Source of the DNA: Chitinophagales bacterium | GTDB lineage: Bacteria > Bacteroidota > Bacteroidia > Chitinophagales > UBA2359 | Length of the DNA stretch: 56,964 nucleotides | Direction: 5' to 3' | Assembly (NCBI GenBank): GCA_020630635.1 | Contig: JAHDBB010000001.1 | Span: 1-56,964, forward strand | In this document: positions 1 through 56,964 of the stretch, piece after piece | How the letters are laid out: the number at the start of each line of letters is the position of its first letter | Position numbering within the stretch: the first letter of the stretch is position 1 | Position numbers and translations under genes: made by a program | The notes under the pieces: model-generated | Told to the model about the DNA's origin: nothing | The model's database searches: none | The model's input: the letters and a program-made list of their open reading frames with translations, nothing else

Positions 1-65
1 TCTAGGATCAAATTTCCCTAACCAAAATTTGTACACTTATTTTTCACTCGTTCCTTAATACACTT

Positions 66-143
66 GGATCATTAGCTCAGTTGGTTTAGAGCGCTGCCTT
101 GACAGGGCAGAGGTCACTGGTTCGAATCCAGTATGATCCACCA
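66..143 (+). tRNA. tRNA-Val (anticodon GAC); its 3' end overlaps the element attachment core
   Basis: Cloverleaf read by eye: acceptor GGATCAT/ATGATCC, D arm GCTC/GAGC, anticodon stem CTGCC/GGCAG with loop TTGACAG (GAC), T arm ACTGG-TTCGAAT-CCAGT, discriminator A140, CCA 141-143. Confidence 0.9.
126..142. repeat. attL core, 17-bp ATCCAGTATGATCCACC (tRNA 3' end)
   Basis: Identical 17-mer at 126-142, 28518-28534 and 56910-56926, spaced exactly 28392 bp. Flanks differ on the outer sides only. Confidence 0.9.
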
Positions 144-190
144 CGCAAAGCGTGAATCAACCTGCCTCATTACGTTTCAAGCCTCCCATT

Positions 191-226
191 TTGCTGCTGT
201 GTCAATTCCTTCTGACACAGCAGCAA
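191..226 (+). repeat. 14-bp perfect inverted repeat TTGCTGCTGTGTCA/TGACACAGCAGCAA (8-nt loop); candidate terminator and/or pair of integrase arm sites
   Basis: Arms at 191-204 and 213-226, followed by TTTAATTT. Each arm contains the TGTGTCA motif that is also repeated at the other end of the element. Confidence 0.6.
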
Positions 227-257
227 TTTAATTTCAATATGTTTCTGTCACTCACAA

Positions 258-1418
258 ATGTTTCTAGCCATGAAAAAACTAGCGAAACTCAAAAAAAATA
301 AGCGTTGGCAAGTGGAGTATTATTGGAAGGGAAAAAGGCAGCGTGTAGCAGGCTTTAACCATGTTAAGGATGAAGCGGAACGGGAAAAGAAATACATAGA
401 GCTGATTGAAGATATTAACGATTGTCTGAAGGCTGGACTGGAGCCTAATGAAGAAAACTTGGAATTGGCAAAGGAAGGACGTTTGGAAAAAAGAGGTAAA
501 ACTATTCGTGAGGCTTATGAAATGGCTGTGAAAGTAGCTGTAAATAACAAAAGCAAAACAACTATTCGCAACTATACTAACTATGTCAATATATTTCTGA
601 ATTGGCTAAAGGATCAGCAAAAGGATGAGTGTTTAATTGTTGAATTAAGTAAAGCGGATATTGTCGCTTACCTGGATTATTTGAGATTGGAAAGAAAAAC
701 ATATGATGATAAGAGCCTTTCAGATAATACAATCTACAATTATCATAATGTGCTTTCAATTGTTTCTGATAAGTTGGTAGAGCGTGGATTAATGAAAGAA
801 AATCTTTTTGGACTCATTAAAAAGCGAAAGCCAAGTATAAGTCCAAAGAAGCCTTATAGTAAAATTGCTCAAAAAAAGATAATGGAGTATGTGAGGGAAC
901 AGGCTCCAGAAATGATATTACCTATCTCGTTAACATTTATAGGTCTTAGACAAACAGAAAAGACCAGGCTGAAAATTAAGCATATTTATTTGTCTGAACA
1001 GAAATTGAGATTACCAGCAGGGCAAGTTGACCACAAAAATAAAGACCACATAACAATTAATATTCCTGATTTTCTTGCGCCTCTTTTGGCGTACCACATT
1101 AAAGACTGTCCTGTTAATTGGTATGTATTTGGTGTGCAGGCTAAAGGTGATCCTGGTTTAATGCCTGGGCCTGTTCCAATTAATACTAAGCGATTTACAA
1201 GGAGGTGGAAGCGGATCAGGAGAGATTTGTCTTTGTCTGTAGATGAAACGATGTATATGTTTAAACATACGGGTCTTTACGAGATGTGGAAAGCAGGTGT
1301 TGGACCGCTTGACCTTCAACGCCAGATGAAACACAAGGATTTTAGTTCAACTCAACGTTATATTGGATGGTTTGAAAACGGACCAACAGATGATAAGATT
1401 AATCAGGTTTCTTTGTGA
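258..1418 (+). CDS. int: Tyrosine recombinase (integrase)
   Basis: 386 aa, adjacent to attL. N-terminal arm-binding-like KRWQVEYYWKGKRQR. C-terminal catalytic-type residues GLRQTE (R), MFKHTG, MKHKD (H) and STQRY (Y nucleophile). Start may be M5 at 270. Confidence 0.9.
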   Translation: MFLAMKKLAKLKKNKRWQVEYYWKGKRQRVAGFNHVKDEAEREKKYIELIEDINDCLKAGLEPNEENLELAKEGRLEKRGKTIREAYEMAVKVAVNNKSKTTIRNYTNYVNIFLNWLKDQQKDECLIVELSKADIVAYLDYLRLERKTYDDKSLSDNTIYNYHNVLSIVSDKLVERGLMKENLFGLIKKRKPSISPKKPYSKIAQKKIMEYVREQAPEMILPISLTFIGLRQTEKTRLKIKHIYLSEQKLRLPAGQVDHKNKDHITINIPDFLAPLLAYHIKDCPVNWYVFGVQAKGDPGLMPGPVPINTKRFTRRWKRIRRDLSLSVDETMYMFKHTGLYEMWKAGVGPLDLQRQMKHKDFSSTQRYIGWFENGPTDDKINQVSL

Positions 1419-1601
1419 TTTTTTTTTGGGGTTCGCTGTGTGATGGGAGTGCATGTGATTTCGTCTTTATGTTTTCTTAAATACAATATTTGCGGTGGTT
1501 TTGCCGTTGTTTATGGTGTGATTTGGTTGCCTTAGAACAGTAAGCTCGCTTTACTTTCTTTTATTTATTCGTCTGACAAGATTAATCAGGTTTCTTTGTG
1601 A
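1392..1601. repeat. 27-bp direct repeat (1 mismatch) at the 3' ends of two convergent genes
   Basis: GATAAGATTAATCAGGTTTCTTTGTGA at 1392-1418 (integrase C-terminus plus stop) and GACAAGATTAATCAGGTTTCTTTGTGA at 1575-1601 (antisense to the last codons of the 204-aa gene). Confidence 0.8.
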
Positions 1602-2200
1602 GTCATTTTAAAGAAATCTTCTTGAGTAATTTCTCTTGCTATCGAGTATTTGTCTATAAAACTACCTTTCCCAAAGGAGGTAAATTTATATCCGTCACAA
1701 TGGAAACCATATGGTGAAAATTCTCCAGGAGTAATGGAAAGCCCTAGTTTTTTTGCTTTTGCTATTATTTCGTTTTTGCCATTAGCTTTGTAGTTTGCAG
1801 TAAATTTGAAACTATTTTTATGTTCTTGTTGGTCATTTATCAGTCTTTCTTTATGGTGGTTGTAGGGAAAACTGTAAGTAATACTTTGTCTCGGCACTAT
1901 CATTTTATTCTCTTCTTGCTCAATGTCTGCTAGTTTCAATATTCTGATGTGTAGTCCTTTGATTATTGCGTGTCCTTTTAGTGTGAGTTGATACATCTTT
2001 GTCTTGTTTCCTCCCTTAGTTGATTTACTGGGCTTTGTGTGATGAGTTACTAAGCCTTCTTTTTCTAATGCCTTTAGGGTATTGTATATCCCTCCAAGAC
2101 TTAATTCAATGCCATATTTCGGGGCTTCTATATGTAATCCTAGTCCGTGTAAGTTTTTCTTTCTAAGTAAGCTTAATACAGCTATTTTATTTAAAGTCAT
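1586..2200 (-). CDS. PadR-like winged-helix transcriptional regulator with an unknown C-terminal domain
   Basis: N-terminus IAVLSLLRKKNLHGLGL...GGIYNTLKALEKEGLV...KMYQLTLKG fits the PadR wHTH pattern. 204 aa. Confidence 0.55.
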   Translation of the reverse strand: MTLNKIAVLSLLRKKNLHGLGLHIEAPKYGIELSLGGIYNTLKALEKEGLVTHHTKPSKSTKGGNKTKMYQLTLKGHAIIKGLHIRILKLADIEQEENKMIVPRQSITYSFPYNHHKERLINDQQEHKNSFKFTANYKANGKNEIIAKAKKLGLSITPGEFSPYGFHCDGYKFTSFGKGSFIDKYSIAREITQEDFFKMTHKET

Positions 2201-2215
2201 CTCTTCTTATTTTTT

Positions 2216-2250
2216 AAGCTTGCAGGTGTAATATAAGCACCTGCAAGCTT
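2216..2250. promoter_or_regulatory. 13-bp perfect palindrome AAGCTTGCAGGTG(9 nt)CACCTGCAAGCTT between the 203-aa and PadR-like genes; operator or transcriptional stop
   Basis: Arms at 2216-2228 and 2238-2250, 16-50 nt upstream of the PadR-like start codon (2200). Confidence 0.45.
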
Positions 2251-2257
2251 TGTTTAT

Positions 2258-2869
2258 TTAGTGGTTGTATGCAACAGCCACCAAGTAAATTTCAAAGTCT
2301 TCTAAATTATTCAGGTATTCACCAAAAAGACCAGTAGTCCACTCGATTTTATTTTCTCGTGCTTCAAAATGTAAGTCCATTTGGTCACGGTAAGATACTC
2401 CTCCTGAGTCTTCTGGACATATGAATATGTCATCATCTTCATCAATGTAAAATATGGGTTTGTTTAGGTCGGATAAATACACTTGTCCTTTATATTCTAA
2501 GATGTTGATAAAGTCAGAGTCAATCAACTGAAAGGCACATCTTCTATTGTCAATCCTGATGAAAAAAGCGATTTTGCTATTTTCTGAATGAGTTCGTAAA
2601 ATTGCCAGTAGAGAATAAAGTATTTCATCAAATCCTGAATTTATACTTAGTTCCATGACTAAATTTGTCAATGCTTCTCTTATGGCTCTTATTTCTTCTT
2701 GAAACCATGCTGGTGATGTTTTTGTATGTTCTTTCATGTTTCTTTTTAATTCGTAAAATTTATAGTAAAAGTGGATTCTTCGTGCTGTAAAGCCATCAAT
2801 TAAATAGAATGGCTTTATAGATTCCTTCTCGAGTTGTTGGATGTATTGTGGTAGGTCGGCTTTACTCAT
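2258..2869 (-). CDS. Hypothetical protein (203 aa)
   Basis: Long ORF in an operon-like array. Its start overlaps the upstream gene end by 8 nt. No motif recognised. Confidence 0.6.
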   Translation of the reverse strand: MSKADLPQYIQQLEKESIKPFYLIDGFTARRIHFYYKFYELKRNMKEHTKTSPAWFQEEIRAIREALTNLVMELSINSGFDEILYSLLAILRTHSENSKIAFFIRIDNRRCAFQLIDSDFINILEYKGQVYLSDLNKPIFYIDEDDDIFICPEDSGGVSYRDQMDLHFEARENKIEWTTGLFGEYLNNLEDFEIYLVAVAYNH

Positions 2870-3269
2870 TTTTGCGCTCTTCCTTTAATTTGTTTACTTC
2901 ATTTCTTAGATCAAGTAATTCTCTGTTGACTACCTCGAACCTTTTGAGTAAGTGGTCTGTGTCTGTAGTATTGGTGAATGTGTTGCCAACATTCTCTGAT
3001 ATTCCTAATAGTGCCTGTGAAATTGATGTCATGAAATCTCTTTCATATCCTAATGTTATCGCTATAGCCTCTAGTGCGCTTGGATGTCCGTCATCAATAG
3101 ATACTTGGTTGGCTCTAGCTAAGATTAGATTCTTTTGCAATTGAGCTGCAAGATTTAGTAAGTAGATGGATGTTTCTTGATTTGGTGTTCCTACATGGTA
3201 TTTTTTATGCAATATATCTGCTATTTCTCCATGTTCCCTTACTAGGTTATCTGTGTTATAATTGTTCAT
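2862..3269 (-). CDS. Hypothetical protein (135 aa) with a C-terminal coiled-coil tail
   Basis: ORF with the heptad-like C-terminus RFEVVNRELLDLRNEVNKLKEERK. Overlaps the next gene. Confidence 0.6.
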   Translation of the reverse strand: MNNYNTDNLVREHGEIADILHKKYHVGTPNQETSIYLLNLAAQLQKNLILARANQVSIDDGHPSALEAIAITLGYERDFMTSISQALLGISENVGNTFTNTTDTDHLLKRFEVVNRELLDLRNEVNKLKEERKNE

Positions 3270-3367
3270 TATTTGATTTTTTCTGTATGAATTAATAAGT
3301 TAACTACAATCCAGTAAAAGTTTATATGCTCATAAATATGAGTTAATGCCTTTTCTGGTGTATTCCT

Positions 3368-4441
3368 TCAAGCGTTGGAAAATTCAGTTCCATCATCATT
3401 GTCGCCAGAGAACCAATTAGCAACATCGGAACTATCAGGAGCGGGTGGCAAACATTGTAACACGTCGTTCTCTAGTTCTTTTATTCTTTCTTCTTTGTCT
3501 TTGAGCCTTGCCTCTAGGTGTTTCTTTTCTTTTTCTAATTGTTGACAGGTGTTGCTGGACGCTAACATTTTGCCTGTTAGATTGTTTTTTTCGGCTCTAT
3601 ATTCGCCTACCATTAGTTTGTAATCATCCCTTTGACTCTCTGTTAGCTTTAATATGCCTTTTAGATTGTCAATTGTTGCTGCTTGTGCCTTTGTATTAGA
3701 TAGTGTTTCCTCTGTCTCCTCTACTAAGGTCTTTATTCTTTCCTCCAAATGCCTCTTTTCGTCTTTCAATGTCCCTACTTCTGCTTTGTATTTGTTGCTT
3801 ATTTGCTCCAGTTGCTTATAGTCTTTGCCTATTTTCTTGAAATTGTTTTCTAGGGTTCTGTAATCCTCTTGGAGCTGCTTTATTTGATTAATTCCATCAG
3901 TTGCCAATGTCATTCCTTCTTTTTTGAGCATAGCAATAATATTACCTTGCTCTTCTACTTTTTTAGTCAATGTATCACCGCTTAAAATATGGTCTCTTAT
4001 TTGATCTTTGTATCTTTTGATCGTGCCTTCTCGTAATTCAATTCCAGCCTTTGCCTCTGCGGTTACTCTGTCAAGTTCTTCTTTGTTGAACTCGTTCTGT
4101 TTTTTTACTTTTTGGAGTTCTTCCTTTAACGCATTTAATTCAAGTAGATATTTGTCTCTTTCTATTGTTGCGTTATTGTATTCCTTTTCAAGCTGTTCTA
4201 CTTTCAAGATTTCCTTTATTTTGTAATCTTCTCTTGTAAAGAATTTCAAAAAAATATCTAATCCTTCCTGTGCTTTTTCTGTACTTCCCATGCCCGTTAG
4301 ACGCTCAAATAGGTTGATTATTGGCATATCTAATGAATCAAGAAAGTCACTAGCTAAGTCGTAAAAGTCATCAATTTGACGATCTAAATAATCGGCTGCT
4401 TGCTTTGCTTCTTCGGTTGAAATATCAAAGGTAAATTTCAT
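3368..4441 (-). CDS. Coiled-coil protein (357 aa), function unknown
   Basis: K/E/L-rich heptad sequence through most of its length. Acidic C-terminal tail. Confidence 0.7.
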   Translation of the reverse strand: MKFTFDISTEEAKQAADYLDRQIDDFYDLASDFLDSLDMPIINLFERLTGMGSTEKAQEGLDIFLKFFTREDYKIKEILKVEQLEKEYNNATIERDKYLLELNALKEELQKVKKQNEFNKEELDRVTAEAKAGIELREGTIKRYKDQIRDHILSGDTLTKKVEEQGNIIAMLKKEGMTLATDGINQIKQLQEDYRTLENNFKKIGKDYKQLEQISNKYKAEVGTLKDEKRHLEERIKTLVEETEETLSNTKAQAATIDNLKGILKLTESQRDDYKLMVGEYRAEKNNLTGKMLASSNTCQQLEKEKKHLEARLKDKEERIKELENDVLQCLPPAPDSSDVANWFSGDNDDGTEFSNA

Positions 4442-4504
4442 TTTTGTTTTAATTTTTAATTTTTAAAATTAATGTGTAGAAGGACAGAGATTTATTTAAA
4501 TAAC

Positions 4505-4708
4505 TTAATCTCTGTTTTTTAATAATATACTCAAGTTGAGATTATGTCTTTGTAGGTTTTTATTTTGCTTTTTAAGTTCCAATATCTCCTCCTGTAGCTC
4601 AAGTCTGTCCAGCTTCTCTTTTACCCATAGTTTTCTATATTCCTCTGTCTCAGATTCAGCCTCTTGCAACTCTGTCTTCAAAAAAGCAATTGTGTCCTGT
4701 GGATTCAT
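4505..4708 (-). CDS. Small coiled-coil protein (67 aa)
   Basis: Leucine-zipper-like LQEEILELKKQNKNLQ. Lies directly downstream of a terminator and upstream of the 357-aa gene. Confidence 0.5.
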   Translation of the reverse strand: MNPQDTIAFLKTELQEAESETEEYRKLWVKEKLDRLELQEEILELKKQNKNLQRHNLNLSILLKNRD

Positions 4709-4750
4709 TTTTTACAATGTATTGCAGGTTAAATAATTTTAATACATCCT

Positions 4751-4789
4751 TTAAAAACCCTTGTCCGCCCAAGTACGGACAAGGGTTTT
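4751..4789 (-). terminator. Rho-independent terminator after the 329-aa gene
   Basis: Minus strand: AAAACCCTTGTCCG-loop-CGGACAAGGGTTTTT, a 12-14-bp GC-containing stem followed by a T run. Overlaps the stop codon. Confidence 0.75.
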
Positions 4790-5777
4790 ACGGGGTAGGG
4801 CAGGGCTGTTGATAAAGTTCGTCACGTACAAATTCTGCGAATAAATACATGGTGCCTTGCTCCTCTTTTAGTAAGTTCAAATCAATTAAATTTGACTTGG
4901 AAAGCTTCTTTTTTAGGAAGGTCATTCTTCCTAATTTCCTACGTAGGGAATCAGGTTTTAATCCTAATTCTTTTGCTACGTCATTGTATGGTATCCAATT
5001 TCTATCAATTCCAGTTAGTACTTCTTTAGTCTTGGTATTAGTATCTAATTCTATCTTGATAGTTTCCTCTGGTTGTTTCTTTCTTTGCCTTTTTAGTTTT
5101 CTAAATTGATAGGAGTCTAATTCAATCCCATCAACTTTTTTTAAGGCTTCCTCTAAGCGTGTGTCATTGTAATAGATCGGTTGGAATGTTGGGGCAGTTT
5201 GTGCTGTATTCGCAAAATGTCTGCAACACAATTCAAGGTCGTGGCGTGTGCGTACTTGTTTTGCGTTCCAAAAATCCGTTCTCAACATTTCAATCATTTC
5301 TGTGATGCTGTTGGTTTTGCCTGCTCCAATGACTCCAGCAACGAATAAAAATCCGTGTGGTGTCATTATTTCGGGCAATTCCTTGTTTTCGCCAATCTTA
5401 ATCCTTGTAATGGACTTTTCGTAATGCTCACATACCAAAAGCCTTTTTCCGTTTTTTTCCACTATTACTTTCATTCCTCTTGTCTCATTTGGTTTGTTTC
5501 TTGACAATTGGAGTTTTGATCTATTGCCCAACAGCTCGAAGCTCCAAAGCCAATCTAAGTACCTGGTAATATAGTATTGTACAGAACTTAGTTTGTATAA
5601 GAGATAGGAGACTATTGGGAGAATGATAAATGACACCAATGCTATTGTTAATGTGGCTCCCAAAATCACTGTAGAAAGATAGGTGACAGGTGTGTATTGA
5701 TCGTGTGTTTCTGCAATGATGATTAAGGAGATGACATTGATGGCTAGTATAATGTGGATGGTCTTGAATGATCTCAT
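4788..5777 (-). CDS. Membrane-anchored protein with a P-loop (Walker A) motif
   Basis: Two N-terminal hydrophobic helices (IILAINVISLIIIA; VILGATLTIALVSFIILPIV), then Walker A VAGVIGAGKTNS. No clear Walker B seen. C-terminus has an HTH-like segment. Confidence 0.6.
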   Translation of the reverse strand: MRSFKTIHIILAINVISLIIIAETHDQYTPVTYLSTVILGATLTIALVSFIILPIVSYLLYKLSSVQYYITRYLDWLWSFELLGNRSKLQLSRNKPNETRGMKVIVEKNGKRLLVCEHYEKSITRIKIGENKELPEIMTPHGFLFVAGVIGAGKTNSITEMIEMLRTDFWNAKQVRTRHDLELCCRHFANTAQTAPTFQPIYYNDTRLEEALKKVDGIELDSYQFRKLKRQRKKQPEETIKIELDTNTKTKEVLTGIDRNWIPYNDVAKELGLKPDSLRRKLGRMTFLKKKLSKSNLIDLNLLKEEQGTMYLFAEFVRDELYQQPCPTP

Positions 5778-5781
5778 AAGC

Positions 5782-6138
5782 CTATATTGAAAGGAGCATT
5801 AGCAGCCCTATTATATTACAGGCTATGCTGGCTAAAAGACTTATGATGAGTACCTTAATCAACCAAAGTGGTGTATTAGGATGATGATTGTGGTTGATAA
5901 TGGTGTTGTGGCTGTTCTTATTGCTGGTATTGGATGGGGGAGGTATGCCGTATAGTGGTTGACCTTGTGTTCCTCTAATAATTGGATAATTAGCCTCTAA
6001 ATGGCTTTTTAATTGTCTTTTAGTGATAAACTTTTTGCCTGGTAAATTTACCTGCTCAATTGGTAAATAAACCAATTCTGGAATGAGGTTCATAATGCGT
6101 TGATTTGTGTTTTTTAGAGAAAAGAAATCCGTAGGCAC
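5782..6138 (-). CDS. Small protein with a C-terminal transmembrane anchor
   Basis: C-terminus LWLIKVLIISLLASIACNIIGLLMLL. A hairpin TCCGTAG/CTACGGA (6128-6148) covers the first ATG, so the true start is probably M16 (6093). Confidence 0.5.
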   Translation of the reverse strand: MPTDFFSLKNTNQRIMNLIPELVYLPIEQVNLPGKKFITKRQLKSHLEANYPIIRGTQGQPLYGIPPPSNTSNKNSHNTIINHNHHPNTPLWLIKVLIISLLASIACNIIGLLMLLSI

Positions 6139-6362
6139 TCACTACGGATTCATACAAGAGGAGTAAACAGTATGCAAATGAAATAATGTTGAGTGCAGCT
6201 CAAAAATAAACTATTGTAATTTTAATTGCAAGTTTATTTATAATTTTATTTACAATCTTATAAAATATTTATAGAAAATTCCGGCTATTTTTATTTCTAC
6301 AGTTATTTTTTACTAATTTTAGAGCGACAAAACAAACACAGAATATTTTTGCGGAATTGGTA

Positions 6363-6465
6363 TATCTTTGTGCCAAATCTGTAAATTTATTAACATGGAA
6401 GTCGTTTCTCACTTTGTCCAGTCTGTGTCTGGGTGTCGCATCGTGGGGGCGGCTTTCTCCATTTT
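6363..6465 (+). promoter_or_regulatory. Bacteroidota-type -7 promoter box plus a conserved structured 5' leader (copy A)
   Basis: TATCTTTG (6363-6370) fits TAnnTTTG. The following ~95 nt are nearly identical to the reverse complement of 23551-23663. The central hairpin CCAG..CTGG is replaced there by CCGT..ACGG. Confidence 0.6.
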
Positions 6466-6469
6466 ATGA
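6395..6469 (+). CDS. Possible 24-codon upstream ORF within the leader (MEVVSHFVQSVSGCRIVGAAFSIL)
   Basis: The ATG sits in the conserved core. Its stop TGA overlaps the downstream start (ATGA). A homologous 23-codon ORF is in leader copy B. Confidence 0.25.
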   Translation: MEVVSHFVQSVSGCRIVGAAFSIL

Positions 6470-6801
6470 GTACCATGTTGAAACAAAATGATTTAAAAGC
6501 GAATGACACTAGCTTAGTAGTAACTTACAATGAAGGCAAAGGGAAAGACAGTTACTTGATTGAACGATTAGCACCTTTGAGCTATGATCAATTAAAGAAA
6601 GACTTTGAAACCAACACTTTCCTATTGTTTGAGACTATGGACGCAAAGACATTATCAAATGCATTGCTCCAAAAGGATGCACTAGAAGCCATTGTGAGGG
6701 GTGGCATTGATGAAGAATTAATACATGAGTTGGTACGGCTGCAATTGCTGTTCGATATGCTGCGAACTTCTGAACAGTCAGCAGAATTATTGAGGGAATA
6801 G
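6466..6801 (+). CDS. Helical ~111-aa protein, paralog of 23221-23550; function unknown
   Basis: Alignable with the 109-aa protein (LSYDQLKKDF / MSYEDLKHEF; LVRLQLLFDMLRTSE / LVYLQLLYDLLSTAD). The track's GTG start at 6433 lies in the conserved leader, so ATG 6466 is preferred. Confidence 0.7.
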   Translation: MSTMLKQNDLKANDTSLVVTYNEGKGKDSYLIERLAPLSYDQLKKDFETNTFLLFETMDAKTLSNALLQKDALEAIVRGGIDEELIHELVRLQLLFDMLRTSEQSAELLRE

Positions 6802-6824
6802 ATTTATTGGCTTAAAATGAGAAA

Positions 6825-6859
6825 AGGCATCTGGGGGTTTTCCTAGATGCCTTTTTTTT
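6825..6859 (+). terminator. Rho-independent terminator
   Basis: AGGCATCT(12 nt)AGATGCCT followed by TTTTTTTT. Confidence 0.75.
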
Positions 6860-7000
6860 GTTTTATGTATCTTTTATTTTTATTATTTGATACTCAGTTT
6901 TTTTTTGGTTTTTATTTTATTGTTGATTTTCAATGTTTTACATTTTTTCTCCTGGTGAGCTGGTCCGTTCCATTATTTTTTTTTACTAAGCGTAAGGAAT

Positions 7001-7582
7001 TTAAATCAATTTCCATCCATCATTAAATTGCTGCAAAGAAATACCATTATTTTTCCCATTTTCCATTTCAGAAATAGCTATTCCTATCCTGGATAAATTA
7101 GCATAATTGAAATCAAAAAAATCATTCCTTCCAATACCTGTTTTCCTAGACACATAATTAATATAGGCTTCCTGATCCGTAGCAGACCAACGTTTAATCA
7201 ATCCGTTTAAGTTTTTCAGGTTGTGCTTGTAATAATAGGTGTTCAATGTTTTTATCATTGCCCTAGTGCCATAAGCGAGGCAAATAAATTGCTCAAAGGT
7301 GCCATCAGTATTATTACTTTCAGGAACTTTGCCCAGCCAATCATTGGCCGCTTCTATCTTAATATTTCCAACATTGTTATTTCTCCAGCCACGTTTTAAG
7401 CCAAATCGACCTAAGTAAGATTCACAAGCAGTTTCTGTTGATTCTGGAAGGTTGGGTATGATTGGGGGTAGGGTAGGGTTAAGGGGTTTTGACCTCCTTT
7501 TGTTCTCGATCAGGAAGAGAAAAAGAAGCGAAATGGACAACAAAAAGTAAACATAAATATAATTGAATTTCATTGCTACCAA
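7001..7582 (-). CDS. Membrane-anchored protein, possibly cell-wall-acting (family not recognised)
   Basis: N-terminal TM YIYVYFLLSISLLFLFLI, Pro-rich linker PLNPTLPPIIPNLP, then a globular domain (GWRNNNVGNIK). Translationally coupled to the two peptidase-like genes upstream. Confidence 0.6.
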   Translation of the reverse strand: MVAMKFNYIYVYFLLSISLLFLFLIENKRRSKPLNPTLPPIIPNLPESTETACESYLGRFGLKRGWRNNNVGNIKIEAANDWLGKVPESNNTDGTFEQFICLAYGTRAMIKTLNTYYYKHNLKNLNGLIKRWSATDQEAYINYVSRKTGIGRNDFFDFNYANLSRIGIAISEMENGKNNGISLQQFNDGWKLI

Positions 7583-8169
7583 CGTCTTACTGGACCAATA
7601 TCATAATGGATAAAGGTATTATACTTGCTCAATCCACCGTCTTTGATTTTTCCGCTTTTAATTAATCTGTTTATCGTAGCCCACAAATCATCTAGGCTCA
7701 ATCCCTTCGCTTTTATATCGGCCGCTTGTCCGCACATGTGGCGGCTTTGCTTGGCACCTCCTGCATTTTCATTGTGCATAGGGGTACGATAACCAGAATT
7801 AACGATTATAGGAACGCCTATTGTATCCCGTATAATCTGTAACTCATTCATTAGTTGCTGTATATTGCCACGAATAGAGGTAGGTGGTGCAGTTCCCTTA
7901 GAATTAAATTCTGATAGCTTGAAATTCTTTGTAAATGCATCTGGTGCGTAGTTCAATGGACAGAAATCAGGAACATTGTCACTTCCTATTGGTGTAGGAC
8001 TTGGAGTAGGGTTAGGAATCGGTGGTGTACTTGGATCAGGTGTATCTGTCTCATTATACTCATTTTCCTGGTTAATTACTTGACTATTTTTAAGCAATAC
8101 CAATACAGCCAAGAGAATCAAGGACAGGAAAAAGGTGGTCAATATAATAATAATGTCGGAGCTTTTCAT
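7576..8169 (-). CDS. Membrane-anchored peptidase M15-type zinc metallopeptidase (putative peptidoglycan hydrolase)
   Basis: N-terminal TM, Pro-rich linker TPDPSTPPIPNPTPSPTP, then SGYRTP, SRHMCGQAAD (SxHxxGxAxD motif) and FIHYD (third His ligand). Confidence 0.75.
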   Translation of the reverse strand: MKSSDIIIILTTFFLSLILLAVLVLLKNSQVINQENEYNETDTPDPSTPPIPNPTPSPTPIGSDNVPDFCPLNYAPDAFTKNFKLSEFNSKGTAPPTSIRGNIQQLMNELQIIRDTIGVPIIVNSGYRTPMHNENAGGAKQSRHMCGQAADIKAKGLSLDDLWATINRLIKSGKIKDGGLSKYNTFIHYDIGPVRRW

Positions 8170-8837
8170 ATCATCACATTTCGACTCTGAAATACATCAT
8201 AATATACGACTGTAGAATTATAGCCAATCCCTCCAGCAATCACTTCGCCACGTAACTGCATTTCTTTTACCACTTGGTATAATTCAAGTGGCGTAATAGT
8301 GTCACTATAGAAGGTACAAGCTCCACCACATGTATGATTCCTTTCGCCTCCCTCCAGCTCGTAATTTTCATAACTCAAATAGCCTGTTTCGATCCTTAAA
8401 GGCAAAGTGTAAACTGGCCCTGGAAAAGCTTGATTTACACCTGTTCTAATCTTCTGCATTTGAGCCATTAATAAATTGAGATTGCCACGCAATGCCTTTG
8501 GTGGCAGCTTGCCAGACATATCCTTAAATTCAGAAGACTTAAAATTTTTCTGATTCTGGAATGAGTTGGCATGACTAGGCGTACACCAAGTAGGTACCAG
8601 ATTGTCAATATTAGCTGGAGGAGCTGGTGGCGTTGCTGGTGGCGTTGGTGTTTGTCCAGGTGTATTATTGGGTGTAGGTAGATCAGGAGTTTCTGGAACG
8701 CCTGGCGTATTGCTGCCCAAAAGAAATTCTTTGAAGGTCTTACCACTAAATAACCAAGCCGTAGCAATGCCGATAAAGGCAAGAGCTAGGAATGATGTAA
8801 ATATAATTGCTACTGAACTACTATTGTTATTGGTCAT
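8166..8837 (-). CDS. Membrane-anchored M15-like paralog with a degenerate metal site
   Basis: Same architecture (TM, linker TPPATPPAPP) and collinear motifs, but NHTCGGACT has T in place of the Asp ligand and VVYYD has Y in place of His. Confidence 0.65.
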   Translation of the reverse strand: MTNNNSSSVAIIFTSFLALAFIGIATAWLFSGKTFKEFLLGSNTPGVPETPDLPTPNNTPGQTPTPPATPPAPPANIDNLVPTWCTPSHANSFQNQKNFKSSEFKDMSGKLPPKALRGNLNLLMAQMQKIRTGVNQAFPGPVYTLPLRIETGYLSYENYELEGGERNHTCGGACTFYSDTITPLELYQVVKEMQLRGEVIAGGIGYNSTVVYYDVFQSRNVMI

Positions 8838-8845
8838 GGCTTGTT

Positions 8846-9199
8846 TTATGGTGTGTAGTGATGCACGAACACAGCCCCATTTGTTGCATCTAGTTCGCTT
8901 ATCTTACTGGTTACATAATACCTAGAACTGTCATTCCTGTTGTCTTGCCATGAATGCGAAAAGCCTTTAAGTAACCCTATGAACTGACTGCTGTCCTTGC
9001 TTTTCCACATAACAACCCCAGACAAGACAGTAAAACTATATTGCTGTACTCCTACAGGAATATCATACTTACTACCTTCGATAATAGTATCTATGATTGC
9101 TCCAGCGTCTTTTTGCTGTGGCTCCTTTGCACAAATTTCGATACAAGGAACCGTCTGTCCTTGATCATTACAGGTAAATCCAGGAGGTAAGTTATTCAT
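8846..9199 (-). CDS. Hypothetical protein (117 aa)
   Basis: ORF in a tight operon, with an 8-nt overlap with the upstream gene. No motif recognised. Confidence 0.6.
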   Translation of the reverse strand: MNNLPPGFTCNDQGQTVPCIEICAKEPQQKDAGAIIDTIIEGSKYDIPVGVQQYSFTVLSGVVMWKSKDSSQFIGLLKGFSHSWQDNRNDSSRYYVTSKISELDATNGAVFVHHYTP

Positions 9200-10100
9200 C
9201 TTGCATCAACATTAATTGTATGATCTGGTTAGTGGCTTGGTTTAGGTTTTTTCCTGGCGTTTGTCCTACAGAAATTAAGAAGATATTTAGTTCCTCTAAT
9301 GGAAAATTTTTCAATTCTTTTTTAGGCAAATCCAACCAAAAAAATACCTCATTAATTTTACGCTTATCATCAATCATTAACTGGTTGTGATAAGCGTAAA
9401 ATTTTAGTATTTCTTCTGATTCATTTTGTCTCAAAAATGCTCTATTAGTTAAGTTTCTACTAGTAGATAATTTTGAGTTATTACTAGTGTTGGTACATTT
9501 TTGAGCGTCATTTGAATCAGCTCCGTTATTCCCAAAAGTTGCATAGGGAAATAATGGAGCCGTTACCGTATTGGTGCTAGTGTAGAATGTGGTATAGGTG
9601 CCTGTTCCTGCTGTTGTCTCGATCTGGAACTCAATCTGATTACTAGTATTAATAAGCAATCTTAGCCTTTGCCCACTAGTTAGATTTACGCCACTAGTGT
9701 AAGGAGCCGCCCACGTATTTTCGTAAGCTCTTACACCTGTATTAGCGTAAGAATAAACGGCAAAGTCTGCATTATTCCAGCTAGTGGAACCAGTAGGATT
9801 GTAAGCTAATCCCACTACTTGCCTAATCGCACTAACAGACCAACTAAAACTATCACCTGGATTAGCTAAGGCATTACTATTGTCGTAAGCTCCACTATTC
9901 CAATTGCCTGTATTATTGATCTTAGTAGCGTTGTTTCCACTAGTAGAAACGTTGGCATTGTTGGCAGTCCAAGCAATATTGATGCATTGCTCTTGCGGCT
10001 CCGTTGTTGGAATGCCGCAATAGAATGTTAATGATTGTGCCTGGAGATATTGGCAGCACAGAACACCTAATAATATTGATATGAGAAACTTAAATTTCAA
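9192..10100 (-). CDS. Secreted Asn/Thr/Ser-rich protein (302 aa)
   Basis: Signal peptide MKFKFLISILLGVLCCQYLQAQ. The N-terminal two thirds are beta-rich (WN/YxN repeats). Confidence 0.65.
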   Translation of the reverse strand: MKFKFLISILLGVLCCQYLQAQSLTFYCGIPTTEPQEQCINIAWTANNANVSTSGNNATKINNTGNWNSGAYDNSNALANPGDSFSWSVSAIRQVVGLAYNPTGSTSWNNADFAVYSYANTGVRAYENTWAAPYTSGVNLTSGQRLRLLINTSNQIEFQIETTAGTGTYTTFYTSTNTVTAPLFPYATFGNNGADSNDAQKCTNTSNNSKLSTSRNLTNRAFLRQNESEEILKFYAYHNQLMIDDKRKINEVFFWLDLPKKELKNFPLEELNIFLISVGQTPGKNLNQATNQIIQLMLMQDE

Positions 10101-10109
10101 TACAAAAAG

Positions 10110-10649
10110 TTAATAGGTTGTAAATGTGATCAATGCACAGCCTTGCAATGCAAACACCTCCGTTGTTTGTGGCGTGTCGTAAAAGTGCCTATATCCATTT
10201 CTAGGATCTGCATTTGCAATGGTTGCAGTTACAGGTAGTTGGTGCTGTGGGCTACTAGGACTTTTCACTGACACCATACCCTTTATTGTAGTAATAGAAT
10301 AAGACAAAACATTAGCAGGAATTGTAAAATTTGCACCTTCTATTAAGTAGCTATGAAAGCCGCTTTGTATGGTGTCGGCTGGTGCTTCGTATGATGGACA
10401 TGCGTACAGATTAACACCTTTGGGCAGTTCATCTGTAATATTTCCCGTACTAGTATCCTCATATAGTACTGTGCCTTCCCCTGTCTTAGGGTCGGTTTCG
10501 TAATGAATGATGTAGACCACCCCTAGACTGTCACACTTGCAAGCGATCACCTCAGAATCATCTAAGGAAAAGTTACTGCCACTTTGGGCATTTGCCATAC
10601 CAATTGACAAGGCAAAAAAGGAAAAGATAAGAAATAAATACTTTTTCAT
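10110..10649 (-). CDS. Secreted protein (179 aa)
   Basis: Signal peptide MKKYLFLIFSFFALSIGMANAQ. Beta-rich mature part. Confidence 0.65.
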   Translation of the reverse strand: MKKYLFLIFSFFALSIGMANAQSGSNFSLDDSEVIACKCDSLGVVYIIHYETDPKTGEGTVLYEDTSTGNITDELPKGVNLYACPSYEAPADTIQSGFHSYLIEGANFTIPANVLSYSITTIKGMVSVKSPSSPQHQLPVTATIANADPRNGYRHFYDTPQTTEVFALQGCALITFTTY

Positions 10650-10665
10650 ATTGTGTATAAATAGA

Positions 10666-11094
10666 TTATGGGATTAAAATTCTTTTATGATTGTGTGCAT
10701 CTGCACGGAAATCTATACCGTGCTTTTTCAATTCATCAACTACATCTTGACTTAAAAGCACATCAGTATAAATATCATAGTCACTAACTTGCTTTCTACT
10801 TTTGAATCTCTGCCTAACATACCTTATATATCTAGGGGTACGCACATCAACATAAGAACCTGTAACCCTTGAACCACAAGCCCACACTTTAGAATTTTCA
10901 TTAAACTGTTTAATAATAGCTTTAGCGAGCTGAAATCTTTCCTTTGTTTTTTTGGGGAACTTTGAAAAGGAATCAACTTTTCTAGTTTCCTTAATGACAT
11001 TCCACACATTCCTATAAGCTATCATTTCAGGAGACTCTTGCCATTTTTTTCTATCACTTAAATTGCGAATAAATAAAGCCCTAACGCCTAACAT
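10666..11094 (-). CDS. Basic 142-aa protein with a possible Pol-beta-type nucleotidyltransferase motif
   Basis: CGSRVTGS ... SDYDIY resembles the hG[GS]...DxD signature, but the spacer is unusually long (~25 aa). Weak call. Confidence 0.5.
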   Translation of the reverse strand: MLGVRALFIRNLSDRKKWQESPEMIAYRNVWNVIKETRKVDSFSKFPKKTKERFQLAKAIIKQFNENSKVWACGSRVTGSYVDVRTPRYIRYVRQRFKSRKQVSDYDIYTDVLLSQDVVDELKKHGIDFRADAHNHKRILIP

Positions 11095-13499
11095 ATGATT
11101 GAATTTATATTACTGACATGCCCGACGGTTACGGCACCTTCTTGACAGCCAGGAATGTAAACTGGTACACCCAAACGCACACGAATATTAACGCATTGAC
11201 CAGGCGCAAGCGAACCCTCCCAAATATTAGTATTAGGGTCATAATTACCAATACTAGCGGTGTAGGTAGTTCCAGTAGGTATATATTGTGCGCCGTTAAG
11301 GATTAATATTACATCGACTTGAAACTGTGTGATTATTTCTGTCGTATCATTGCATACTATACTTACCCACTCGTCTACAAAACAATCATCACCAGACATT
11401 GCATTATTAATACTCAAGCCACAATTACTGCCATTATTAGGGATACAGTATAATGTTTTGGTGTCTATTACTTGGCTGCTTCCATCTACTTCGGGAAAAT
11501 AACTAGTGCCAAAAGCCCCACCTTCAACCCAATTAACCGCACCACTATTCACATTTCTATTTTCATAGTATAATAGATCCTCCCATTTATAGGTTGGTAC
11601 AAGCTGATTTACTCCATCAATAATCCTGTTACTGGAAACCACTATAGAGAACTCCCAACAAGCAGGCAACCAAAACCGAAAGGTTTGTTTTTCTTCAGTA
11701 TTTCCTGTAGTAGATACAGGAACACCAGGAATAGCTGTTGCATAATCTAACATGTCAGTATTAGCAAGTATATGAGTCAGCACATCAGACATTGAAGAGA
11801 CATAAGGACTACCACCAATATTGATCAAGTTATGCACTAGGTACATAGGATTGGTTACTAACTCATTGCCATTTAGCACGAATGATGTAACAGCCATGTT
11901 ATTGACTGTTAATTCACTAATTCTAGTACTATTTATGTCGATATAATTTTCAACTAGCTTGAAATTGCCATCACATGGAGCCTCTTCCTTGCATTTGTCA
12001 AGCCCGAAATTCATTTCTACAGGATCACAACCATCGACCGTAACCGTAATTGTAGCATCACCATTACCTGAAACAGTAACTGTATTACTGTCTAATTCAC
12101 CACTAACAAGCGTTAGACCTTCGCCCAAAGTCCATTGATAAGAATCAACCGTAAGCGTACTATTACTAATCACAACTGAAATAGTACAGCTACCATCACC
12201 ATTATCAGTAACAGAAGAAATAATCATGTAATCACACTCATCCCAGCACAATTCCCCTTGCACCGTATCACAGCCACAATCAGCCTTGAAATAAGCGCAA
12301 CCGCCTAAGCCTGCGTCAATCGCATTAGACCACAGCCAATTATTGGGAGCAGTCGGTACTGGTTGGAGCGTTAAATCATTGTTTCCGTCTGCATTAACTC
12401 CAGTTGCCCAACCAATATTGTTTAGACACCATAACTTTTCAGGTATTGCCGCCAAGTCAACCATTAAGATATAAGAATCTGTTCCAGCTCCGTAAGGCTG
12501 CCTAATAATAGGCACCTCGAAAGTGCTAGGCTCACATGGCACACCGCAAGGTTCTACGGTATCATCACATGTTTCACATCTGTCTAACGGCACCTCGAAA
12601 AGAGGCACGTCTAGCGTAAGTGTGCTGCCATCAGCAATACAAGTAACATCAATAGTACAATCAAGCACACCACAACCATCAATTGTGACCTTAATCGTGT
12701 TGCTATCAATCAGTTCACTTGTAGTAACACCTATGGTTTCATCATCTTCACTTTCACAACTGAAATTCGCATCAACGAAATTGTGACTAGTACTATTAAG
12801 ATTCAAGAGCCAATGGCCTCTAGTTCCACCGTCATACAATCCACTACTAGAAACCACATAACCTAGATAACTATCATCACAATCTAAGATGGTATAGTTT
12901 GCCGTGTCCAAGTACACTTGATATATGACTGTTCTGCCATCACTAGAAACGAATTTCACACGGAATGTAGGAGCTAGTTCAATTAGACTGCCTACACTCT
13001 GATTAATAACTAGAGTATTACCAGTCCCAACAGTAGCCCATGCATCAGCAGGACTATTACTAACATACCAGGTACCACTACCAGCATAACCTGATCCACC
13101 ATCAAGCGGAACAAAAGAGAATTCATGAACGCAAAATTGCTCTAGTGCATTACTCGTGTTCCCTCCTATTGCTGATTGTCCCATAAATATACCTAATGGT
13201 GCTGCTGTTTCACTTCCTTGCTCACCAGGCACCCATTCCCAAGAAAGGGCATTTTCTCCAGGAACACATTCACTAAGTACACATTCACCATCGACCAACT
13301 CATAACCATCAGAACAACCTGTAGGGCCGCCAATAGGAACACAATCTTTGCCAACTTGCTCGAATCCAGGAGGACAGCAACTATCATCGGGAACACAATC
13401 TTTGCCAACTTGCTCGAATCCAGGAGGACATTCGCAAGCGTTAACTTGATCACCTGTCCCATTATCATTATCTATTGGATTGTTGTTGTCGTCGTTCAT
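11088..13499 (-). CDS. Large Cys-rich protein (803 aa), putative virion spike/adhesin
   Basis: About 37 Cys and no signal peptide. N-terminal duplicated CPPGFEQVGKDCVP, Ig-like segment (TISVVISNSTLTVDSYQWTLGEG...TITVTVDGC), DUF11-like C-terminus (GNYDPNTNIWEGSLAPGQCVNIRVRLGV). Confidence 0.75.
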   Translation of the reverse strand: MNDDNNNPIDNDNGTGDQVNACECPPGFEQVGKDCVPDDSCCPPGFEQVGKDCVPIGGPTGCSDGYELVDGECVLSECVPGENALSWEWVPGEQGSETAAPLGIFMGQSAIGGNTSNALEQFCVHEFSFVPLDGGSGYAGSGTWYVSNSPADAWATVGTGNTLVINQSVGSLIELAPTFRVKFVSSDGRTVIYQVYLDTANYTILDCDDSYLGYVVSSSGLYDGGTRGHWLLNLNSTSHNFVDANFSCESEDDETIGVTTSELIDSNTIKVTIDGCGVLDCTIDVTCIADGSTLTLDVPLFEVPLDRCETCDDTVEPCGVPCEPSTFEVPIIRQPYGAGTDSYILMVDLAAIPEKLWCLNNIGWATGVNADGNNDLTLQPVPTAPNNWLWSNAIDAGLGGCAYFKADCGCDTVQGELCWDECDYMIISSVTDNGDGSCTISVVISNSTLTVDSYQWTLGEGLTLVSGELDSNTVTVSGNGDATITVTVDGCDPVEMNFGLDKCKEEAPCDGNFKLVENYIDINSTRISELTVNNMAVTSFVLNGNELVTNPMYLVHNLINIGGSPYVSSMSDVLTHILANTDMLDYATAIPGVPVSTTGNTEEKQTFRFWLPACWEFSIVVSSNRIIDGVNQLVPTYKWEDLLYYENRNVNSGAVNWVEGGAFGTSYFPEVDGSSQVIDTKTLYCIPNNGSNCGLSINNAMSGDDCFVDEWVSIVCNDTTEIITQFQVDVILILNGAQYIPTGTTYTASIGNYDPNTNIWEGSLAPGQCVNIRVRLGVPVYIPGCQEGAVTVGHVSNINSIIC
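13336..13430. repeat. Perfect 41-nt direct repeat with 54-nt period inside the 803-aa gene
   Basis: GGAACACAATCTTTGCCAACTTGCTCGAATCCAGGAGGACA at 13336-13376 and 13390-13430. Encodes CPPGFEQVGKDCVP twice. Confidence 0.9.
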
Positions 13500-15901
13500 T
13501 TTTTCGATTGAGATTTGATTTGTGTTTCGGGTTCAGCTCCAGAGTTTGGAGTCAAGTCAACGTCATTGTTTTTTCCTTGATCTTTTCCATCTTCTGGACA
13601 ATTGGACTTACTTAACCAAGCAAGCGCAACAGAATCAAAAGGGACTGTATTACCTCCGACATTAGTAATGTAATCAGCAATAATTTCATCAATAGAAAAT
13701 CCGTCAATACCAACCACATCTAAGCCCTGTAACTCGAACCGTGAAAAAGCTCCAGCACTTGGCCAGAAATTGCCGAAGGTCGCATTAACAGCGGTAACAG
13801 CAGGTAATGACAACAATCCTAATACTGTATTAATGGCTGTCAATAATTCAGCCTCGAAGTTAGGATTTATCTGAAGATAACATTCTCCAGGCGCACCTGT
13901 AGGAGCTTGCGAGAACATATTAACGGGTGTTGCTATTCCGTATGTACTACCATCCACGACAATAGCCGTGACCTGACCTCCTGGAAACGATCCACTTTCA
14001 GAATAACAGCTATTTTGTGCCAAACCCAGCAGTCTAGGTACGGTTGGATCGACAAAAGAGAATGTACAATCTTCATTCCCTGTACCACCTGAACCACCAT
14101 CTGGACATTCAGGAAAGCAAGCCCCGTAATCCTCATTACAATAAAATCCAGGAGGACAACTCCCATCAGGGCCGCACGGTGGGTAGCAATACCCACCAAT
14201 ACAAATCCAACCCTCTGGACAACCCTCAGAGCAAGGAGGGAGGCAAATTCCATTCACACATAACCAACCAGGAGGGCATTCACTAGTATCTGAACAGATT
14301 GGAAGACAAATACCATCGACACAAATGAAACCTTCAGGACAGATACCATCTAGGCATTCTGGTAAGCAATACCCACCAACACAGACAAAACCAGGAGGAC
14401 ATTCACCATCCTCTGAACATGGAGGAAAGCAAATACCACCAATGCAAACCCAACCCTCTGGACAATCTGCATCATCGGTACAGATTGGAAGGCAGAGACC
14501 ATTGATGCAGGTATAGCCATCAGGACAATCTGCATCATCTGTGCATGTCTGGATACATTCACCAGCCACCAAAATAGAACCATCAGGACATTCTGGAACA
14601 ACATCACCTACTGTAATACAGATTTCTCCGTAGCAACACAATGGCTTCTCTGTGCATTGTGCGACATAGTAGAAACAGAACTCACCAACAAAATCACTAG
14701 GGAAATTGAATTCGATTAAGCCCGTATCATTGATACTAATATAAGCTTGGTATTCAACAGGAATTTGTTCTAATCTATAAACAGGCTTACAACAATCGGT
14801 ACCATTACAATCAAGTTGATGAGTAAACACACCAGAACAATCTTCTGGAGTATACATCAACAGATAATCTTCACAGCAATGATTCATTTCGATATTGATA
14901 ACGGAATAGCATTGCTTACCAGAATAGCATGTAGTAACGATTGTAAAGCTATCACCACCCCAAGCGCAGTCATCAGGATTATAATCCCAGCTACCATCCT
15001 CATTGATGGTAACTGTCCCTTGTGTTGGGTCTGCACCAACGGTATAGACTGGATCATGACAACAATCCCATGTACATGTTGGTGGTGGCTCTTCACTAAT
15101 TGGAGCGGCTTTGGCTCCAGGATCAGCTGTAATTGTATATGTCTGATCTCCACAGCAATTACCTACAGTTAGGCAAATATTGAAATAGCATTTAGATTTC
15201 CCACAATGGACATAGACAGGAAAACAGAGTTCACCTAAGAACTTATCTGGTGGTGTAATACTGTATGAACCATCACTATTGACAATAATACCATCAACAC
15301 TTTCATTACTTGGCTCATTATTGTCTAGTGCGCTATTACATGTGGCTGTTGTTCCTTCGCTGTGTGTTGGATCAGGAGAAAGTGAGTAAGTCACCATTCC
15401 ATTACAACAATCACCAAAAGGATTGCAATCTAATTGCCCTGTAATTGTCTCATTTCCTGCTACATCAATGTATAGGTCATCACATCCATCACATCTTCCA
15501 ACCTCCCAACATACAAATCTATAAGTATTGTAAGCAGCAATGTCACATTCAATAAGGATAATAGCACAATCTTGCCCGATAAACCCAGCATTAGGTGTAT
15601 AAACCAAATTACCTTCAACAACTTCTAATGTGCCATTACTCACATTGCTTAAAATATTGTACTGCACATTATTACAGCAATCATCTAAGCTACAATCACT
15701 AATAATATCACCTTCCCAACTGCCATCAATAGGAATAGCAAGCTCTAATGTATCACACAACTTAGTATAGCCATCTGGAATGATGGACTTATCATCTAAG
15801 GCACTTGCGCCAGACCCTGCACCAATTGCAGTATTGTTGCCACTTGGAGGATTACTAGTACCGTAACCATATGTATTACCTGAAGGGAAAAACCCAAACA
15901 T
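13496..15901 (-). CDS. Very Cys-rich protein (801 aa): adhesin-type modules plus EGF-like repeats; putative virion spike/receptor-binding protein
   Basis: About 71 Cys by my count and no signal peptide or TM. Four ~95-aa modules with DCC...Y.P..F.G..C motifs, then eight CPxGxxCxxGxCxPxC repeats. ATGA overlap with the next gene. Confidence 0.8.
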   Translation of the reverse strand: MFGFFPSGNTYGYGTSNPPSGNNTAIGAGSGASALDDKSIIPDGYTKLCDTLELAIPIDGSWEGDIISDCSLDDCCNNVQYNILSNVSNGTLEVVEGNLVYTPNAGFIGQDCAIILIECDIAAYNTYRFVCWEVGRCDGCDDLYIDVAGNETITGQLDCNPFGDCCNGMVTYSLSPDPTHSEGTTATCNSALDNNEPSNESVDGIIVNSDGSYSITPPDKFLGELCFPVYVHCGKSKCYFNICLTVGNCCGDQTYTITADPGAKAAPISEEPPPTCTWDCCHDPVYTVGADPTQGTVTINEDGSWDYNPDDCAWGGDSFTIVTTCYSGKQCYSVINIEMNHCCEDYLLMYTPEDCSGVFTHQLDCNGTDCCKPVYRLEQIPVEYQAYISINDTGLIEFNFPSDFVGEFCFYYVAQCTEKPLCCYGEICITVGDVVPECPDGSILVAGECIQTCTDDADCPDGYTCINGLCLPICTDDADCPEGWVCIGGICFPPCSEDGECPPGFVCVGGYCLPECLDGICPEGFICVDGICLPICSDTSECPPGWLCVNGICLPPCSEGCPEGWICIGGYCYPPCGPDGSCPPGFYCNEDYGACFPECPDGGSGGTGNEDCTFSFVDPTVPRLLGLAQNSCYSESGSFPGGQVTAIVVDGSTYGIATPVNMFSQAPTGAPGECYLQINPNFEAELLTAINTVLGLLSLPAVTAVNATFGNFWPSAGAFSRFELQGLDVVGIDGFSIDEIIADYITNVGGNTVPFDSVALAWLSKSNCPEDGKDQGKNNDVDLTPNSGAEPETQIKSQSKK
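14102..14590 (-). repeat. In-frame array of ~8 EGF-like Cys repeats (~57-63-nt period)
   Basis: aa 438-600: TDDADCPDGYTCINGLCLPIC / TDDADCPEGWVCIGGICFPPC / SEDGECPPGFVCVGGYCLPEC / ... The periodicity also generates spurious ORFs in other frames. Confidence 0.85.
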
Positions 15902-15904
15902 ATT

Positions 15905-16291
15905 TTATTTTTTTACAACCAAATAAATTAAAACAATGAATAGCAAAAGAAAAAAGACGGCACCAACCAGCACTAAAGGGCTTATGGCTCCGTCGTCATT
16001 GTTTCCATTGTTATTGTTTCCGTCATTGTTTCCATTGTCATTATTAGGATTGTCATTACCATTCAACACACCATCAATAACCTCGTCAATTTGACCAGGC
16101 AAGACAATAGGAACAGGTGCGCCACCAACTAGATCAGGATCAGGAAAGTCTGCTGGTAAAATCTCTGTTGCTGGATTGACGATAGCGCAATACTGAAGAC
16201 AATCCTCCCTAAATTTTCGCCAATTAGAAAAGAAAGGATACCTAGCCCTACACTTGCTCGCACAATTACGCCTAGTTTGTCTGTCGCTCAT
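15905..16291 (-). CDS. Tail-anchored membrane protein with an Asn/Asp low-complexity tract
   Basis: N-terminal Cys/Arg-rich segment, NDNPNNDNGNNDGNNNNGNNDD tract, C-terminal TM LVLVGAVFFLLLFIVLIYLVV. Confidence 0.65.
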   Translation of the reverse strand: MSDRQTRRNCASKCRARYPFFSNWRKFREDCLQYCAIVNPATEILPADFPDPDLVGGAPVPIVLPGQIDEVIDGVLNGNDNPNNDNGNNDGNNNNGNNDDGAISPLVLVGAVFFLLLFIVLIYLVVKK

Positions 16292-16313
16292 TTTACCAAC
16301 TTTATAGTTTCTC

Positions 16314-16445
16314 TTATAACCTTTGCAAATGCGCCTTTATATCTTGTTTGTAGACAAGATCAAGCATTTCACCCCTCCAAGCAGCATCTACACGACCGCC
16401 TTCTTTTGGAGTAGTGTCAAATAATTTCTTGGGAAATCTAATCAT
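16314..16445 (-). CDS. Small ORF (43 aa, MIRFPKKLFDTTPKEGGRVDAAWRGEMLDLVYKQDIKAHLQRL)
   Basis: Translated by hand; below the track cutoff. Its ATG overlaps the upstream TAA by 1 nt, and it fills an otherwise empty gap in a tightly packed operon. Confidence 0.4.
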   Translation of the reverse strand: MIRFPKKLFDTTPKEGGRVDAAWRGEMLDLVYKQDIKAHLQRL

Positions 16446-31759: not shown

Positions 31760-32833
31760 TCAAGCGTTGGAAAATTCAGTTCCATCATCATTGTCGCCAG
31801 AGAACCAATTAGCAACATCGGAACTATCAGGAGCGGGTGGCAAACATTGTAACACGTCGTTCTCTAGTTCTTTTATTCTTTCTTCTTTGTCTTTGAGCCT
31901 TGCCTCTAGGTGTTTCTTTTCTTTTTCTAATTGTTGACAGGTGTTGCTGGACGCTAACATTTTGCCTGTTAGATTGTTTTTTTCGGCTCTATATTCGCCT
32001 ACCATTAGTTTGTAATCATCCCTTTGACTCTCTGTTAGCTTTAATATGCCTTTTAGATTGTCAATTGTTGCTGCTTGTGCCTTTGTATTAGATAGTGTTT
32101 CCTCTGTCTCCTCTACTAAGGTCTTTATTCTTTCCTCCAAATGCCTCTTTTCGTCTTTCAATGTCCCTACTTCTGCTTTGTATTTGTTGCTTATTTGCTC
32201 CAGTTGCTTATAGTCTTTGCCTATTTTCTTGAAATTGTTTTCTAGGGTTCTGTAATCCTCTTGGAGCTGCTTTATTTGATTAATTCCATCAGTTGCCAAT
32301 GTCATTCCTTCTTTTTTGAGCATAGCAATAATATTACCTTGCTCTTCTACTTTTTTAGTCAATGTATCACCGCTTAAAATATGGTCTCTTATTTGATCTT
32401 TGTATCTTTTGATCGTGCCTTCTCGTAATTCAATTCCAGCCTTTGCCTCTGCGGTTACTCTGTCAAGTTCTTCTTTGTTGAACTCGTTCTGTTTTTTTAC
32501 TTTTTGGAGTTCTTCCTTTAACGCATTTAATTCAAGTAGATATTTGTCTCTTTCTATTGTTGCGTTATTGTATTCCTTTTCAAGCTGTTCTACTTTCAAG
32601 ATTTCCTTTATTTTGTAATCTTCTCTTGTAAAGAATTTCAAAAAAATATCTAATCCTTCCTGTGCTTTTTCTGTACTTCCCATGCCCGTTAGACGCTCAA
32701 ATAGGTTGATTATTGGCATATCTAATGAATCAAGAAAGTCACTAGCTAAGTCGTAAAAGTCATCAATTTGACGATCTAAATAATCGGCTGCTTGCTTTGC
32801 TTCTTCGGTTGAAATATCAAAGGTAAATTTCAT
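31760..32833 (-). CDS. Coiled-coil protein (357 aa), copy 2
   Basis: Identical translation to 3368-4441. Confidence 0.7.
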   Translation of the reverse strand: MKFTFDISTEEAKQAADYLDRQIDDFYDLASDFLDSLDMPIINLFERLTGMGSTEKAQEGLDIFLKFFTREDYKIKEILKVEQLEKEYNNATIERDKYLLELNALKEELQKVKKQNEFNKEELDRVTAEAKAGIELREGTIKRYKDQIRDHILSGDTLTKKVEEQGNIIAMLKKEGMTLATDGINQIKQLQEDYRTLENNFKKIGKDYKQLEQISNKYKAEVGTLKDEKRHLEERIKTLVEETEETLSNTKAQAATIDNLKGILKLTESQRDDYKLMVGEYRAEKNNLTGKMLASSNTCQQLEKEKKHLEARLKDKEERIKELENDVLQCLPPAPDSSDVANWFSGDNDDGTEFSNA

Positions 32834-32896
32834 TTTTGTTTTAATTTTTAATTTTTAAAATTAATGTGTAGAAGGACAGAGATTTATTTAAATAAC

Positions 32897-33100
32897 TTAA
32901 TCTCTGTTTTTTAATAATATACTCAAGTTGAGATTATGTCTTTGTAGGTTTTTATTTTGCTTTTTAAGTTCCAATATCTCCTCCTGTAGCTCAAGTCTGT
33001 CCAGCTTCTCTTTTACCCATAGTTTTCTATATTCCTCTGTCTCAGATTCAGCCTCTTGCAACTCTGTCTTCAAAAAAGCAATTGTGTCCTGTGGATTCAT
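32897..33100 (-). CDS. Small coiled-coil protein, copy 2
   Basis: Identical translation to 4505-4708. Confidence 0.5.
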   Translation of the reverse strand: MNPQDTIAFLKTELQEAESETEEYRKLWVKEKLDRLELQEEILELKKQNKNLQRHNLNLSILLKNRD

Positions 33101-33142
33101 TTTTTACAATGTATTGCAGGTTAAATAATTTTAATACATCCT

Positions 33143-33181
33143 TTAAAAACCCTTGTCCGCCCAAGTACGGACAAGGGTTTT
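33143..33181 (-). terminator. Rho-independent terminator, copy 2
   Basis: Identical to 4751-4789. Confidence 0.75.
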
Positions 33182-34169
33182 ACGGGGTAGGGCAGGGCTG
33201 TTGATAAAGTTCGTCACGTACAAATTCTGCGAATAAATACATGGTGCCTTGCTCCTCTTTTAGTAAGTTCAAATCAATTAAATTTGACTTGGAAAGCTTC
33301 TTTTTTAGGAAGGTCATTCTTCCTAATTTCCTACGTAGGGAATCAGGTTTTAATCCTAATTCTTTTGCTACGTCATTGTATGGTATCCAATTTCTATCAA
33401 TTCCAGTTAGTACTTCTTTAGTCTTGGTATTAGTATCTAATTCTATCTTGATAGTTTCCTCTGGTTGTTTCTTTCTTTGCCTTTTTAGTTTTCTAAATTG
33501 ATAGGAGTCTAATTCAATCCCATCAACTTTTTTTAAGGCTTCCTCTAAGCGTGTGTCATTGTAATAGATCGGTTGGAATGTTGGGGCAGTTTGTGCTGTA
33601 TTCGCAAAATGTCTGCAACACAATTCAAGGTCGTGGCGTGTGCGTACTTGTTTTGCGTTCCAAAAATCCGTTCTCAACATTTCAATCATTTCTGTGATGC
33701 TGTTGGTTTTGCCTGCTCCAATGACTCCAGCAACGAATAAAAATCCGTGTGGTGTCATTATTTCGGGCAATTCCTTGTTTTCGCCAATCTTAATCCTTGT
33801 AATGGACTTTTCGTAATGCTCACATACCAAAAGCCTTTTTCCGTTTTTTTCCACTATTACTTTCATTCCTCTTGTCTCATTTGGTTTGTTTCTTGACAAT
33901 TGGAGTTTTGATCTATTGCCCAACAGCTCGAAGCTCCAAAGCCAATCTAAGTACCTGGTAATATAGTATTGTACAGAACTTAGTTTGTATAAGAGATAGG
34001 AGACTATTGGGAGAATGATAAATGACACCAATGCTATTGTTAATGTGGCTCCCAAAATCACTGTAGAAAGATAGGTGACAGGTGTGTATTGATCGTGTGT
34101 TTCTGCAATGATGATTAAGGAGATGACATTGATGGCTAGTATAATGTGGATGGTCTTGAATGATCTCAT
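33180..34169 (-). CDS. Membrane-anchored P-loop protein, copy 2
   Basis: Identical translation to 4788-5777. Confidence 0.6.
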   Translation of the reverse strand: MRSFKTIHIILAINVISLIIIAETHDQYTPVTYLSTVILGATLTIALVSFIILPIVSYLLYKLSSVQYYITRYLDWLWSFELLGNRSKLQLSRNKPNETRGMKVIVEKNGKRLLVCEHYEKSITRIKIGENKELPEIMTPHGFLFVAGVIGAGKTNSITEMIEMLRTDFWNAKQVRTRHDLELCCRHFANTAQTAPTFQPIYYNDTRLEEALKKVDGIELDSYQFRKLKRQRKKQPEETIKIELDTNTKTKEVLTGIDRNWIPYNDVAKELGLKPDSLRRKLGRMTFLKKKLSKSNLIDLNLLKEEQGTMYLFAEFVRDELYQQPCPTP

Positions 34170-34173
34170 AAGC

Positions 34174-34530
34174 CTATATTGAAAGGAGCATTAGCAGCCC
34201 TATTATATTACAGGCTATGCTGGCTAAAAGACTTATGATGAGTACCTTAATCAACCAAAGTGGTGTATTAGGATGATGATTGTGGTTGATAATGGTGTTG
34301 TGGCTGTTCTTATTGCTGGTATTGGATGGGGGAGGTATGCCGTATAGTGGTTGACCTTGTGTTCCTCTAATAATTGGATAATTAGCCTCTAAATGGCTTT
34401 TTAATTGTCTTTTAGTGATAAACTTTTTGCCTGGTAAATTTACCTGCTCAATTGGTAAATAAACCAATTCTGGAATGAGGTTCATAATGCGTTGATTTGT
34501 GTTTTTTAGAGAAAAGAAATCCGTAGGCAC
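34174..34530 (-). CDS. Small tail-anchored membrane protein, copy 2
   Basis: Identical translation to 5782-6138. Confidence 0.5.
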   Translation of the reverse strand: MPTDFFSLKNTNQRIMNLIPELVYLPIEQVNLPGKKFITKRQLKSHLEANYPIIRGTQGQPLYGIPPPSNTSNKNSHNTIINHNHHPNTPLWLIKVLIISLLASIACNIIGLLMLLSI

Positions 34531-34754
34531 TCACTACGGATTCATACAAGAGGAGTAAACAGTATGCAAATGAAATAATGTTGAGTGCAGCTCAAAAATA
34601 AACTATTGTAATTTTAATTGCAAGTTTATTTATAATTTTATTTACAATCTTATAAAATATTTATAGAAAATTCCGGCTATTTTTATTTCTACAGTTATTT
34701 TTTACTAATTTTAGAGCGACAAAACAAACACAGAATATTTTTGCGGAATTGGTA

Positions 34755-34857
34755 TATCTTTGTGCCAAATCTGTAAATTTATTAACATGGAAGTCGTTTC
34801 TCACTTTGTCCAGTCTGTGTCTGGGTGTCGCATCGTGGGGGCGGCTTTCTCCATTTT
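34755..34857 (+). promoter_or_regulatory. Promoter box plus conserved leader A, copy 2
   Basis: Identical to 6363-6465. Confidence 0.6.
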
Positions 34858-34861
34858 ATGA
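34787..34861 (+). CDS. Possible 24-codon uORF, copy 2
   Basis: Identical to 6395-6469. Confidence 0.25.
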   Translation: MEVVSHFVQSVSGCRIVGAAFSIL

Positions 34862-35193
34862 GTACCATGTTGAAACAAAATGATTTAAAAGCGAATGACA
34901 CTAGCTTAGTAGTAACTTACAATGAAGGCAAAGGGAAAGACAGTTACTTGATTGAACGATTAGCACCTTTGAGCTATGATCAATTAAAGAAAGACTTTGA
35001 AACCAACACTTTCCTATTGTTTGAGACTATGGACGCAAAGACATTATCAAATGCATTGCTCCAAAAGGATGCACTAGAAGCCATTGTGAGGGGTGGCATT
35101 GATGAAGAATTAATACATGAGTTGGTACGGCTGCAATTGCTGTTCGATATGCTGCGAACTTCTGAACAGTCAGCAGAATTATTGAGGGAATAG
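34858..35193 (+). CDS. Helical ~111-aa paralog A, copy 2
   Basis: Identical translation to 6466-6801. Confidence 0.7.
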   Translation: MSTMLKQNDLKANDTSLVVTYNEGKGKDSYLIERLAPLSYDQLKKDFETNTFLLFETMDAKTLSNALLQKDALEAIVRGGIDEELIHELVRLQLLFDMLRTSEQSAELLRE

Positions 35194-35216
35194 ATTTATT
35201 GGCTTAAAATGAGAAA

Positions 35217-35251
35217 AGGCATCTGGGGGTTTTCCTAGATGCCTTTTTTTT
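35217..35251 (+). terminator. Rho-independent terminator, copy 2
   Basis: Identical to 6825-6859. Confidence 0.75.
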
Positions 35252-35392
35252 GTTTTATGTATCTTTTATTTTTATTATTTGATACTCAGTTTTTTTTTGG
35301 TTTTTATTTTATTGTTGATTTTCAATGTTTTACATTTTTTCTCCTGGTGAGCTGGTCCGTTCCATTATTTTTTTTTACTAAGCGTAAGGAAT

Positions 35393-35974
35393 TTAAATCA
35401 ATTTCCATCCATCATTAAATTGCTGCAAAGAAATACCATTATTTTTCCCATTTTCCATTTCAGAAATAGCTATTCCTATCCTGGATAAATTAGCATAATT
35501 GAAATCAAAAAAATCATTCCTTCCAATACCTGTTTTCCTAGACACATAATTAATATAGGCTTCCTGATCCGTAGCAGACCAACGTTTAATCAATCCGTTT
35601 AAGTTTTTCAGGTTGTGCTTGTAATAATAGGTGTTCAATGTTTTTATCATTGCCCTAGTGCCATAAGCGAGGCAAATAAATTGCTCAAAGGTGCCATCAG
35701 TATTATTACTTTCAGGAACTTTGCCCAGCCAATCATTGGCCGCTTCTATCTTAATATTTCCAACATTGTTATTTCTCCAGCCACGTTTTAAGCCAAATCG
35801 ACCTAAGTAAGATTCACAAGCAGTTTCTGTTGATTCTGGAAGGTTGGGTATGATTGGGGGTAGGGTAGGGTTAAGGGGTTTTGACCTCCTTTTGTTCTCG
35901 ATCAGGAAGAGAAAAAGAAGCGAAATGGACAACAAAAAGTAAACATAAATATAATTGAATTTCATTGCTACCAA
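35393..35974 (-). CDS. Membrane-anchored possible cell-wall-acting protein, copy 2
   Basis: Identical translation to 7001-7582. Confidence 0.6.
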   Translation of the reverse strand: MVAMKFNYIYVYFLLSISLLFLFLIENKRRSKPLNPTLPPIIPNLPESTETACESYLGRFGLKRGWRNNNVGNIKIEAANDWLGKVPESNNTDGTFEQFICLAYGTRAMIKTLNTYYYKHNLKNLNGLIKRWSATDQEAYINYVSRKTGIGRNDFFDFNYANLSRIGIAISEMENGKNNGISLQQFNDGWKLI

Positions 35975-36561
35975 CGTCTTACTGGACCAATATCATAATG
36001 GATAAAGGTATTATACTTGCTCAATCCACCGTCTTTGATTTTTCCGCTTTTAATTAATCTGTTTATCGTAGCCCACAAATCATCTAGGCTCAATCCCTTC
36101 GCTTTTATATCGGCCGCTTGTCCGCACATGTGGCGGCTTTGCTTGGCACCTCCTGCATTTTCATTGTGCATAGGGGTACGATAACCAGAATTAACGATTA
36201 TAGGAACGCCTATTGTATCCCGTATAATCTGTAACTCATTCATTAGTTGCTGTATATTGCCACGAATAGAGGTAGGTGGTGCAGTTCCCTTAGAATTAAA
36301 TTCTGATAGCTTGAAATTCTTTGTAAATGCATCTGGTGCGTAGTTCAATGGACAGAAATCAGGAACATTGTCACTTCCTATTGGTGTAGGACTTGGAGTA
36401 GGGTTAGGAATCGGTGGTGTACTTGGATCAGGTGTATCTGTCTCATTATACTCATTTTCCTGGTTAATTACTTGACTATTTTTAAGCAATACCAATACAG
36501 CCAAGAGAATCAAGGACAGGAAAAAGGTGGTCAATATAATAATAATGTCGGAGCTTTTCAT
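35968..36561 (-). CDS. Membrane-anchored M15-type zinc peptidase, copy 2
   Basis: Identical translation to 7576-8169. Confidence 0.75.
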   Translation of the reverse strand: MKSSDIIIILTTFFLSLILLAVLVLLKNSQVINQENEYNETDTPDPSTPPIPNPTPSPTPIGSDNVPDFCPLNYAPDAFTKNFKLSEFNSKGTAPPTSIRGNIQQLMNELQIIRDTIGVPIIVNSGYRTPMHNENAGGAKQSRHMCGQAADIKAKGLSLDDLWATINRLIKSGKIKDGGLSKYNTFIHYDIGPVRRW

Positions 36562-37229
36562 ATCATCACATTTCGACTCTGAAATACATCATAATATACG
36601 ACTGTAGAATTATAGCCAATCCCTCCAGCAATCACTTCGCCACGTAACTGCATTTCTTTTACCACTTGGTATAATTCAAGTGGCGTAATAGTGTCACTAT
36701 AGAAGGTACAAGCTCCACCACATGTATGATTCCTTTCGCCTCCCTCCAGCTCGTAATTTTCATAACTCAAATAGCCTGTTTCGATCCTTAAAGGCAAAGT
36801 GTAAACTGGCCCTGGAAAAGCTTGATTTACACCTGTTCTAATCTTCTGCATTTGAGCCATTAATAAATTGAGATTGCCACGCAATGCCTTTGGTGGCAGC
36901 TTGCCAGACATATCCTTAAATTCAGAAGACTTAAAATTTTTCTGATTCTGGAATGAGTTGGCATGACTAGGCGTACACCAAGTAGGTACCAGATTGTCAA
37001 TATTAGCTGGAGGAGCTGGTGGCGTTGCTGGTGGCGTTGGTGTTTGTCCAGGTGTATTATTGGGTGTAGGTAGATCAGGAGTTTCTGGAACGCCTGGCGT
37101 ATTGCTGCCCAAAAGAAATTCTTTGAAGGTCTTACCACTAAATAACCAAGCCGTAGCAATGCCGATAAAGGCAAGAGCTAGGAATGATGTAAATATAATT
37201 GCTACTGAACTACTATTGTTATTGGTCAT
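36558..37229 (-). CDS. Degenerate M15-like paralog, copy 2
   Basis: Identical translation to 8166-8837. Confidence 0.65.
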   Translation of the reverse strand: MTNNNSSSVAIIFTSFLALAFIGIATAWLFSGKTFKEFLLGSNTPGVPETPDLPTPNNTPGQTPTPPATPPAPPANIDNLVPTWCTPSHANSFQNQKNFKSSEFKDMSGKLPPKALRGNLNLLMAQMQKIRTGVNQAFPGPVYTLPLRIETGYLSYENYELEGGERNHTCGGACTFYSDTITPLELYQVVKEMQLRGEVIAGGIGYNSTVVYYDVFQSRNVMI

Positions 37230-37237
37230 GGCTTGTT

Positions 37238-37591
37238 TTATGGTGTGTAGTGATGCACGAACACAGCCCCATTTGTTGCATCTAGTTCGCTTATCTTACT
37301 GGTTACATAATACCTAGAACTGTCATTCCTGTTGTCTTGCCATGAATGCGAAAAGCCTTTAAGTAACCCTATGAACTGACTGCTGTCCTTGCTTTTCCAC
37401 ATAACAACCCCAGACAAGACAGTAAAACTATATTGCTGTACTCCTACAGGAATATCATACTTACTACCTTCGATAATAGTATCTATGATTGCTCCAGCGT
37501 CTTTTTGCTGTGGCTCCTTTGCACAAATTTCGATACAAGGAACCGTCTGTCCTTGATCATTACAGGTAAATCCAGGAGGTAAGTTATTCAT
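37238..37591 (-). CDS. Hypothetical protein (117 aa), copy 2
   Basis: Identical translation to 8846-9199. Confidence 0.6.
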   Translation of the reverse strand: MNNLPPGFTCNDQGQTVPCIEICAKEPQQKDAGAIIDTIIEGSKYDIPVGVQQYSFTVLSGVVMWKSKDSSQFIGLLKGFSHSWQDNRNDSSRYYVTSKISELDATNGAVFVHHYTP

Positions 37592-38492
37592 CTTGCATCA
37601 ACATTAATTGTATGATCTGGTTAGTGGCTTGGTTTAGGTTTTTTCCTGGCGTTTGTCCTACAGAAATTAAGAAGATATTTAGTTCCTCTAATGGAAAATT
37701 TTTCAATTCTTTTTTAGGCAAATCCAACCAAAAAAATACCTCATTAATTTTACGCTTATCATCAATCATTAACTGGTTGTGATAAGCGTAAAATTTTAGT
37801 ATTTCTTCTGATTCATTTTGTCTCAAAAATGCTCTATTAGTTAAGTTTCTACTAGTAGATAATTTTGAGTTATTACTAGTGTTGGTACATTTTTGAGCGT
37901 CATTTGAATCAGCTCCGTTATTCCCAAAAGTTGCATAGGGAAATAATGGAGCCGTTACCGTATTGGTGCTAGTGTAGAATGTGGTATAGGTGCCTGTTCC
38001 TGCTGTTGTCTCGATCTGGAACTCAATCTGATTACTAGTATTAATAAGCAATCTTAGCCTTTGCCCACTAGTTAGATTTACGCCACTAGTGTAAGGAGCC
38101 GCCCACGTATTTTCGTAAGCTCTTACACCTGTATTAGCGTAAGAATAAACGGCAAAGTCTGCATTATTCCAGCTAGTGGAACCAGTAGGATTGTAAGCTA
38201 ATCCCACTACTTGCCTAATCGCACTAACAGACCAACTAAAACTATCACCTGGATTAGCTAAGGCATTACTATTGTCGTAAGCTCCACTATTCCAATTGCC
38301 TGTATTATTGATCTTAGTAGCGTTGTTTCCACTAGTAGAAACGTTGGCATTGTTGGCAGTCCAAGCAATATTGATGCATTGCTCTTGCGGCTCCGTTGTT
38401 GGAATGCCGCAATAGAATGTTAATGATTGTGCCTGGAGATATTGGCAGCACAGAACACCTAATAATATTGATATGAGAAACTTAAATTTCAA
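37584..38492 (-). CDS. Secreted Asn/Thr/Ser-rich protein, copy 2
   Basis: Identical translation to 9192-10100. Confidence 0.65.
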   Translation of the reverse strand: MKFKFLISILLGVLCCQYLQAQSLTFYCGIPTTEPQEQCINIAWTANNANVSTSGNNATKINNTGNWNSGAYDNSNALANPGDSFSWSVSAIRQVVGLAYNPTGSTSWNNADFAVYSYANTGVRAYENTWAAPYTSGVNLTSGQRLRLLINTSNQIEFQIETTAGTGTYTTFYTSTNTVTAPLFPYATFGNNGADSNDAQKCTNTSNNSKLSTSRNLTNRAFLRQNESEEILKFYAYHNQLMIDDKRKINEVFFWLDLPKKELKNFPLEELNIFLISVGQTPGKNLNQATNQIIQLMLMQDE

Positions 38493-38501
38493 TACAAAAA
38501 G

Positions 38502-39041
38502 TTAATAGGTTGTAAATGTGATCAATGCACAGCCTTGCAATGCAAACACCTCCGTTGTTTGTGGCGTGTCGTAAAAGTGCCTATATCCATTTCTAGGATC
38601 TGCATTTGCAATGGTTGCAGTTACAGGTAGTTGGTGCTGTGGGCTACTAGGACTTTTCACTGACACCATACCCTTTATTGTAGTAATAGAATAAGACAAA
38701 ACATTAGCAGGAATTGTAAAATTTGCACCTTCTATTAAGTAGCTATGAAAGCCGCTTTGTATGGTGTCGGCTGGTGCTTCGTATGATGGACATGCGTACA
38801 GATTAACACCTTTGGGCAGTTCATCTGTAATATTTCCCGTACTAGTATCCTCATATAGTACTGTGCCTTCCCCTGTCTTAGGGTCGGTTTCGTAATGAAT
38901 GATGTAGACCACCCCTAGACTGTCACACTTGCAAGCGATCACCTCAGAATCATCTAAGGAAAAGTTACTGCCACTTTGGGCATTTGCCATACCAATTGAC
39001 AAGGCAAAAAAGGAAAAGATAAGAAATAAATACTTTTTCAT
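38502..39041 (-). CDS. Secreted protein (179 aa), copy 2
   Basis: Identical translation to 10110-10649. Confidence 0.65.
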   Translation of the reverse strand: MKKYLFLIFSFFALSIGMANAQSGSNFSLDDSEVIACKCDSLGVVYIIHYETDPKTGEGTVLYEDTSTGNITDELPKGVNLYACPSYEAPADTIQSGFHSYLIEGANFTIPANVLSYSITTIKGMVSVKSPSSPQHQLPVTATIANADPRNGYRHFYDTPQTTEVFALQGCALITFTTY

Positions 39042-39057
39042 ATTGTGTATAAATAGA

Positions 39058-39486
39058 TTATGGGATTAAAATTCTTTTATGATTGTGTGCATCTGCACGG
39101 AAATCTATACCGTGCTTTTTCAATTCATCAACTACATCTTGACTTAAAAGCACATCAGTATAAATATCATAGTCACTAACTTGCTTTCTACTTTTGAATC
39201 TCTGCCTAACATACCTTATATATCTAGGGGTACGCACATCAACATAAGAACCTGTAACCCTTGAACCACAAGCCCACACTTTAGAATTTTCATTAAACTG
39301 TTTAATAATAGCTTTAGCGAGCTGAAATCTTTCCTTTGTTTTTTTGGGGAACTTTGAAAAGGAATCAACTTTTCTAGTTTCCTTAATGACATTCCACACA
39401 TTCCTATAAGCTATCATTTCAGGAGACTCTTGCCATTTTTTTCTATCACTTAAATTGCGAATAAATAAAGCCCTAACGCCTAACAT
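39058..39486 (-). CDS. Basic 142-aa protein with a possible NTase-like motif, copy 2
   Basis: Identical translation to 10666-11094. Confidence 0.5.
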   Translation of the reverse strand: MLGVRALFIRNLSDRKKWQESPEMIAYRNVWNVIKETRKVDSFSKFPKKTKERFQLAKAIIKQFNENSKVWACGSRVTGSYVDVRTPRYIRYVRQRFKSRKQVSDYDIYTDVLLSQDVVDELKKHGIDFRADAHNHKRILIP

Positions 39487-41891
39487 ATGATTGAATTTAT
39501 ATTACTGACATGCCCGACGGTTACGGCACCTTCTTGACAGCCAGGAATGTAAACTGGTACACCCAAACGCACACGAATATTAACGCATTGACCAGGCGCA
39601 AGCGAACCCTCCCAAATATTAGTATTAGGGTCATAATTACCAATACTAGCGGTGTAGGTAGTTCCAGTAGGTATATATTGTGCGCCGTTAAGGATTAATA
39701 TTACATCGACTTGAAACTGTGTGATTATTTCTGTCGTATCATTGCATACTATACTTACCCACTCGTCTACAAAACAATCATCACCAGACATTGCATTATT
39801 AATACTCAAGCCACAATTACTGCCATTATTAGGGATACAGTATAATGTTTTGGTGTCTATTACTTGGCTGCTTCCATCTACTTCGGGAAAATAACTAGTG
39901 CCAAAAGCCCCACCTTCAACCCAATTAACCGCACCACTATTCACATTTCTATTTTCATAGTATAATAGATCCTCCCATTTATAGGTTGGTACAAGCTGAT
40001 TTACTCCATCAATAATCCTGTTACTGGAAACCACTATAGAGAACTCCCAACAAGCAGGCAACCAAAACCGAAAGGTTTGTTTTTCTTCAGTATTTCCTGT
40101 AGTAGATACAGGAACACCAGGAATAGCTGTTGCATAATCTAACATGTCAGTATTAGCAAGTATATGAGTCAGCACATCAGACATTGAAGAGACATAAGGA
40201 CTACCACCAATATTGATCAAGTTATGCACTAGGTACATAGGATTGGTTACTAACTCATTGCCATTTAGCACGAATGATGTAACAGCCATGTTATTGACTG
40301 TTAATTCACTAATTCTAGTACTATTTATGTCGATATAATTTTCAACTAGCTTGAAATTGCCATCACATGGAGCCTCTTCCTTGCATTTGTCAAGCCCGAA
40401 ATTCATTTCTACAGGATCACAACCATCGACCGTAACCGTAATTGTAGCATCACCATTACCTGAAACAGTAACTGTATTACTGTCTAATTCACCACTAACA
40501 AGCGTTAGACCTTCGCCCAAAGTCCATTGATAAGAATCAACCGTAAGCGTACTATTACTAATCACAACTGAAATAGTACAGCTACCATCACCATTATCAG
40601 TAACAGAAGAAATAATCATGTAATCACACTCATCCCAGCACAATTCCCCTTGCACCGTATCACAGCCACAATCAGCCTTGAAATAAGCGCAACCGCCTAA
40701 GCCTGCGTCAATCGCATTAGACCACAGCCAATTATTGGGAGCAGTCGGTACTGGTTGGAGCGTTAAATCATTGTTTCCGTCTGCATTAACTCCAGTTGCC
40801 CAACCAATATTGTTTAGACACCATAACTTTTCAGGTATTGCCGCCAAGTCAACCATTAAGATATAAGAATCTGTTCCAGCTCCGTAAGGCTGCCTAATAA
40901 TAGGCACCTCGAAAGTGCTAGGCTCACATGGCACACCGCAAGGTTCTACGGTATCATCACATGTTTCACATCTGTCTAACGGCACCTCGAAAAGAGGCAC
41001 GTCTAGCGTAAGTGTGCTGCCATCAGCAATACAAGTAACATCAATAGTACAATCAAGCACACCACAACCATCAATTGTGACCTTAATCGTGTTGCTATCA
41101 ATCAGTTCACTTGTAGTAACACCTATGGTTTCATCATCTTCACTTTCACAACTGAAATTCGCATCAACGAAATTGTGACTAGTACTATTAAGATTCAAGA
41201 GCCAATGGCCTCTAGTTCCACCGTCATACAATCCACTACTAGAAACCACATAACCTAGATAACTATCATCACAATCTAAGATGGTATAGTTTGCCGTGTC
41301 CAAGTACACTTGATATATGACTGTTCTGCCATCACTAGAAACGAATTTCACACGGAATGTAGGAGCTAGTTCAATTAGACTGCCTACACTCTGATTAATA
41401 ACTAGAGTATTACCAGTCCCAACAGTAGCCCATGCATCAGCAGGACTATTACTAACATACCAGGTACCACTACCAGCATAACCTGATCCACCATCAAGCG
41501 GAACAAAAGAGAATTCATGAACGCAAAATTGCTCTAGTGCATTACTCGTGTTCCCTCCTATTGCTGATTGTCCCATAAATATACCTAATGGTGCTGCTGT
41601 TTCACTTCCTTGCTCACCAGGCACCCATTCCCAAGAAAGGGCATTTTCTCCAGGAACACATTCACTAAGTACACATTCACCATCGACCAACTCATAACCA
41701 TCAGAACAACCTGTAGGGCCGCCAATAGGAACACAATCTTTGCCAACTTGCTCGAATCCAGGAGGACAGCAACTATCATCGGGAACACAATCTTTGCCAA
41801 CTTGCTCGAATCCAGGAGGACATTCGCAAGCGTTAACTTGATCACCTGTCCCATTATCATTATCTATTGGATTGTTGTTGTCGTCGTTCAT
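39480..41891 (-). CDS. Large Cys-rich protein (803 aa), copy 2
   Basis: Identical translation to 11088-13499. Confidence 0.75.
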   Translation of the reverse strand: MNDDNNNPIDNDNGTGDQVNACECPPGFEQVGKDCVPDDSCCPPGFEQVGKDCVPIGGPTGCSDGYELVDGECVLSECVPGENALSWEWVPGEQGSETAAPLGIFMGQSAIGGNTSNALEQFCVHEFSFVPLDGGSGYAGSGTWYVSNSPADAWATVGTGNTLVINQSVGSLIELAPTFRVKFVSSDGRTVIYQVYLDTANYTILDCDDSYLGYVVSSSGLYDGGTRGHWLLNLNSTSHNFVDANFSCESEDDETIGVTTSELIDSNTIKVTIDGCGVLDCTIDVTCIADGSTLTLDVPLFEVPLDRCETCDDTVEPCGVPCEPSTFEVPIIRQPYGAGTDSYILMVDLAAIPEKLWCLNNIGWATGVNADGNNDLTLQPVPTAPNNWLWSNAIDAGLGGCAYFKADCGCDTVQGELCWDECDYMIISSVTDNGDGSCTISVVISNSTLTVDSYQWTLGEGLTLVSGELDSNTVTVSGNGDATITVTVDGCDPVEMNFGLDKCKEEAPCDGNFKLVENYIDINSTRISELTVNNMAVTSFVLNGNELVTNPMYLVHNLINIGGSPYVSSMSDVLTHILANTDMLDYATAIPGVPVSTTGNTEEKQTFRFWLPACWEFSIVVSSNRIIDGVNQLVPTYKWEDLLYYENRNVNSGAVNWVEGGAFGTSYFPEVDGSSQVIDTKTLYCIPNNGSNCGLSINNAMSGDDCFVDEWVSIVCNDTTEIITQFQVDVILILNGAQYIPTGTTYTASIGNYDPNTNIWEGSLAPGQCVNIRVRLGVPVYIPGCQEGAVTVGHVSNINSIIC
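41728..41822. repeat. 41-nt direct repeat pair, copy 2
   Basis: Identical to 13336-13430. Confidence 0.9.
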
Positions 41892-44293
41892 TTTTTCGAT
41901 TGAGATTTGATTTGTGTTTCGGGTTCAGCTCCAGAGTTTGGAGTCAAGTCAACGTCATTGTTTTTTCCTTGATCTTTTCCATCTTCTGGACAATTGGACT
42001 TACTTAACCAAGCAAGCGCAACAGAATCAAAAGGGACTGTATTACCTCCGACATTAGTAATGTAATCAGCAATAATTTCATCAATAGAAAATCCGTCAAT
42101 ACCAACCACATCTAAGCCCTGTAACTCGAACCGTGAAAAAGCTCCAGCACTTGGCCAGAAATTGCCGAAGGTCGCATTAACAGCGGTAACAGCAGGTAAT
42201 GACAACAATCCTAATACTGTATTAATGGCTGTCAATAATTCAGCCTCGAAGTTAGGATTTATCTGAAGATAACATTCTCCAGGCGCACCTGTAGGAGCTT
42301 GCGAGAACATATTAACGGGTGTTGCTATTCCGTATGTACTACCATCCACGACAATAGCCGTGACCTGACCTCCTGGAAACGATCCACTTTCAGAATAACA
42401 GCTATTTTGTGCCAAACCCAGCAGTCTAGGTACGGTTGGATCGACAAAAGAGAATGTACAATCTTCATTCCCTGTACCACCTGAACCACCATCTGGACAT
42501 TCAGGAAAGCAAGCCCCGTAATCCTCATTACAATAAAATCCAGGAGGACAACTCCCATCAGGGCCGCACGGTGGGTAGCAATACCCACCAATACAAATCC
42601 AACCCTCTGGACAACCCTCAGAGCAAGGAGGGAGGCAAATTCCATTCACACATAACCAACCAGGAGGGCATTCACTAGTATCTGAACAGATTGGAAGACA
42701 AATACCATCGACACAAATGAAACCTTCAGGACAGATACCATCTAGGCATTCTGGTAAGCAATACCCACCAACACAGACAAAACCAGGAGGACATTCACCA
42801 TCCTCTGAACATGGAGGAAAGCAAATACCACCAATGCAAACCCAACCCTCTGGACAATCTGCATCATCGGTACAGATTGGAAGGCAGAGACCATTGATGC
42901 AGGTATAGCCATCAGGACAATCTGCATCATCTGTGCATGTCTGGATACATTCACCAGCCACCAAAATAGAACCATCAGGACATTCTGGAACAACATCACC
43001 TACTGTAATACAGATTTCTCCGTAGCAACACAATGGCTTCTCTGTGCATTGTGCGACATAGTAGAAACAGAACTCACCAACAAAATCACTAGGGAAATTG
43101 AATTCGATTAAGCCCGTATCATTGATACTAATATAAGCTTGGTATTCAACAGGAATTTGTTCTAATCTATAAACAGGCTTACAACAATCGGTACCATTAC
43201 AATCAAGTTGATGAGTAAACACACCAGAACAATCTTCTGGAGTATACATCAACAGATAATCTTCACAGCAATGATTCATTTCGATATTGATAACGGAATA
43301 GCATTGCTTACCAGAATAGCATGTAGTAACGATTGTAAAGCTATCACCACCCCAAGCGCAGTCATCAGGATTATAATCCCAGCTACCATCCTCATTGATG
43401 GTAACTGTCCCTTGTGTTGGGTCTGCACCAACGGTATAGACTGGATCATGACAACAATCCCATGTACATGTTGGTGGTGGCTCTTCACTAATTGGAGCGG
43501 CTTTGGCTCCAGGATCAGCTGTAATTGTATATGTCTGATCTCCACAGCAATTACCTACAGTTAGGCAAATATTGAAATAGCATTTAGATTTCCCACAATG
43601 GACATAGACAGGAAAACAGAGTTCACCTAAGAACTTATCTGGTGGTGTAATACTGTATGAACCATCACTATTGACAATAATACCATCAACACTTTCATTA
43701 CTTGGCTCATTATTGTCTAGTGCGCTATTACATGTGGCTGTTGTTCCTTCGCTGTGTGTTGGATCAGGAGAAAGTGAGTAAGTCACCATTCCATTACAAC
43801 AATCACCAAAAGGATTGCAATCTAATTGCCCTGTAATTGTCTCATTTCCTGCTACATCAATGTATAGGTCATCACATCCATCACATCTTCCAACCTCCCA
43901 ACATACAAATCTATAAGTATTGTAAGCAGCAATGTCACATTCAATAAGGATAATAGCACAATCTTGCCCGATAAACCCAGCATTAGGTGTATAAACCAAA
44001 TTACCTTCAACAACTTCTAATGTGCCATTACTCACATTGCTTAAAATATTGTACTGCACATTATTACAGCAATCATCTAAGCTACAATCACTAATAATAT
44101 CACCTTCCCAACTGCCATCAATAGGAATAGCAAGCTCTAATGTATCACACAACTTAGTATAGCCATCTGGAATGATGGACTTATCATCTAAGGCACTTGC
44201 GCCAGACCCTGCACCAATTGCAGTATTGTTGCCACTTGGAGGATTACTAGTACCGTAACCATATGTATTACCTGAAGGGAAAAACCCAAACAT
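41888..44293 (-). CDS. Very Cys-rich protein (801 aa), copy 2
   Basis: Identical translation to 13496-15901. Confidence 0.8.
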   Translation of the reverse strand: MFGFFPSGNTYGYGTSNPPSGNNTAIGAGSGASALDDKSIIPDGYTKLCDTLELAIPIDGSWEGDIISDCSLDDCCNNVQYNILSNVSNGTLEVVEGNLVYTPNAGFIGQDCAIILIECDIAAYNTYRFVCWEVGRCDGCDDLYIDVAGNETITGQLDCNPFGDCCNGMVTYSLSPDPTHSEGTTATCNSALDNNEPSNESVDGIIVNSDGSYSITPPDKFLGELCFPVYVHCGKSKCYFNICLTVGNCCGDQTYTITADPGAKAAPISEEPPPTCTWDCCHDPVYTVGADPTQGTVTINEDGSWDYNPDDCAWGGDSFTIVTTCYSGKQCYSVINIEMNHCCEDYLLMYTPEDCSGVFTHQLDCNGTDCCKPVYRLEQIPVEYQAYISINDTGLIEFNFPSDFVGEFCFYYVAQCTEKPLCCYGEICITVGDVVPECPDGSILVAGECIQTCTDDADCPDGYTCINGLCLPICTDDADCPEGWVCIGGICFPPCSEDGECPPGFVCVGGYCLPECLDGICPEGFICVDGICLPICSDTSECPPGWLCVNGICLPPCSEGCPEGWICIGGYCYPPCGPDGSCPPGFYCNEDYGACFPECPDGGSGGTGNEDCTFSFVDPTVPRLLGLAQNSCYSESGSFPGGQVTAIVVDGSTYGIATPVNMFSQAPTGAPGECYLQINPNFEAELLTAINTVLGLLSLPAVTAVNATFGNFWPSAGAFSRFELQGLDVVGIDGFSIDEIIADYITNVGGNTVPFDSVALAWLSKSNCPEDGKDQGKNNDVDLTPNSGAEPETQIKSQSKK
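42494..42982 (-). repeat. EGF-like Cys repeat array, copy 2
   Basis: Identical to 14102-14590. Confidence 0.85.
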
Positions 44294-44296
44294 ATT

Positions 44297-44683
44297 TTAT
44301 TTTTTTACAACCAAATAAATTAAAACAATGAATAGCAAAAGAAAAAAGACGGCACCAACCAGCACTAAAGGGCTTATGGCTCCGTCGTCATTGTTTCCAT
44401 TGTTATTGTTTCCGTCATTGTTTCCATTGTCATTATTAGGATTGTCATTACCATTCAACACACCATCAATAACCTCGTCAATTTGACCAGGCAAGACAAT
44501 AGGAACAGGTGCGCCACCAACTAGATCAGGATCAGGAAAGTCTGCTGGTAAAATCTCTGTTGCTGGATTGACGATAGCGCAATACTGAAGACAATCCTCC
44601 CTAAATTTTCGCCAATTAGAAAAGAAAGGATACCTAGCCCTACACTTGCTCGCACAATTACGCCTAGTTTGTCTGTCGCTCAT
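44297..44683 (-). CDS. Tail-anchored membrane protein with N/D tract, copy 2
   Basis: Identical translation to 15905-16291. Confidence 0.65.
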   Translation of the reverse strand: MSDRQTRRNCASKCRARYPFFSNWRKFREDCLQYCAIVNPATEILPADFPDPDLVGGAPVPIVLPGQIDEVIDGVLNGNDNPNNDNGNNDGNNNNGNNDDGAISPLVLVGAVFFLLLFIVLIYLVVKK

Positions 44684-44705
44684 TTTACCAACTTTATAGT
44701 TTCTC

Positions 44706-44837
44706 TTATAACCTTTGCAAATGCGCCTTTATATCTTGTTTGTAGACAAGATCAAGCATTTCACCCCTCCAAGCAGCATCTACACGACCGCCTTCTTTTG
44801 GAGTAGTGTCAAATAATTTCTTGGGAAATCTAATCAT
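44706..44837 (-). CDS. Small ORF (43 aa), copy 2
   Basis: Same as 16314-16445 (+28392). Confidence 0.4.
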   Translation of the reverse strand: MIRFPKKLFDTTPKEGGRVDAAWRGEMLDLVYKQDIKAHLQRL

Positions 44838-44947
44838 TATTTAGTCTTAGATTTTCGCTTAAATCTTCTACTGGTTCCCTTTGGAGCTTCACGTAAAAAA
44901 AGATTAGCGATAATTCTCTTTGTTACTTTTCGCTTTTTTACAGGCAT
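44837..44947 (-). CDS. Small highly basic ORF (36 aa), copy 2
   Basis: Same as 16445-16555 (+28392). Confidence 0.4.
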   Translation of the reverse strand: MPVKKRKVTKRIIANLFLREAPKGTSRRFKRKSKTK

Positions 44948-44953
44948 GACAGA

Positions 44954-45724
44954 TTATTTTTTATTACTAAAAAACAGCTTTTTAGCTACTTCATAACTAA
45001 TGCCCTTTTCCTTCGCAAGCCTTTTAATGGCTGCTTCTTGACATGGTGTACACTCATCATCCACCCTACTCACTTTAACCGCAGCACCTTTGTTTTTTCG
45101 ACTTGAAGACTTAGTGGACTTACTTACACTTACTTTGGCATCATCACACTTTTCCTCTTGCCCTTTGCATCCTTCACAGCAACTATTGAAATCATCAACA
45201 AACTTATCATCAATGACCCAGTATTTGCCAGAAATAGTATTAACCGCTTTAGTGACTTTTTGCTTTGGCTCTAACCTAACCGAAATCAAGCGTTTTTGAG
45301 CGTCGTAAACTTTGATTTTTACTACTTCGCCAAGACTATCGCTATAAGCCTTACCAGCCAAGCTATAAGTAAGGTTATCAGCAGCGAATAAAGTATCACT
45401 AGCAATTAGATACTTTGCTTTACCATGTTGGTGATCTTCTCCAGCACCAGGTCCAATTACAACAGAATCTAAGACAAATGACAAAGTTTCTAAGACAAAA
45501 TCATTAAGCCCAGAAATGAAGAAATGATCTTCTTTAGGATAGCTAAATGTGGCTACTTTTTGCTCACCAACCAGAATATCAACCTTAGCTGAAACAATAC
45601 CATCAGCTAATTCAATTTCATATTCATGGTCATTTTTGGTCTTCTGAACGCTTATAAGCCGATGACCCCAAGATTTGATCTTGTCCTGACTCAAGCGTTG
45701 TCTTACTGAACTTACTATCTTCAT
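44954..45724 (-). CDS. Hypothetical protein (256 aa), copy 2
   Basis: Identical translation to 16562-17332. Confidence 0.65.
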   Translation of the reverse strand: MKIVSSVRQRLSQDKIKSWGHRLISVQKTKNDHEYEIELADGIVSAKVDILVGEQKVATFSYPKEDHFFISGLNDFVLETLSFVLDSVVIGPGAGEDHQHGKAKYLIASDTLFAADNLTYSLAGKAYSDSLGEVVKIKVYDAQKRLISVRLEPKQKVTKAVNTISGKYWVIDDKFVDDFNSCCEGCKGQEEKCDDAKVSVSKSTKSSSRKNKGAAVKVSRVDDECTPCQEAAIKRLAKEKGISYEVAKKLFFSNKK

Positions 45725-45908
45725 TTAAATCCTGTCTTTTTTTCTTGACCCATTCTAGGCCATAGAGTAAAAAATTAATTACTAGAGTCGCCAAAAGTGC
45801 CGAAATCACATCTTCATAAGGCTCTAGCATTTCAAATAAACCTGATGCTTGCCAGGTGCCAAAAACAGCAATAAACAAGTGTTCGATTTTCTGTAAAGGT
45901 TTTAGCAT
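45630..45908 (-). CDS. Small membrane protein (92 aa), copy 2
   Basis: Identical translation to 17238-17516. Confidence 0.4.
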   Translation of the reverse strand: MLKPLQKIEHLFIAVFGTWQASGLFEMLEPYEDVISALLATLVINFLLYGLEWVKKKRQDLNEDSKFSKTTLESGQDQILGSSAYKRSEDQK

Positions 45909-45910
45909 AA

Positions 45911-46069
45911 TTAGTTTTTCTTTCTAAGAAAATAAACGGCTGCCAAGACCGATGAAAACACCACAAGCCACAGCACGAATCCAGTTAAAAATATTGTACC
46001 TGGACTAACGCTGATCGTAGGTGATTTTTCACCCGTAAGCACATCCAGCACATCACTTAGTACATCCAC
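45911..46069 (-). CDS. Possible small membrane protein (52 aa), copy 2
   Basis: Same as 17519-17677 (+28392). Confidence 0.3.
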   Translation of the reverse strand: MDVLSDVLDVLTGEKSPTISVSPGTIFLTGFVLWLVVFSSVLAAVYFLRKKN

Positions 46070-46072
46070 AGT

Positions 46073-46201
46073 CTAGCTTTTTTTTTGCTTCCACATGTCC
46101 CATAGCAAGTTTGCTAAAAGAATGCCTGCAACTGTAATGCTGACCTGAACGAAAACGGAGGTAAAATTGATTTTACCTTTGGTAGTTACACCCTTTTCCA
46201 T
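46073..46201 (-). CDS. Small membrane protein (42 aa), copy 2
   Basis: Same as 17681-17809 (+28392). Confidence 0.4.
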   Translation of the reverse strand: MEKGVTTKGKINFTSVFVQVSITVAGILLANLLWDMWKQKKS

Positions 46202-46208
46202 ATAAAAA

Positions 46209-46643
46209 TTATTTTAAGTTCAACTTTGAAAATCTATCATTGACACGATTTACCGTATCACAATCCAGCAACACACCACAACTTTCCTCATTAATACTAG
46301 TACCTAGACTGCCCCAACGATCTCTAACGCCAGGCATCCAACCATAAGATGTTTTAGTACCCTTGATGCTTTTCTCCCAATAATTATAGACTAGTATTAT
46401 CTCATCATCGGTAAAGGACAGCAATTGAGTTAATACAGTCTCTAACTTATCATCTATATTAACACCATCCATTGCATTTAACAGCTTTTGACCCCAGAGG
46501 CTAGGATCAAAATTGGGTCTGGTACCATCTCCTGTAGGACGCACAATAGATATTGTCTGCCTATTGACCAAGACATAAAACACCAAGCCAAATAAAGCCA
46601 CTAAAAGGGCAATCAAAAACCAGTAATAATTACTATTATTCAC
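46209..46643 (-). CDS. Membrane-anchored protein (144 aa), copy 2
   Basis: Identical translation to 17817-18251. Confidence 0.65.
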   Translation of the reverse strand: MNNSNYYWFLIALLVALFGLVFYVLVNRQTISIVRPTGDGTRPNFDPSLWGQKLLNAMDGVNIDDKLETVLTQLLSFTDDEIILVYNYWEKSIKGTKTSYGWMPGVRDRWGSLGTSINEESCGVLLDCDTVNRVNDRFSKLNLK

Positions 46644-46646
46644 AGA

Positions 46647-46841
46647 TTAATTATTATACAAAAACGACCATTGAGGACGTGATTTGTAAGGACGTACACG
46701 ATTGCGAGTAAAACGCATCTTTTGAGGATTATTAGGAGGGTTTGGCTTATCTTTTTTAAGAGCAGCCATCAATTTATCACCCCAAAAAATCCAAGCAAGC
46801 GCAAGCGCAATAATTGCGAAAAACCAATAATCAGACTTCAT
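46647..46841 (-). CDS. Small membrane protein (64 aa), copy 2
   Basis: Identical translation to 18255-18449. Confidence 0.55.
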   Translation of the reverse strand: MKSDYWFFAIIALALAWIFWGDKLMAALKKDKPNPPNNPQKMRFTRNRVRPYKSRPQWSFLYNN

Positions 46842-47113
46842 ATTACTTTATTTCTAATGAGCAACCCTAAACCAACAAGCAGGGTAACAAATAGCAATCC
46901 GACCCAAATAGGCGTATTATTCGACGGCCCAGATGATGGAGAATTGACCACAACGCTAGAACCAGAATTAGCACCAATGACCTTAGAGAGAAAGTCACCG
47001 ACCTTATCTAGTATGGTTCTTTCATCTGTAGTACCAGCACCACTATTATCAGTAGTGGTTTTATCTGACTTTTCACCATCTAGGTATTGAGTAGCTAAAC
47101 TATGTCTTACCAT
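46838..47113 (-). CDS. Small tail-anchored membrane protein (91 aa), copy 2
   Basis: Identical translation to 18446-18721. Confidence 0.55.
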   Translation of the reverse strand: MVRHSLATQYLDGEKSDKTTTDNSGAGTTDERTILDKVGDFLSKVIGANSGSSVVVNSPSSGPSNNTPIWVGLLFVTLLVGLGLLIRNKVI

Positions 47114-47115
47114 GC

Positions 47116-47625
47116 CTATTTTACATCTTTAATTAAAAACCAAAAAACACCTAGACCCAAGAGAGCCAAAGCACCAGCAAATACATAAGGTAGATAATCA
47201 GGTTTCGCTGGAACATTGGTAACATTGACTGGAGGCTTTGAAGTGCCTAGTATAGTTCCTAGTATTTCCGTAGCATAATCGCCAAATTTTTCCCATTTGG
47301 TGCGACTACCAGCAACCGTATAAAAGCCACCATCATCACCTAATAGGCTTGCCATATAAGGAGATAAATGAGCTGTTGTTTTATTACCTTCGTTCCACTT
47401 GATACCTTTAATGGCATTTAGAACCTTCGCCTCATGTCCTTGTCTCCAAAAGCCCAATAACTGATTGGCAACATCAACAACCGTCCATTTTTCTTTAGTT
47501 ACTGCCAAATCCCCATTTCTTTGGAGATTGTATAATACCTGTTCTGCATTGTTTTCAGCTACCAAACGAATAAGGTACTCAGGTTGTCGAATCTTGTCTT
47601 TAAAGACTTCTTTTGTTAGTACCAT
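47116..47625 (-). CDS. Tail-anchored membrane protein (169 aa), copy 2
   Basis: Identical translation to 18724-19233. Confidence 0.65.
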   Translation of the reverse strand: MVLTKEVFKDKIRQPEYLIRLVAENNAEQVLYNLQRNGDLAVTKEKWTVVDVANQLLGFWRQGHEAKVLNAIKGIKWNEGNKTTAHLSPYMASLLGDDGGFYTVAGSRTKWEKFGDYATEILGTILGTSKPPVNVTNVPAKPDYLPYVFAGALALLGLGVFWFLIKDVK

Positions 47626-47636
47626 ATTTGTTTTAA

Positions 47637-48332
47637 TTAGTAAAGCTTCATCGCTCCCTCGATAAAGAAGCCGACATCAATTTTTGCACCTGTTGGCACA
47701 TCAACTGTCAATGCAACTAATGGATTGATCATAAATTCAAGCGGCAATTCATAAATATACTCATGCTGCTTATTTTGGCTATCAGCCTGGAATAGGTCAA
47801 TTTTAATTGTACGCAATGGCATTCCTTCTGCATCGTAAAAATGAAGTTTAGGAGCCAATGCACGCAAAATCTCAAAACTTGAACTTTGAAATTTGACCTT
47901 CCAAACCTTATATTCCGCATTACTGATACTTGCTACACTCCTTTGCATGAACATCTCATTCTTAGGAACATGCGACAACCAACCGCAAAGACTAGCATTC
48001 TTGTTGTAGCAATTGTGAGCCTTGAAGAATTCAAAAGAATCAAACAATACATAAGTATTATCATTCACATGGCTAGAGCCAGCAACTCCTTGATTAGTAC
48101 CAGAACAATCTTCACATGCACAATCATCATTATGGACAAGGTTTTGCGTCCCTTGATGACAAATCACAAAATGCAAAAAGTCAGACATTGCCGATTGACG
48201 CTCGACTAACATGCCTGTATTACCATTATTGCCATGAGTGACAGCAACCTCATTTGTTTGAATGACGTTTCTTTGAGTCGCTTCTTGTGTAAACGGCACG
48301 ACTTTAACCGTTCTATTGGAATTATTATCCAT
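47637..48332 (-). CDS. Beta-rich 231-aa candidate major virion protein, copy 2
   Basis: Identical translation to 19245-19940. Confidence 0.6.
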   Translation of the reverse strand: MDNNSNRTVKVVPFTQEATQRNVIQTNEVAVTHGNNGNTGMLVERQSAMSDFLHFVICHQGTQNLVHNDDCACEDCSGTNQGVAGSSHVNDNTYVLFDSFEFFKAHNCYNKNASLCGWLSHVPKNEMFMQRSVASISNAEYKVWKVKFQSSSFEILRALAPKLHFYDAEGMPLRTIKIDLFQADSQNKQHEYIYELPLEFMINPLVALTVDVPTGAKIDVGFFIEGAMKLY

Positions 48333-48350
48333 TTTGGATTATTTTCATTT

Positions 48351-48390
48351 GTAATCAATCGTAACCAATCGTAACCAATCGTAACCAATC
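48351..48390 (-). repeat. Four tandem 10-bp repeats, copy 2
   Basis: Identical to 19959-19998. Confidence 0.85.
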
Positions 48391-48492
48391 GCTTAGACCA
48401 CAAATAAAAAGCAAGAACCAAAGAGAATCAATAACTTACAAATAACTAAAGTAGAGCAATTATATAAGTTTAAATAGATTTTGCATAGGCAC

Positions 48493-48524
48493 AAAAAAAA
48501 AGCATCCCTACAAACAGGAATGCT
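48493..48524 (-). terminator. Rho-independent terminator, copy 2
   Basis: Identical to 20101-20132. Confidence 0.7.
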
Positions 48525-48591
48525 TTACGCTCTAAAAAAAACACTATCGCAAACTTTACATTCAGCGACCTAAATTTACCAAAAGTTCTTA

Positions 48592-49212
48592 TTATATATT
48601 TTCAATTTTAACACATAAGTATTTATTATTTTTCACCTTGCAATATTTATTGATTTTCTTGGCTGTGCTTGCTACAACATCGTAATTTGGAATATTCTTC
48701 TTAGCCCTTTCGGGATTCTCCGACGTTGAAAATAAATACATTAAGTTATAATAGTTAAAAATTCTAGGAGGTATGTCGGTAAATGCATGAACGACAAAAT
48801 ACCAATCACACATTCTATGCCTTGACTGGATCACACCTATAGACAAATCACGCAACATTCCTGCATCTAAATAGCTCCTACAGTCATCCATTACTATAAG
48901 GTAGTTCCAACAGTAATGGAATAGATACTTTAATGTTTTTTTGTCATGCTTGTAGTAGAAGGCACGGTAAATGCCTTTCTTTTTCGACTTCACACTTTGT
49001 TTATCCGCAAGGTCTAAGACAGGATATTCGGCAAAAGCTTTATCTATATTGGCGTAACTAACAACCAACACAGGACGTTCTATAGCTACCTCCTTAGCTA
49101 TCTTTTTCATAAACGTAGTCTTACCCGTACCCCGAACCCCTATAACTAAGCCTATTTCAGCAGTTCGAGAAGCTTTACTTTCCTTTGGCTTCGTGCTTTT
49201 CTTTCTTGGCAT
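48592..49212 (-). CDS. Small P-loop ATPase, copy 2
   Basis: Identical translation to 20200-20820. Confidence 0.7.
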   Translation of the reverse strand: MPRKKSTKPKESKASRTAEIGLVIGVRGTGKTTFMKKIAKEVAIERPVLVVSYANIDKAFAEYPVLDLADKQSVKSKKKGIYRAFYYKHDKKTLKYLFHYCWNYLIVMDDCRSYLDAGMLRDLSIGVIQSRHRMCDWYFVVHAFTDIPPRIFNYYNLMYLFSTSENPERAKKNIPNYDVVASTAKKINKYCKVKNNKYLCVKIENI

Positions 49213-49579
49213 TAGCTCCAGTTTGGTTATAGACTATCAATTCCTTTGCATCAATCATCTTTTTACCACACACAGCAAAAAGATGTAACGAGCCATCATC
49301 ACGCCTAAGCACTTGAAAGCCATCCACAGACAAGACATTAGAAGCTGTTTTATGAACGACTTTGATTCCTTTTGCTAGTCCAGGATGATGTTGAGAAATA
49401 TAATGCTGCAACATGCTATAATGCAAGCCTTGCAATTGACTTAGTGCCATTTGTGCTTCTGCATACTCCTTTAAGGTTACATTCTTTCTAACTCGCTTTT
49501 TAAAGGAGCCTAAAAACTTCTGAAACCTTTGGACAAAGACGCTTTTCTTATTATTACGAAATCCTTTAACTAGTTTCAT
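49175..49579 (-). CDS. Basic hypothetical protein (134 aa), copy 2
   Basis: Identical translation to 20783-21187. Confidence 0.55.
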   Translation of the reverse strand: MKLVKGFRNNKKSVFVQRFQKFLGSFKKRVRKNVTLKEYAEAQMALSQLQGLHYSMLQHYISQHHPGLAKGIKVVHKTASNVLSVDGFQVLRRDDGSLHLFAVCGKKMIDAKELIVYNQTGANAKKEKHEAKGK

Positions 49580-49585
49580 CTGGTA

Positions 49586-50047
49586 TTATTCAATAATTTC
49601 GGCTTCTACAGTTTCCGCTTCCTCTCTCTTCCTTCTCTTACCATCAAAGTAAGCCTTGATTAGCATTCCACCATAAACAGCAGCTACATAAGCGATAAGC
49701 GCACCCTCTGGAGAAATATGTAATTCACGATCTTTCCATACTTCCCATGCAAGCCTAGCAATGCGGTCTTTCTTCTCCTTGCTTGCGGTGTATTCGTCTG
49801 GGTCTTTTGACCCACTCAACCAGCCACCAATTAAACCAAAGACAGCATCAGCACTTTCAACGAATACCTCAATTCCTGCTGGTGGACTAGTATGATCCCC
49901 TCCTGATCCAGAAGCCCCACCACTATCATCCTCTAATTCGGCATCCTCAAAGTCGTCGTCTTGCATGTCTTCATAGAACTCAGGATCATTAGCAAGTCGT
50001 TTGCCGATTAAAGAGGGATCATCAATTATTTCCATATCCTCAAACAT
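49586..50047 (-). CDS. Acidic protein with a C-terminal hydrophobic helix, copy 2
   Basis: Same as 21194-21655. Confidence 0.55.
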   Translation of the reverse strand: MFEDMEIIDDPSLIGKRLANDPEFYEDMQDDDFEDAELEDDSGGASGSGGDHTSPPAGIEVFVESADAVFGLIGGWLSGSKDPDEYTASKEKKDRIARLAWEVWKDRELHISPEGALIAYVAAVYGGMLIKAYFDGKRRKREEAETVEAEIIE

Positions 50048-50351
50048 CCCAACCCATATTTTCTTTAGCGAACTTAGAAACATCAAGTGTATCATGATCC
50101 GCTAAAACTTTGACCTTGCGTTTAAGCCTGTACCCCTCATCGTCTTTTTTAACTGTCATGATGCAACCTTGAATATTTCCATTGGGTTGGAACCCTTCCA
50201 GTCCAATGACAATCATAACACCTTCCTCATCCTCATTAAGGTGTTCATTACAATCAGTAATCAACGCTCTTAGCTTACCAAGCGACTCGACCACGAAACT
50301 TTCCGCAAAAGGAACAGCTTTAATTAGGTCAATAGGATTCATTCCTTTCAT
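50040..50351 (-). CDS. Hypothetical protein (103 aa), copy 2
   Basis: Identical translation to 21648-21959. Confidence 0.55.
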   Translation of the reverse strand: MKGMNPIDLIKAVPFAESFVVESLGKLRALITDCNEHLNEDEEGVMIVIGLEGFQPNGNIQGCIMTVKKDDEGYRLKRKVKVLADHDTLDVSKFAKENMGWDV

Positions 50352-50613
50352 TCTCCTTTATTTTATAATGATTTACACCAACATTTGCTACGAAAACAAC
50401 GGCTTTAGAAATGTGGCCGCAATCCGCCCAGTAATTGAGTGCCAAACGCACTCGTATTAAAAGGTTTTCTCTTGCTGTTTTACTTGGTTCTTCATCCATT
50501 TCATCAAGCAAATCAGCAAGAACCTCTTTAACGGTTGATCTACCATCACGAATGGCATTTAACACCAATAGTTTCAGAGATTGACCGTAATACCGTTTTT
50601 CCATTTTCAGCAC
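50329..50613 (-). CDS. Small protein (94 aa), copy 2
   Basis: Identical translation to 21937-22221. Confidence 0.5.
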   Translation of the reverse strand: MLKMEKRYYGQSLKLLVLNAIRDGRSTVKEVLADLLDEMDEEPSKTARENLLIRVRLALNYWADCGHISKAVVFVANVGVNHYKIKENERNESY

Positions 50614-50632
50614 ATTTGAACCGAAAATAAGC

Positions 50633-50640
50633 TATATTTG
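50633..50640 (+). promoter_or_regulatory. -7 promoter box TATATTTG, copy 2
   Basis: Identical to 22241-22248. Confidence 0.55.
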
Positions 50641-50688
50641 TATATCTAACAATAAGAGGAGCGTACAGATAGGCGCAAACCATTGAAA

Positions 50689-51078
50689 ATGGCTGTCAAT
50701 TTTCTTGTAAAAAAGATTACAAGTTTCAATAAGGAAAGAAACCAGACTACTGGAGGTGATATGAAGTGTTGTTACACTAATTTCCATTTAAAAACATGGT
50801 ATCAGAAAGGAACATGGGTTAGGAATCATTGGCTAATTGAAGAATGGGAAATTAAAGGCTACTTCTATCCCAAAGAATGGGAAATAGAAGATGTAGCGGA
50901 ATATGTTGTTAAAACGGAATGGTGGAAAGCAAAGGAAGGCAAAGACCATGACTACATAATACAAGCAAAAGGAGGCATTAAAAGGAAAGGTCAATTTTTC
51001 ATTAAGAAACTAAGTAGCAAAACCAGCAAATCATTGAAAACAGAAGACATTCAAAGTGAAGAAATAGAGAACAAATGA
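50689..51078 (+). CDS. Trp-rich hypothetical protein, copy 2
   Basis: Same as 22297-22686. Confidence 0.6.
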   Translation: MAVNFLVKKITSFNKERNQTTGGDMKCCYTNFHLKTWYQKGTWVRNHWLIEEWEIKGYFYPKEWEIEDVAEYVVKTEWWKAKEGKDHDYIIQAKGGIKRKGQFFIKKLSSKTSKSLKTEDIQSEEIENK

Positions 51079-51079
51079 T

Positions 51080-51087
51080 TATATTTG
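51080..51087 (+). promoter_or_regulatory. -7 promoter box TATATTTG, copy 2
   Basis: Identical to 22688-22695. Confidence 0.5.
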
Positions 51088-51113
51088 TGACATCACTCTA
51101 AAAAAACACACTT

Positions 51114-51551
51114 ATGAAAAACACATTATCTATTTCTTGTTTAGGACTTCTATTTGTAATGGTTATAGGCTGTTTTCCTCCTAGAGCTGTTGGATGGGCA
51201 TACAACAAAGGAGACGACATTGGACATTCCTCTGTAATTATTAGTGACAATGTTGGCTATGACTTGGCTTGGGATGACATCACATCAATACTTACTAGGA
51301 AATTCGACTTTGACATGATTAGCAAGGAGAGCGGATACATTAGAACCAAATGGAGAAAAGACTGGGTATCACAAGGCAAAAAGATTGATAACTACGAAGT
51401 AAGAGTAATTATAAAAATGTCTAAGCAGCGGAAACGAGTTGACATTTATGCTGAAGCTAAAAAACAAGTAGGTAGCCGTTGGTACGACGGATATGATACT
51501 GAGCTACTGGAACAAATCAAAAAAGACATTATTGGAATGGTTGGTAACTAA
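51114..51551 (+). CDS. Lipoprotein (145 aa), copy 2
   Basis: Identical translation to 22722-23159. Confidence 0.7.
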   Translation: MKNTLSISCLGLLFVMVIGCFPPRAVGWAYNKGDDIGHSSVIISDNVGYDLAWDDITSILTRKFDFDMISKESGYIRTKWRKDWVSQGKKIDNYEVRVIIKMSKQRKRVDIYAEAKKQVGSRWYDGYDTELLEQIKKDIIGMVGN

Positions 51552-51567
51552 ACCAATATATCCCAAT

Positions 51568-51608
51568 GAAAAAACGGGGCTAGGTTAATTCCTAGCACCG
51601 TTTTTTTT
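51568..51608. terminator. Bidirectional terminator, copy 2
   Basis: Identical to 23176-23216. Confidence 0.8.
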
Positions 51609-51612
51609 ATGC

Positions 51613-51942
51613 TTATCCCTTCAAATTTTTGGCGGAATAGTCCGCAGTAGAAAGCAGATCATACAGCAATTGCAAATAGACCAAATCTTTTAAATAATCA
51701 TCTTCAACACCTTTACTATTCAATAGTTTCCTCACATCCTGACTAAGCAACACACGTGCTAAGACTTTACTATTAAGATTCGTAAAAAGATCATCTAAAC
51801 GGCAGCCAAATTCATGCTTTAAATCTTCATAACTCATTTGTGTAAGATGCCTAAGCAAATAATCAGGCTGTGTTGGATCGCTTTGATCCGCTCTTGTGGT
51901 TGGGCTAGTGTTTTTAGCCTCATTAATGTTTGTGATTGACAT
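51613..51942 (-). CDS. Helical 109-aa paralog B, copy 2
   Basis: Identical translation to 23221-23550. Confidence 0.7.
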   Translation of the reverse strand: MSITNINEAKNTSPTTRADQSDPTQPDYLLRHLTQMSYEDLKHEFGCRLDDLFTNLNSKVLARVLLSQDVRKLLNSKGVEDDYLKDLVYLQLLYDLLSTADYSAKNLKG

Positions 51943-52055
51943 GGTTCTCTAAATGGAGAAAGCCGCCCCCACAATGCAACACCCGTAGAAACAACGGACA
52001 AAGTGAGAAACGACTTCCATGTTAATAATAACTTTATAGAGTTGGCATAAAGATA
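51943..52055 (-). promoter_or_regulatory. Promoter-like box plus conserved leader B, copy 2
   Basis: Identical to 23551-23663. Confidence 0.6.
51949..52020 (-). CDS. Possible 23-codon uORF, copy 2
   Basis: Identical to 23557-23628. Confidence 0.25.
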   Translation of the reverse strand: MEVVSHFVRCFYGCCIVGAAFSI

Positions 52056-52173
52056 CACCAATCCCATAAAATTACAGTTTCTAAATTTGTTGGCACTAAT
52101 TTAATAAGATTTTTATAAAGGAGGGTAAAAAAGGGAAGTTTTTTTTTTGTTTTTTCAGCAACTTCTTTTTTGG

Positions 52174-52437
52174 TGTTACTTTTGTTAAAATGTTAACTTT
52201 AGGGAATAACTAACTGAATATCAAAAGGTTATCCTGTTACATTTTGTTGTAACAATTTCAATATGTAACGTTACATTTTATATTTTCAAGCAAATCGCAC
52301 AAACATTAAAACAAATCCCAATAAGACAATTTTGTTACAACTGTTAAACTTGTTACTTACATTAAATTTAATTACCTATATTTCTCATTGTCTATTATCT
52401 ATTTATATTGTTTATTAACAAAAGTAACATTGTAACA
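52174..52437. repeat. TGTTAC/GTAACA iteron field (putative origin), copy 2
   Basis: Identical to 23782-24045. Confidence 0.55.
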
Positions 52438-52525
52438 AAAAAAATAGGACACACAAAACATTGAAATAAGCGTTTTTTTAAAAAGGGAATGCCTTTTGGC
52501 TATTTTTTTGGCTGTTTTGGGGCAT

Positions 52526-52562
52526 AAAAAAAGGCAGCAAGTGGTTTCTTGCTGCCTTTTTT
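52526..52562. terminator. Bidirectional terminator, copy 2
   Basis: Identical to 24134-24170. Confidence 0.8.
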
Positions 52563-52619
52563 AGTAAAATTTTGAATTTTGGTTTTGTTTAATATGTTAT
52601 TACATGTCAAAAACCAAAT

Positions 52620-53075
52620 TTATTCCATGTCAAAAACCAAATATTCTGATCCATTCATCTTTCTTCTTAATAGCTGGTGTTTTGGCTTGCACATGATGGT
52701 ACCGTAGTTGATGGAATCTTTGTCGTCACAAAATAAAATTTGTTTTGACTGCGGAACTGTGCTTTGTTTTCCTTTTTCAAGGACATTAATTGTCATTTCA
52801 TTGTTGTTCCAGGTGACAGCATTTTGAGAGTTAAAAGGTATTTGGATAATAGCTCCTTTAGCTAGTATCCACACAGTTTGATTTTGCTTTTGTATGAGTC
52901 CGATATTGTTCTCCTGGAGTAACTTCAATCCAGATTCTTTGATTGAAATCATTTCCATGATTTGTAATGCTTTTAGTTTTTTATCTTGCATGGTTGTTCG
53001 TTTTTTAGGCTTTAAAAATGTTTCGTCTGTCGCTATTATAAGATGGCTGTAATACGGTGGTTTTGATTCGTTCAT
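52620..53075 (-). CDS. Hypothetical protein (151 aa), copy 2
   Basis: Identical translation to 24228-24683. Confidence 0.6.
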   Translation of the reverse strand: MNESKPPYYSHLIIATDETFLKPKKRTTMQDKKLKALQIMEMISIKESGLKLLQENNIGLIQKQNQTVWILAKGAIIQIPFNSQNAVTWNNNEMTINVLEKGKQSTVPQSKQILFCDDKDSINYGTIMCKPKHQLLRRKMNGSEYLVFDME

Positions 53076-53090
53076 GATAATGATAATGTT

Positions 53091-53423
53091 TTATTGGTTA
53101 TTTACTTTTCTTAGCTCCTCTAATTCTTTGTTTAGACTCGCACTTTCGTCACTTAATTGCATTAAGTAAGTTTCAATCTGATCTAGGTTGGAATCAACAT
53201 ATCTATTGAAATTTTTAATGGAGTCATCTGTTCGATGGCAAAACTTAACATGATGAAGGACTTTCTTTTCCTTCTTATGTTTGATATTTACCTCTATCTC
53301 TACATGATGGGAACGGTCATCATCAAGGGTGTCAACTTTGGCTGTTTTCATTAGCTCATAAGTATTATAAGCCCTATCGTAGAGATGATTGTTTGTTTTG
53401 ATTTTTTTTAGAATTTCTTCCAT
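53091..53423 (-). CDS. Hypothetical protein (110 aa), copy 2
   Basis: Identical translation to 24699-25031. Confidence 0.6.
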   Translation of the reverse strand: MEEILKKIKTNNHLYDRAYNTYELMKTAKVDTLDDDRSHHVEIEVNIKHKKEKKVLHHVKFCHRTDDSIKNFNRYVDSNLDQIETYLMQLSDESASLNKELEELRKVNNQ

Positions 53424-53441
53424 TAGTGTTTCTTTTTATGT

Positions 53442-56018
53442 TTAGAAATATTCTTTCCAGTCCTCACTTTTAAAGTGTATTCCTCTGCCTACTGCCTCCT
53501 TAAATTCAATGTCATCTGTATTGAACTCTTTTTTGTACTGGTCTTTTTCTAAATAATAATTACTCTTCCATCCTATTGGCCATTTACAACGACGCACCTT
53601 ACCAGCTTTCAATAAAAGGTTTTTGTAGAGCCAGTTTTTAACGCCTACATTGTCTAATCTTCTCATTTGACTCCCTTCATTGATTTCCTCCGTAAGCTGC
53701 TTTAGTGGGATGTAGAAGTTATCAATATTGTATTCTAGGAATATATTAGTAATATAGTTTGTGATTGTTTTTGATGTTCTATCTAGCGTAAATTGTGTGA
53801 TTTTTTTCATCTGATCCGTAATGATATAGTCTTTACGGAACCAAAAGCGTGTTTCTTTTGAATGGAAAATAGGGGAATTGAAGCACCAATGGAGAAAGGC
53901 AGGAATTTCCTTTTGTAATTTTTGCCTAAAATCAGGAATTTCCTTTTCTGCTTTTTTTACTTTGATAATCCAAAATCTTGTATCCGTTGGGTCTATTTTC
54001 ATAAAATCCAATTCGTCATTAGATGCGAATAGAATCCAAGCGAAAAAGTGCAGCCTTTCCCTTTCTATGCCCTTCATATTCAGAAATATAGAGTCATCTG
54101 TAACCATTCTTTTTAGGCGTTCCTTTTGGCTCTTTTTGTCTAGTTTTAGATATGCTTCATCTATACATATAACTAGCTTTGTCGCATAAGTGCCGTTGAA
54201 ATCACTTTCAAGATGCTCATTGCCAATGACACAGGCATTGCCACCAAAGACATCCTTGACAAAATGCAGAAAGGTACTTTTACCAGTTCCTTGTTCCTTG
54301 CTCACTAGACAAGGTACAGGCAAGAAATTGGTTGGGTATTTTAGCTTTATCTTAAAGCAATCCTGGATCATGGTTAATGGGTCTCCTAGTTGTGGTTTGT
54401 TCCAGTTGCTATTTTCGTTACCAAATAAGTGGGTTAGGAAATATTCAATTGTTGGAAATTGTCCTTTTCCTGGTTTCCATTCTAATGGCTGTATGAGGTT
54501 GTAGCTCTTTGTAATTATTGTTCCTTTCTTGACAATGATTTCCTTTTGGTGGTTTTGAAAATCAGGTGCAATTACGAAGTTGTCATATTTGGGGATGAAA
54601 TCAAGGAATCTTGGCAGTCCCTTTTTTACATAGTCGTCAATGATTAAGCCTTTGTTCCATTTCTTCAATTCTGTTTCGCTGCTATTCATCTTGGCATTGA
54701 AAGACAATGTTTGTTTATAATAATTATTAGCAACTCTGATGAATAGCTTTGCTTTATCATATTTAGAAACTGCTTTGGCTTGTTCTTCAGTAACCTTTCC
54801 AACAATTCCTTTTTTGTCAATTTTAAGCAGTTTTGAAATATGGTTAATGTACAAGTCTTGCTTAGTACTAGATTCTATACATTGTAGATAAGAACAGATT
54901 TCGGTCAATTTTCTGTCAGCTTCTACTGGAGATAGTTGAAAAGTAAATTCCTCACACTTCCTAATAATAGCATCTATACTATTGAATTTTTTTATTTCGA
55001 CTCCTGGAGCAAATGCCCAATCACATGGGTCACTTCCATTAACCAATTCAACTACTTTTACATTGAATCCATGTTTTAGCAATATCCTCATGTCTCGTTC
55101 CGTTGCTTTGGCTCCTGCTGGGTCGTCATCCCTCCAGATGATAACCGTATCACAATATCTTTTCAATAATTTACATTGATGGTCACTTAGAGCCGTTCCG
55201 CAAGTCGCTACAGCATTAGAAATGCCAATTTGGTCTAGTCCCATCACGTCCGTATAGCCTTCGACTAATAGACATTCATTTGACTTGGCAATGGCTTTCC
55301 TATTCTGGTATAGTCCATATAGTATTCTATCCTTCTTGTAGATCAAGGATTCTTTACTATTGATGTATTTGGGTATTTTTTTATTCTTAGATAATGTGCG
55401 GCCGCCAAATCCTGCCACTTTGCCACTATGGTTGAGGATAGGAAACATTACCCTGTGTTGGAAGTAGGGTTTTATTTTGTCCTCCTTTTCTTTGATTAGG
55501 CTTATTTGTATTGCCGTTTCTTTCTCCCATGCTTTGCCTATTTCTTTGGAGATGTCTACTGAATGCCCTATATGCCATTTATCTAGGGTGTCATCGCTAA
55601 AGCCTCTTTTGTTCATGTATTTATAAGAATCGCTATCTGGTAGCTTATCTTTGCACCTGTCACTATATGCATTGGTTAATGTGTATAGTGAATTAGCTTC
55701 CTTTTTAGTGTCTGTAACTCCGTTTTTCTTTTTGTTATACTTGGGTTGGATTCCGTATTTTTGAGCTAGGTATTCCAAGGACTCCTTATAATTTTTTCCC
55801 TCTTTTTCCATAAGGTATTTAATGGAGTCACCAGAAGCACCGCAGCTATAACACTTATAAGTGTTTGATTCTGTGTATAATACTAGCGACGGGTCTTTGT
55901 CATCATGGAAAGGGCATAGGGCTTTTATCTTATTTCCTTTTTTGTGCAAGGTTAGGAACTCCCCTAATACATCATCAATTAATGATGCATCCTTAATTTC
56001 TTGTTCATTAATAATCAT
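53442..56018 (-). CDS. Primase-helicase fusion, copy 2
   Basis: Identical translation to 25050-27626. Confidence 0.88.
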   Translation of the reverse strand: MIINEQEIKDASLIDDVLGEFLTLHKKGNKIKALCPFHDDKDPSLVLYTESNTYKCYSCGASGDSIKYLMEKEGKNYKESLEYLAQKYGIQPKYNKKKNGVTDTKKEANSLYTLTNAYSDRCKDKLPDSDSYKYMNKRGFSDDTLDKWHIGHSVDISKEIGKAWEKETAIQISLIKEKEDKIKPYFQHRVMFPILNHSGKVAGFGGRTLSKNKKIPKYINSKESLIYKKDRILYGLYQNRKAIAKSNECLLVEGYTDVMGLDQIGISNAVATCGTALSDHQCKLLKRYCDTVIIWRDDDPAGAKATERDMRILLKHGFNVKVVELVNGSDPCDWAFAPGVEIKKFNSIDAIIRKCEEFTFQLSPVEADRKLTEICSYLQCIESSTKQDLYINHISKLLKIDKKGIVGKVTEEQAKAVSKYDKAKLFIRVANNYYKQTLSFNAKMNSSETELKKWNKGLIIDDYVKKGLPRFLDFIPKYDNFVIAPDFQNHQKEIIVKKGTIITKSYNLIQPLEWKPGKGQFPTIEYFLTHLFGNENSNWNKPQLGDPLTMIQDCFKIKLKYPTNFLPVPCLVSKEQGTGKSTFLHFVKDVFGGNACVIGNEHLESDFNGTYATKLVICIDEAYLKLDKKSQKERLKRMVTDDSIFLNMKGIERERLHFFAWILFASNDELDFMKIDPTDTRFWIIKVKKAEKEIPDFRQKLQKEIPAFLHWCFNSPIFHSKETRFWFRKDYIITDQMKKITQFTLDRTSKTITNYITNIFLEYNIDNFYIPLKQLTEEINEGSQMRRLDNVGVKNWLYKNLLLKAGKVRRCKWPIGWKSNYYLEKDQYKKEFNTDDIEFKEAVGRGIHFKSEDWKEYF

Positions 56019-56080
56019 AAAAAAAAAGCTTGAAAAGGGTAACAGAAAGGATTTGTGGACGTATTAAGTATATTTACTAG

Positions 56081-56362
56081 TTATGAATTGATTGGCTCGC
56101 CTTCGTTTACTAAATCCTCATAATCAAGCTTTTTAATCCGCTCTTCGTTAATAATAGACAGTAATTTGTCTATCTCAGCAACGCTAAAATGTCTGCGTGT
56201 ATAAAGCACAGATTGAAGAGATATAGACAGTTCCTGTCTTATTCTATTGTCTAAATTTTGTCTGCCATTTTTACCATACTTGATTTTATATTTGGTTAAC
56301 AGTACTCTAACATGTGTTTTTATTAGCTTTGCTGTGTTTGAAACTGTGGATTTTGAAGTCAT
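56081..56362 (-). CDS. Small basic protein (93 aa), copy 2
   Basis: Identical translation to 27689-27970. Confidence 0.5.
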   Translation of the reverse strand: MTSKSTVSNTAKLIKTHVRVLLTKYKIKYGKNGRQNLDNRIRQELSISLQSVLYTRRHFSVAEIDKLLSIINEERIKKLDYEDLVNEGEPINS

Positions 56363-56383
56363 TTTATTAATTTTGTATTATAG

Positions 56384-56457
56384 TTTGTAAATAAAATTGG
56401 TAAGTTTTTTATAAAGGTAATGTTTTGTAAATAAACTTACAAGTTTTATTGTAAGTT
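56384..56457. promoter_or_regulatory. Candidate operator set, copy 2
   Basis: Identical to 27992-28065. Confidence 0.45.
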
Positions 56458-56488
56458 ATTTTTTATTCGTCTCTAAAAAAACACAACA

Positions 56489-56776
56489 ATGAGTAAAGAT
56501 TTACAAGAAAAAATACATCATGGTAAACTTTTGCAGAAAAAACAAAAGGAATCTGGGTTGAGTCAGGAGAAGTTTGCATCTAAGTATGGTGTAAGTCGTC
56601 AAAGCCTAGTCACTTCATTTAAAAAAGATAAACTTAGACAAATACTTGTAAAAATGAAGGCTCATGGTTTTGATGTGTCTGATTTTGGTCTGGAAGGCTT
56701 TACTGATCATTATGGCAAGCTTGATGAAATTATTGAGCGTTTGGACAGAATTGAGGGGATGCTTGCTAATAAATAA
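56489..56776 (+). CDS. XRE-type HTH protein, copy 2
   Basis: Identical translation to 28097-28384. Confidence 0.6.
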   Translation: MSKDLQEKIHHGKLLQKKQKESGLSQEKFASKYGVSRQSLVTSFKKDKLRQILVKMKAHGFDVSDFGLEGFTDHYGKLDEIIERLDRIEGMLANK

Positions 56777-56790
56777 AGGCTGTTAATATC

Positions 56791-56828
56791 TGTGTCAAAC
56801 TGTGTCAAAAGTGGGATAAGTGTGTCAA
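56791..56828 (+). repeat. Three direct TGTGTCAA repeats, copy 2
   Basis: Identical to 28399-28436. Confidence 0.55.
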
Positions 56829-56909
56829 AATAGCAAACTATTGGTATTAAATCAATTTTGTAAAGATGTGGTTTTTAAAGGTTTATACTTTTAGTTCGTG
56901 TCTATGATT

Positions 56910-56926
56910 ATCCAGTATGATCCACC
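56910..56926. repeat. attR core
   Basis: ATCCAGTATGATCCACC followed by non-element flank CCTCCTCAAATAACATCC. Confidence 0.9.
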
Positions 56927-56964
56927 CCTCCTCAAATAACATCCTGCGATGCTGTCACCATTCC

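Follow-up and report, generated by a model that had tools for sequence, protein, structure and literature searches.

Tandem prophages are known from lambda and P2 double lysogens. CTXphi also forms arrays of head-to-tail copies, in which the internal junction is able to generate the replicative form. This filamentous ssDNA phage, which the host XerCD integrates at dif, requires the array for its virions. Further tandem arrays are described for the M. abscessus prophage prophiT36-2 (PMC9934374) and for SGI1 (PMC2297512). Contigs that contain the same viral genome 2-6.8 times are treated in the CheckV paper (PMC8116208) as "probably artifacts of metagenomic assembly"; according to the same paper, assembler k values (55, 77, 99) leave footprints at contig ends.

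The window analysed here is an entire contig of 56,964 nt. With tandem prophages and polylysogens it shares the order attL, attP-like junction, attR, the direct orientation of the copies and a tyrosine integrase at a tRNA gene. Tandem prophages and SGI1 have, however, been shown on single molecules (PCR, Southern blot, closed genomes), whereas the present case is known solely from a contig sequence, whose geometry argues against a pure array. As in CTXphi, the copies are arranged head to tail, with an internal junction of the kind that yields the replicative form; unlike CTXphi, the element encodes a tyrosine integrase of its own and its attP is complete, so that a single copy can excise. The contigs labelled "kmer_freq > 1" in CheckV and "concatemer" in IMG/VR (PMC8116208) likewise consist of integral identical repeats with almost nothing else in the contig, and at its right end the window has a terminal length that would likewise fit an assembler k (55) minus the core. 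In contrast to these, the repeat is capped here by two different host junctions (attL and attR) and is not a pure circular multimer; the corresponding graph would thus be a loop that can be entered and left, rather than a simple cycle.

Repeat unit and attachment sites

The longest contig recorded for the window's own proteins is 56,964 nt, the length of the window itself. All but 163 of these nucleotides belong to the repeat, and the contig contains the repeated unit and essentially nothing else, as in an assembler concatenation, where the copies are likewise identical at every base. The repeat, its junctions and the adjoining host DNA comprise the following features:

1-125, forward strand: left host flank including the 5' part of tRNA-Val, all host DNA on the left (base comparison)
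66-143, forward strand: tRNA-Val(GAC), intact at attL (ARAGORN; Rfam RF00005 tRNA at 66-140, 70.8 bits)
126-142, forward strand: attL core ATCCAGTATGATCCACC (sequence comparison)
126-28517, no strand: first copy of the 28,392-nt unit, made up of core and element (base-by-base comparison)
191-226, forward strand: hairpin between core and integrase gene, 14-bp stem with TGTGTCAA and its complement (copy 2 at 28583-28618)
28399-28437, forward strand: three direct TGTGTCAAA repeats in the right arm, starting at 28399, 28409 and 28429 (copy 2 at 56791-56829)
28518-28534, forward strand: core of the attP-type junction, preceded by the right arm of the element and followed by the left arm
28518-56909, no strand: second copy of the 28,392-nt unit, without any difference from the first (base-by-base comparison)
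56910-56926, forward strand: attR core, the first 17 nt of the contig's last 55-mer
56927-56964, forward strand: right host flank of 38 nt, which together with the 17-nt core makes 55

A base-by-base comparison at an offset of 28,392, the period of the repeat, finds positions 126-28534 identical to 28518-56926, a single unbroken run of 28,409 nt with 0 mismatches, i.e. no substitution and no indel. The 124 differences at this offset are all located in the flanks (1-125; 28535-28572 versus 56927-56964). The repeat is far beyond chance, and the two perfect copies of the original prediction, claimed to be free of indels and substitutions, are confirmed over their full length. None of the 12-mers of the left flank (1-125) recurs elsewhere in the contig.

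The att core corresponds to the last 17 nt of tRNA-Val ahead of its final A. It occurs exactly three times, at 126, 28518 and 56910, the positions originally given for it. The three junctions read as expected, with tRNA, core and ACGCAAAG at attL, ..CTATGATT, core and ACGCAAAG at attP, and ..CTATGATT, core and CCTCCTC at attR, and so bear out the predicted set of attL, attP-like junction and attR. The gene start of the integrase is about 115 nt from the core. As in elements whose tyrosine integrase targets a tRNA gene, the integrase gene lies near one end and a direct repeat of the tRNA 3' end is present at both ends, the tRNA being intact; the predicted integration at tRNA-Val, placed at its 3' end, agrees with ARAGORN, Rfam, the core and the integrase.

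The hairpin at 191-226 is a candidate terminator or pair of arm-type sites. The TGTGTCAAA repeats, about 80-120 nt from the core, are candidate arm-type sites of the integrase; the motif has 6 matches versus 1.07 expected, a number reached in 0 of 100 shuffles. The attB/attR pattern has no exact match in GTDB representative genomes, among which the host lineage is not represented. The 3' half of the tRNA-Val has no exact match in the GTDB representative genomes (185,579 reference species) or in JGI metagenomes, nor does the pattern of right arm plus core have a match in JGI metagenomes.

Contig ends, run assemblies and copy number

The tandem array probably stands for one integrated copy of the element (E) together with circles, either excised or replicating; an assembler that resolves loops would have written the two forms as flank-E-attP-E-flank. 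A 28.4-kb temperate element would, by means of its tyrosine integrase, recombine the 17-nt core with the 3' end of the tRNA-Val gene, and the samples would have held integrated copies, yielding attL and attR reads, together with excised, replicating or packaged circular genomes, yielding attP reads. The graph would lead from the entrance into E and from there either along an attP edge back to E or to the exit. Its shortest walk through every junction would be flank-attL-E-attP-E-attR-flank, and heuristic loop resolution would write E twice, in necessarily identical copies. The "short loop" resolvers of SPAdes and metaSPAdes presumably write such loops in this way. With one graph edge written twice, the zero differences over 28,409 nt would be expected, and the array would represent two molecular forms, not two copies on one chromosome. 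Molecules with attL, attR and attP are all present in the samples, and attP is routinely present in lysogen cultures (PMC9934374). A merging of integrated and circular forms in the assembly had been the third alternative of the original prediction; contig geometry and an independent contig that shows attP only, both set out below, make it the best supported one.

The first base of the attR core is also that of the contig's last 55-mer (38 + 17 = 55). The base to the left of the core is A in the tRNA and T in the element arm; since these differ, the last 55-mer is the first k-mer common to the attR and attB paths. The right end of the contig thus coincides, judged from the sequence, with the vertex where a de Bruijn graph of k=55 would merge the two paths. 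The identity of the copies, the three junction types, the whole-contig status and the independent attP are seen directly, while the assembler and its k, the presence of attB and the dominance of circles are inferred. The fit is limited to the right end, as the left flank of 125 nt, not 38, fits no simple k; under k=55, the left end needs an extra assumption, i.e. an additional short graph edge spanning 1-142. MEGAHIT with k=141 was considered for the left flank (125 + 17 = 142) and dropped, since an assembler that outputs plain unitigs has no way of writing a 28-kb edge a second time. A further candidate, the window as a provirus excised from a longer contig by a boundary caller, was rejected, as the ends match no gene or tRNA boundary and the recorded contig has the same length as the window.

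Independent data are provided by the Logan k=31 assemblies of SRR14415273, SRR14415274 and SRR14415275, in which the element is found in pieces of 3-9 kb, 100% identical; a literature search for the three runs retrieved no paper. One contig (L006/L009, 9,314 nt) crosses the attP junction unbranched and at 100% identity. It is the sole retrieved Logan contig to cross an element end, and it shows attP alone; attL and attR are absent from the Logan contigs retrieved. At the branches that internal exact repeats cause, at 23607 and 13401, the Logan contigs do stop exactly, yet this one passes attP, which was therefore the only retained path in that run. An array with attL, attP and attR at 1:1:1 should have branched at the core in a k=31 assembly; chance or tip clipping could account for absent attL/attR branches in one run, with low coverage fragmenting the Logan contigs. 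The fragmentation into 3-9 kb looks like accurate reads at modest coverage, in all likelihood short ones. In that case a single read could neither span 28 kb nor link the two copies, and the copy number in the contig would be the choice of the assembler. One Logan contig ends at 28504, 13 nt short of the core. An attP/attR branch was considered as the cause and set aside as unproven: a standard unitig should have run on to 28534, and a coverage gap explains the end equally well, many other contig ends being located at non-repeat positions.

Two copies physically integrated head to tail at tRNA-Val, the headline of the original prediction, are an unlikely alternative. Such a double lysogen would stem from a second circle entering the resident attL or attR, or from the integration of a dimeric circle, too recently for differences to arise, and Int-mediated recombination between neighbouring att sites could release a monomer with one copy staying behind. 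A real tandem dimer would yield exactly the same contig sequence, and at this level the direct orientation of the copies, the attP-type junction between them and attL and attR outside all agree with it. The attP junction is also present in the independent data, the integrase and the arm-type repeats are intact, and tandem arrays arising via attP x attL/attR are documented in prophages (PMC9934374) and genomic islands (PMC2297512). However, host flanks of a double lysogen are expected at half the element depth and without a branch at the junctions, so that the contig should continue into the host; it stops 125 and 38 nt outside the array. The right end on the predicted k=55 merge vertex of attR and attB implies empty sites in the sample, and the k=31 contig is unbranched at attP, where an equally frequent attR would cause a branch. 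Indirectly, these observations also speak against flanks continuous with unbranched att sites (1:1:1, no attB). Neither the contig geometry nor the independent 3-9 kb fragments lend support to two copies on one molecule, and the headline of a physical array is not upheld.

Far less probable still is a replicative concatemer, i.e. head-to-tail multimers from rolling-circle or recombination-dependent replication, with most molecules unintegrated and a few reads of a rare integrated copy joined to the ends as short host flanks: attP is the sole junction in the independent contig, the element encodes its own primase-helicase and packaging ATPase and the flanks are shorter than one typical short read, but the multimers have the same sequence as monomer circles, flank-E-E-flank remains an assembly construct and thereby a variant of the merging of integrated and circular forms, and viruses with A32/B204-type ATPases are not known to package from concatemers.

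Gene content and relatives of the 28.4-kb unit

Read as one integrated copy plus circles, the window contains a single 28.4-kb unit, whose genes and repeats are given here in the coordinates of copy 1:

258-1418, forward strand: tyrosine integrase (Pfam Phage_integrase and SAM-like domains; phrog_1 at 8e-32; copy 2 at 28650-29810)
1586-2200, reverse strand: PadR-family regulator (3.5e-12)
6387-6464 (arm 1) and 23559-23636 (arm 2), no strand: 78-nt inverted repeat, 88%
7001-7582, 7576-8169 and 8166-8837, reverse strand: three consecutive cell-wall hydrolase genes with N-terminal membrane anchors
11088-15901, reverse strand: two cysteine-rich proteins of about 800 aa each
15905-19233, reverse strand: series of small proteins, the majority with a single predicted transmembrane helix (hydropathy)
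19245-19940, reverse strand: 231-aa orphan protein downstream of the ATPase
20200-20820, reverse strand: 206-aa genome-packaging ATPase of the FtsK-HerA / A32 / STIV B204 type
25050-27626, reverse strand: DnaG-type primase fused to a DUF5906/D5-like helicase
27689-28384, both strands: divergent pair of small genes, 93 aa (reverse) and 95 aa, HTH-like (forward), adjoining the right arm

In the independent assembly, the integrase call starts at position 270 and gives a protein of 382 aa. The hydrolases are assigned by Peptidase_M15_3 (1.4e-21) and the endolysin families phrog_873 and phrog_894, the third by transmembrane prediction and sequence resemblance. The arms of the inverted repeat bracket a 17-kb block of structural and lysis genes, and two small genes that are paralogues each have one of the arms upstream. 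An 801-aa member of the cysteine-rich pair contains a Big_9/cadherin-like domain and repeated CxxGxxC modules; both proteins are candidate spike or host-recognition proteins. The 231-aa protein is, by position only, a candidate capsid protein. It has no homologue among 5.8 billion proteins, the word-indexed search returning only the query itself, and its AF2 single-sequence model (pLDDT 32) is unusable. With its integrase, complete attP, arm-type repeats, lysis genes and packaging ATPase, the element looks like an active virus.

A word-indexed homologue search with the ATPase also returned the query only, whereas an exhaustive HMMER search assigns it to a family of 534 small ATPases. The profile of this family matches PDB 4KFR and 4R2H over about 150 residues; PDB sequence searches with the single ATPase and with a 302-aa protein were uninformative. 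The AF2 model of the ATPase has a pLDDT of 93.8, and its top 15 Foldseek matches in PDB are all B204 (TM 0.62-0.71), with a Corticoviridae NTPase and A32-like ATPases among the BFVD matches. IMG/VR contigs with related ATPases share no gene with the unit besides the ATPase (tblastn), and the proteins at syntenic positions in these contigs have neither similarity nor PHROG matches. No match was obtained with the attP junction and the primase in IMG/VR, or by megablast against GenBank phages.

The unit resembles the PM2-like corticovirus proviruses and the STIV group (Yutin et al. 2018, PMC5894146) in its small stand-alone B204-fold ATPase, tyrosine integrase, M15-type lytic enzymes, many small membrane proteins and lack of signals for a terminase, a portal or an HK97 capsid. 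Its 28.4 kb exceed the size of most bacterial members described, and it differs from this group by its replication module of DnaG primase and D5 helicase and in that no jelly-roll capsid protein is recognised: none of the structural ORFs has a family match, the 231-aa candidate included. Scans with Pfam and PHROGs of the ORFs of the structural/lysis block and most other ORFs >90 aa, a purely negative line of evidence, found no terminase with a nuclease domain, portal, HK97 capsid or tail gene. Apart from the ATPase, integrase, primase and hydrolases, there is no convincing match among the proteins that were homologue-searched or scanned with Pfam and PHROGs, and the capsid and spike candidates appear, at the level of sequence, to be without detectable relatives. 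The combination of integrase, primase-helicase, hydrolases, small membrane proteins and a B204/A32 ATPase in an orphan temperate element suggests a non-tailed virus. Whatever its copy number, there is about an even chance that the unit is the complete genome of an undescribed lineage of temperate, non-tailed, membrane-containing dsDNA viruses, caught both integrated and extrachromosomal. Its host may be Bacteroidota-like, according to the nearest DnaG relatives and the signal peptides.

Significance

If the array is an artefact, it serves as a warning that joining integrated and circular forms in one contig makes a genome seem larger than it is and simulates polylysogeny. A real array would add to the tandem prophages, which are already well known. 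The contig proves that the element is mobile, as attL, attR and attP all occur in the samples and its ends are defined to the base. With the unit, a clean and complete genome is available for an orphan virus-like element with the hallmark packaging ATPase of non-tailed viruses, which are badly under-sampled among the temperate viruses of bacteria.

Duplication, attachment sites and contig ends

Shifted by 28,392 against itself, the window is identical over one uninterrupted stretch of 28,409 nt (126..28534 = 28518..56926), with 0 mismatches and 0 gaps; the 124 differences at this offset all lie in the outer flanks. The 17-nt att core ATCCAGTATGATCCACC occurs exactly three times in the window and forms the 3' end of a tRNA-Val gene.

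66-143, tRNA-Val(GAC) (ARAGORN; Rfam tRNA at 66-140)
126, attL junction: tRNA, then core, then ACGCAAAG
28518, attP-type junction: CTATGATT, then core, then ACGCAAAG
56910, attR junction: CTATGATT, then core, then CCTCCTC

As a description of the sequence, the original prediction (two identical copies at +28392, integration at tRNA-Val, a 17-bp core at 126, 28518 and 56910, and the order attL, attP-like, attR) is fully correct.

In the protein records, the contig that carries the window's proteins is 56,964 nt long, the length of the window itself. Host DNA thus amounts to only 125 nt on the left and 38 nt on the right of 56,801 nt of element. The attR core and the final 55-mer of the contig both begin at 56910. 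Immediately left of the core, the tRNA has A and the element's right arm has T; this 55-mer is therefore the first k-mer common to the paths through attR and through attB, the empty integration site. The final default k of metaSPAdes is 55, and the right end may be the position where an edge of a k=55 de Bruijn graph ends; no k fits the 125 nt of the left end as simply, and the arithmetic is therefore treated as suggestive only. According to the CheckV paper, footprints of the assembler k (55, 77 and 99) can be seen at the ends of contigs (PMC8116208).

Searches of 185,579 GTDB species representatives and of JGI metagenomes gave no exact match to the attB/attR pattern; the 3' part of the tRNA-Val(GAC) (37-nt and 46-nt stretches) likewise has none in these representatives or in 241 million JGI records, and the host lineage seems not to have been sampled. 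A Bacteroidota-like host is no more than hinted at, by the DnaG relatives, by a G+C content of 37% and by signal peptides in ORFs 9192-10100 and 10110-10649.

Independent assemblies and the number of copies

Exact-protein look-ups match the element only in Logan assemblies (k=31), those of the consecutive runs SRR14415273, SRR14415274 and SRR14415275. Every piece matches the window at 100% identity, and the pieces are only 3-9 kb long. Two contig ends, 23607 and 13401, are the first k-mer outside exact internal repeats, and these contigs therefore stop at graph branches.

6387-6419 / 23604-23636, 33-nt exact inverted repeat
13336 / 13390, 41-nt perfect direct repeat

The remaining ends fall on non-repeat positions that differ from run to run, which points to modest coverage. 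One contig of SRR14415273 (9,314 nt, listed as both L006 and L009) corresponds to window 25360-34673 and carries PadR - int - attP - 95-aa gene - 93-aa gene - primase unbroken across the junction; the attP junction is therefore real. It is the only path retained by the assembler in this run; a 1:1:1 array of attL, attP and attR should produce a branch at the core. Neither attL nor attR is present in the Logan contigs retrieved by these protein-based look-ups, to which the host flanks offer no protein handle.

The data establish molecules with attL, attR and attP, not two copies on one molecule. The tandem array is probably an artefact of representation, in which integrated and circular forms were merged. 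In the graph of such a mixture the element would be one edge (E) with attL as entrance, attR as exit and attP as return edge, and the shortest walk over all edges would be flank-attL-E-attP-E-attR-flank, the observed contig. Copies written twice from one edge are automatically identical. Where a path ends in E, the 'short loop' resolver of SPAdes path extension would extend it by loop, E and exit; assemblers that output plain unitigs are not known to write E twice. CheckV lists contigs, in the hundreds, in which the same viral genome occurs 2-6.8 times, and views them as probable assembly artefacts (PMC8116208).

A pure double lysogen, with two integrated copies in real tandem, would give the same assembly graph as one integrated copy plus circles. 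It is unlikely: the flanks are extremely short though host DNA is expected at half the element depth, the right end coincides with an apparent attB merge vertex, and the Logan attP contig is unbranched. It keeps some probability from the 125-nt left flank, which lacks an explanation, and from the low Logan coverage, which could mask branches. Real arrays from attP x attL/attR recombination are known (PMC9934374), among them that of SGI1 (PMC2297512); an array here, if real, would be a known phenomenon. Concatemer variants take up the small remaining probability. The predicted array stands in the contig sequence and is disfavoured as two physical copies; the merging of integrated and circular forms, named in the original prediction as an alternative, is the most likely reading.

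Gene content and att arms

The unit contains the following features:

258-1418, tyrosine integrase (family matches)
PadR regulator (family match)
divergent pair of small genes, one HTH-like, adjoining the right arm
DnaG-type primase fused to a DUF5906/D5-like helicase (domain matches)
three membrane-anchored cell-wall hydrolases (family matches and predicted anchors)
11088-15901, minus strand, two adjacent, extremely cysteine-rich proteins of ~800 aa, one with a Big_9 domain
run of small single-pass membrane proteins (predicted)
20200-20820, minus strand, P-loop ATPase of 206 aa
28399-28437, right arm, three phased direct repeats TGTGTCAAA (starts 28399, 28409, 28429)
28583-28618 = 191-226, between core and int, hairpin with a 14-bp stem, carrying TGTGTCAA and its complement

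No full-length relative of the primase-helicase fusion was found; the closest match to its primase half is Chitinophagaceae DnaG (~37% identity). The 801-aa cysteine-rich protein has ~5 repeats of ~60 nt with EB/DUF7107-like C-P-x-G-[WFY]-x-C-x-x-G-x-C modules (14175-14465), and the 41-nt direct repeat lies within the region of this gene pair, whose products are possibly disulfide-stabilised spike proteins. The hairpin contains the same motif as the TGTGTCAAA repeats, and both are plausible candidates for arm-type integrase sites; alternatively, the hairpin is a candidate terminator insulating int from tRNA read-through.

The 33-nt inverted repeat is the exact core of a 78-nt inverted repeat of 88% identity (6387-6464 / 23559-23636, also at +28392), which causes the Logan contig break at 23607. 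Its arms lie just upstream of two paralogous small genes, ~6466-6801 (plus strand) and 23221-23550 (minus strand), with the whole 17-kb structural and lysis block between them; the repeat could serve as a common regulatory region or as an inversion substrate. Two ORFs at 9192-10649 (minus strand, 302 aa and 179 aa) have classical signal peptides ending in A-Q-S, which are unusual for virion proteins; the products may be lysogenic-conversion proteins, secreted or on the cell surface, or else virion components that are exported. Three tandem copies of a 10-nt unit (CAATCGTAAC-like) occupy 19954-19993 in the gap between the ATPase and a 231-aa ORF, directly upstream of the latter on its coding (minus) strand, where they possibly regulate late or structural genes.

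Packaging ATPase and relatives of the element

The ATPase belongs to a large unannotated family, with 534 representatives at E<=1e-3 in an exhaustive search, mostly of 180-215 aa, with invariant G25/K31/H142 and a conserved DDCR..Y motif. The only PDB sequences to which the family profile can be aligned over ~150 residues are those of the STIV2/STIV B204 packaging NTPase, and members match TrwB, Zot, HerA and Pox_A32 models. The AF2 model (pLDDT 93.8) has B204 in all of its top 15 PDB structure matches (TM 0.62-0.71); matches in a viral structure library are a Corticoviridae NTPase, A32-like ATPases and STIV. Forty-seven of 55 family members match phrog_2666, whose label 'terminase large subunit' may be misleading for these proteins, given the STIV B204-like fold.

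Pfam and PHROGs scans, which covered the ORFs of the structural and lysis block and most other ORFs over 90 aa, yielded no match for the structural ORFs; terminase, portal, HK97 capsid and tail proteins were all absent from the results. A jelly-roll capsid protein was not recognised; the 231-aa candidate has no homologues and its AF2 model is unusable. Tyrosine integrases and M15 peptidases are known among non-tailed viruses of the PM2-like corticovirus / STIV type (PMC5894146). Three IMG/VR contigs of 17-27 kb (L011, L012 and L013) encode ATPases ~30% identical to that of the element. L012 (IMGVR_UViG_3300028178_000030) also carries a tyrosine integrase and an SF3 helicase-primase, and its unannotated ORFs follow an order like that of the element (ATPase, gap, ORF of ~190-225 aa, ORF of ~165-185 aa); beyond these genes the element and the related contigs have nothing further in common. 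The unit is a complete virus-like genome, new and mobile, and its relatives suggest a broader group of temperate viruses without tails, so far uncharacterised.

Follow-up and report, generated by a model that had tools for sequence, protein, structure and literature searches.

What are the two nearly identical stretches that precede a pair of paralogous genes in an integrated element of a Chitinophagales bacterium: regulatory RNA, operator DNA, a small gene, or a recently copied cassette? In the analysed window (56,964 nt; contig JAHDBB010000001.1), a tRNA-Val gene precedes a tandem pair of integrase-bearing elements of 28,392 bp each, 100% identical to each other. Besides the integrase, the element encodes a PadR-like regulator, a primase-helicase, M15 peptidase/endolysin-like proteins and a small P-loop (packaging-type) ATPase, while Pfam and PHROG searches gave no match for nearly all of its other proteins; it is a prophage-like, temperate Bacteroidota element that is otherwise unknown and without known relatives. 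The stretches under study, hereafter leader A (6363-6474, plus strand) and leader B (23551-23690, minus strand), as delimited before the extension described below, each head a unit with a single gene. The two units face inward, just beyond both ends of a long minus-strand gene block of lysis/structural type (7001-22221), with two plus-strand genes (22291-23159) lying between unit B and that block. The original prediction dealt with copies A and B; with the tandem duplication there are four physical leaders: an identical second leader A lies at 34720-34869 (plus strand; 78-nt arm 34779-34856) and an identical second leader B at 51940-52089 (minus strand; 78-nt arm 51951-52028), each displaced by +28,392. 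Because the tandem element copies are 100% identical, only two of the four leader sequences are independent. The inverted arrangement was considered as an invertible segment or shufflon, and rejected as both arms read inward from equivalent promoters; a template/variable repeat pair of a diversity-generating retroelement (DGR) was likewise rejected, since a reverse transcriptase is lacking and the differences are not confined to adenines.

The near-identity of leader A to the reverse complement of 23551-23663 is as first described, in both sequence and coordinates, and a repeat search delimits it as inverted arms of 78 nt with 88% identity (6387-6464 and 23559-23636). The identical core that had been put at 30 nt exists, with a true length of 33 nt (6387-6419); a second identical block covers 22 nt (6444-6465). 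The differences between A and B cluster in a 15-nt hairpin, CCAG-TCTGTGT-CTGG in copy A (6418-6432) and CCGT-TGTTTCT-ACGG in copy B (23605-23591), which is the divergent block noted at the outset and does carry two double-sided compensatory pairs. The conserved unit does not begin at 6363, as had been supposed, but at approximately 6336, and comprises three parts: a 5' box (6336-6342), a first hairpin, HP1 (6342-6391), and a second, HP2 (6394-6477). If the box and HP1 are RNA features, the leader is approximately 150 nt long rather than the approximately 100 nt originally given. Identity between the copies is 84.5% in HP2 and 71% in the box plus HP1, and outside the leader it drops to 54.7% upstream, 59.7% in the coding sequence and 53% downstream, against 52% in a shuffled control. 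The conserved island is thus sharply bounded, is conserved at the nucleotide level, and stands far above chance.

Within HP2 of each copy lies a short upstream open reading frame (uORF), and both translate as predicted: 24 codons in copy A (MEVVSHFVQSVSGCRIVGAAFSIL*; 6395-6469, plus strand), spanning both arms of HP2, and 23 codons in copy B (MEVVSHFVRCFYGCCIVGAAFSI*; 23628-23557, minus strand). The stops are TGA (6467-6469) and TAG (23559-23557), respectively. The predicted overlap of the uORF stop with the main start (ATGA at 6466) holds for copy A only, where 6466 is an alternative start; the start codon common to the paralogues is the ATG at 6475, aligned with 23550, which follows the uORF stop by 5-6 nt. 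The downstream genes encode an all-helical orphan protein of 108 aa in unit A (6475-6801, plus strand) and a protein of 109 aa in unit B (23221-23550, minus strand); these are true paralogues (35% identity; E = 2e-15), and neither has a match in Pfam, PHROGs, PDB (profile search) or Foldseek. An AlphaFold2 model of protein A reached a pLDDT of 56, and Foldseek and PDB profile searches were uninformative. In each unit the single gene is followed by a terminator, a strong intrinsic one with an 18-bp stem and a T-run in unit A (6819-6858, plus strand) and a bidirectional one in unit B (23187-23204), so that we regard both units as monocistronic.

It is plausible that the uORF is translated, since its AUG lies in an A/U-rich stretch; its length is by itself not significant, with 22 codons remaining open in approximately 50% of shuffles of the same composition. 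The original prediction also offered a small hydrophobic peptide gene, in which the 23-24-aa product (GRAVY 1.2-1.4) would be a membrane-active or regulatory protein. The good initiation context, the hydrophobicity, and the identity in both copies of the N-terminal MEVVSHFV and the C-terminal IVGAAFSI speak for such a product. However, conservation fails in the middle of the peptide (QSVS versus RCFY, and R versus C): four consecutive codons in the hairpin block are changed non-synonymously and the uORF holds a single synonymous substitution, so that nothing indicates purifying selection at the protein level and the visible constraint acts on the nucleic acid rather than on the peptide. The peptide is, moreover, too short and too interrupted to form a transmembrane helix, and conservation reaches 60 nt upstream of the AUG. 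We therefore consider a peptide gene very improbable. A type I toxin-antitoxin pair was rejected for a peptide of this size and hydropathy with interrupted hydrophobic runs, and no antisense promoter was found for it.

The sense strands, folded independently of each other from 6328 (copy A) and 23695 (copy B), adopt the same two-hairpin structure, at -45.1 kcal/mol (z = -3.6) for copy A and -47.1 kcal/mol (z = -4.8) for copy B; none of 200 shuffled sequences folded as well as either leader, and the reverse strands reached -23.5 and -21.1 kcal/mol, respectively. HP1 of copy A has two core stems (6348-6355/6378-6385 and 6357-6364/6369-6376) and a UCUU loop (6365-6368), with a folding energy of -19.3 kcal/mol in the sense versus -2.9 kcal/mol in the antisense orientation; HP1 of copy B (23636-23683, minus strand; -18.8 versus -4.4 kcal/mol) holds TATCTTTA in its loop (23663-23656). 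The advantage of sense over antisense is thus approximately 15 kcal/mol. HP2 of copy A (6394-6477) is closed by a helix between CAUGG (6394-6398) and CCAUG (6473-6477), which pairs the start region of the uORF with that of the main gene. Above this lie a G·U-rich main stem (6399-6412/6443-6455; four G·U among nine pairs), a small 3' hairpin (6457-6470), and the apical hairpin CCAG-UCUGUGU-CUGG (6418-6432), with a 4-bp stem and a 7-nt loop (6422-6428). HP2 of copy B (23548-23629, minus strand) includes its own apical hairpin (23605-23591) and the uORF (23628-23557). The long imperfect G·U-rich stem with apical hairpin, at first drawn by eye, is the minimum-free-energy fold in both copies (z = -2.2 to -3.2). 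All non-Watson-Crick pairs are G·U on the sense strand, and a single-strand priming or cruciform DNA signal was rejected because the pairing depends on these G·U pairs. When the whole element was scanned, the window containing leader A was the most plus-strand-favoured of 2,837 and that containing leader B the ninth on the minus side; since differences between sense and antisense energies are broadly distributed across the element (sd 9.3 kcal/mol), this strand asymmetry is supportive but not decisive. The leader is, on these folds, a real, strand-specific structured unit preserved in two diverged copies.

Evidence for a role as RNA also comes from the 5' box, a single-stranded stretch of 7 nt which lies directly 5' of HP1 and 27 nt upstream of the promoter-like TATCTTTG. 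In copy A the box (ACACAGA; 6336-6342) matches the apical loop UCUGUGU (6422-6428) by Watson-Crick complementarity at all seven positions, and in copy B the box (UAGAAAC; 23685-23691, minus strand) complements GUUUCUA (23600-23594), that is, the loop plus the first base of the 3' stem. The two pairings share the same columns in an unsupervised MAFFT alignment, and each of the three differences between the loops is matched by a complementary difference in the box, giving three compensatory changes. When the upstream 66 nt were shuffled, the probability that both copies would contain a complement of at least 7 nt was 1.8e-4, or 1.5e-5 if agreement in register within 3 nt was also required, values that need some discount as the match was first spotted by eye, after the fact. 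Cognate box-hairpin duplexes have predicted energies of -11.6 and -8.1 kcal/mol, versus -4.6 and -6.0 kcal/mol for the non-cognate combinations. Further copies of either box (allowing up to 3 mismatches over a 15-mer) were not found, and neither were trans targets of either apical loop elsewhere in the element.

Across the whole leader, all 50 aligned pairs are standard in both copies, although the absence of any broken pair is partly built in by construction, the pair list having been derived from the same two sequences. Six pairs show double-sided changes (three in the box-loop pairing, two in the apical stem and one in HP1) and four, all in HP1, show one-sided changes compatible with G·U; the two remaining substitutions in HP2 both fall in internal loops. 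Sliding the partners by 1-3 columns reduces pairing to 38-51%. Because the pair list comes from the sequences that it describes, random mutants with the same substitution spectrum were also simulated: these preserved the apical stem in 2.4% of cases, the energy of HP1 in 4-14%, and that of HP2 in 9%. The covariation signal, an unusually clean compensation pattern in three parts, is good for two sequences, yet two independent sequences are all that it rests on, the collections searched having yielded no homologue to extend it. Judged from only these two copies, the leader is probably a new RNA control element.

Whether the box and HP1 are transcribed depends on where the RNA starts. The promoter-like boxes of the element are of the Bacteroidota TAnnTTTG type, and we required of a sigma-A promoter that TAnnTTTG occupy -12..-5, typically 20-60 nt before the start codon. 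The box originally assigned to leader A is present as TATCTTTG (6363-6370), a perfect match to the Bacteroidota -7 consensus; what had been missed is its seat, as it straddles the loop of the conserved hairpin HP1, whose changes are of RNA type. Its counterpart in copy B, TATCTTTA, agrees at 7/8 positions and is without the G that is conserved there. The starts predicted from these boxes, near 6375 in A and 23651 in B, lie 20 and 23 nt before the uORF AUG; neither the box nor HP1 would be part of an RNA that begins at approximately 6375. Copy A has another perfect match, TATTTTTG, at 6344-6351. Upstream of the 5' box there is no consensus promoter, only weak 7/8 matches to TAnnTTTG at 6314-6321 (TAATTTTA; a start near 6326 would place the box in the RNA) and, in copy B, at 23704-23711 on the minus strand (TAAATTAG).

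A simpler reading, the minimal form of the original prediction, which we hold to be unlikely, if the most probable of the rivals, is that TATCTTTG and TATCTTTA are the sole promoters, with mRNAs beginning near 6375 and 23651. The 5' arm of HP1 and the box would then be promoter or operator DNA, and the mRNA would comprise a 20-23-nt A/U-rich 5' UTR, a translated uORF containing HP2, and the coupled main open reading frame. This agrees with the perfect -7 consensus of copy A, with the spacing of the uORF AUG expected from a -7 box at -12..-5 relative to the start (PMC9723704) and from the commonest Bacteroides 5' UTR length of 23 nt (PMC7366714), with the similar promoters found elsewhere in the element (TATATTTG at 22241 and 22688), and with the ability of HP2 to fold on its own (z = -2.6 and -3.2). 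However, the box of copy B is without the conserved G, and such short mRNAs leave unexplained the box-loop covariation, the G·U compensation in HP1, and the approximately 15 kcal/mol by which HP1 favours the sense strand. If the box and HP1 act as RNA, the transcript has to begin upstream of 6336, and it is the covariation of these two parts that argues for such RNAs; a candidate upstream promoter and TATCTTTG may both be used. On the antisense strand of the leaders there is no perfect TAnnTTTG, only one-mismatch boxes at aligned positions (TCATTTTG, 6491-6484; AATGTTTG, 23533-23540).

The same complementarity could in principle operate at the level of DNA. The box and the loop would then be inverted 7-bp sites, 87-90 bp apart (approximately -36 and +50), to which a DNA-binding protein particular to each unit attaches, perhaps the 108-aa paralogue itself, with the HP1 palindrome serving as an operator over the -7 box and the differences between units reflecting co-evolution of protein and site. 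Promoter-flanking inverted repeats that are not the same in paralogous units would suit autoregulators of diverged specificity, the proteins are small and all-helical, and the palindromes are real as DNA also. We nevertheless consider this arrangement improbable: the Pfam, PHROGs, PDB profile and Foldseek searches gave no DNA-binding domain, the spacing of the sites differs by 3 bp between copies so that their helical phase has changed, the mismatches of the palindromes are all of G·T type and on one strand only, and the covarying stem around the downstream site would have no role.

Still less probable is that the leader has no dedicated function, being a promoter-leader cassette recently copied, or homogenised by gene conversion, between inverted copies, with incidental hairpins and uORF. 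No difference exists within the 33-nt and 22-nt blocks, where all third codon positions agree, as do stem positions at which covariation would have been possible, and an open frame as long as the uORF is expected about half of the time. Conversion does not, however, explain why the differences cluster at paired or complementary positions and all preserve pairing, nor why the identity has its limits precisely at the box and the start codon. For both arms of HP2, whose invariance is absolute, recent gene conversion would be an equally good explanation.

The reading that we prefer, tentatively and at somewhat less than an even chance, is a sense-strand regulatory leader of approximately 150 nt in which the box-loop pairing switches HP2 and gives each gene its own control of uORF-coupled translation. 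HP2 would be intact in the closed state, with both start codons paired. A ribosome starting on the 24-codon uORF, or some other opening event, would melt the lower stem of HP2, and in the resulting open state the apical hairpin would dock on its cognate 5' box, either within the same RNA or in trans on a processed fragment consisting of the box and HP1. Docking would hold the alternative conformer and so set the amount of translation that reaches the main open reading frame by termination-reinitiation, 5-6 nt after the uORF stop, with either activation or repression as the outcome in this two-state model. Units A and B have different box and loop sequences and would therefore be controlled independently. 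In constrained folding the box-loop conformer lies 4.6 (A) and 5.9 (B) kcal/mol above the minimum, and when the 5' arm of the uORF is blocked, the effect expected of a translating ribosome, the box-loop helix becomes the minimum-free-energy fold of copy A. With HP1 and HP2 both formed, the box is approximately 25 bp from the loop, so that docking would need either an opening of HP2 or a trans arrangement. Against this long-leader model stands the fact that the best promoter match, TATCTTTG, lies inside HP1 at the typical distance of 20-23 nt from the uORF AUG. An extension of the model, which we regard as speculative and distinctly unlikely, is that the units form mutually independent RNA 'lock-and-key' switches in a two-channel decision or immunity circuit for the two orphan paralogues, each 5' box, perhaps released as a small RNA of box and HP1, recognising only its own loop. 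HP1 as the terminator of a separate small RNA was rejected, and retained only as a sub-variant, since the genuine terminators of the element have GC-rich stems and T5-7 runs, unlike HP1.

Other modes of leader control were also weighed. The original prediction had mentioned an attenuator, and control by intrinsic termination was rejected: a terminator scan gave no terminator in either leader, and the tail after the HP2 stem (UUUUAUGAG in A, UUAGAGAA in B) has no U-tract in copy B, which makes a terminator-based attenuator unlikely. Leader-peptide attenuation has a precedent in Bacteroidota in the tetQ leader of CTnDOT. The present leaders resemble the structured 5' regions of Flavobacterium (PMC9723704) in having a long structured 5' region with a short open reading frame, in a phylum where most 5' UTRs are approximately 23-32 nt. 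They differ in lacking a terminator-like U-tract after the stem in copy B and any link to amino-acid or antibiotic sensing, and in being duplicated with diverged specificity elements.

Two near-identical structured RNAs, each containing a short 15-nt hairpin and standing at the start of a unit within a single temperate element, also recall lambda nutL/nutR and HK022 putL/putR, and thus a processive antitermination in which the leader RNAs would modify RNA polymerase so that it passes the terminators downstream of the small genes. A polymerase reading on from unit B would run into the minus-strand block 22221-7001, although the two plus-strand genes at 22291-23159 intervene, and one reading on from unit A would transcribe antisense to that block (the late block in this comparison). 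The units are monocistronic and closed by strong terminators; nut and put sites have neither a uORF nor box-loop complementarity, and the unit-specific box-loop pairs would have no role in antitermination. With no Rfam match to support it either, we rate antitermination as scarcely probable at all, the least so of the readings weighed here.

The closest parallels are the leaders of plasmid replication genes (ColIb-P9 repY-repZ, pMU720 repB-repA, IncL-M, and tap-repA/CopA of IncFII R1). In IncI1/IncB plasmids, leader-peptide coupling combined with the pairing of a loop to a distal sequence is an established mechanism (PMC8053102). The likeness lies in a short leader open reading frame (19-29 codons), a leader stop that overlaps or abuts the start of the regulated gene (as it does in both A and B), a start region buried in a stem, and a loop that pairs with a distant stretch of the leader and whose sequence sets specificity (PMC8053102), the complements here being 7 nt long. 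The differences are that the distal partner here is 5' of the hairpin rather than beside the downstream start, that no counter-transcript promoter is evident apart from the one-mismatch boxes, that the regulated genes encode orphan 108-aa proteins rather than replication initiators, and that there is no sequence similarity and the host belongs to Bacteroidota. We know of no Shine-Dalgarno-driven initiation in this phylum.

The second parallel is with phage immunity RNAs, stable small RNAs processed from their own leader by RNase P/PNPase, namely the P4 CI RNA (seqA/seqB/seqC) and the c4 RNA of P1/P7 (a1/a'/a2 and b1/b'/b2), whose boxes and loops covary between heteroimmune phages. As in these, a leader of a temperate element carries a hairpin loop complementary to a short box on the same transcript, compensatory changes in box and loop would make related elements independent, and a small coupled open reading frame is present (icd and eta in the phages). 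Here, in contrast, there is an upstream box only, with no downstream box at the start of the coupled frame; Rfam gives no match of any kind to the leaders; and the two specificities reside in one genome, on paralogous monocistronic genes, instead of in two heteroimmune phages. The logic of the leader thus resembles that of plasmid rep leaders and of the P4/P1 immunity RNAs, and it would appear to be a member of neither family, as it shows no model match, Rep gene, demonstrable counter-transcript or downstream box. That the leader belongs to no named RNA family, as first proposed, is borne out by the search of Rfam 15 (4,227 covariance models, gathering threshold), in which the only match in the whole window was tRNA-Val; at E<=10, the region 6200-6600 gave two chance matches of 15-17 bits, versus cut-offs of 47-55 bits. 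Presumably these models include the C4/P4-type antisense RNAs.

Searches for homologues were extended to large sequence collections. Exact two-anchor DNA patterns for HP2 and HP1 gave nothing or GC-rich chance matches in IMG/VR, GTDB genomes and JGI metagenomes, and blastn against INPHARED phages gave no match. Protein A had no homologue in a word index search, and a profile of A and B against 1.84 billion representative proteins recovered only the two proteins of the window; the searches taken together also extended to 5.8 billion clustered proteins. Related elements sought via the primase, the M15 peptidase and the packaging-type ATPase were not found; the ATPase had no homologue in these searches, and the nearest relatives of the primase are cellular DnaG proteins of Chitinophagaceae, at approximately 37% identity. 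Taken with the TAnnTTTG-type boxes, these relatives make Bacteroidota the most likely phylum of the host. Within the element, a covariance model of the leader scored A and B at 179.5 and 177.7 bits and gave no third copy, with the next best match at 14.2 bits.

Bacteroidota and their phages have been poorly charted for post-transcriptional control, and few of their cis-regulatory RNAs are validated; to our knowledge, Hfq is generally absent from the phylum. The leader would be, on present reading, a new form of a known leader-RNA control logic in an orphan Bacteroidota element. If so, the combination of a coupled uORF, start-codon sequestration and a covarying loop and box would mean that kissing or pseudoknot logic arose independently in Bacteroidota, and would provide two naturally independent RNA pairs usable as regulatory parts; were the 'lock-and-key' reading true, this would be the first RNA control logic of the P4/P1 or ColIb-P9 kind described in the phylum. 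The position of TATCTTTG illustrates that a sequence may match the promoter consensus and yet form part of a conserved RNA hairpin; promoter and RNA calls therefore need to be tested against each other. Leader A is also present in an independent Logan assembly of SRR14415273, which breaks precisely at the first base of the identical block.

Nearly all of the element, the prophage-like unit bearing an integrase, is orphan (window 1-28517), and across its whole length (1-28517) there were no PHROG matches to capsid, portal or tail. The sole match to a terminase family is weak (E 9e-5) and falls on a 206-aa P-loop ATPase (20200-20820), for which no relative was found among 5.8 billion proteins; the nearest protein to the primase-helicase is the cellular DnaG of Chitinophagaceae (~37%). 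It could represent a temperate virus, one that lacks a tail or falls outside existing classes for some other reason, or an integrative element of another type. In the window, a tRNA-Val gene (66-143) is followed by the element twice in tandem (126-28517 and 28518-56909) and then by positions 56910-56926. The two copies, each of 28,392 bp, have 0 mismatches between them, and the att core ATCCAGTATGATCCACC, which comprises the 17 nt of the tRNA 3' end, occurs three times in the window. The tandem copies represent either a double lysogen or an assembly artefact that combines an excised circle with the integrated form.

Leader A, one of the two near-identical structured leaders, was recovered together with its gene and with identical sequence in an independent short-read assembly (Logan contig SRR14415273_730597, positions 1-130). 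The first base of this contig corresponds exactly to window position 6390, as expected if the assembly graph is interrupted at the block, 30+ nt long, in which the two leaders are identical. For paralogue B, encoded downstream of the second leader (leader B), the Logan collection that carries this contig has no protein record. Upstream of leader B, GTTACA/TGTAAC words crowd the 677-nt intergenic region, with at least eight occurrences in direct and inverted orientation (23700-24227), including a 15-nt repeat that matches at 100% (23782-23796 vs 24023-24037). A strong terminator (24135-24170) precedes the start of this region, which looks like a candidate operator or iteron field.

Within the coding sequences of both paralogues, the antisense strand carries near-consensus -7 boxes (Bacteroidota promoter element, TAnnTTTG), namely TCATTTTG at 6484-6491 (-) and AATGTTTG at 23533-23540 (+), each with one mismatch to the consensus, in TA, and both at aligned positions +9 to +17; if active, these boxes would yield counter-transcripts across the leaders. 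The 8-nt island ACACTAGC (~6507-6514 and ~23511-23518; codons ~11-13) is retained in both N-terminal coding regions, the surrounding sequence of which has diverged between the paralogues, and could, as a candidate pairing, base-pair with the GGGUGU directly 3' of the apical hairpin at the tip of the leader's long hairpin.

Other repeats were observed elsewhere in the element. At 19929-19999, 3-4 tandem copies of the 10-nt unit TAACCAATCG extend across the position where ORF 19245-19940 starts (start codon at 19940), mostly inside the candidate ORF 19814-20029; they are reminiscent of an array of iterons or binding sites. Two ORFs of ~800 aa each, 11088-13499 and 13496-15901, contain repeats (13336-13430 and 14175-14465) whose period is 54-63 nt, and the second of these ORFs has Big_9/cadherin-like matches; the products may be modular repeat proteins that act at the surface or in host recognition. 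ORF 9192-10100 contains a 50-nt near-perfect palindrome at 9354-9403 (AATTTTACGCTTATCA...TGATAAGCGTAAAATT).

Follow-up and report, generated by a model that had tools for sequence, protein, structure and literature searches.

Organization of the integrated element

The window, i.e. the whole stretch of 56,964 nucleotides analysed here, contains a tRNA-Val(GAC) gene (66..143, plus strand), the integration target, and after it an integrative element of 28,392 bp, present as two tandem copies. The att core, ATCCAGTATGATCCACC (17 nt), is found at 126, 28518 and 56910. As a result of this duplication of the entire element, the gene investigated in this study occurs twice, at 13496..15901 (minus strand) and, as an identical second copy, at 41888..44293. 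The element encodes a tyrosine integrase (258..1418, plus strand) and also a primase-helicase. Judging from its genes, the element is apparently a tRNA-integrated, tailless provirus, and the tandem copies with intact att sites suggest that this provirus is apparently active.

The target gene lies in the middle of a ~13-kb minus-strand unit with terminator-like hairpins at both bounds, between genes for small membrane proteins and genes for lysins. The upstream part of the same transcription unit (15905..19233, minus strand) encodes eight small single-TM proteins (128, 92, 52, 42, 144, 64, 91 and 169 aa), a protein of 256 aa that contains CxxC (16562..17332) and a highly basic peptide of 36 aa. 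The gene directly downstream (11088..13499, minus strand) encodes an 803-aa Cys-rich protein with 37 Cys, a likely partner of the target protein. Three Cys repeats of the CPPGF type stand at its N-terminal end, and their DNA includes an exact direct repeat at a spacing of 54 bp. The start of this gene overlaps the target stop codon (ATGA), and this overlap, together with the gap of only 3 nt to the previous gene, points to translational coupling. The unit ends with three lysin-type genes whose products have N-terminal TM anchors (7001..8837, minus strand), two of them being an M15 peptidase and its paralogue, and the third matching the endolysin family phrog_873. The first gene past the terminator-like hairpin encodes an orphan protein of 231 aa (19245..19940, minus strand), which is a candidate for the capsid protein; its single-sequence AlphaFold model was uninformative (pLDDT 31.7). 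A stand-alone P-loop ATPase of 206 aa (20200..20820, minus strand; Walker A GVRGTGKTT) matched only generic P-loop families, and is a candidate for the genome-packaging ATPase.

Searches of PHROGs and Pfam yielded no match in the element to terminase, portal, HK97-type capsid or tail proteins, and PHROGs gave no match for the target or any neighbouring structural gene. A length of 400 aa is reached only by the primase and by the pair of Cys-rich proteins, and hence the element lacks a gene of the size of a terminase or portal. Identification of the target as the tail fibre of a tailed phage was rejected on these same grounds. Since no capsid protein was recognised in the element, with neither the 231-aa nor the 256-aa candidate having homologues, its viral nature is deduced from gene content alone. 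Genes for a thiol oxidase or thioredoxin, and genes for conjugation, secretion or immunity, were likewise not detected in the element.

A cysteine-rich protein without export signals

As the first-pass annotation had counted, the target ORF encodes 801 aa with 71 Cys. Cysteine makes up 8.86% of its residues, versus 1.32% (86/6502) in the element's other 33 ORFs; with these ORFs as background, the binomial probability of 71/801 is ~2e-35. The enrichment is extreme and also patterned, and CC and CxxC-like spacings are present. This 801-residue protein is real. Exactly the same protein was found in three independent Logan assemblies (SRR14415273-75), accessions for which a literature search returned no paper, and a 5' extension of the ORF is impossible, because the preceding gene stops 3 nt before the ATG.

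The same annotation had also claimed that a signal peptide and TM segments are missing, and this was confirmed by the hydropathy profile. The Kyte-Doolittle plot showed no hydrophobic stretch at the N-terminus, and the highest 19-residue mean anywhere in the protein was 1.74, at residue 687. Hydropathy and sequence inspection revealed no Sec signal, lipobox or TM segment in the target.

Cysteine-stapled tandem-95 modules

The first 58 residues (15728..15901, minus strand) are rich in Gly, Ser and Asn and match no family; they form a possible tail for anchoring to the particle. They are followed by four modules of ~95 aa, all on the minus strand. Module 1 (residues 59-148; 15458..15727) is a Cys-stapled Ig-like unit of the tandem-95/Big_9 type with 8 Cys. 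Module 2 (residues 149-248; 15158..15457), also a Cys-stapled tandem-95 unit, has a 20-aa insertion and again 8 Cys. Module 3 (residues 249-341; 14879..15157), the most canonical tandem-95/Big_9 unit, has 6 Cys, to which the linker adds a CC pair, and the tandem-95-like module 4 (residues 342-436; 14594..14878), the most divergent one, contains 8 Cys plus three linker Cys.

Earlier inspection of the sequence had proposed that these units are four adhesin-type modules of the cadherin-like/tandem-95 kind. In line with this proposal, a profile built solely from Cys-free tandem-95 units of database proteins gave exactly four matches in the target, at residues 80-112, 207-231, 283-324 and 390-414, with independent E-values of 3e-9, 7e-5, 4e-15 and 0.05, of which the fourth is marginal. 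Alignment with MAFFT placed all four modules in register with the canonical ~95-aa units, and showed that every module carries a C-x3-5-CC motif and a Y/I-x-P-x3-F-x-G signature. The target exceeded the gathering scores of Pfam Big_9 (41.3 bits vs 23.6) and Cadherin_5 (31.2 vs 26.5), and matched tand_rpt_95 of NCBIfam (NF012211) with an E-value of 7e-12, while its score of 45.1 bits fell short of the NCBIfam cut-off of 90 bits for whole tandem-95 proteins. By these matches, the N-terminal modules are assigned to the tandem-95/Big_9 (bacterial cadherin-like) Ig modules.

The target and the bacterial cadherin-like adhesins of this family (tandem-95/Big_9; PF17963, NF012211; 'VCBS repeat-containing proteins') share the core G-T-x-x-x-N-x-D-G-S-x-x-Y-T-P-x-x-x-F-x-G-x-D. 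There are also clear differences. Canonical members contain 0-0.6% Cys, whereas residues 49-428 of the target contain 36 Cys, which stand at conserved columns; the number of Cys is even in every module (8, 8, 6 and 8). The canonical D-x-D-G-D loop is absent from 4/4 modules, where GD is replaced by CC to give D-CC. Moreover, the target has only four units compared to 8-12 in canonical adhesins, lacks a signal peptide, and is found in a provirus context.

Four-cysteine repeats of the TraA type

Residues 437-600 (14102..14593, minus strand) consist of one degenerate and seven regular repeats of 21 aa, of the TIGR04201/DUF7107 type. The degenerate first unit covers residues 438-449, and the seven regular CPxGxxCxxGxC units cover residues 453-595. 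Each full unit has 4 Cys in ~21 aa, and the seven units share the spacing C-x5-C-x5-C-x4-C at a period of 19-23 aa. At the DNA level, the copies are 60-81% identical and spaced 57-63 nt apart. A recent expansion of the repeat can be dismissed, given this level of identity and the failure of Tandem Repeats Finder to detect a DNA-level array.

The first-pass annotation had described eight repeats resembling EGF or Myxococcus-type Cys repeats. The Myxococcus-type part of this description stood, with TIGR04201 matching in three stretches at 28.3 bits versus a cut-off of 25, and the count became seven regular units and one degenerate unit. Pfam DUF7107 stayed below its gathering score (19.8 vs 24.6), and a literature search found no paper on this family. 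The EGF part did not stand. No EGF family of Pfam matched at E <= 0.01, the EB module scored 16.6 bits, under its cut-off of 24.3, and the sequence match to fibrillin in the PDB had an E-value of 0.05. Furthermore, the repeats have 4 Cys in 21 aa compared to 6 in ~40 aa of EGF. On this evidence the short repeats are classified as the Myxococcus TraA-stalk type and not as EGF.

Repeats of the TIGR04201 type were defined in the secreted receptor TraA, and were predicted to be disulfide-bonded (Pathak et al., 2012; PMC3325183). Those of the target have the same ~21-aa tandem units with the pattern D/E-x-C-P-x-G-x-x-C-x-x-G-x-C, and are 31-43% identical to DUF7107 lipoproteins of Myxococcota. In contrast to TraA-type proteins, however, the target lacks a PA14 domain, MYXO-CTERM and signal peptide, and its gene belongs to a mobile element in a low-GC host. 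The cellular homologues with this repeat all have signal or lipobox N-termini (5/5), which indicates that the repeat normally acts extracellularly.

A single-sequence AlphaFold model showed residues 439-600 as consecutive beta-hairpins (pLDDT 83-95). Residues 437-600 are therefore predicted to be a stalk made of successive beta-hairpins. Foldseek comparison of the model of this array with the PDB gave no significant match, with none below an E-value of 0.1; the weak neighbours were disulfide mini-domains, for instance of knottin, Dkk, VWF and EGF.

An orphan C-terminal domain and a lack of relatives

The remaining part of the protein, residues 601-801 (13499..14101, minus strand), is an orphan domain that ends in a hydrophilic tail. 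Searched on its own, it had 0 homologues among 1.84 billion representatives, and its AlphaFold model is of low confidence and unreliable.

Full-length relatives of the target were found neither in a search of 5.8 billion proteins nor in IMG/VR or the GTDB genomes. The best database matches were tandem-95 proteins with 23-30% identity over 30-35% of the query, and a sequence search of the PDB gave chance-level matches only. A global MAFFT alignment of the full-length target with its domain matches was not used, because in it the repeats and the C-terminal domain were paired with residues that are not homologous to them. Relatives of the element proved equally elusive. Searches with the 231-aa protein and the ATPase returned only self-matches, and tblastn against phages was without a match for the ATPase, the 803-aa neighbour, and the proteins of 231 and 256 aa. 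The integrase had no plasmid match. An exact search for the tRNA in GTDB found nothing, and metagenomes yielded no empty att site. Nine metagenome contigs matched the 3' half of the tRNA, in which the tRNA is only 85% identical and the element genes are missing.

Comparison with viral proteins

Arrays like these had been called unusual for a bacterial virus. This agrees with our survey of 50,697 phage records, in which the four-Cys repeat was present in 2 distinct phages, both cyanophages. The 'baseplate hub subunit and tail lysozyme' of cyanophage S-SCSM2R (PQ898602) contains 21-aa Cys repeats that are nearly identical to those of the target. The same holds for gp084 of cyanophage PSS2 (NC_013021), a protein of 2612 aa whose gene adjoins tape-measure and baseplate genes. 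One example of these nearly identical repeats is CSDDSNCPEGYKCVDGKCVLV. As virion components, both of these tail-tip proteins contact the host envelope, and both are synthesised in the cytoplasm and lack signal peptides. They differ from the target in that they belong to tailed phages, carry the repeats inside unrelated proteins (a gp5-like hub and a giant protein, respectively), and lack tandem-95 modules, so that the similarity is limited to the repeats.

The vertex spikes of tailless membrane-containing phages (P5/P2 of PRD1, P1 of PM2) and the adenovirus fibre are elongated modular projections encoded in a structural operon. Their likeness to the target is functional only, in that the element combines a small ATPase of the packaging type with numerous small membrane proteins. 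Neither in sequence nor in fold was similarity to these spikes detected, and they are not Cys-rich, unlike the target. A jelly-roll capsid protein was not recognised among the proteins of the element. Finally, Foldseek matched the predicted hairpin array of the target to predicted structures of 'membrane proteins' with Cys-rich repeats from giant viruses (Cedratvirus, Pithovirus, Tetraselmis virus 1), with E-values of 4e-8 to 1e-5 and a probability up to 1.0. The giant-virus proteins are transmembrane proteins in viruses of eukaryotes, and the TM-scores were low (0.07-0.26); the similarity probably lies at the level of the repeats.

Possible role in host attachment

Our favoured interpretation, to which we would give an even chance, is that the target is a surface (vertex or spike) attachment protein of a temperate virus, probably tailless and membrane-containing, which integrates at the tRNA-Val of a probably Bacteroidota-like host. 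From N- to C-terminus, the protein would consist of a flexible tail rich in Gly, Ser and Asn, four Ig-like Big_9 modules, a stalk, and an orphan domain of 200 aa. The stalk, of ~160 aa, would be rigid and composed of seven to eight four-Cys beta-hairpin repeats, as in the Myxococcus surface receptor TraA. Made in the cytoplasm without a signal peptide and coupled to its late-operon neighbours, the protein would be built into the particle, probably jointly with its 803-aa Cys-rich neighbour. The cysteines of the target might then pair into disulfides when the particle meets oxidising conditions on lysis. Such disulfides would lock the projection into a rigid shape that resists proteases, with one or more domains on display to a receptor on the host surface. 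We infer association with the virion and receptor binding in part by analogy, as the two phage precedents of the repeat both occur in host-contacting virion parts made in the cytoplasm, which lends plausibility to a role in attachment. The position of the gene between those for small membrane proteins and those for lysins, in an element with the look of a tailless virus, fits this role as well. The 'receptor-binding spike' of the first-pass annotation thus seems a plausible reading.

Alternatively, the target might be a structural virion protein that does not bind a receptor, such as a decoration or cement protein of the capsid, a scaffold of the vertex, or a device for membrane penetration, while the 803-aa neighbour or another protein recognises the host. 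The late-operon position would be equally expected in that case, one of the two phage precedents is a baseplate hub/lysozyme that punctures cells rather than binding receptors, and the neighbour is equally large, Cys-rich and orphan. Yet, we consider this explanation unlikely, since Ig arrays of the tandem-95/cadherin-like kind, like stalks of the TraA type, typify proteins for adhesion and recognition, and since Pfam, PHROGs and NCBIfam found no enzymatic or membrane-active domain in the target. A different possibility is that the element is a non-viral integrative mobile element or a satellite, with the target as cargo, for example a matrix or aggregation factor that is released, or a polymorphic toxin with a C-terminal effector. 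The lack of a capsid, portal or terminase homologue would fit such an element, as would the orphan C-terminal 200 aa, because toxin tips are often orphans. This seems quite improbable, however, in view of the three lysin-type genes that end the unit of the target, its small stand-alone ATPase and block of single-TM proteins, and the absence of detectable conjugation, secretion and immunity genes. Moreover, the target lacks a secretion signal, and the gene that follows it encodes the 803-aa Cys-rich protein and not a small immunity protein.

The closest sequence relatives of the target are cellular surface adhesins and secreted lipoproteins, which could mean that it acts as a lysogenic-conversion adhesin on the surface of the host cell, to the benefit of the lysogen. 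Against this, besides the missing Sec signal, lipobox and TM segment, NCBIfam revealed no type IX secretion C-terminal sorting domain or other sorting domain in the target at E <= 1. In addition, the gene is translationally coupled within a long late-type unit and not transcribed separately as a moron, which makes this explanation very unlikely. Least probable of all, to the point that we give it hardly any credence, is that the cysteines bind metal (Zn or Fe-S) and that the reduced protein acts inside the cell. Synthesis in the reducing cytoplasm without export signals would suit this function, and so would the CC and CxxC-like spacings. Against it, both repeat families are extracellular types, the cysteines are not accompanied by histidines (only 5 His in 801 aa), no metal-binding family in Pfam or NCBIfam matched the target, and the repeat array shows its weak structural resemblance to disulfide mini-domains.

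Possible implications for tailless viruses

If the target is indeed an attachment protein of a virus, then this virus would have joined two extracellular repeat families, the tandem-95 Ig modules and the TraA-type Cys stalk, in a single protein. The tandem-95 family would have been re-engineered with cysteine staples in a protein that is obliged to fold in the cytoplasm. The target would also be a natural case in which a device for virion attachment is hardened by a redox trigger, and could serve as a ready-made rigid modular scaffold. Experimental follow-up is feasible, because the provirus is integrated and apparently active, with tandem copies and intact att sites.

At a wider scale, the putative capsid protein, the ATPase and the C-terminal domain of the target lack detectable relatives among billions of proteins, and hence the element may mark an unsampled lineage of tailless viruses. 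A more far-reaching scenario, which we regard as speculative and rather doubtful, is that the 28.4-kb element gives a first view of temperate, tailless viruses of an undescribed lineage, which have an internal membrane and infect Bacteroidota-like hosts. The vertex projection of these viruses would be a hetero-complex of two disulfide-locked proteins of ~800 aa. In the target, the calcium-type acidic loops of the tandem-95 fold would have given way to cysteine staples, and oxidation on release from the reducing cytoplasm would act as a maturation switch that rigidifies the spike.

The cysteine-rich protein

The 801-aa protein (13496..15901, minus strand) contains 71 cysteines (8.86%), in line with the ~70 of the first-pass annotation and strongly above the background of the element, whose other 33 ORFs have 86 in 6502 residues (1.32%). 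At the rate of those ORFs, the binomial probability of at least 71 cysteines in 801 residues is ~2e-35. The earlier claim that it lacks a signal peptide and TM segment also held: no hydrophobic core was seen at the N-terminus (MFGFFPSGNTYGYGTSNPPSG...), and the top 19-residue Kyte-Doolittle mean across the whole protein was only 1.74. An upstream extension of the ORF is impossible, because the previous gene stops 3 nt ahead of the ATG. Three independent Logan contigs (SRR14415273-75) encode exactly the same protein.

A cysteine-stapled variant of the tandem-95 fold

Four adhesin-type modules had been proposed, and this proposal is well supported, with the fourth module marginal; modules 1-4 are placed here at residues 59-148, 149-248, 249-341 and 342-436. 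Pfam Big_9 (41.3 bits) and Cadherin_5 (31.2 bits) scored above their gathering scores of 23.6 and 26.5, respectively; NCBIfam tand_rpt_95 reached an E-value of 7e-12, under its 90-bit whole-protein cut-off. The top database matches were tandem-95 or 'VCBS' adhesins, over query residues ~66-345. A tandem-95 profile seeded with module 3, and then rebuilt from Cys-free units of the database matches alone, matched the protein exactly four times, at 80-112, 207-231, 283-324 and 390-414 (independent E-values 3e-9, 7e-5, 4e-15 and 0.05 for modules 1-4). Homology of module 4 is marginal because of its E-value of 0.05; this module has an internal Cys pattern in common with the others.

A MAFFT alignment places the four modules and the canonical units in register, with the canonical D-x-D-G-D-x-L-x-Y corresponding to D-C-C-x-x-x-x-Y. 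Further cysteines occupy conserved columns: a single one each 3-5 residues ahead of the CC pair, after F-x-G-x-x and at the canonical D-G position, and one or two in the last strand. Modules 1, 2 and 4 contain eight Cys, module 3 six. In contrast, the Cys content of canonical relatives is only 0-0.6%. The modules are a cysteine-stapled variant of the tandem-95 fold, of which this analysis found no second example.

TraA-type repeats and C-terminal domain

In residues 437-600, a degenerate unit (CPDGSILVAGEC) is followed by seven regular ones of 19-23 aa with four Cys each, so that the earlier count of eight repeats is correct only if the degenerate first unit is included. Their description as Myxococcus-type is borne out by TIGR04201 (Myxo_Cys_RPT; 28.3 bits, cut-off 25). 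The label 'EGF-like' is not: the Pfam scan returned no EGF family, and the EB module (16.6 bits, cut-off 24.3) was sub-threshold, as was DUF7107 (19.8 bits, cut-off 24.6). TIGR04201 goes back to TraA, a secreted receptor of Myxococcus, in which the Cys-rich stretch behind the PA14 domain served to define it; its authors expected disulfide bonding there (PMC3325183). The five cellular homologues found in this analysis are of Myxococcota type, and their N-termini are those of secreted proteins (signal) or lipoproteins. The repeat copies share 60-81% DNA identity and Tandem Repeats Finder did not call the array, which is therefore old; these results rule out a recent expansion.

AlphaFold (residues 430-801, without alignment) modelled residues 439-600 as consecutive beta-hairpins (pLDDT 83-95). 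Foldseek found no significant neighbour of the array in the PDB, the best matches being knottin, Dkk, VWF and EGF fragments (all E > 0.1). In BFVD it matched giant-virus Cys-repeat membrane proteins, with E-values down to 4e-8 and low TM-scores. Residues 601-801 had no domain match and no phmmer match among 1.84 billion representatives, and their model was unreliable (pLDDT 26-56).

The surrounding element

A tRNA-Val(GAC) gene (66..143) stands near the start of the window, behind 65 nt of flanking sequence. The 17-nt att core ATCCAGTATGATCCACC occurs at 126 (the tRNA 3' end), 28518 and 56910, and 126..28534 is identical to 28518..56926 (offset 28,392). The window therefore contains, at a tRNA gene, two tandem copies of a 28,392-bp integrative element. 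They represent a tandem double lysogen or, alternatively, an excised circle around which the assembler went twice.

The element encodes a tyrosine integrase, a DnaG-Toprim/DUF5906 primase-helicase, a PadR-like regulator and a stand-alone 206-aa P-loop ATPase (20200..20820, minus strand) with generic family matches only. Terminator-like hairpins at 20107-20134 and 6819-6858 bound a minus-strand unit of ~13 kb; the former, a strong one, separates the ATPase gene from the first gene of the unit, which encodes a 231-aa orphan (19245..19940). Among 5.8 billion proteins, the orphan and the ATPase matched only themselves. GC content is 41-42% across the two Cys-rich genes vs ~35-38% in the rest of the element.

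Next in transcription order are small single-TM proteins, a 256-aa CxxC protein and a 36-aa peptide of mostly Lys and Arg (16445..16555). The single-TM proteins number eight (42-169 aa, within 15905..19233) and have one strongly hydrophobic segment each; this run and the peptide resemble the membrane-protein blocks of internal-membrane phages. The 256-aa orphan (16562..17332) carries CCEGC and CTPC motifs, and its C-terminal part is rich in Lys; it had no family or phage match, and possibly provides a thiol-redox or metal site beside the Cys-rich proteins. Directly upstream of the 801-aa protein, a 128-aa protein (15905..16291) combines two CX3C motifs (NCASKC, DCLQYC) with a low-complexity tract of Asn, Asp and Gly and is TM-anchored at its C-terminus; it could serve the Cys-rich proteins as membrane anchor or redox partner.

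The 801-aa protein is followed by an 803-aa neighbour with 37 Cys (4.6%; 11088..13499), whose ATG overlaps the stop codon of the 801-aa protein. The neighbour matched no family, phage protein or PHROG. Three similar CPPGF repeats lie at its N-terminus, where CPPGFEQVGKDCVP also appears twice; at the DNA level this is a perfect 41-nt direct repeat (13336-13376 and 13390-13430, 54 bp spacing) suggestive of a recent duplication. The three Logan contigs all end there. After a 142-aa protein come two proteins of 302 and 179 aa (9192..10649) with no family match, whose clear N-terminal signal peptides contrast with the 801-aa protein; they may be exported and serve in superinfection exclusion or as lysis accessories. 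A 117-aa protein and three consecutive lysin-type genes (7001..8837), each with an N-terminal TM anchor, complete the unit: a diverged M15 paralogue (8166..8837; 29% identity, E 3e-17), an M15 peptidase (7576..8169) and a match to the endolysin family phrog_873 (7001..7582).

No terminase, portal, HK97 capsid or tail protein was detected in the element, and only the primase and the two Cys-rich proteins reach 400 aa; therefore, a tailed phage is very unlikely. A small ATPase and many small membrane proteins, combined with large projection-like proteins and with lysins, recall the PRD1- and PM2-type genomes of tailless internal-membrane phages; this likeness stays an inference, because no capsid protein could be identified among the element's proteins. 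A host within Bacteroidota is probable, since Shine-Dalgarno-like motifs precede only 3 of 35 genes, upstream regions are A-rich, and the best phage matches of the primase are fecal, Flavobacterium, Porphyromonas and Cellulophaga phages.

Possible role of the protein

The first-pass annotation called such arrays unusual in a protein of a bacterial virus or mobile element. They are rare, as only two distinct phages among 50,697 phage records carry the repeat, yet it does have virion precedents. Synechococcus phage S-SCSM2R has three near-identical units in its 'baseplate hub subunit and tail lysozyme' (L004, its sequence, 1099..3522), and cyanophage PSS2 (NC_013021) has the repeat in the 2612-aa gp084 (L014, its sequence, 5199..13037), encoded directly downstream of tape-measure and baseplate genes. 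The TraA-type repeat in phage tail proteins appears to be so far undescribed. Both the hub protein and gp084 are host-contacting virion parts of cytoplasmic synthesis. These precedents favour a host-contact role for the 801-aa protein.

The most likely reading, to which we give roughly even chances, is a putative particle-surface attachment or spike protein. From the N-terminus, a flexible tail would lead into four Ig modules stapled by disulfides, then a rigid stalk of hairpins and finally an orphan domain at the distal end; the protein would probably act jointly with the 803-aa neighbour and become oxidised upon release. That it is a structural protein, with the receptor bound by another protein, seems rather unlikely, and we are more doubtful still that it is cargo of a non-viral element. 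A surface adhesin of lysogenic conversion is improbable, as the protein has no export signal, and a metal-binding protein inside the cell is the most improbable reading.

The tandem-95 and TraA-type repeat families are both already known. What is new is the tandem-95 module in cysteine-stapled form, the fact that one protein lacking a signal peptide joins this module to TraA-type repeats and to an orphan domain, and the surrounding provirus, itself a complete orphan.
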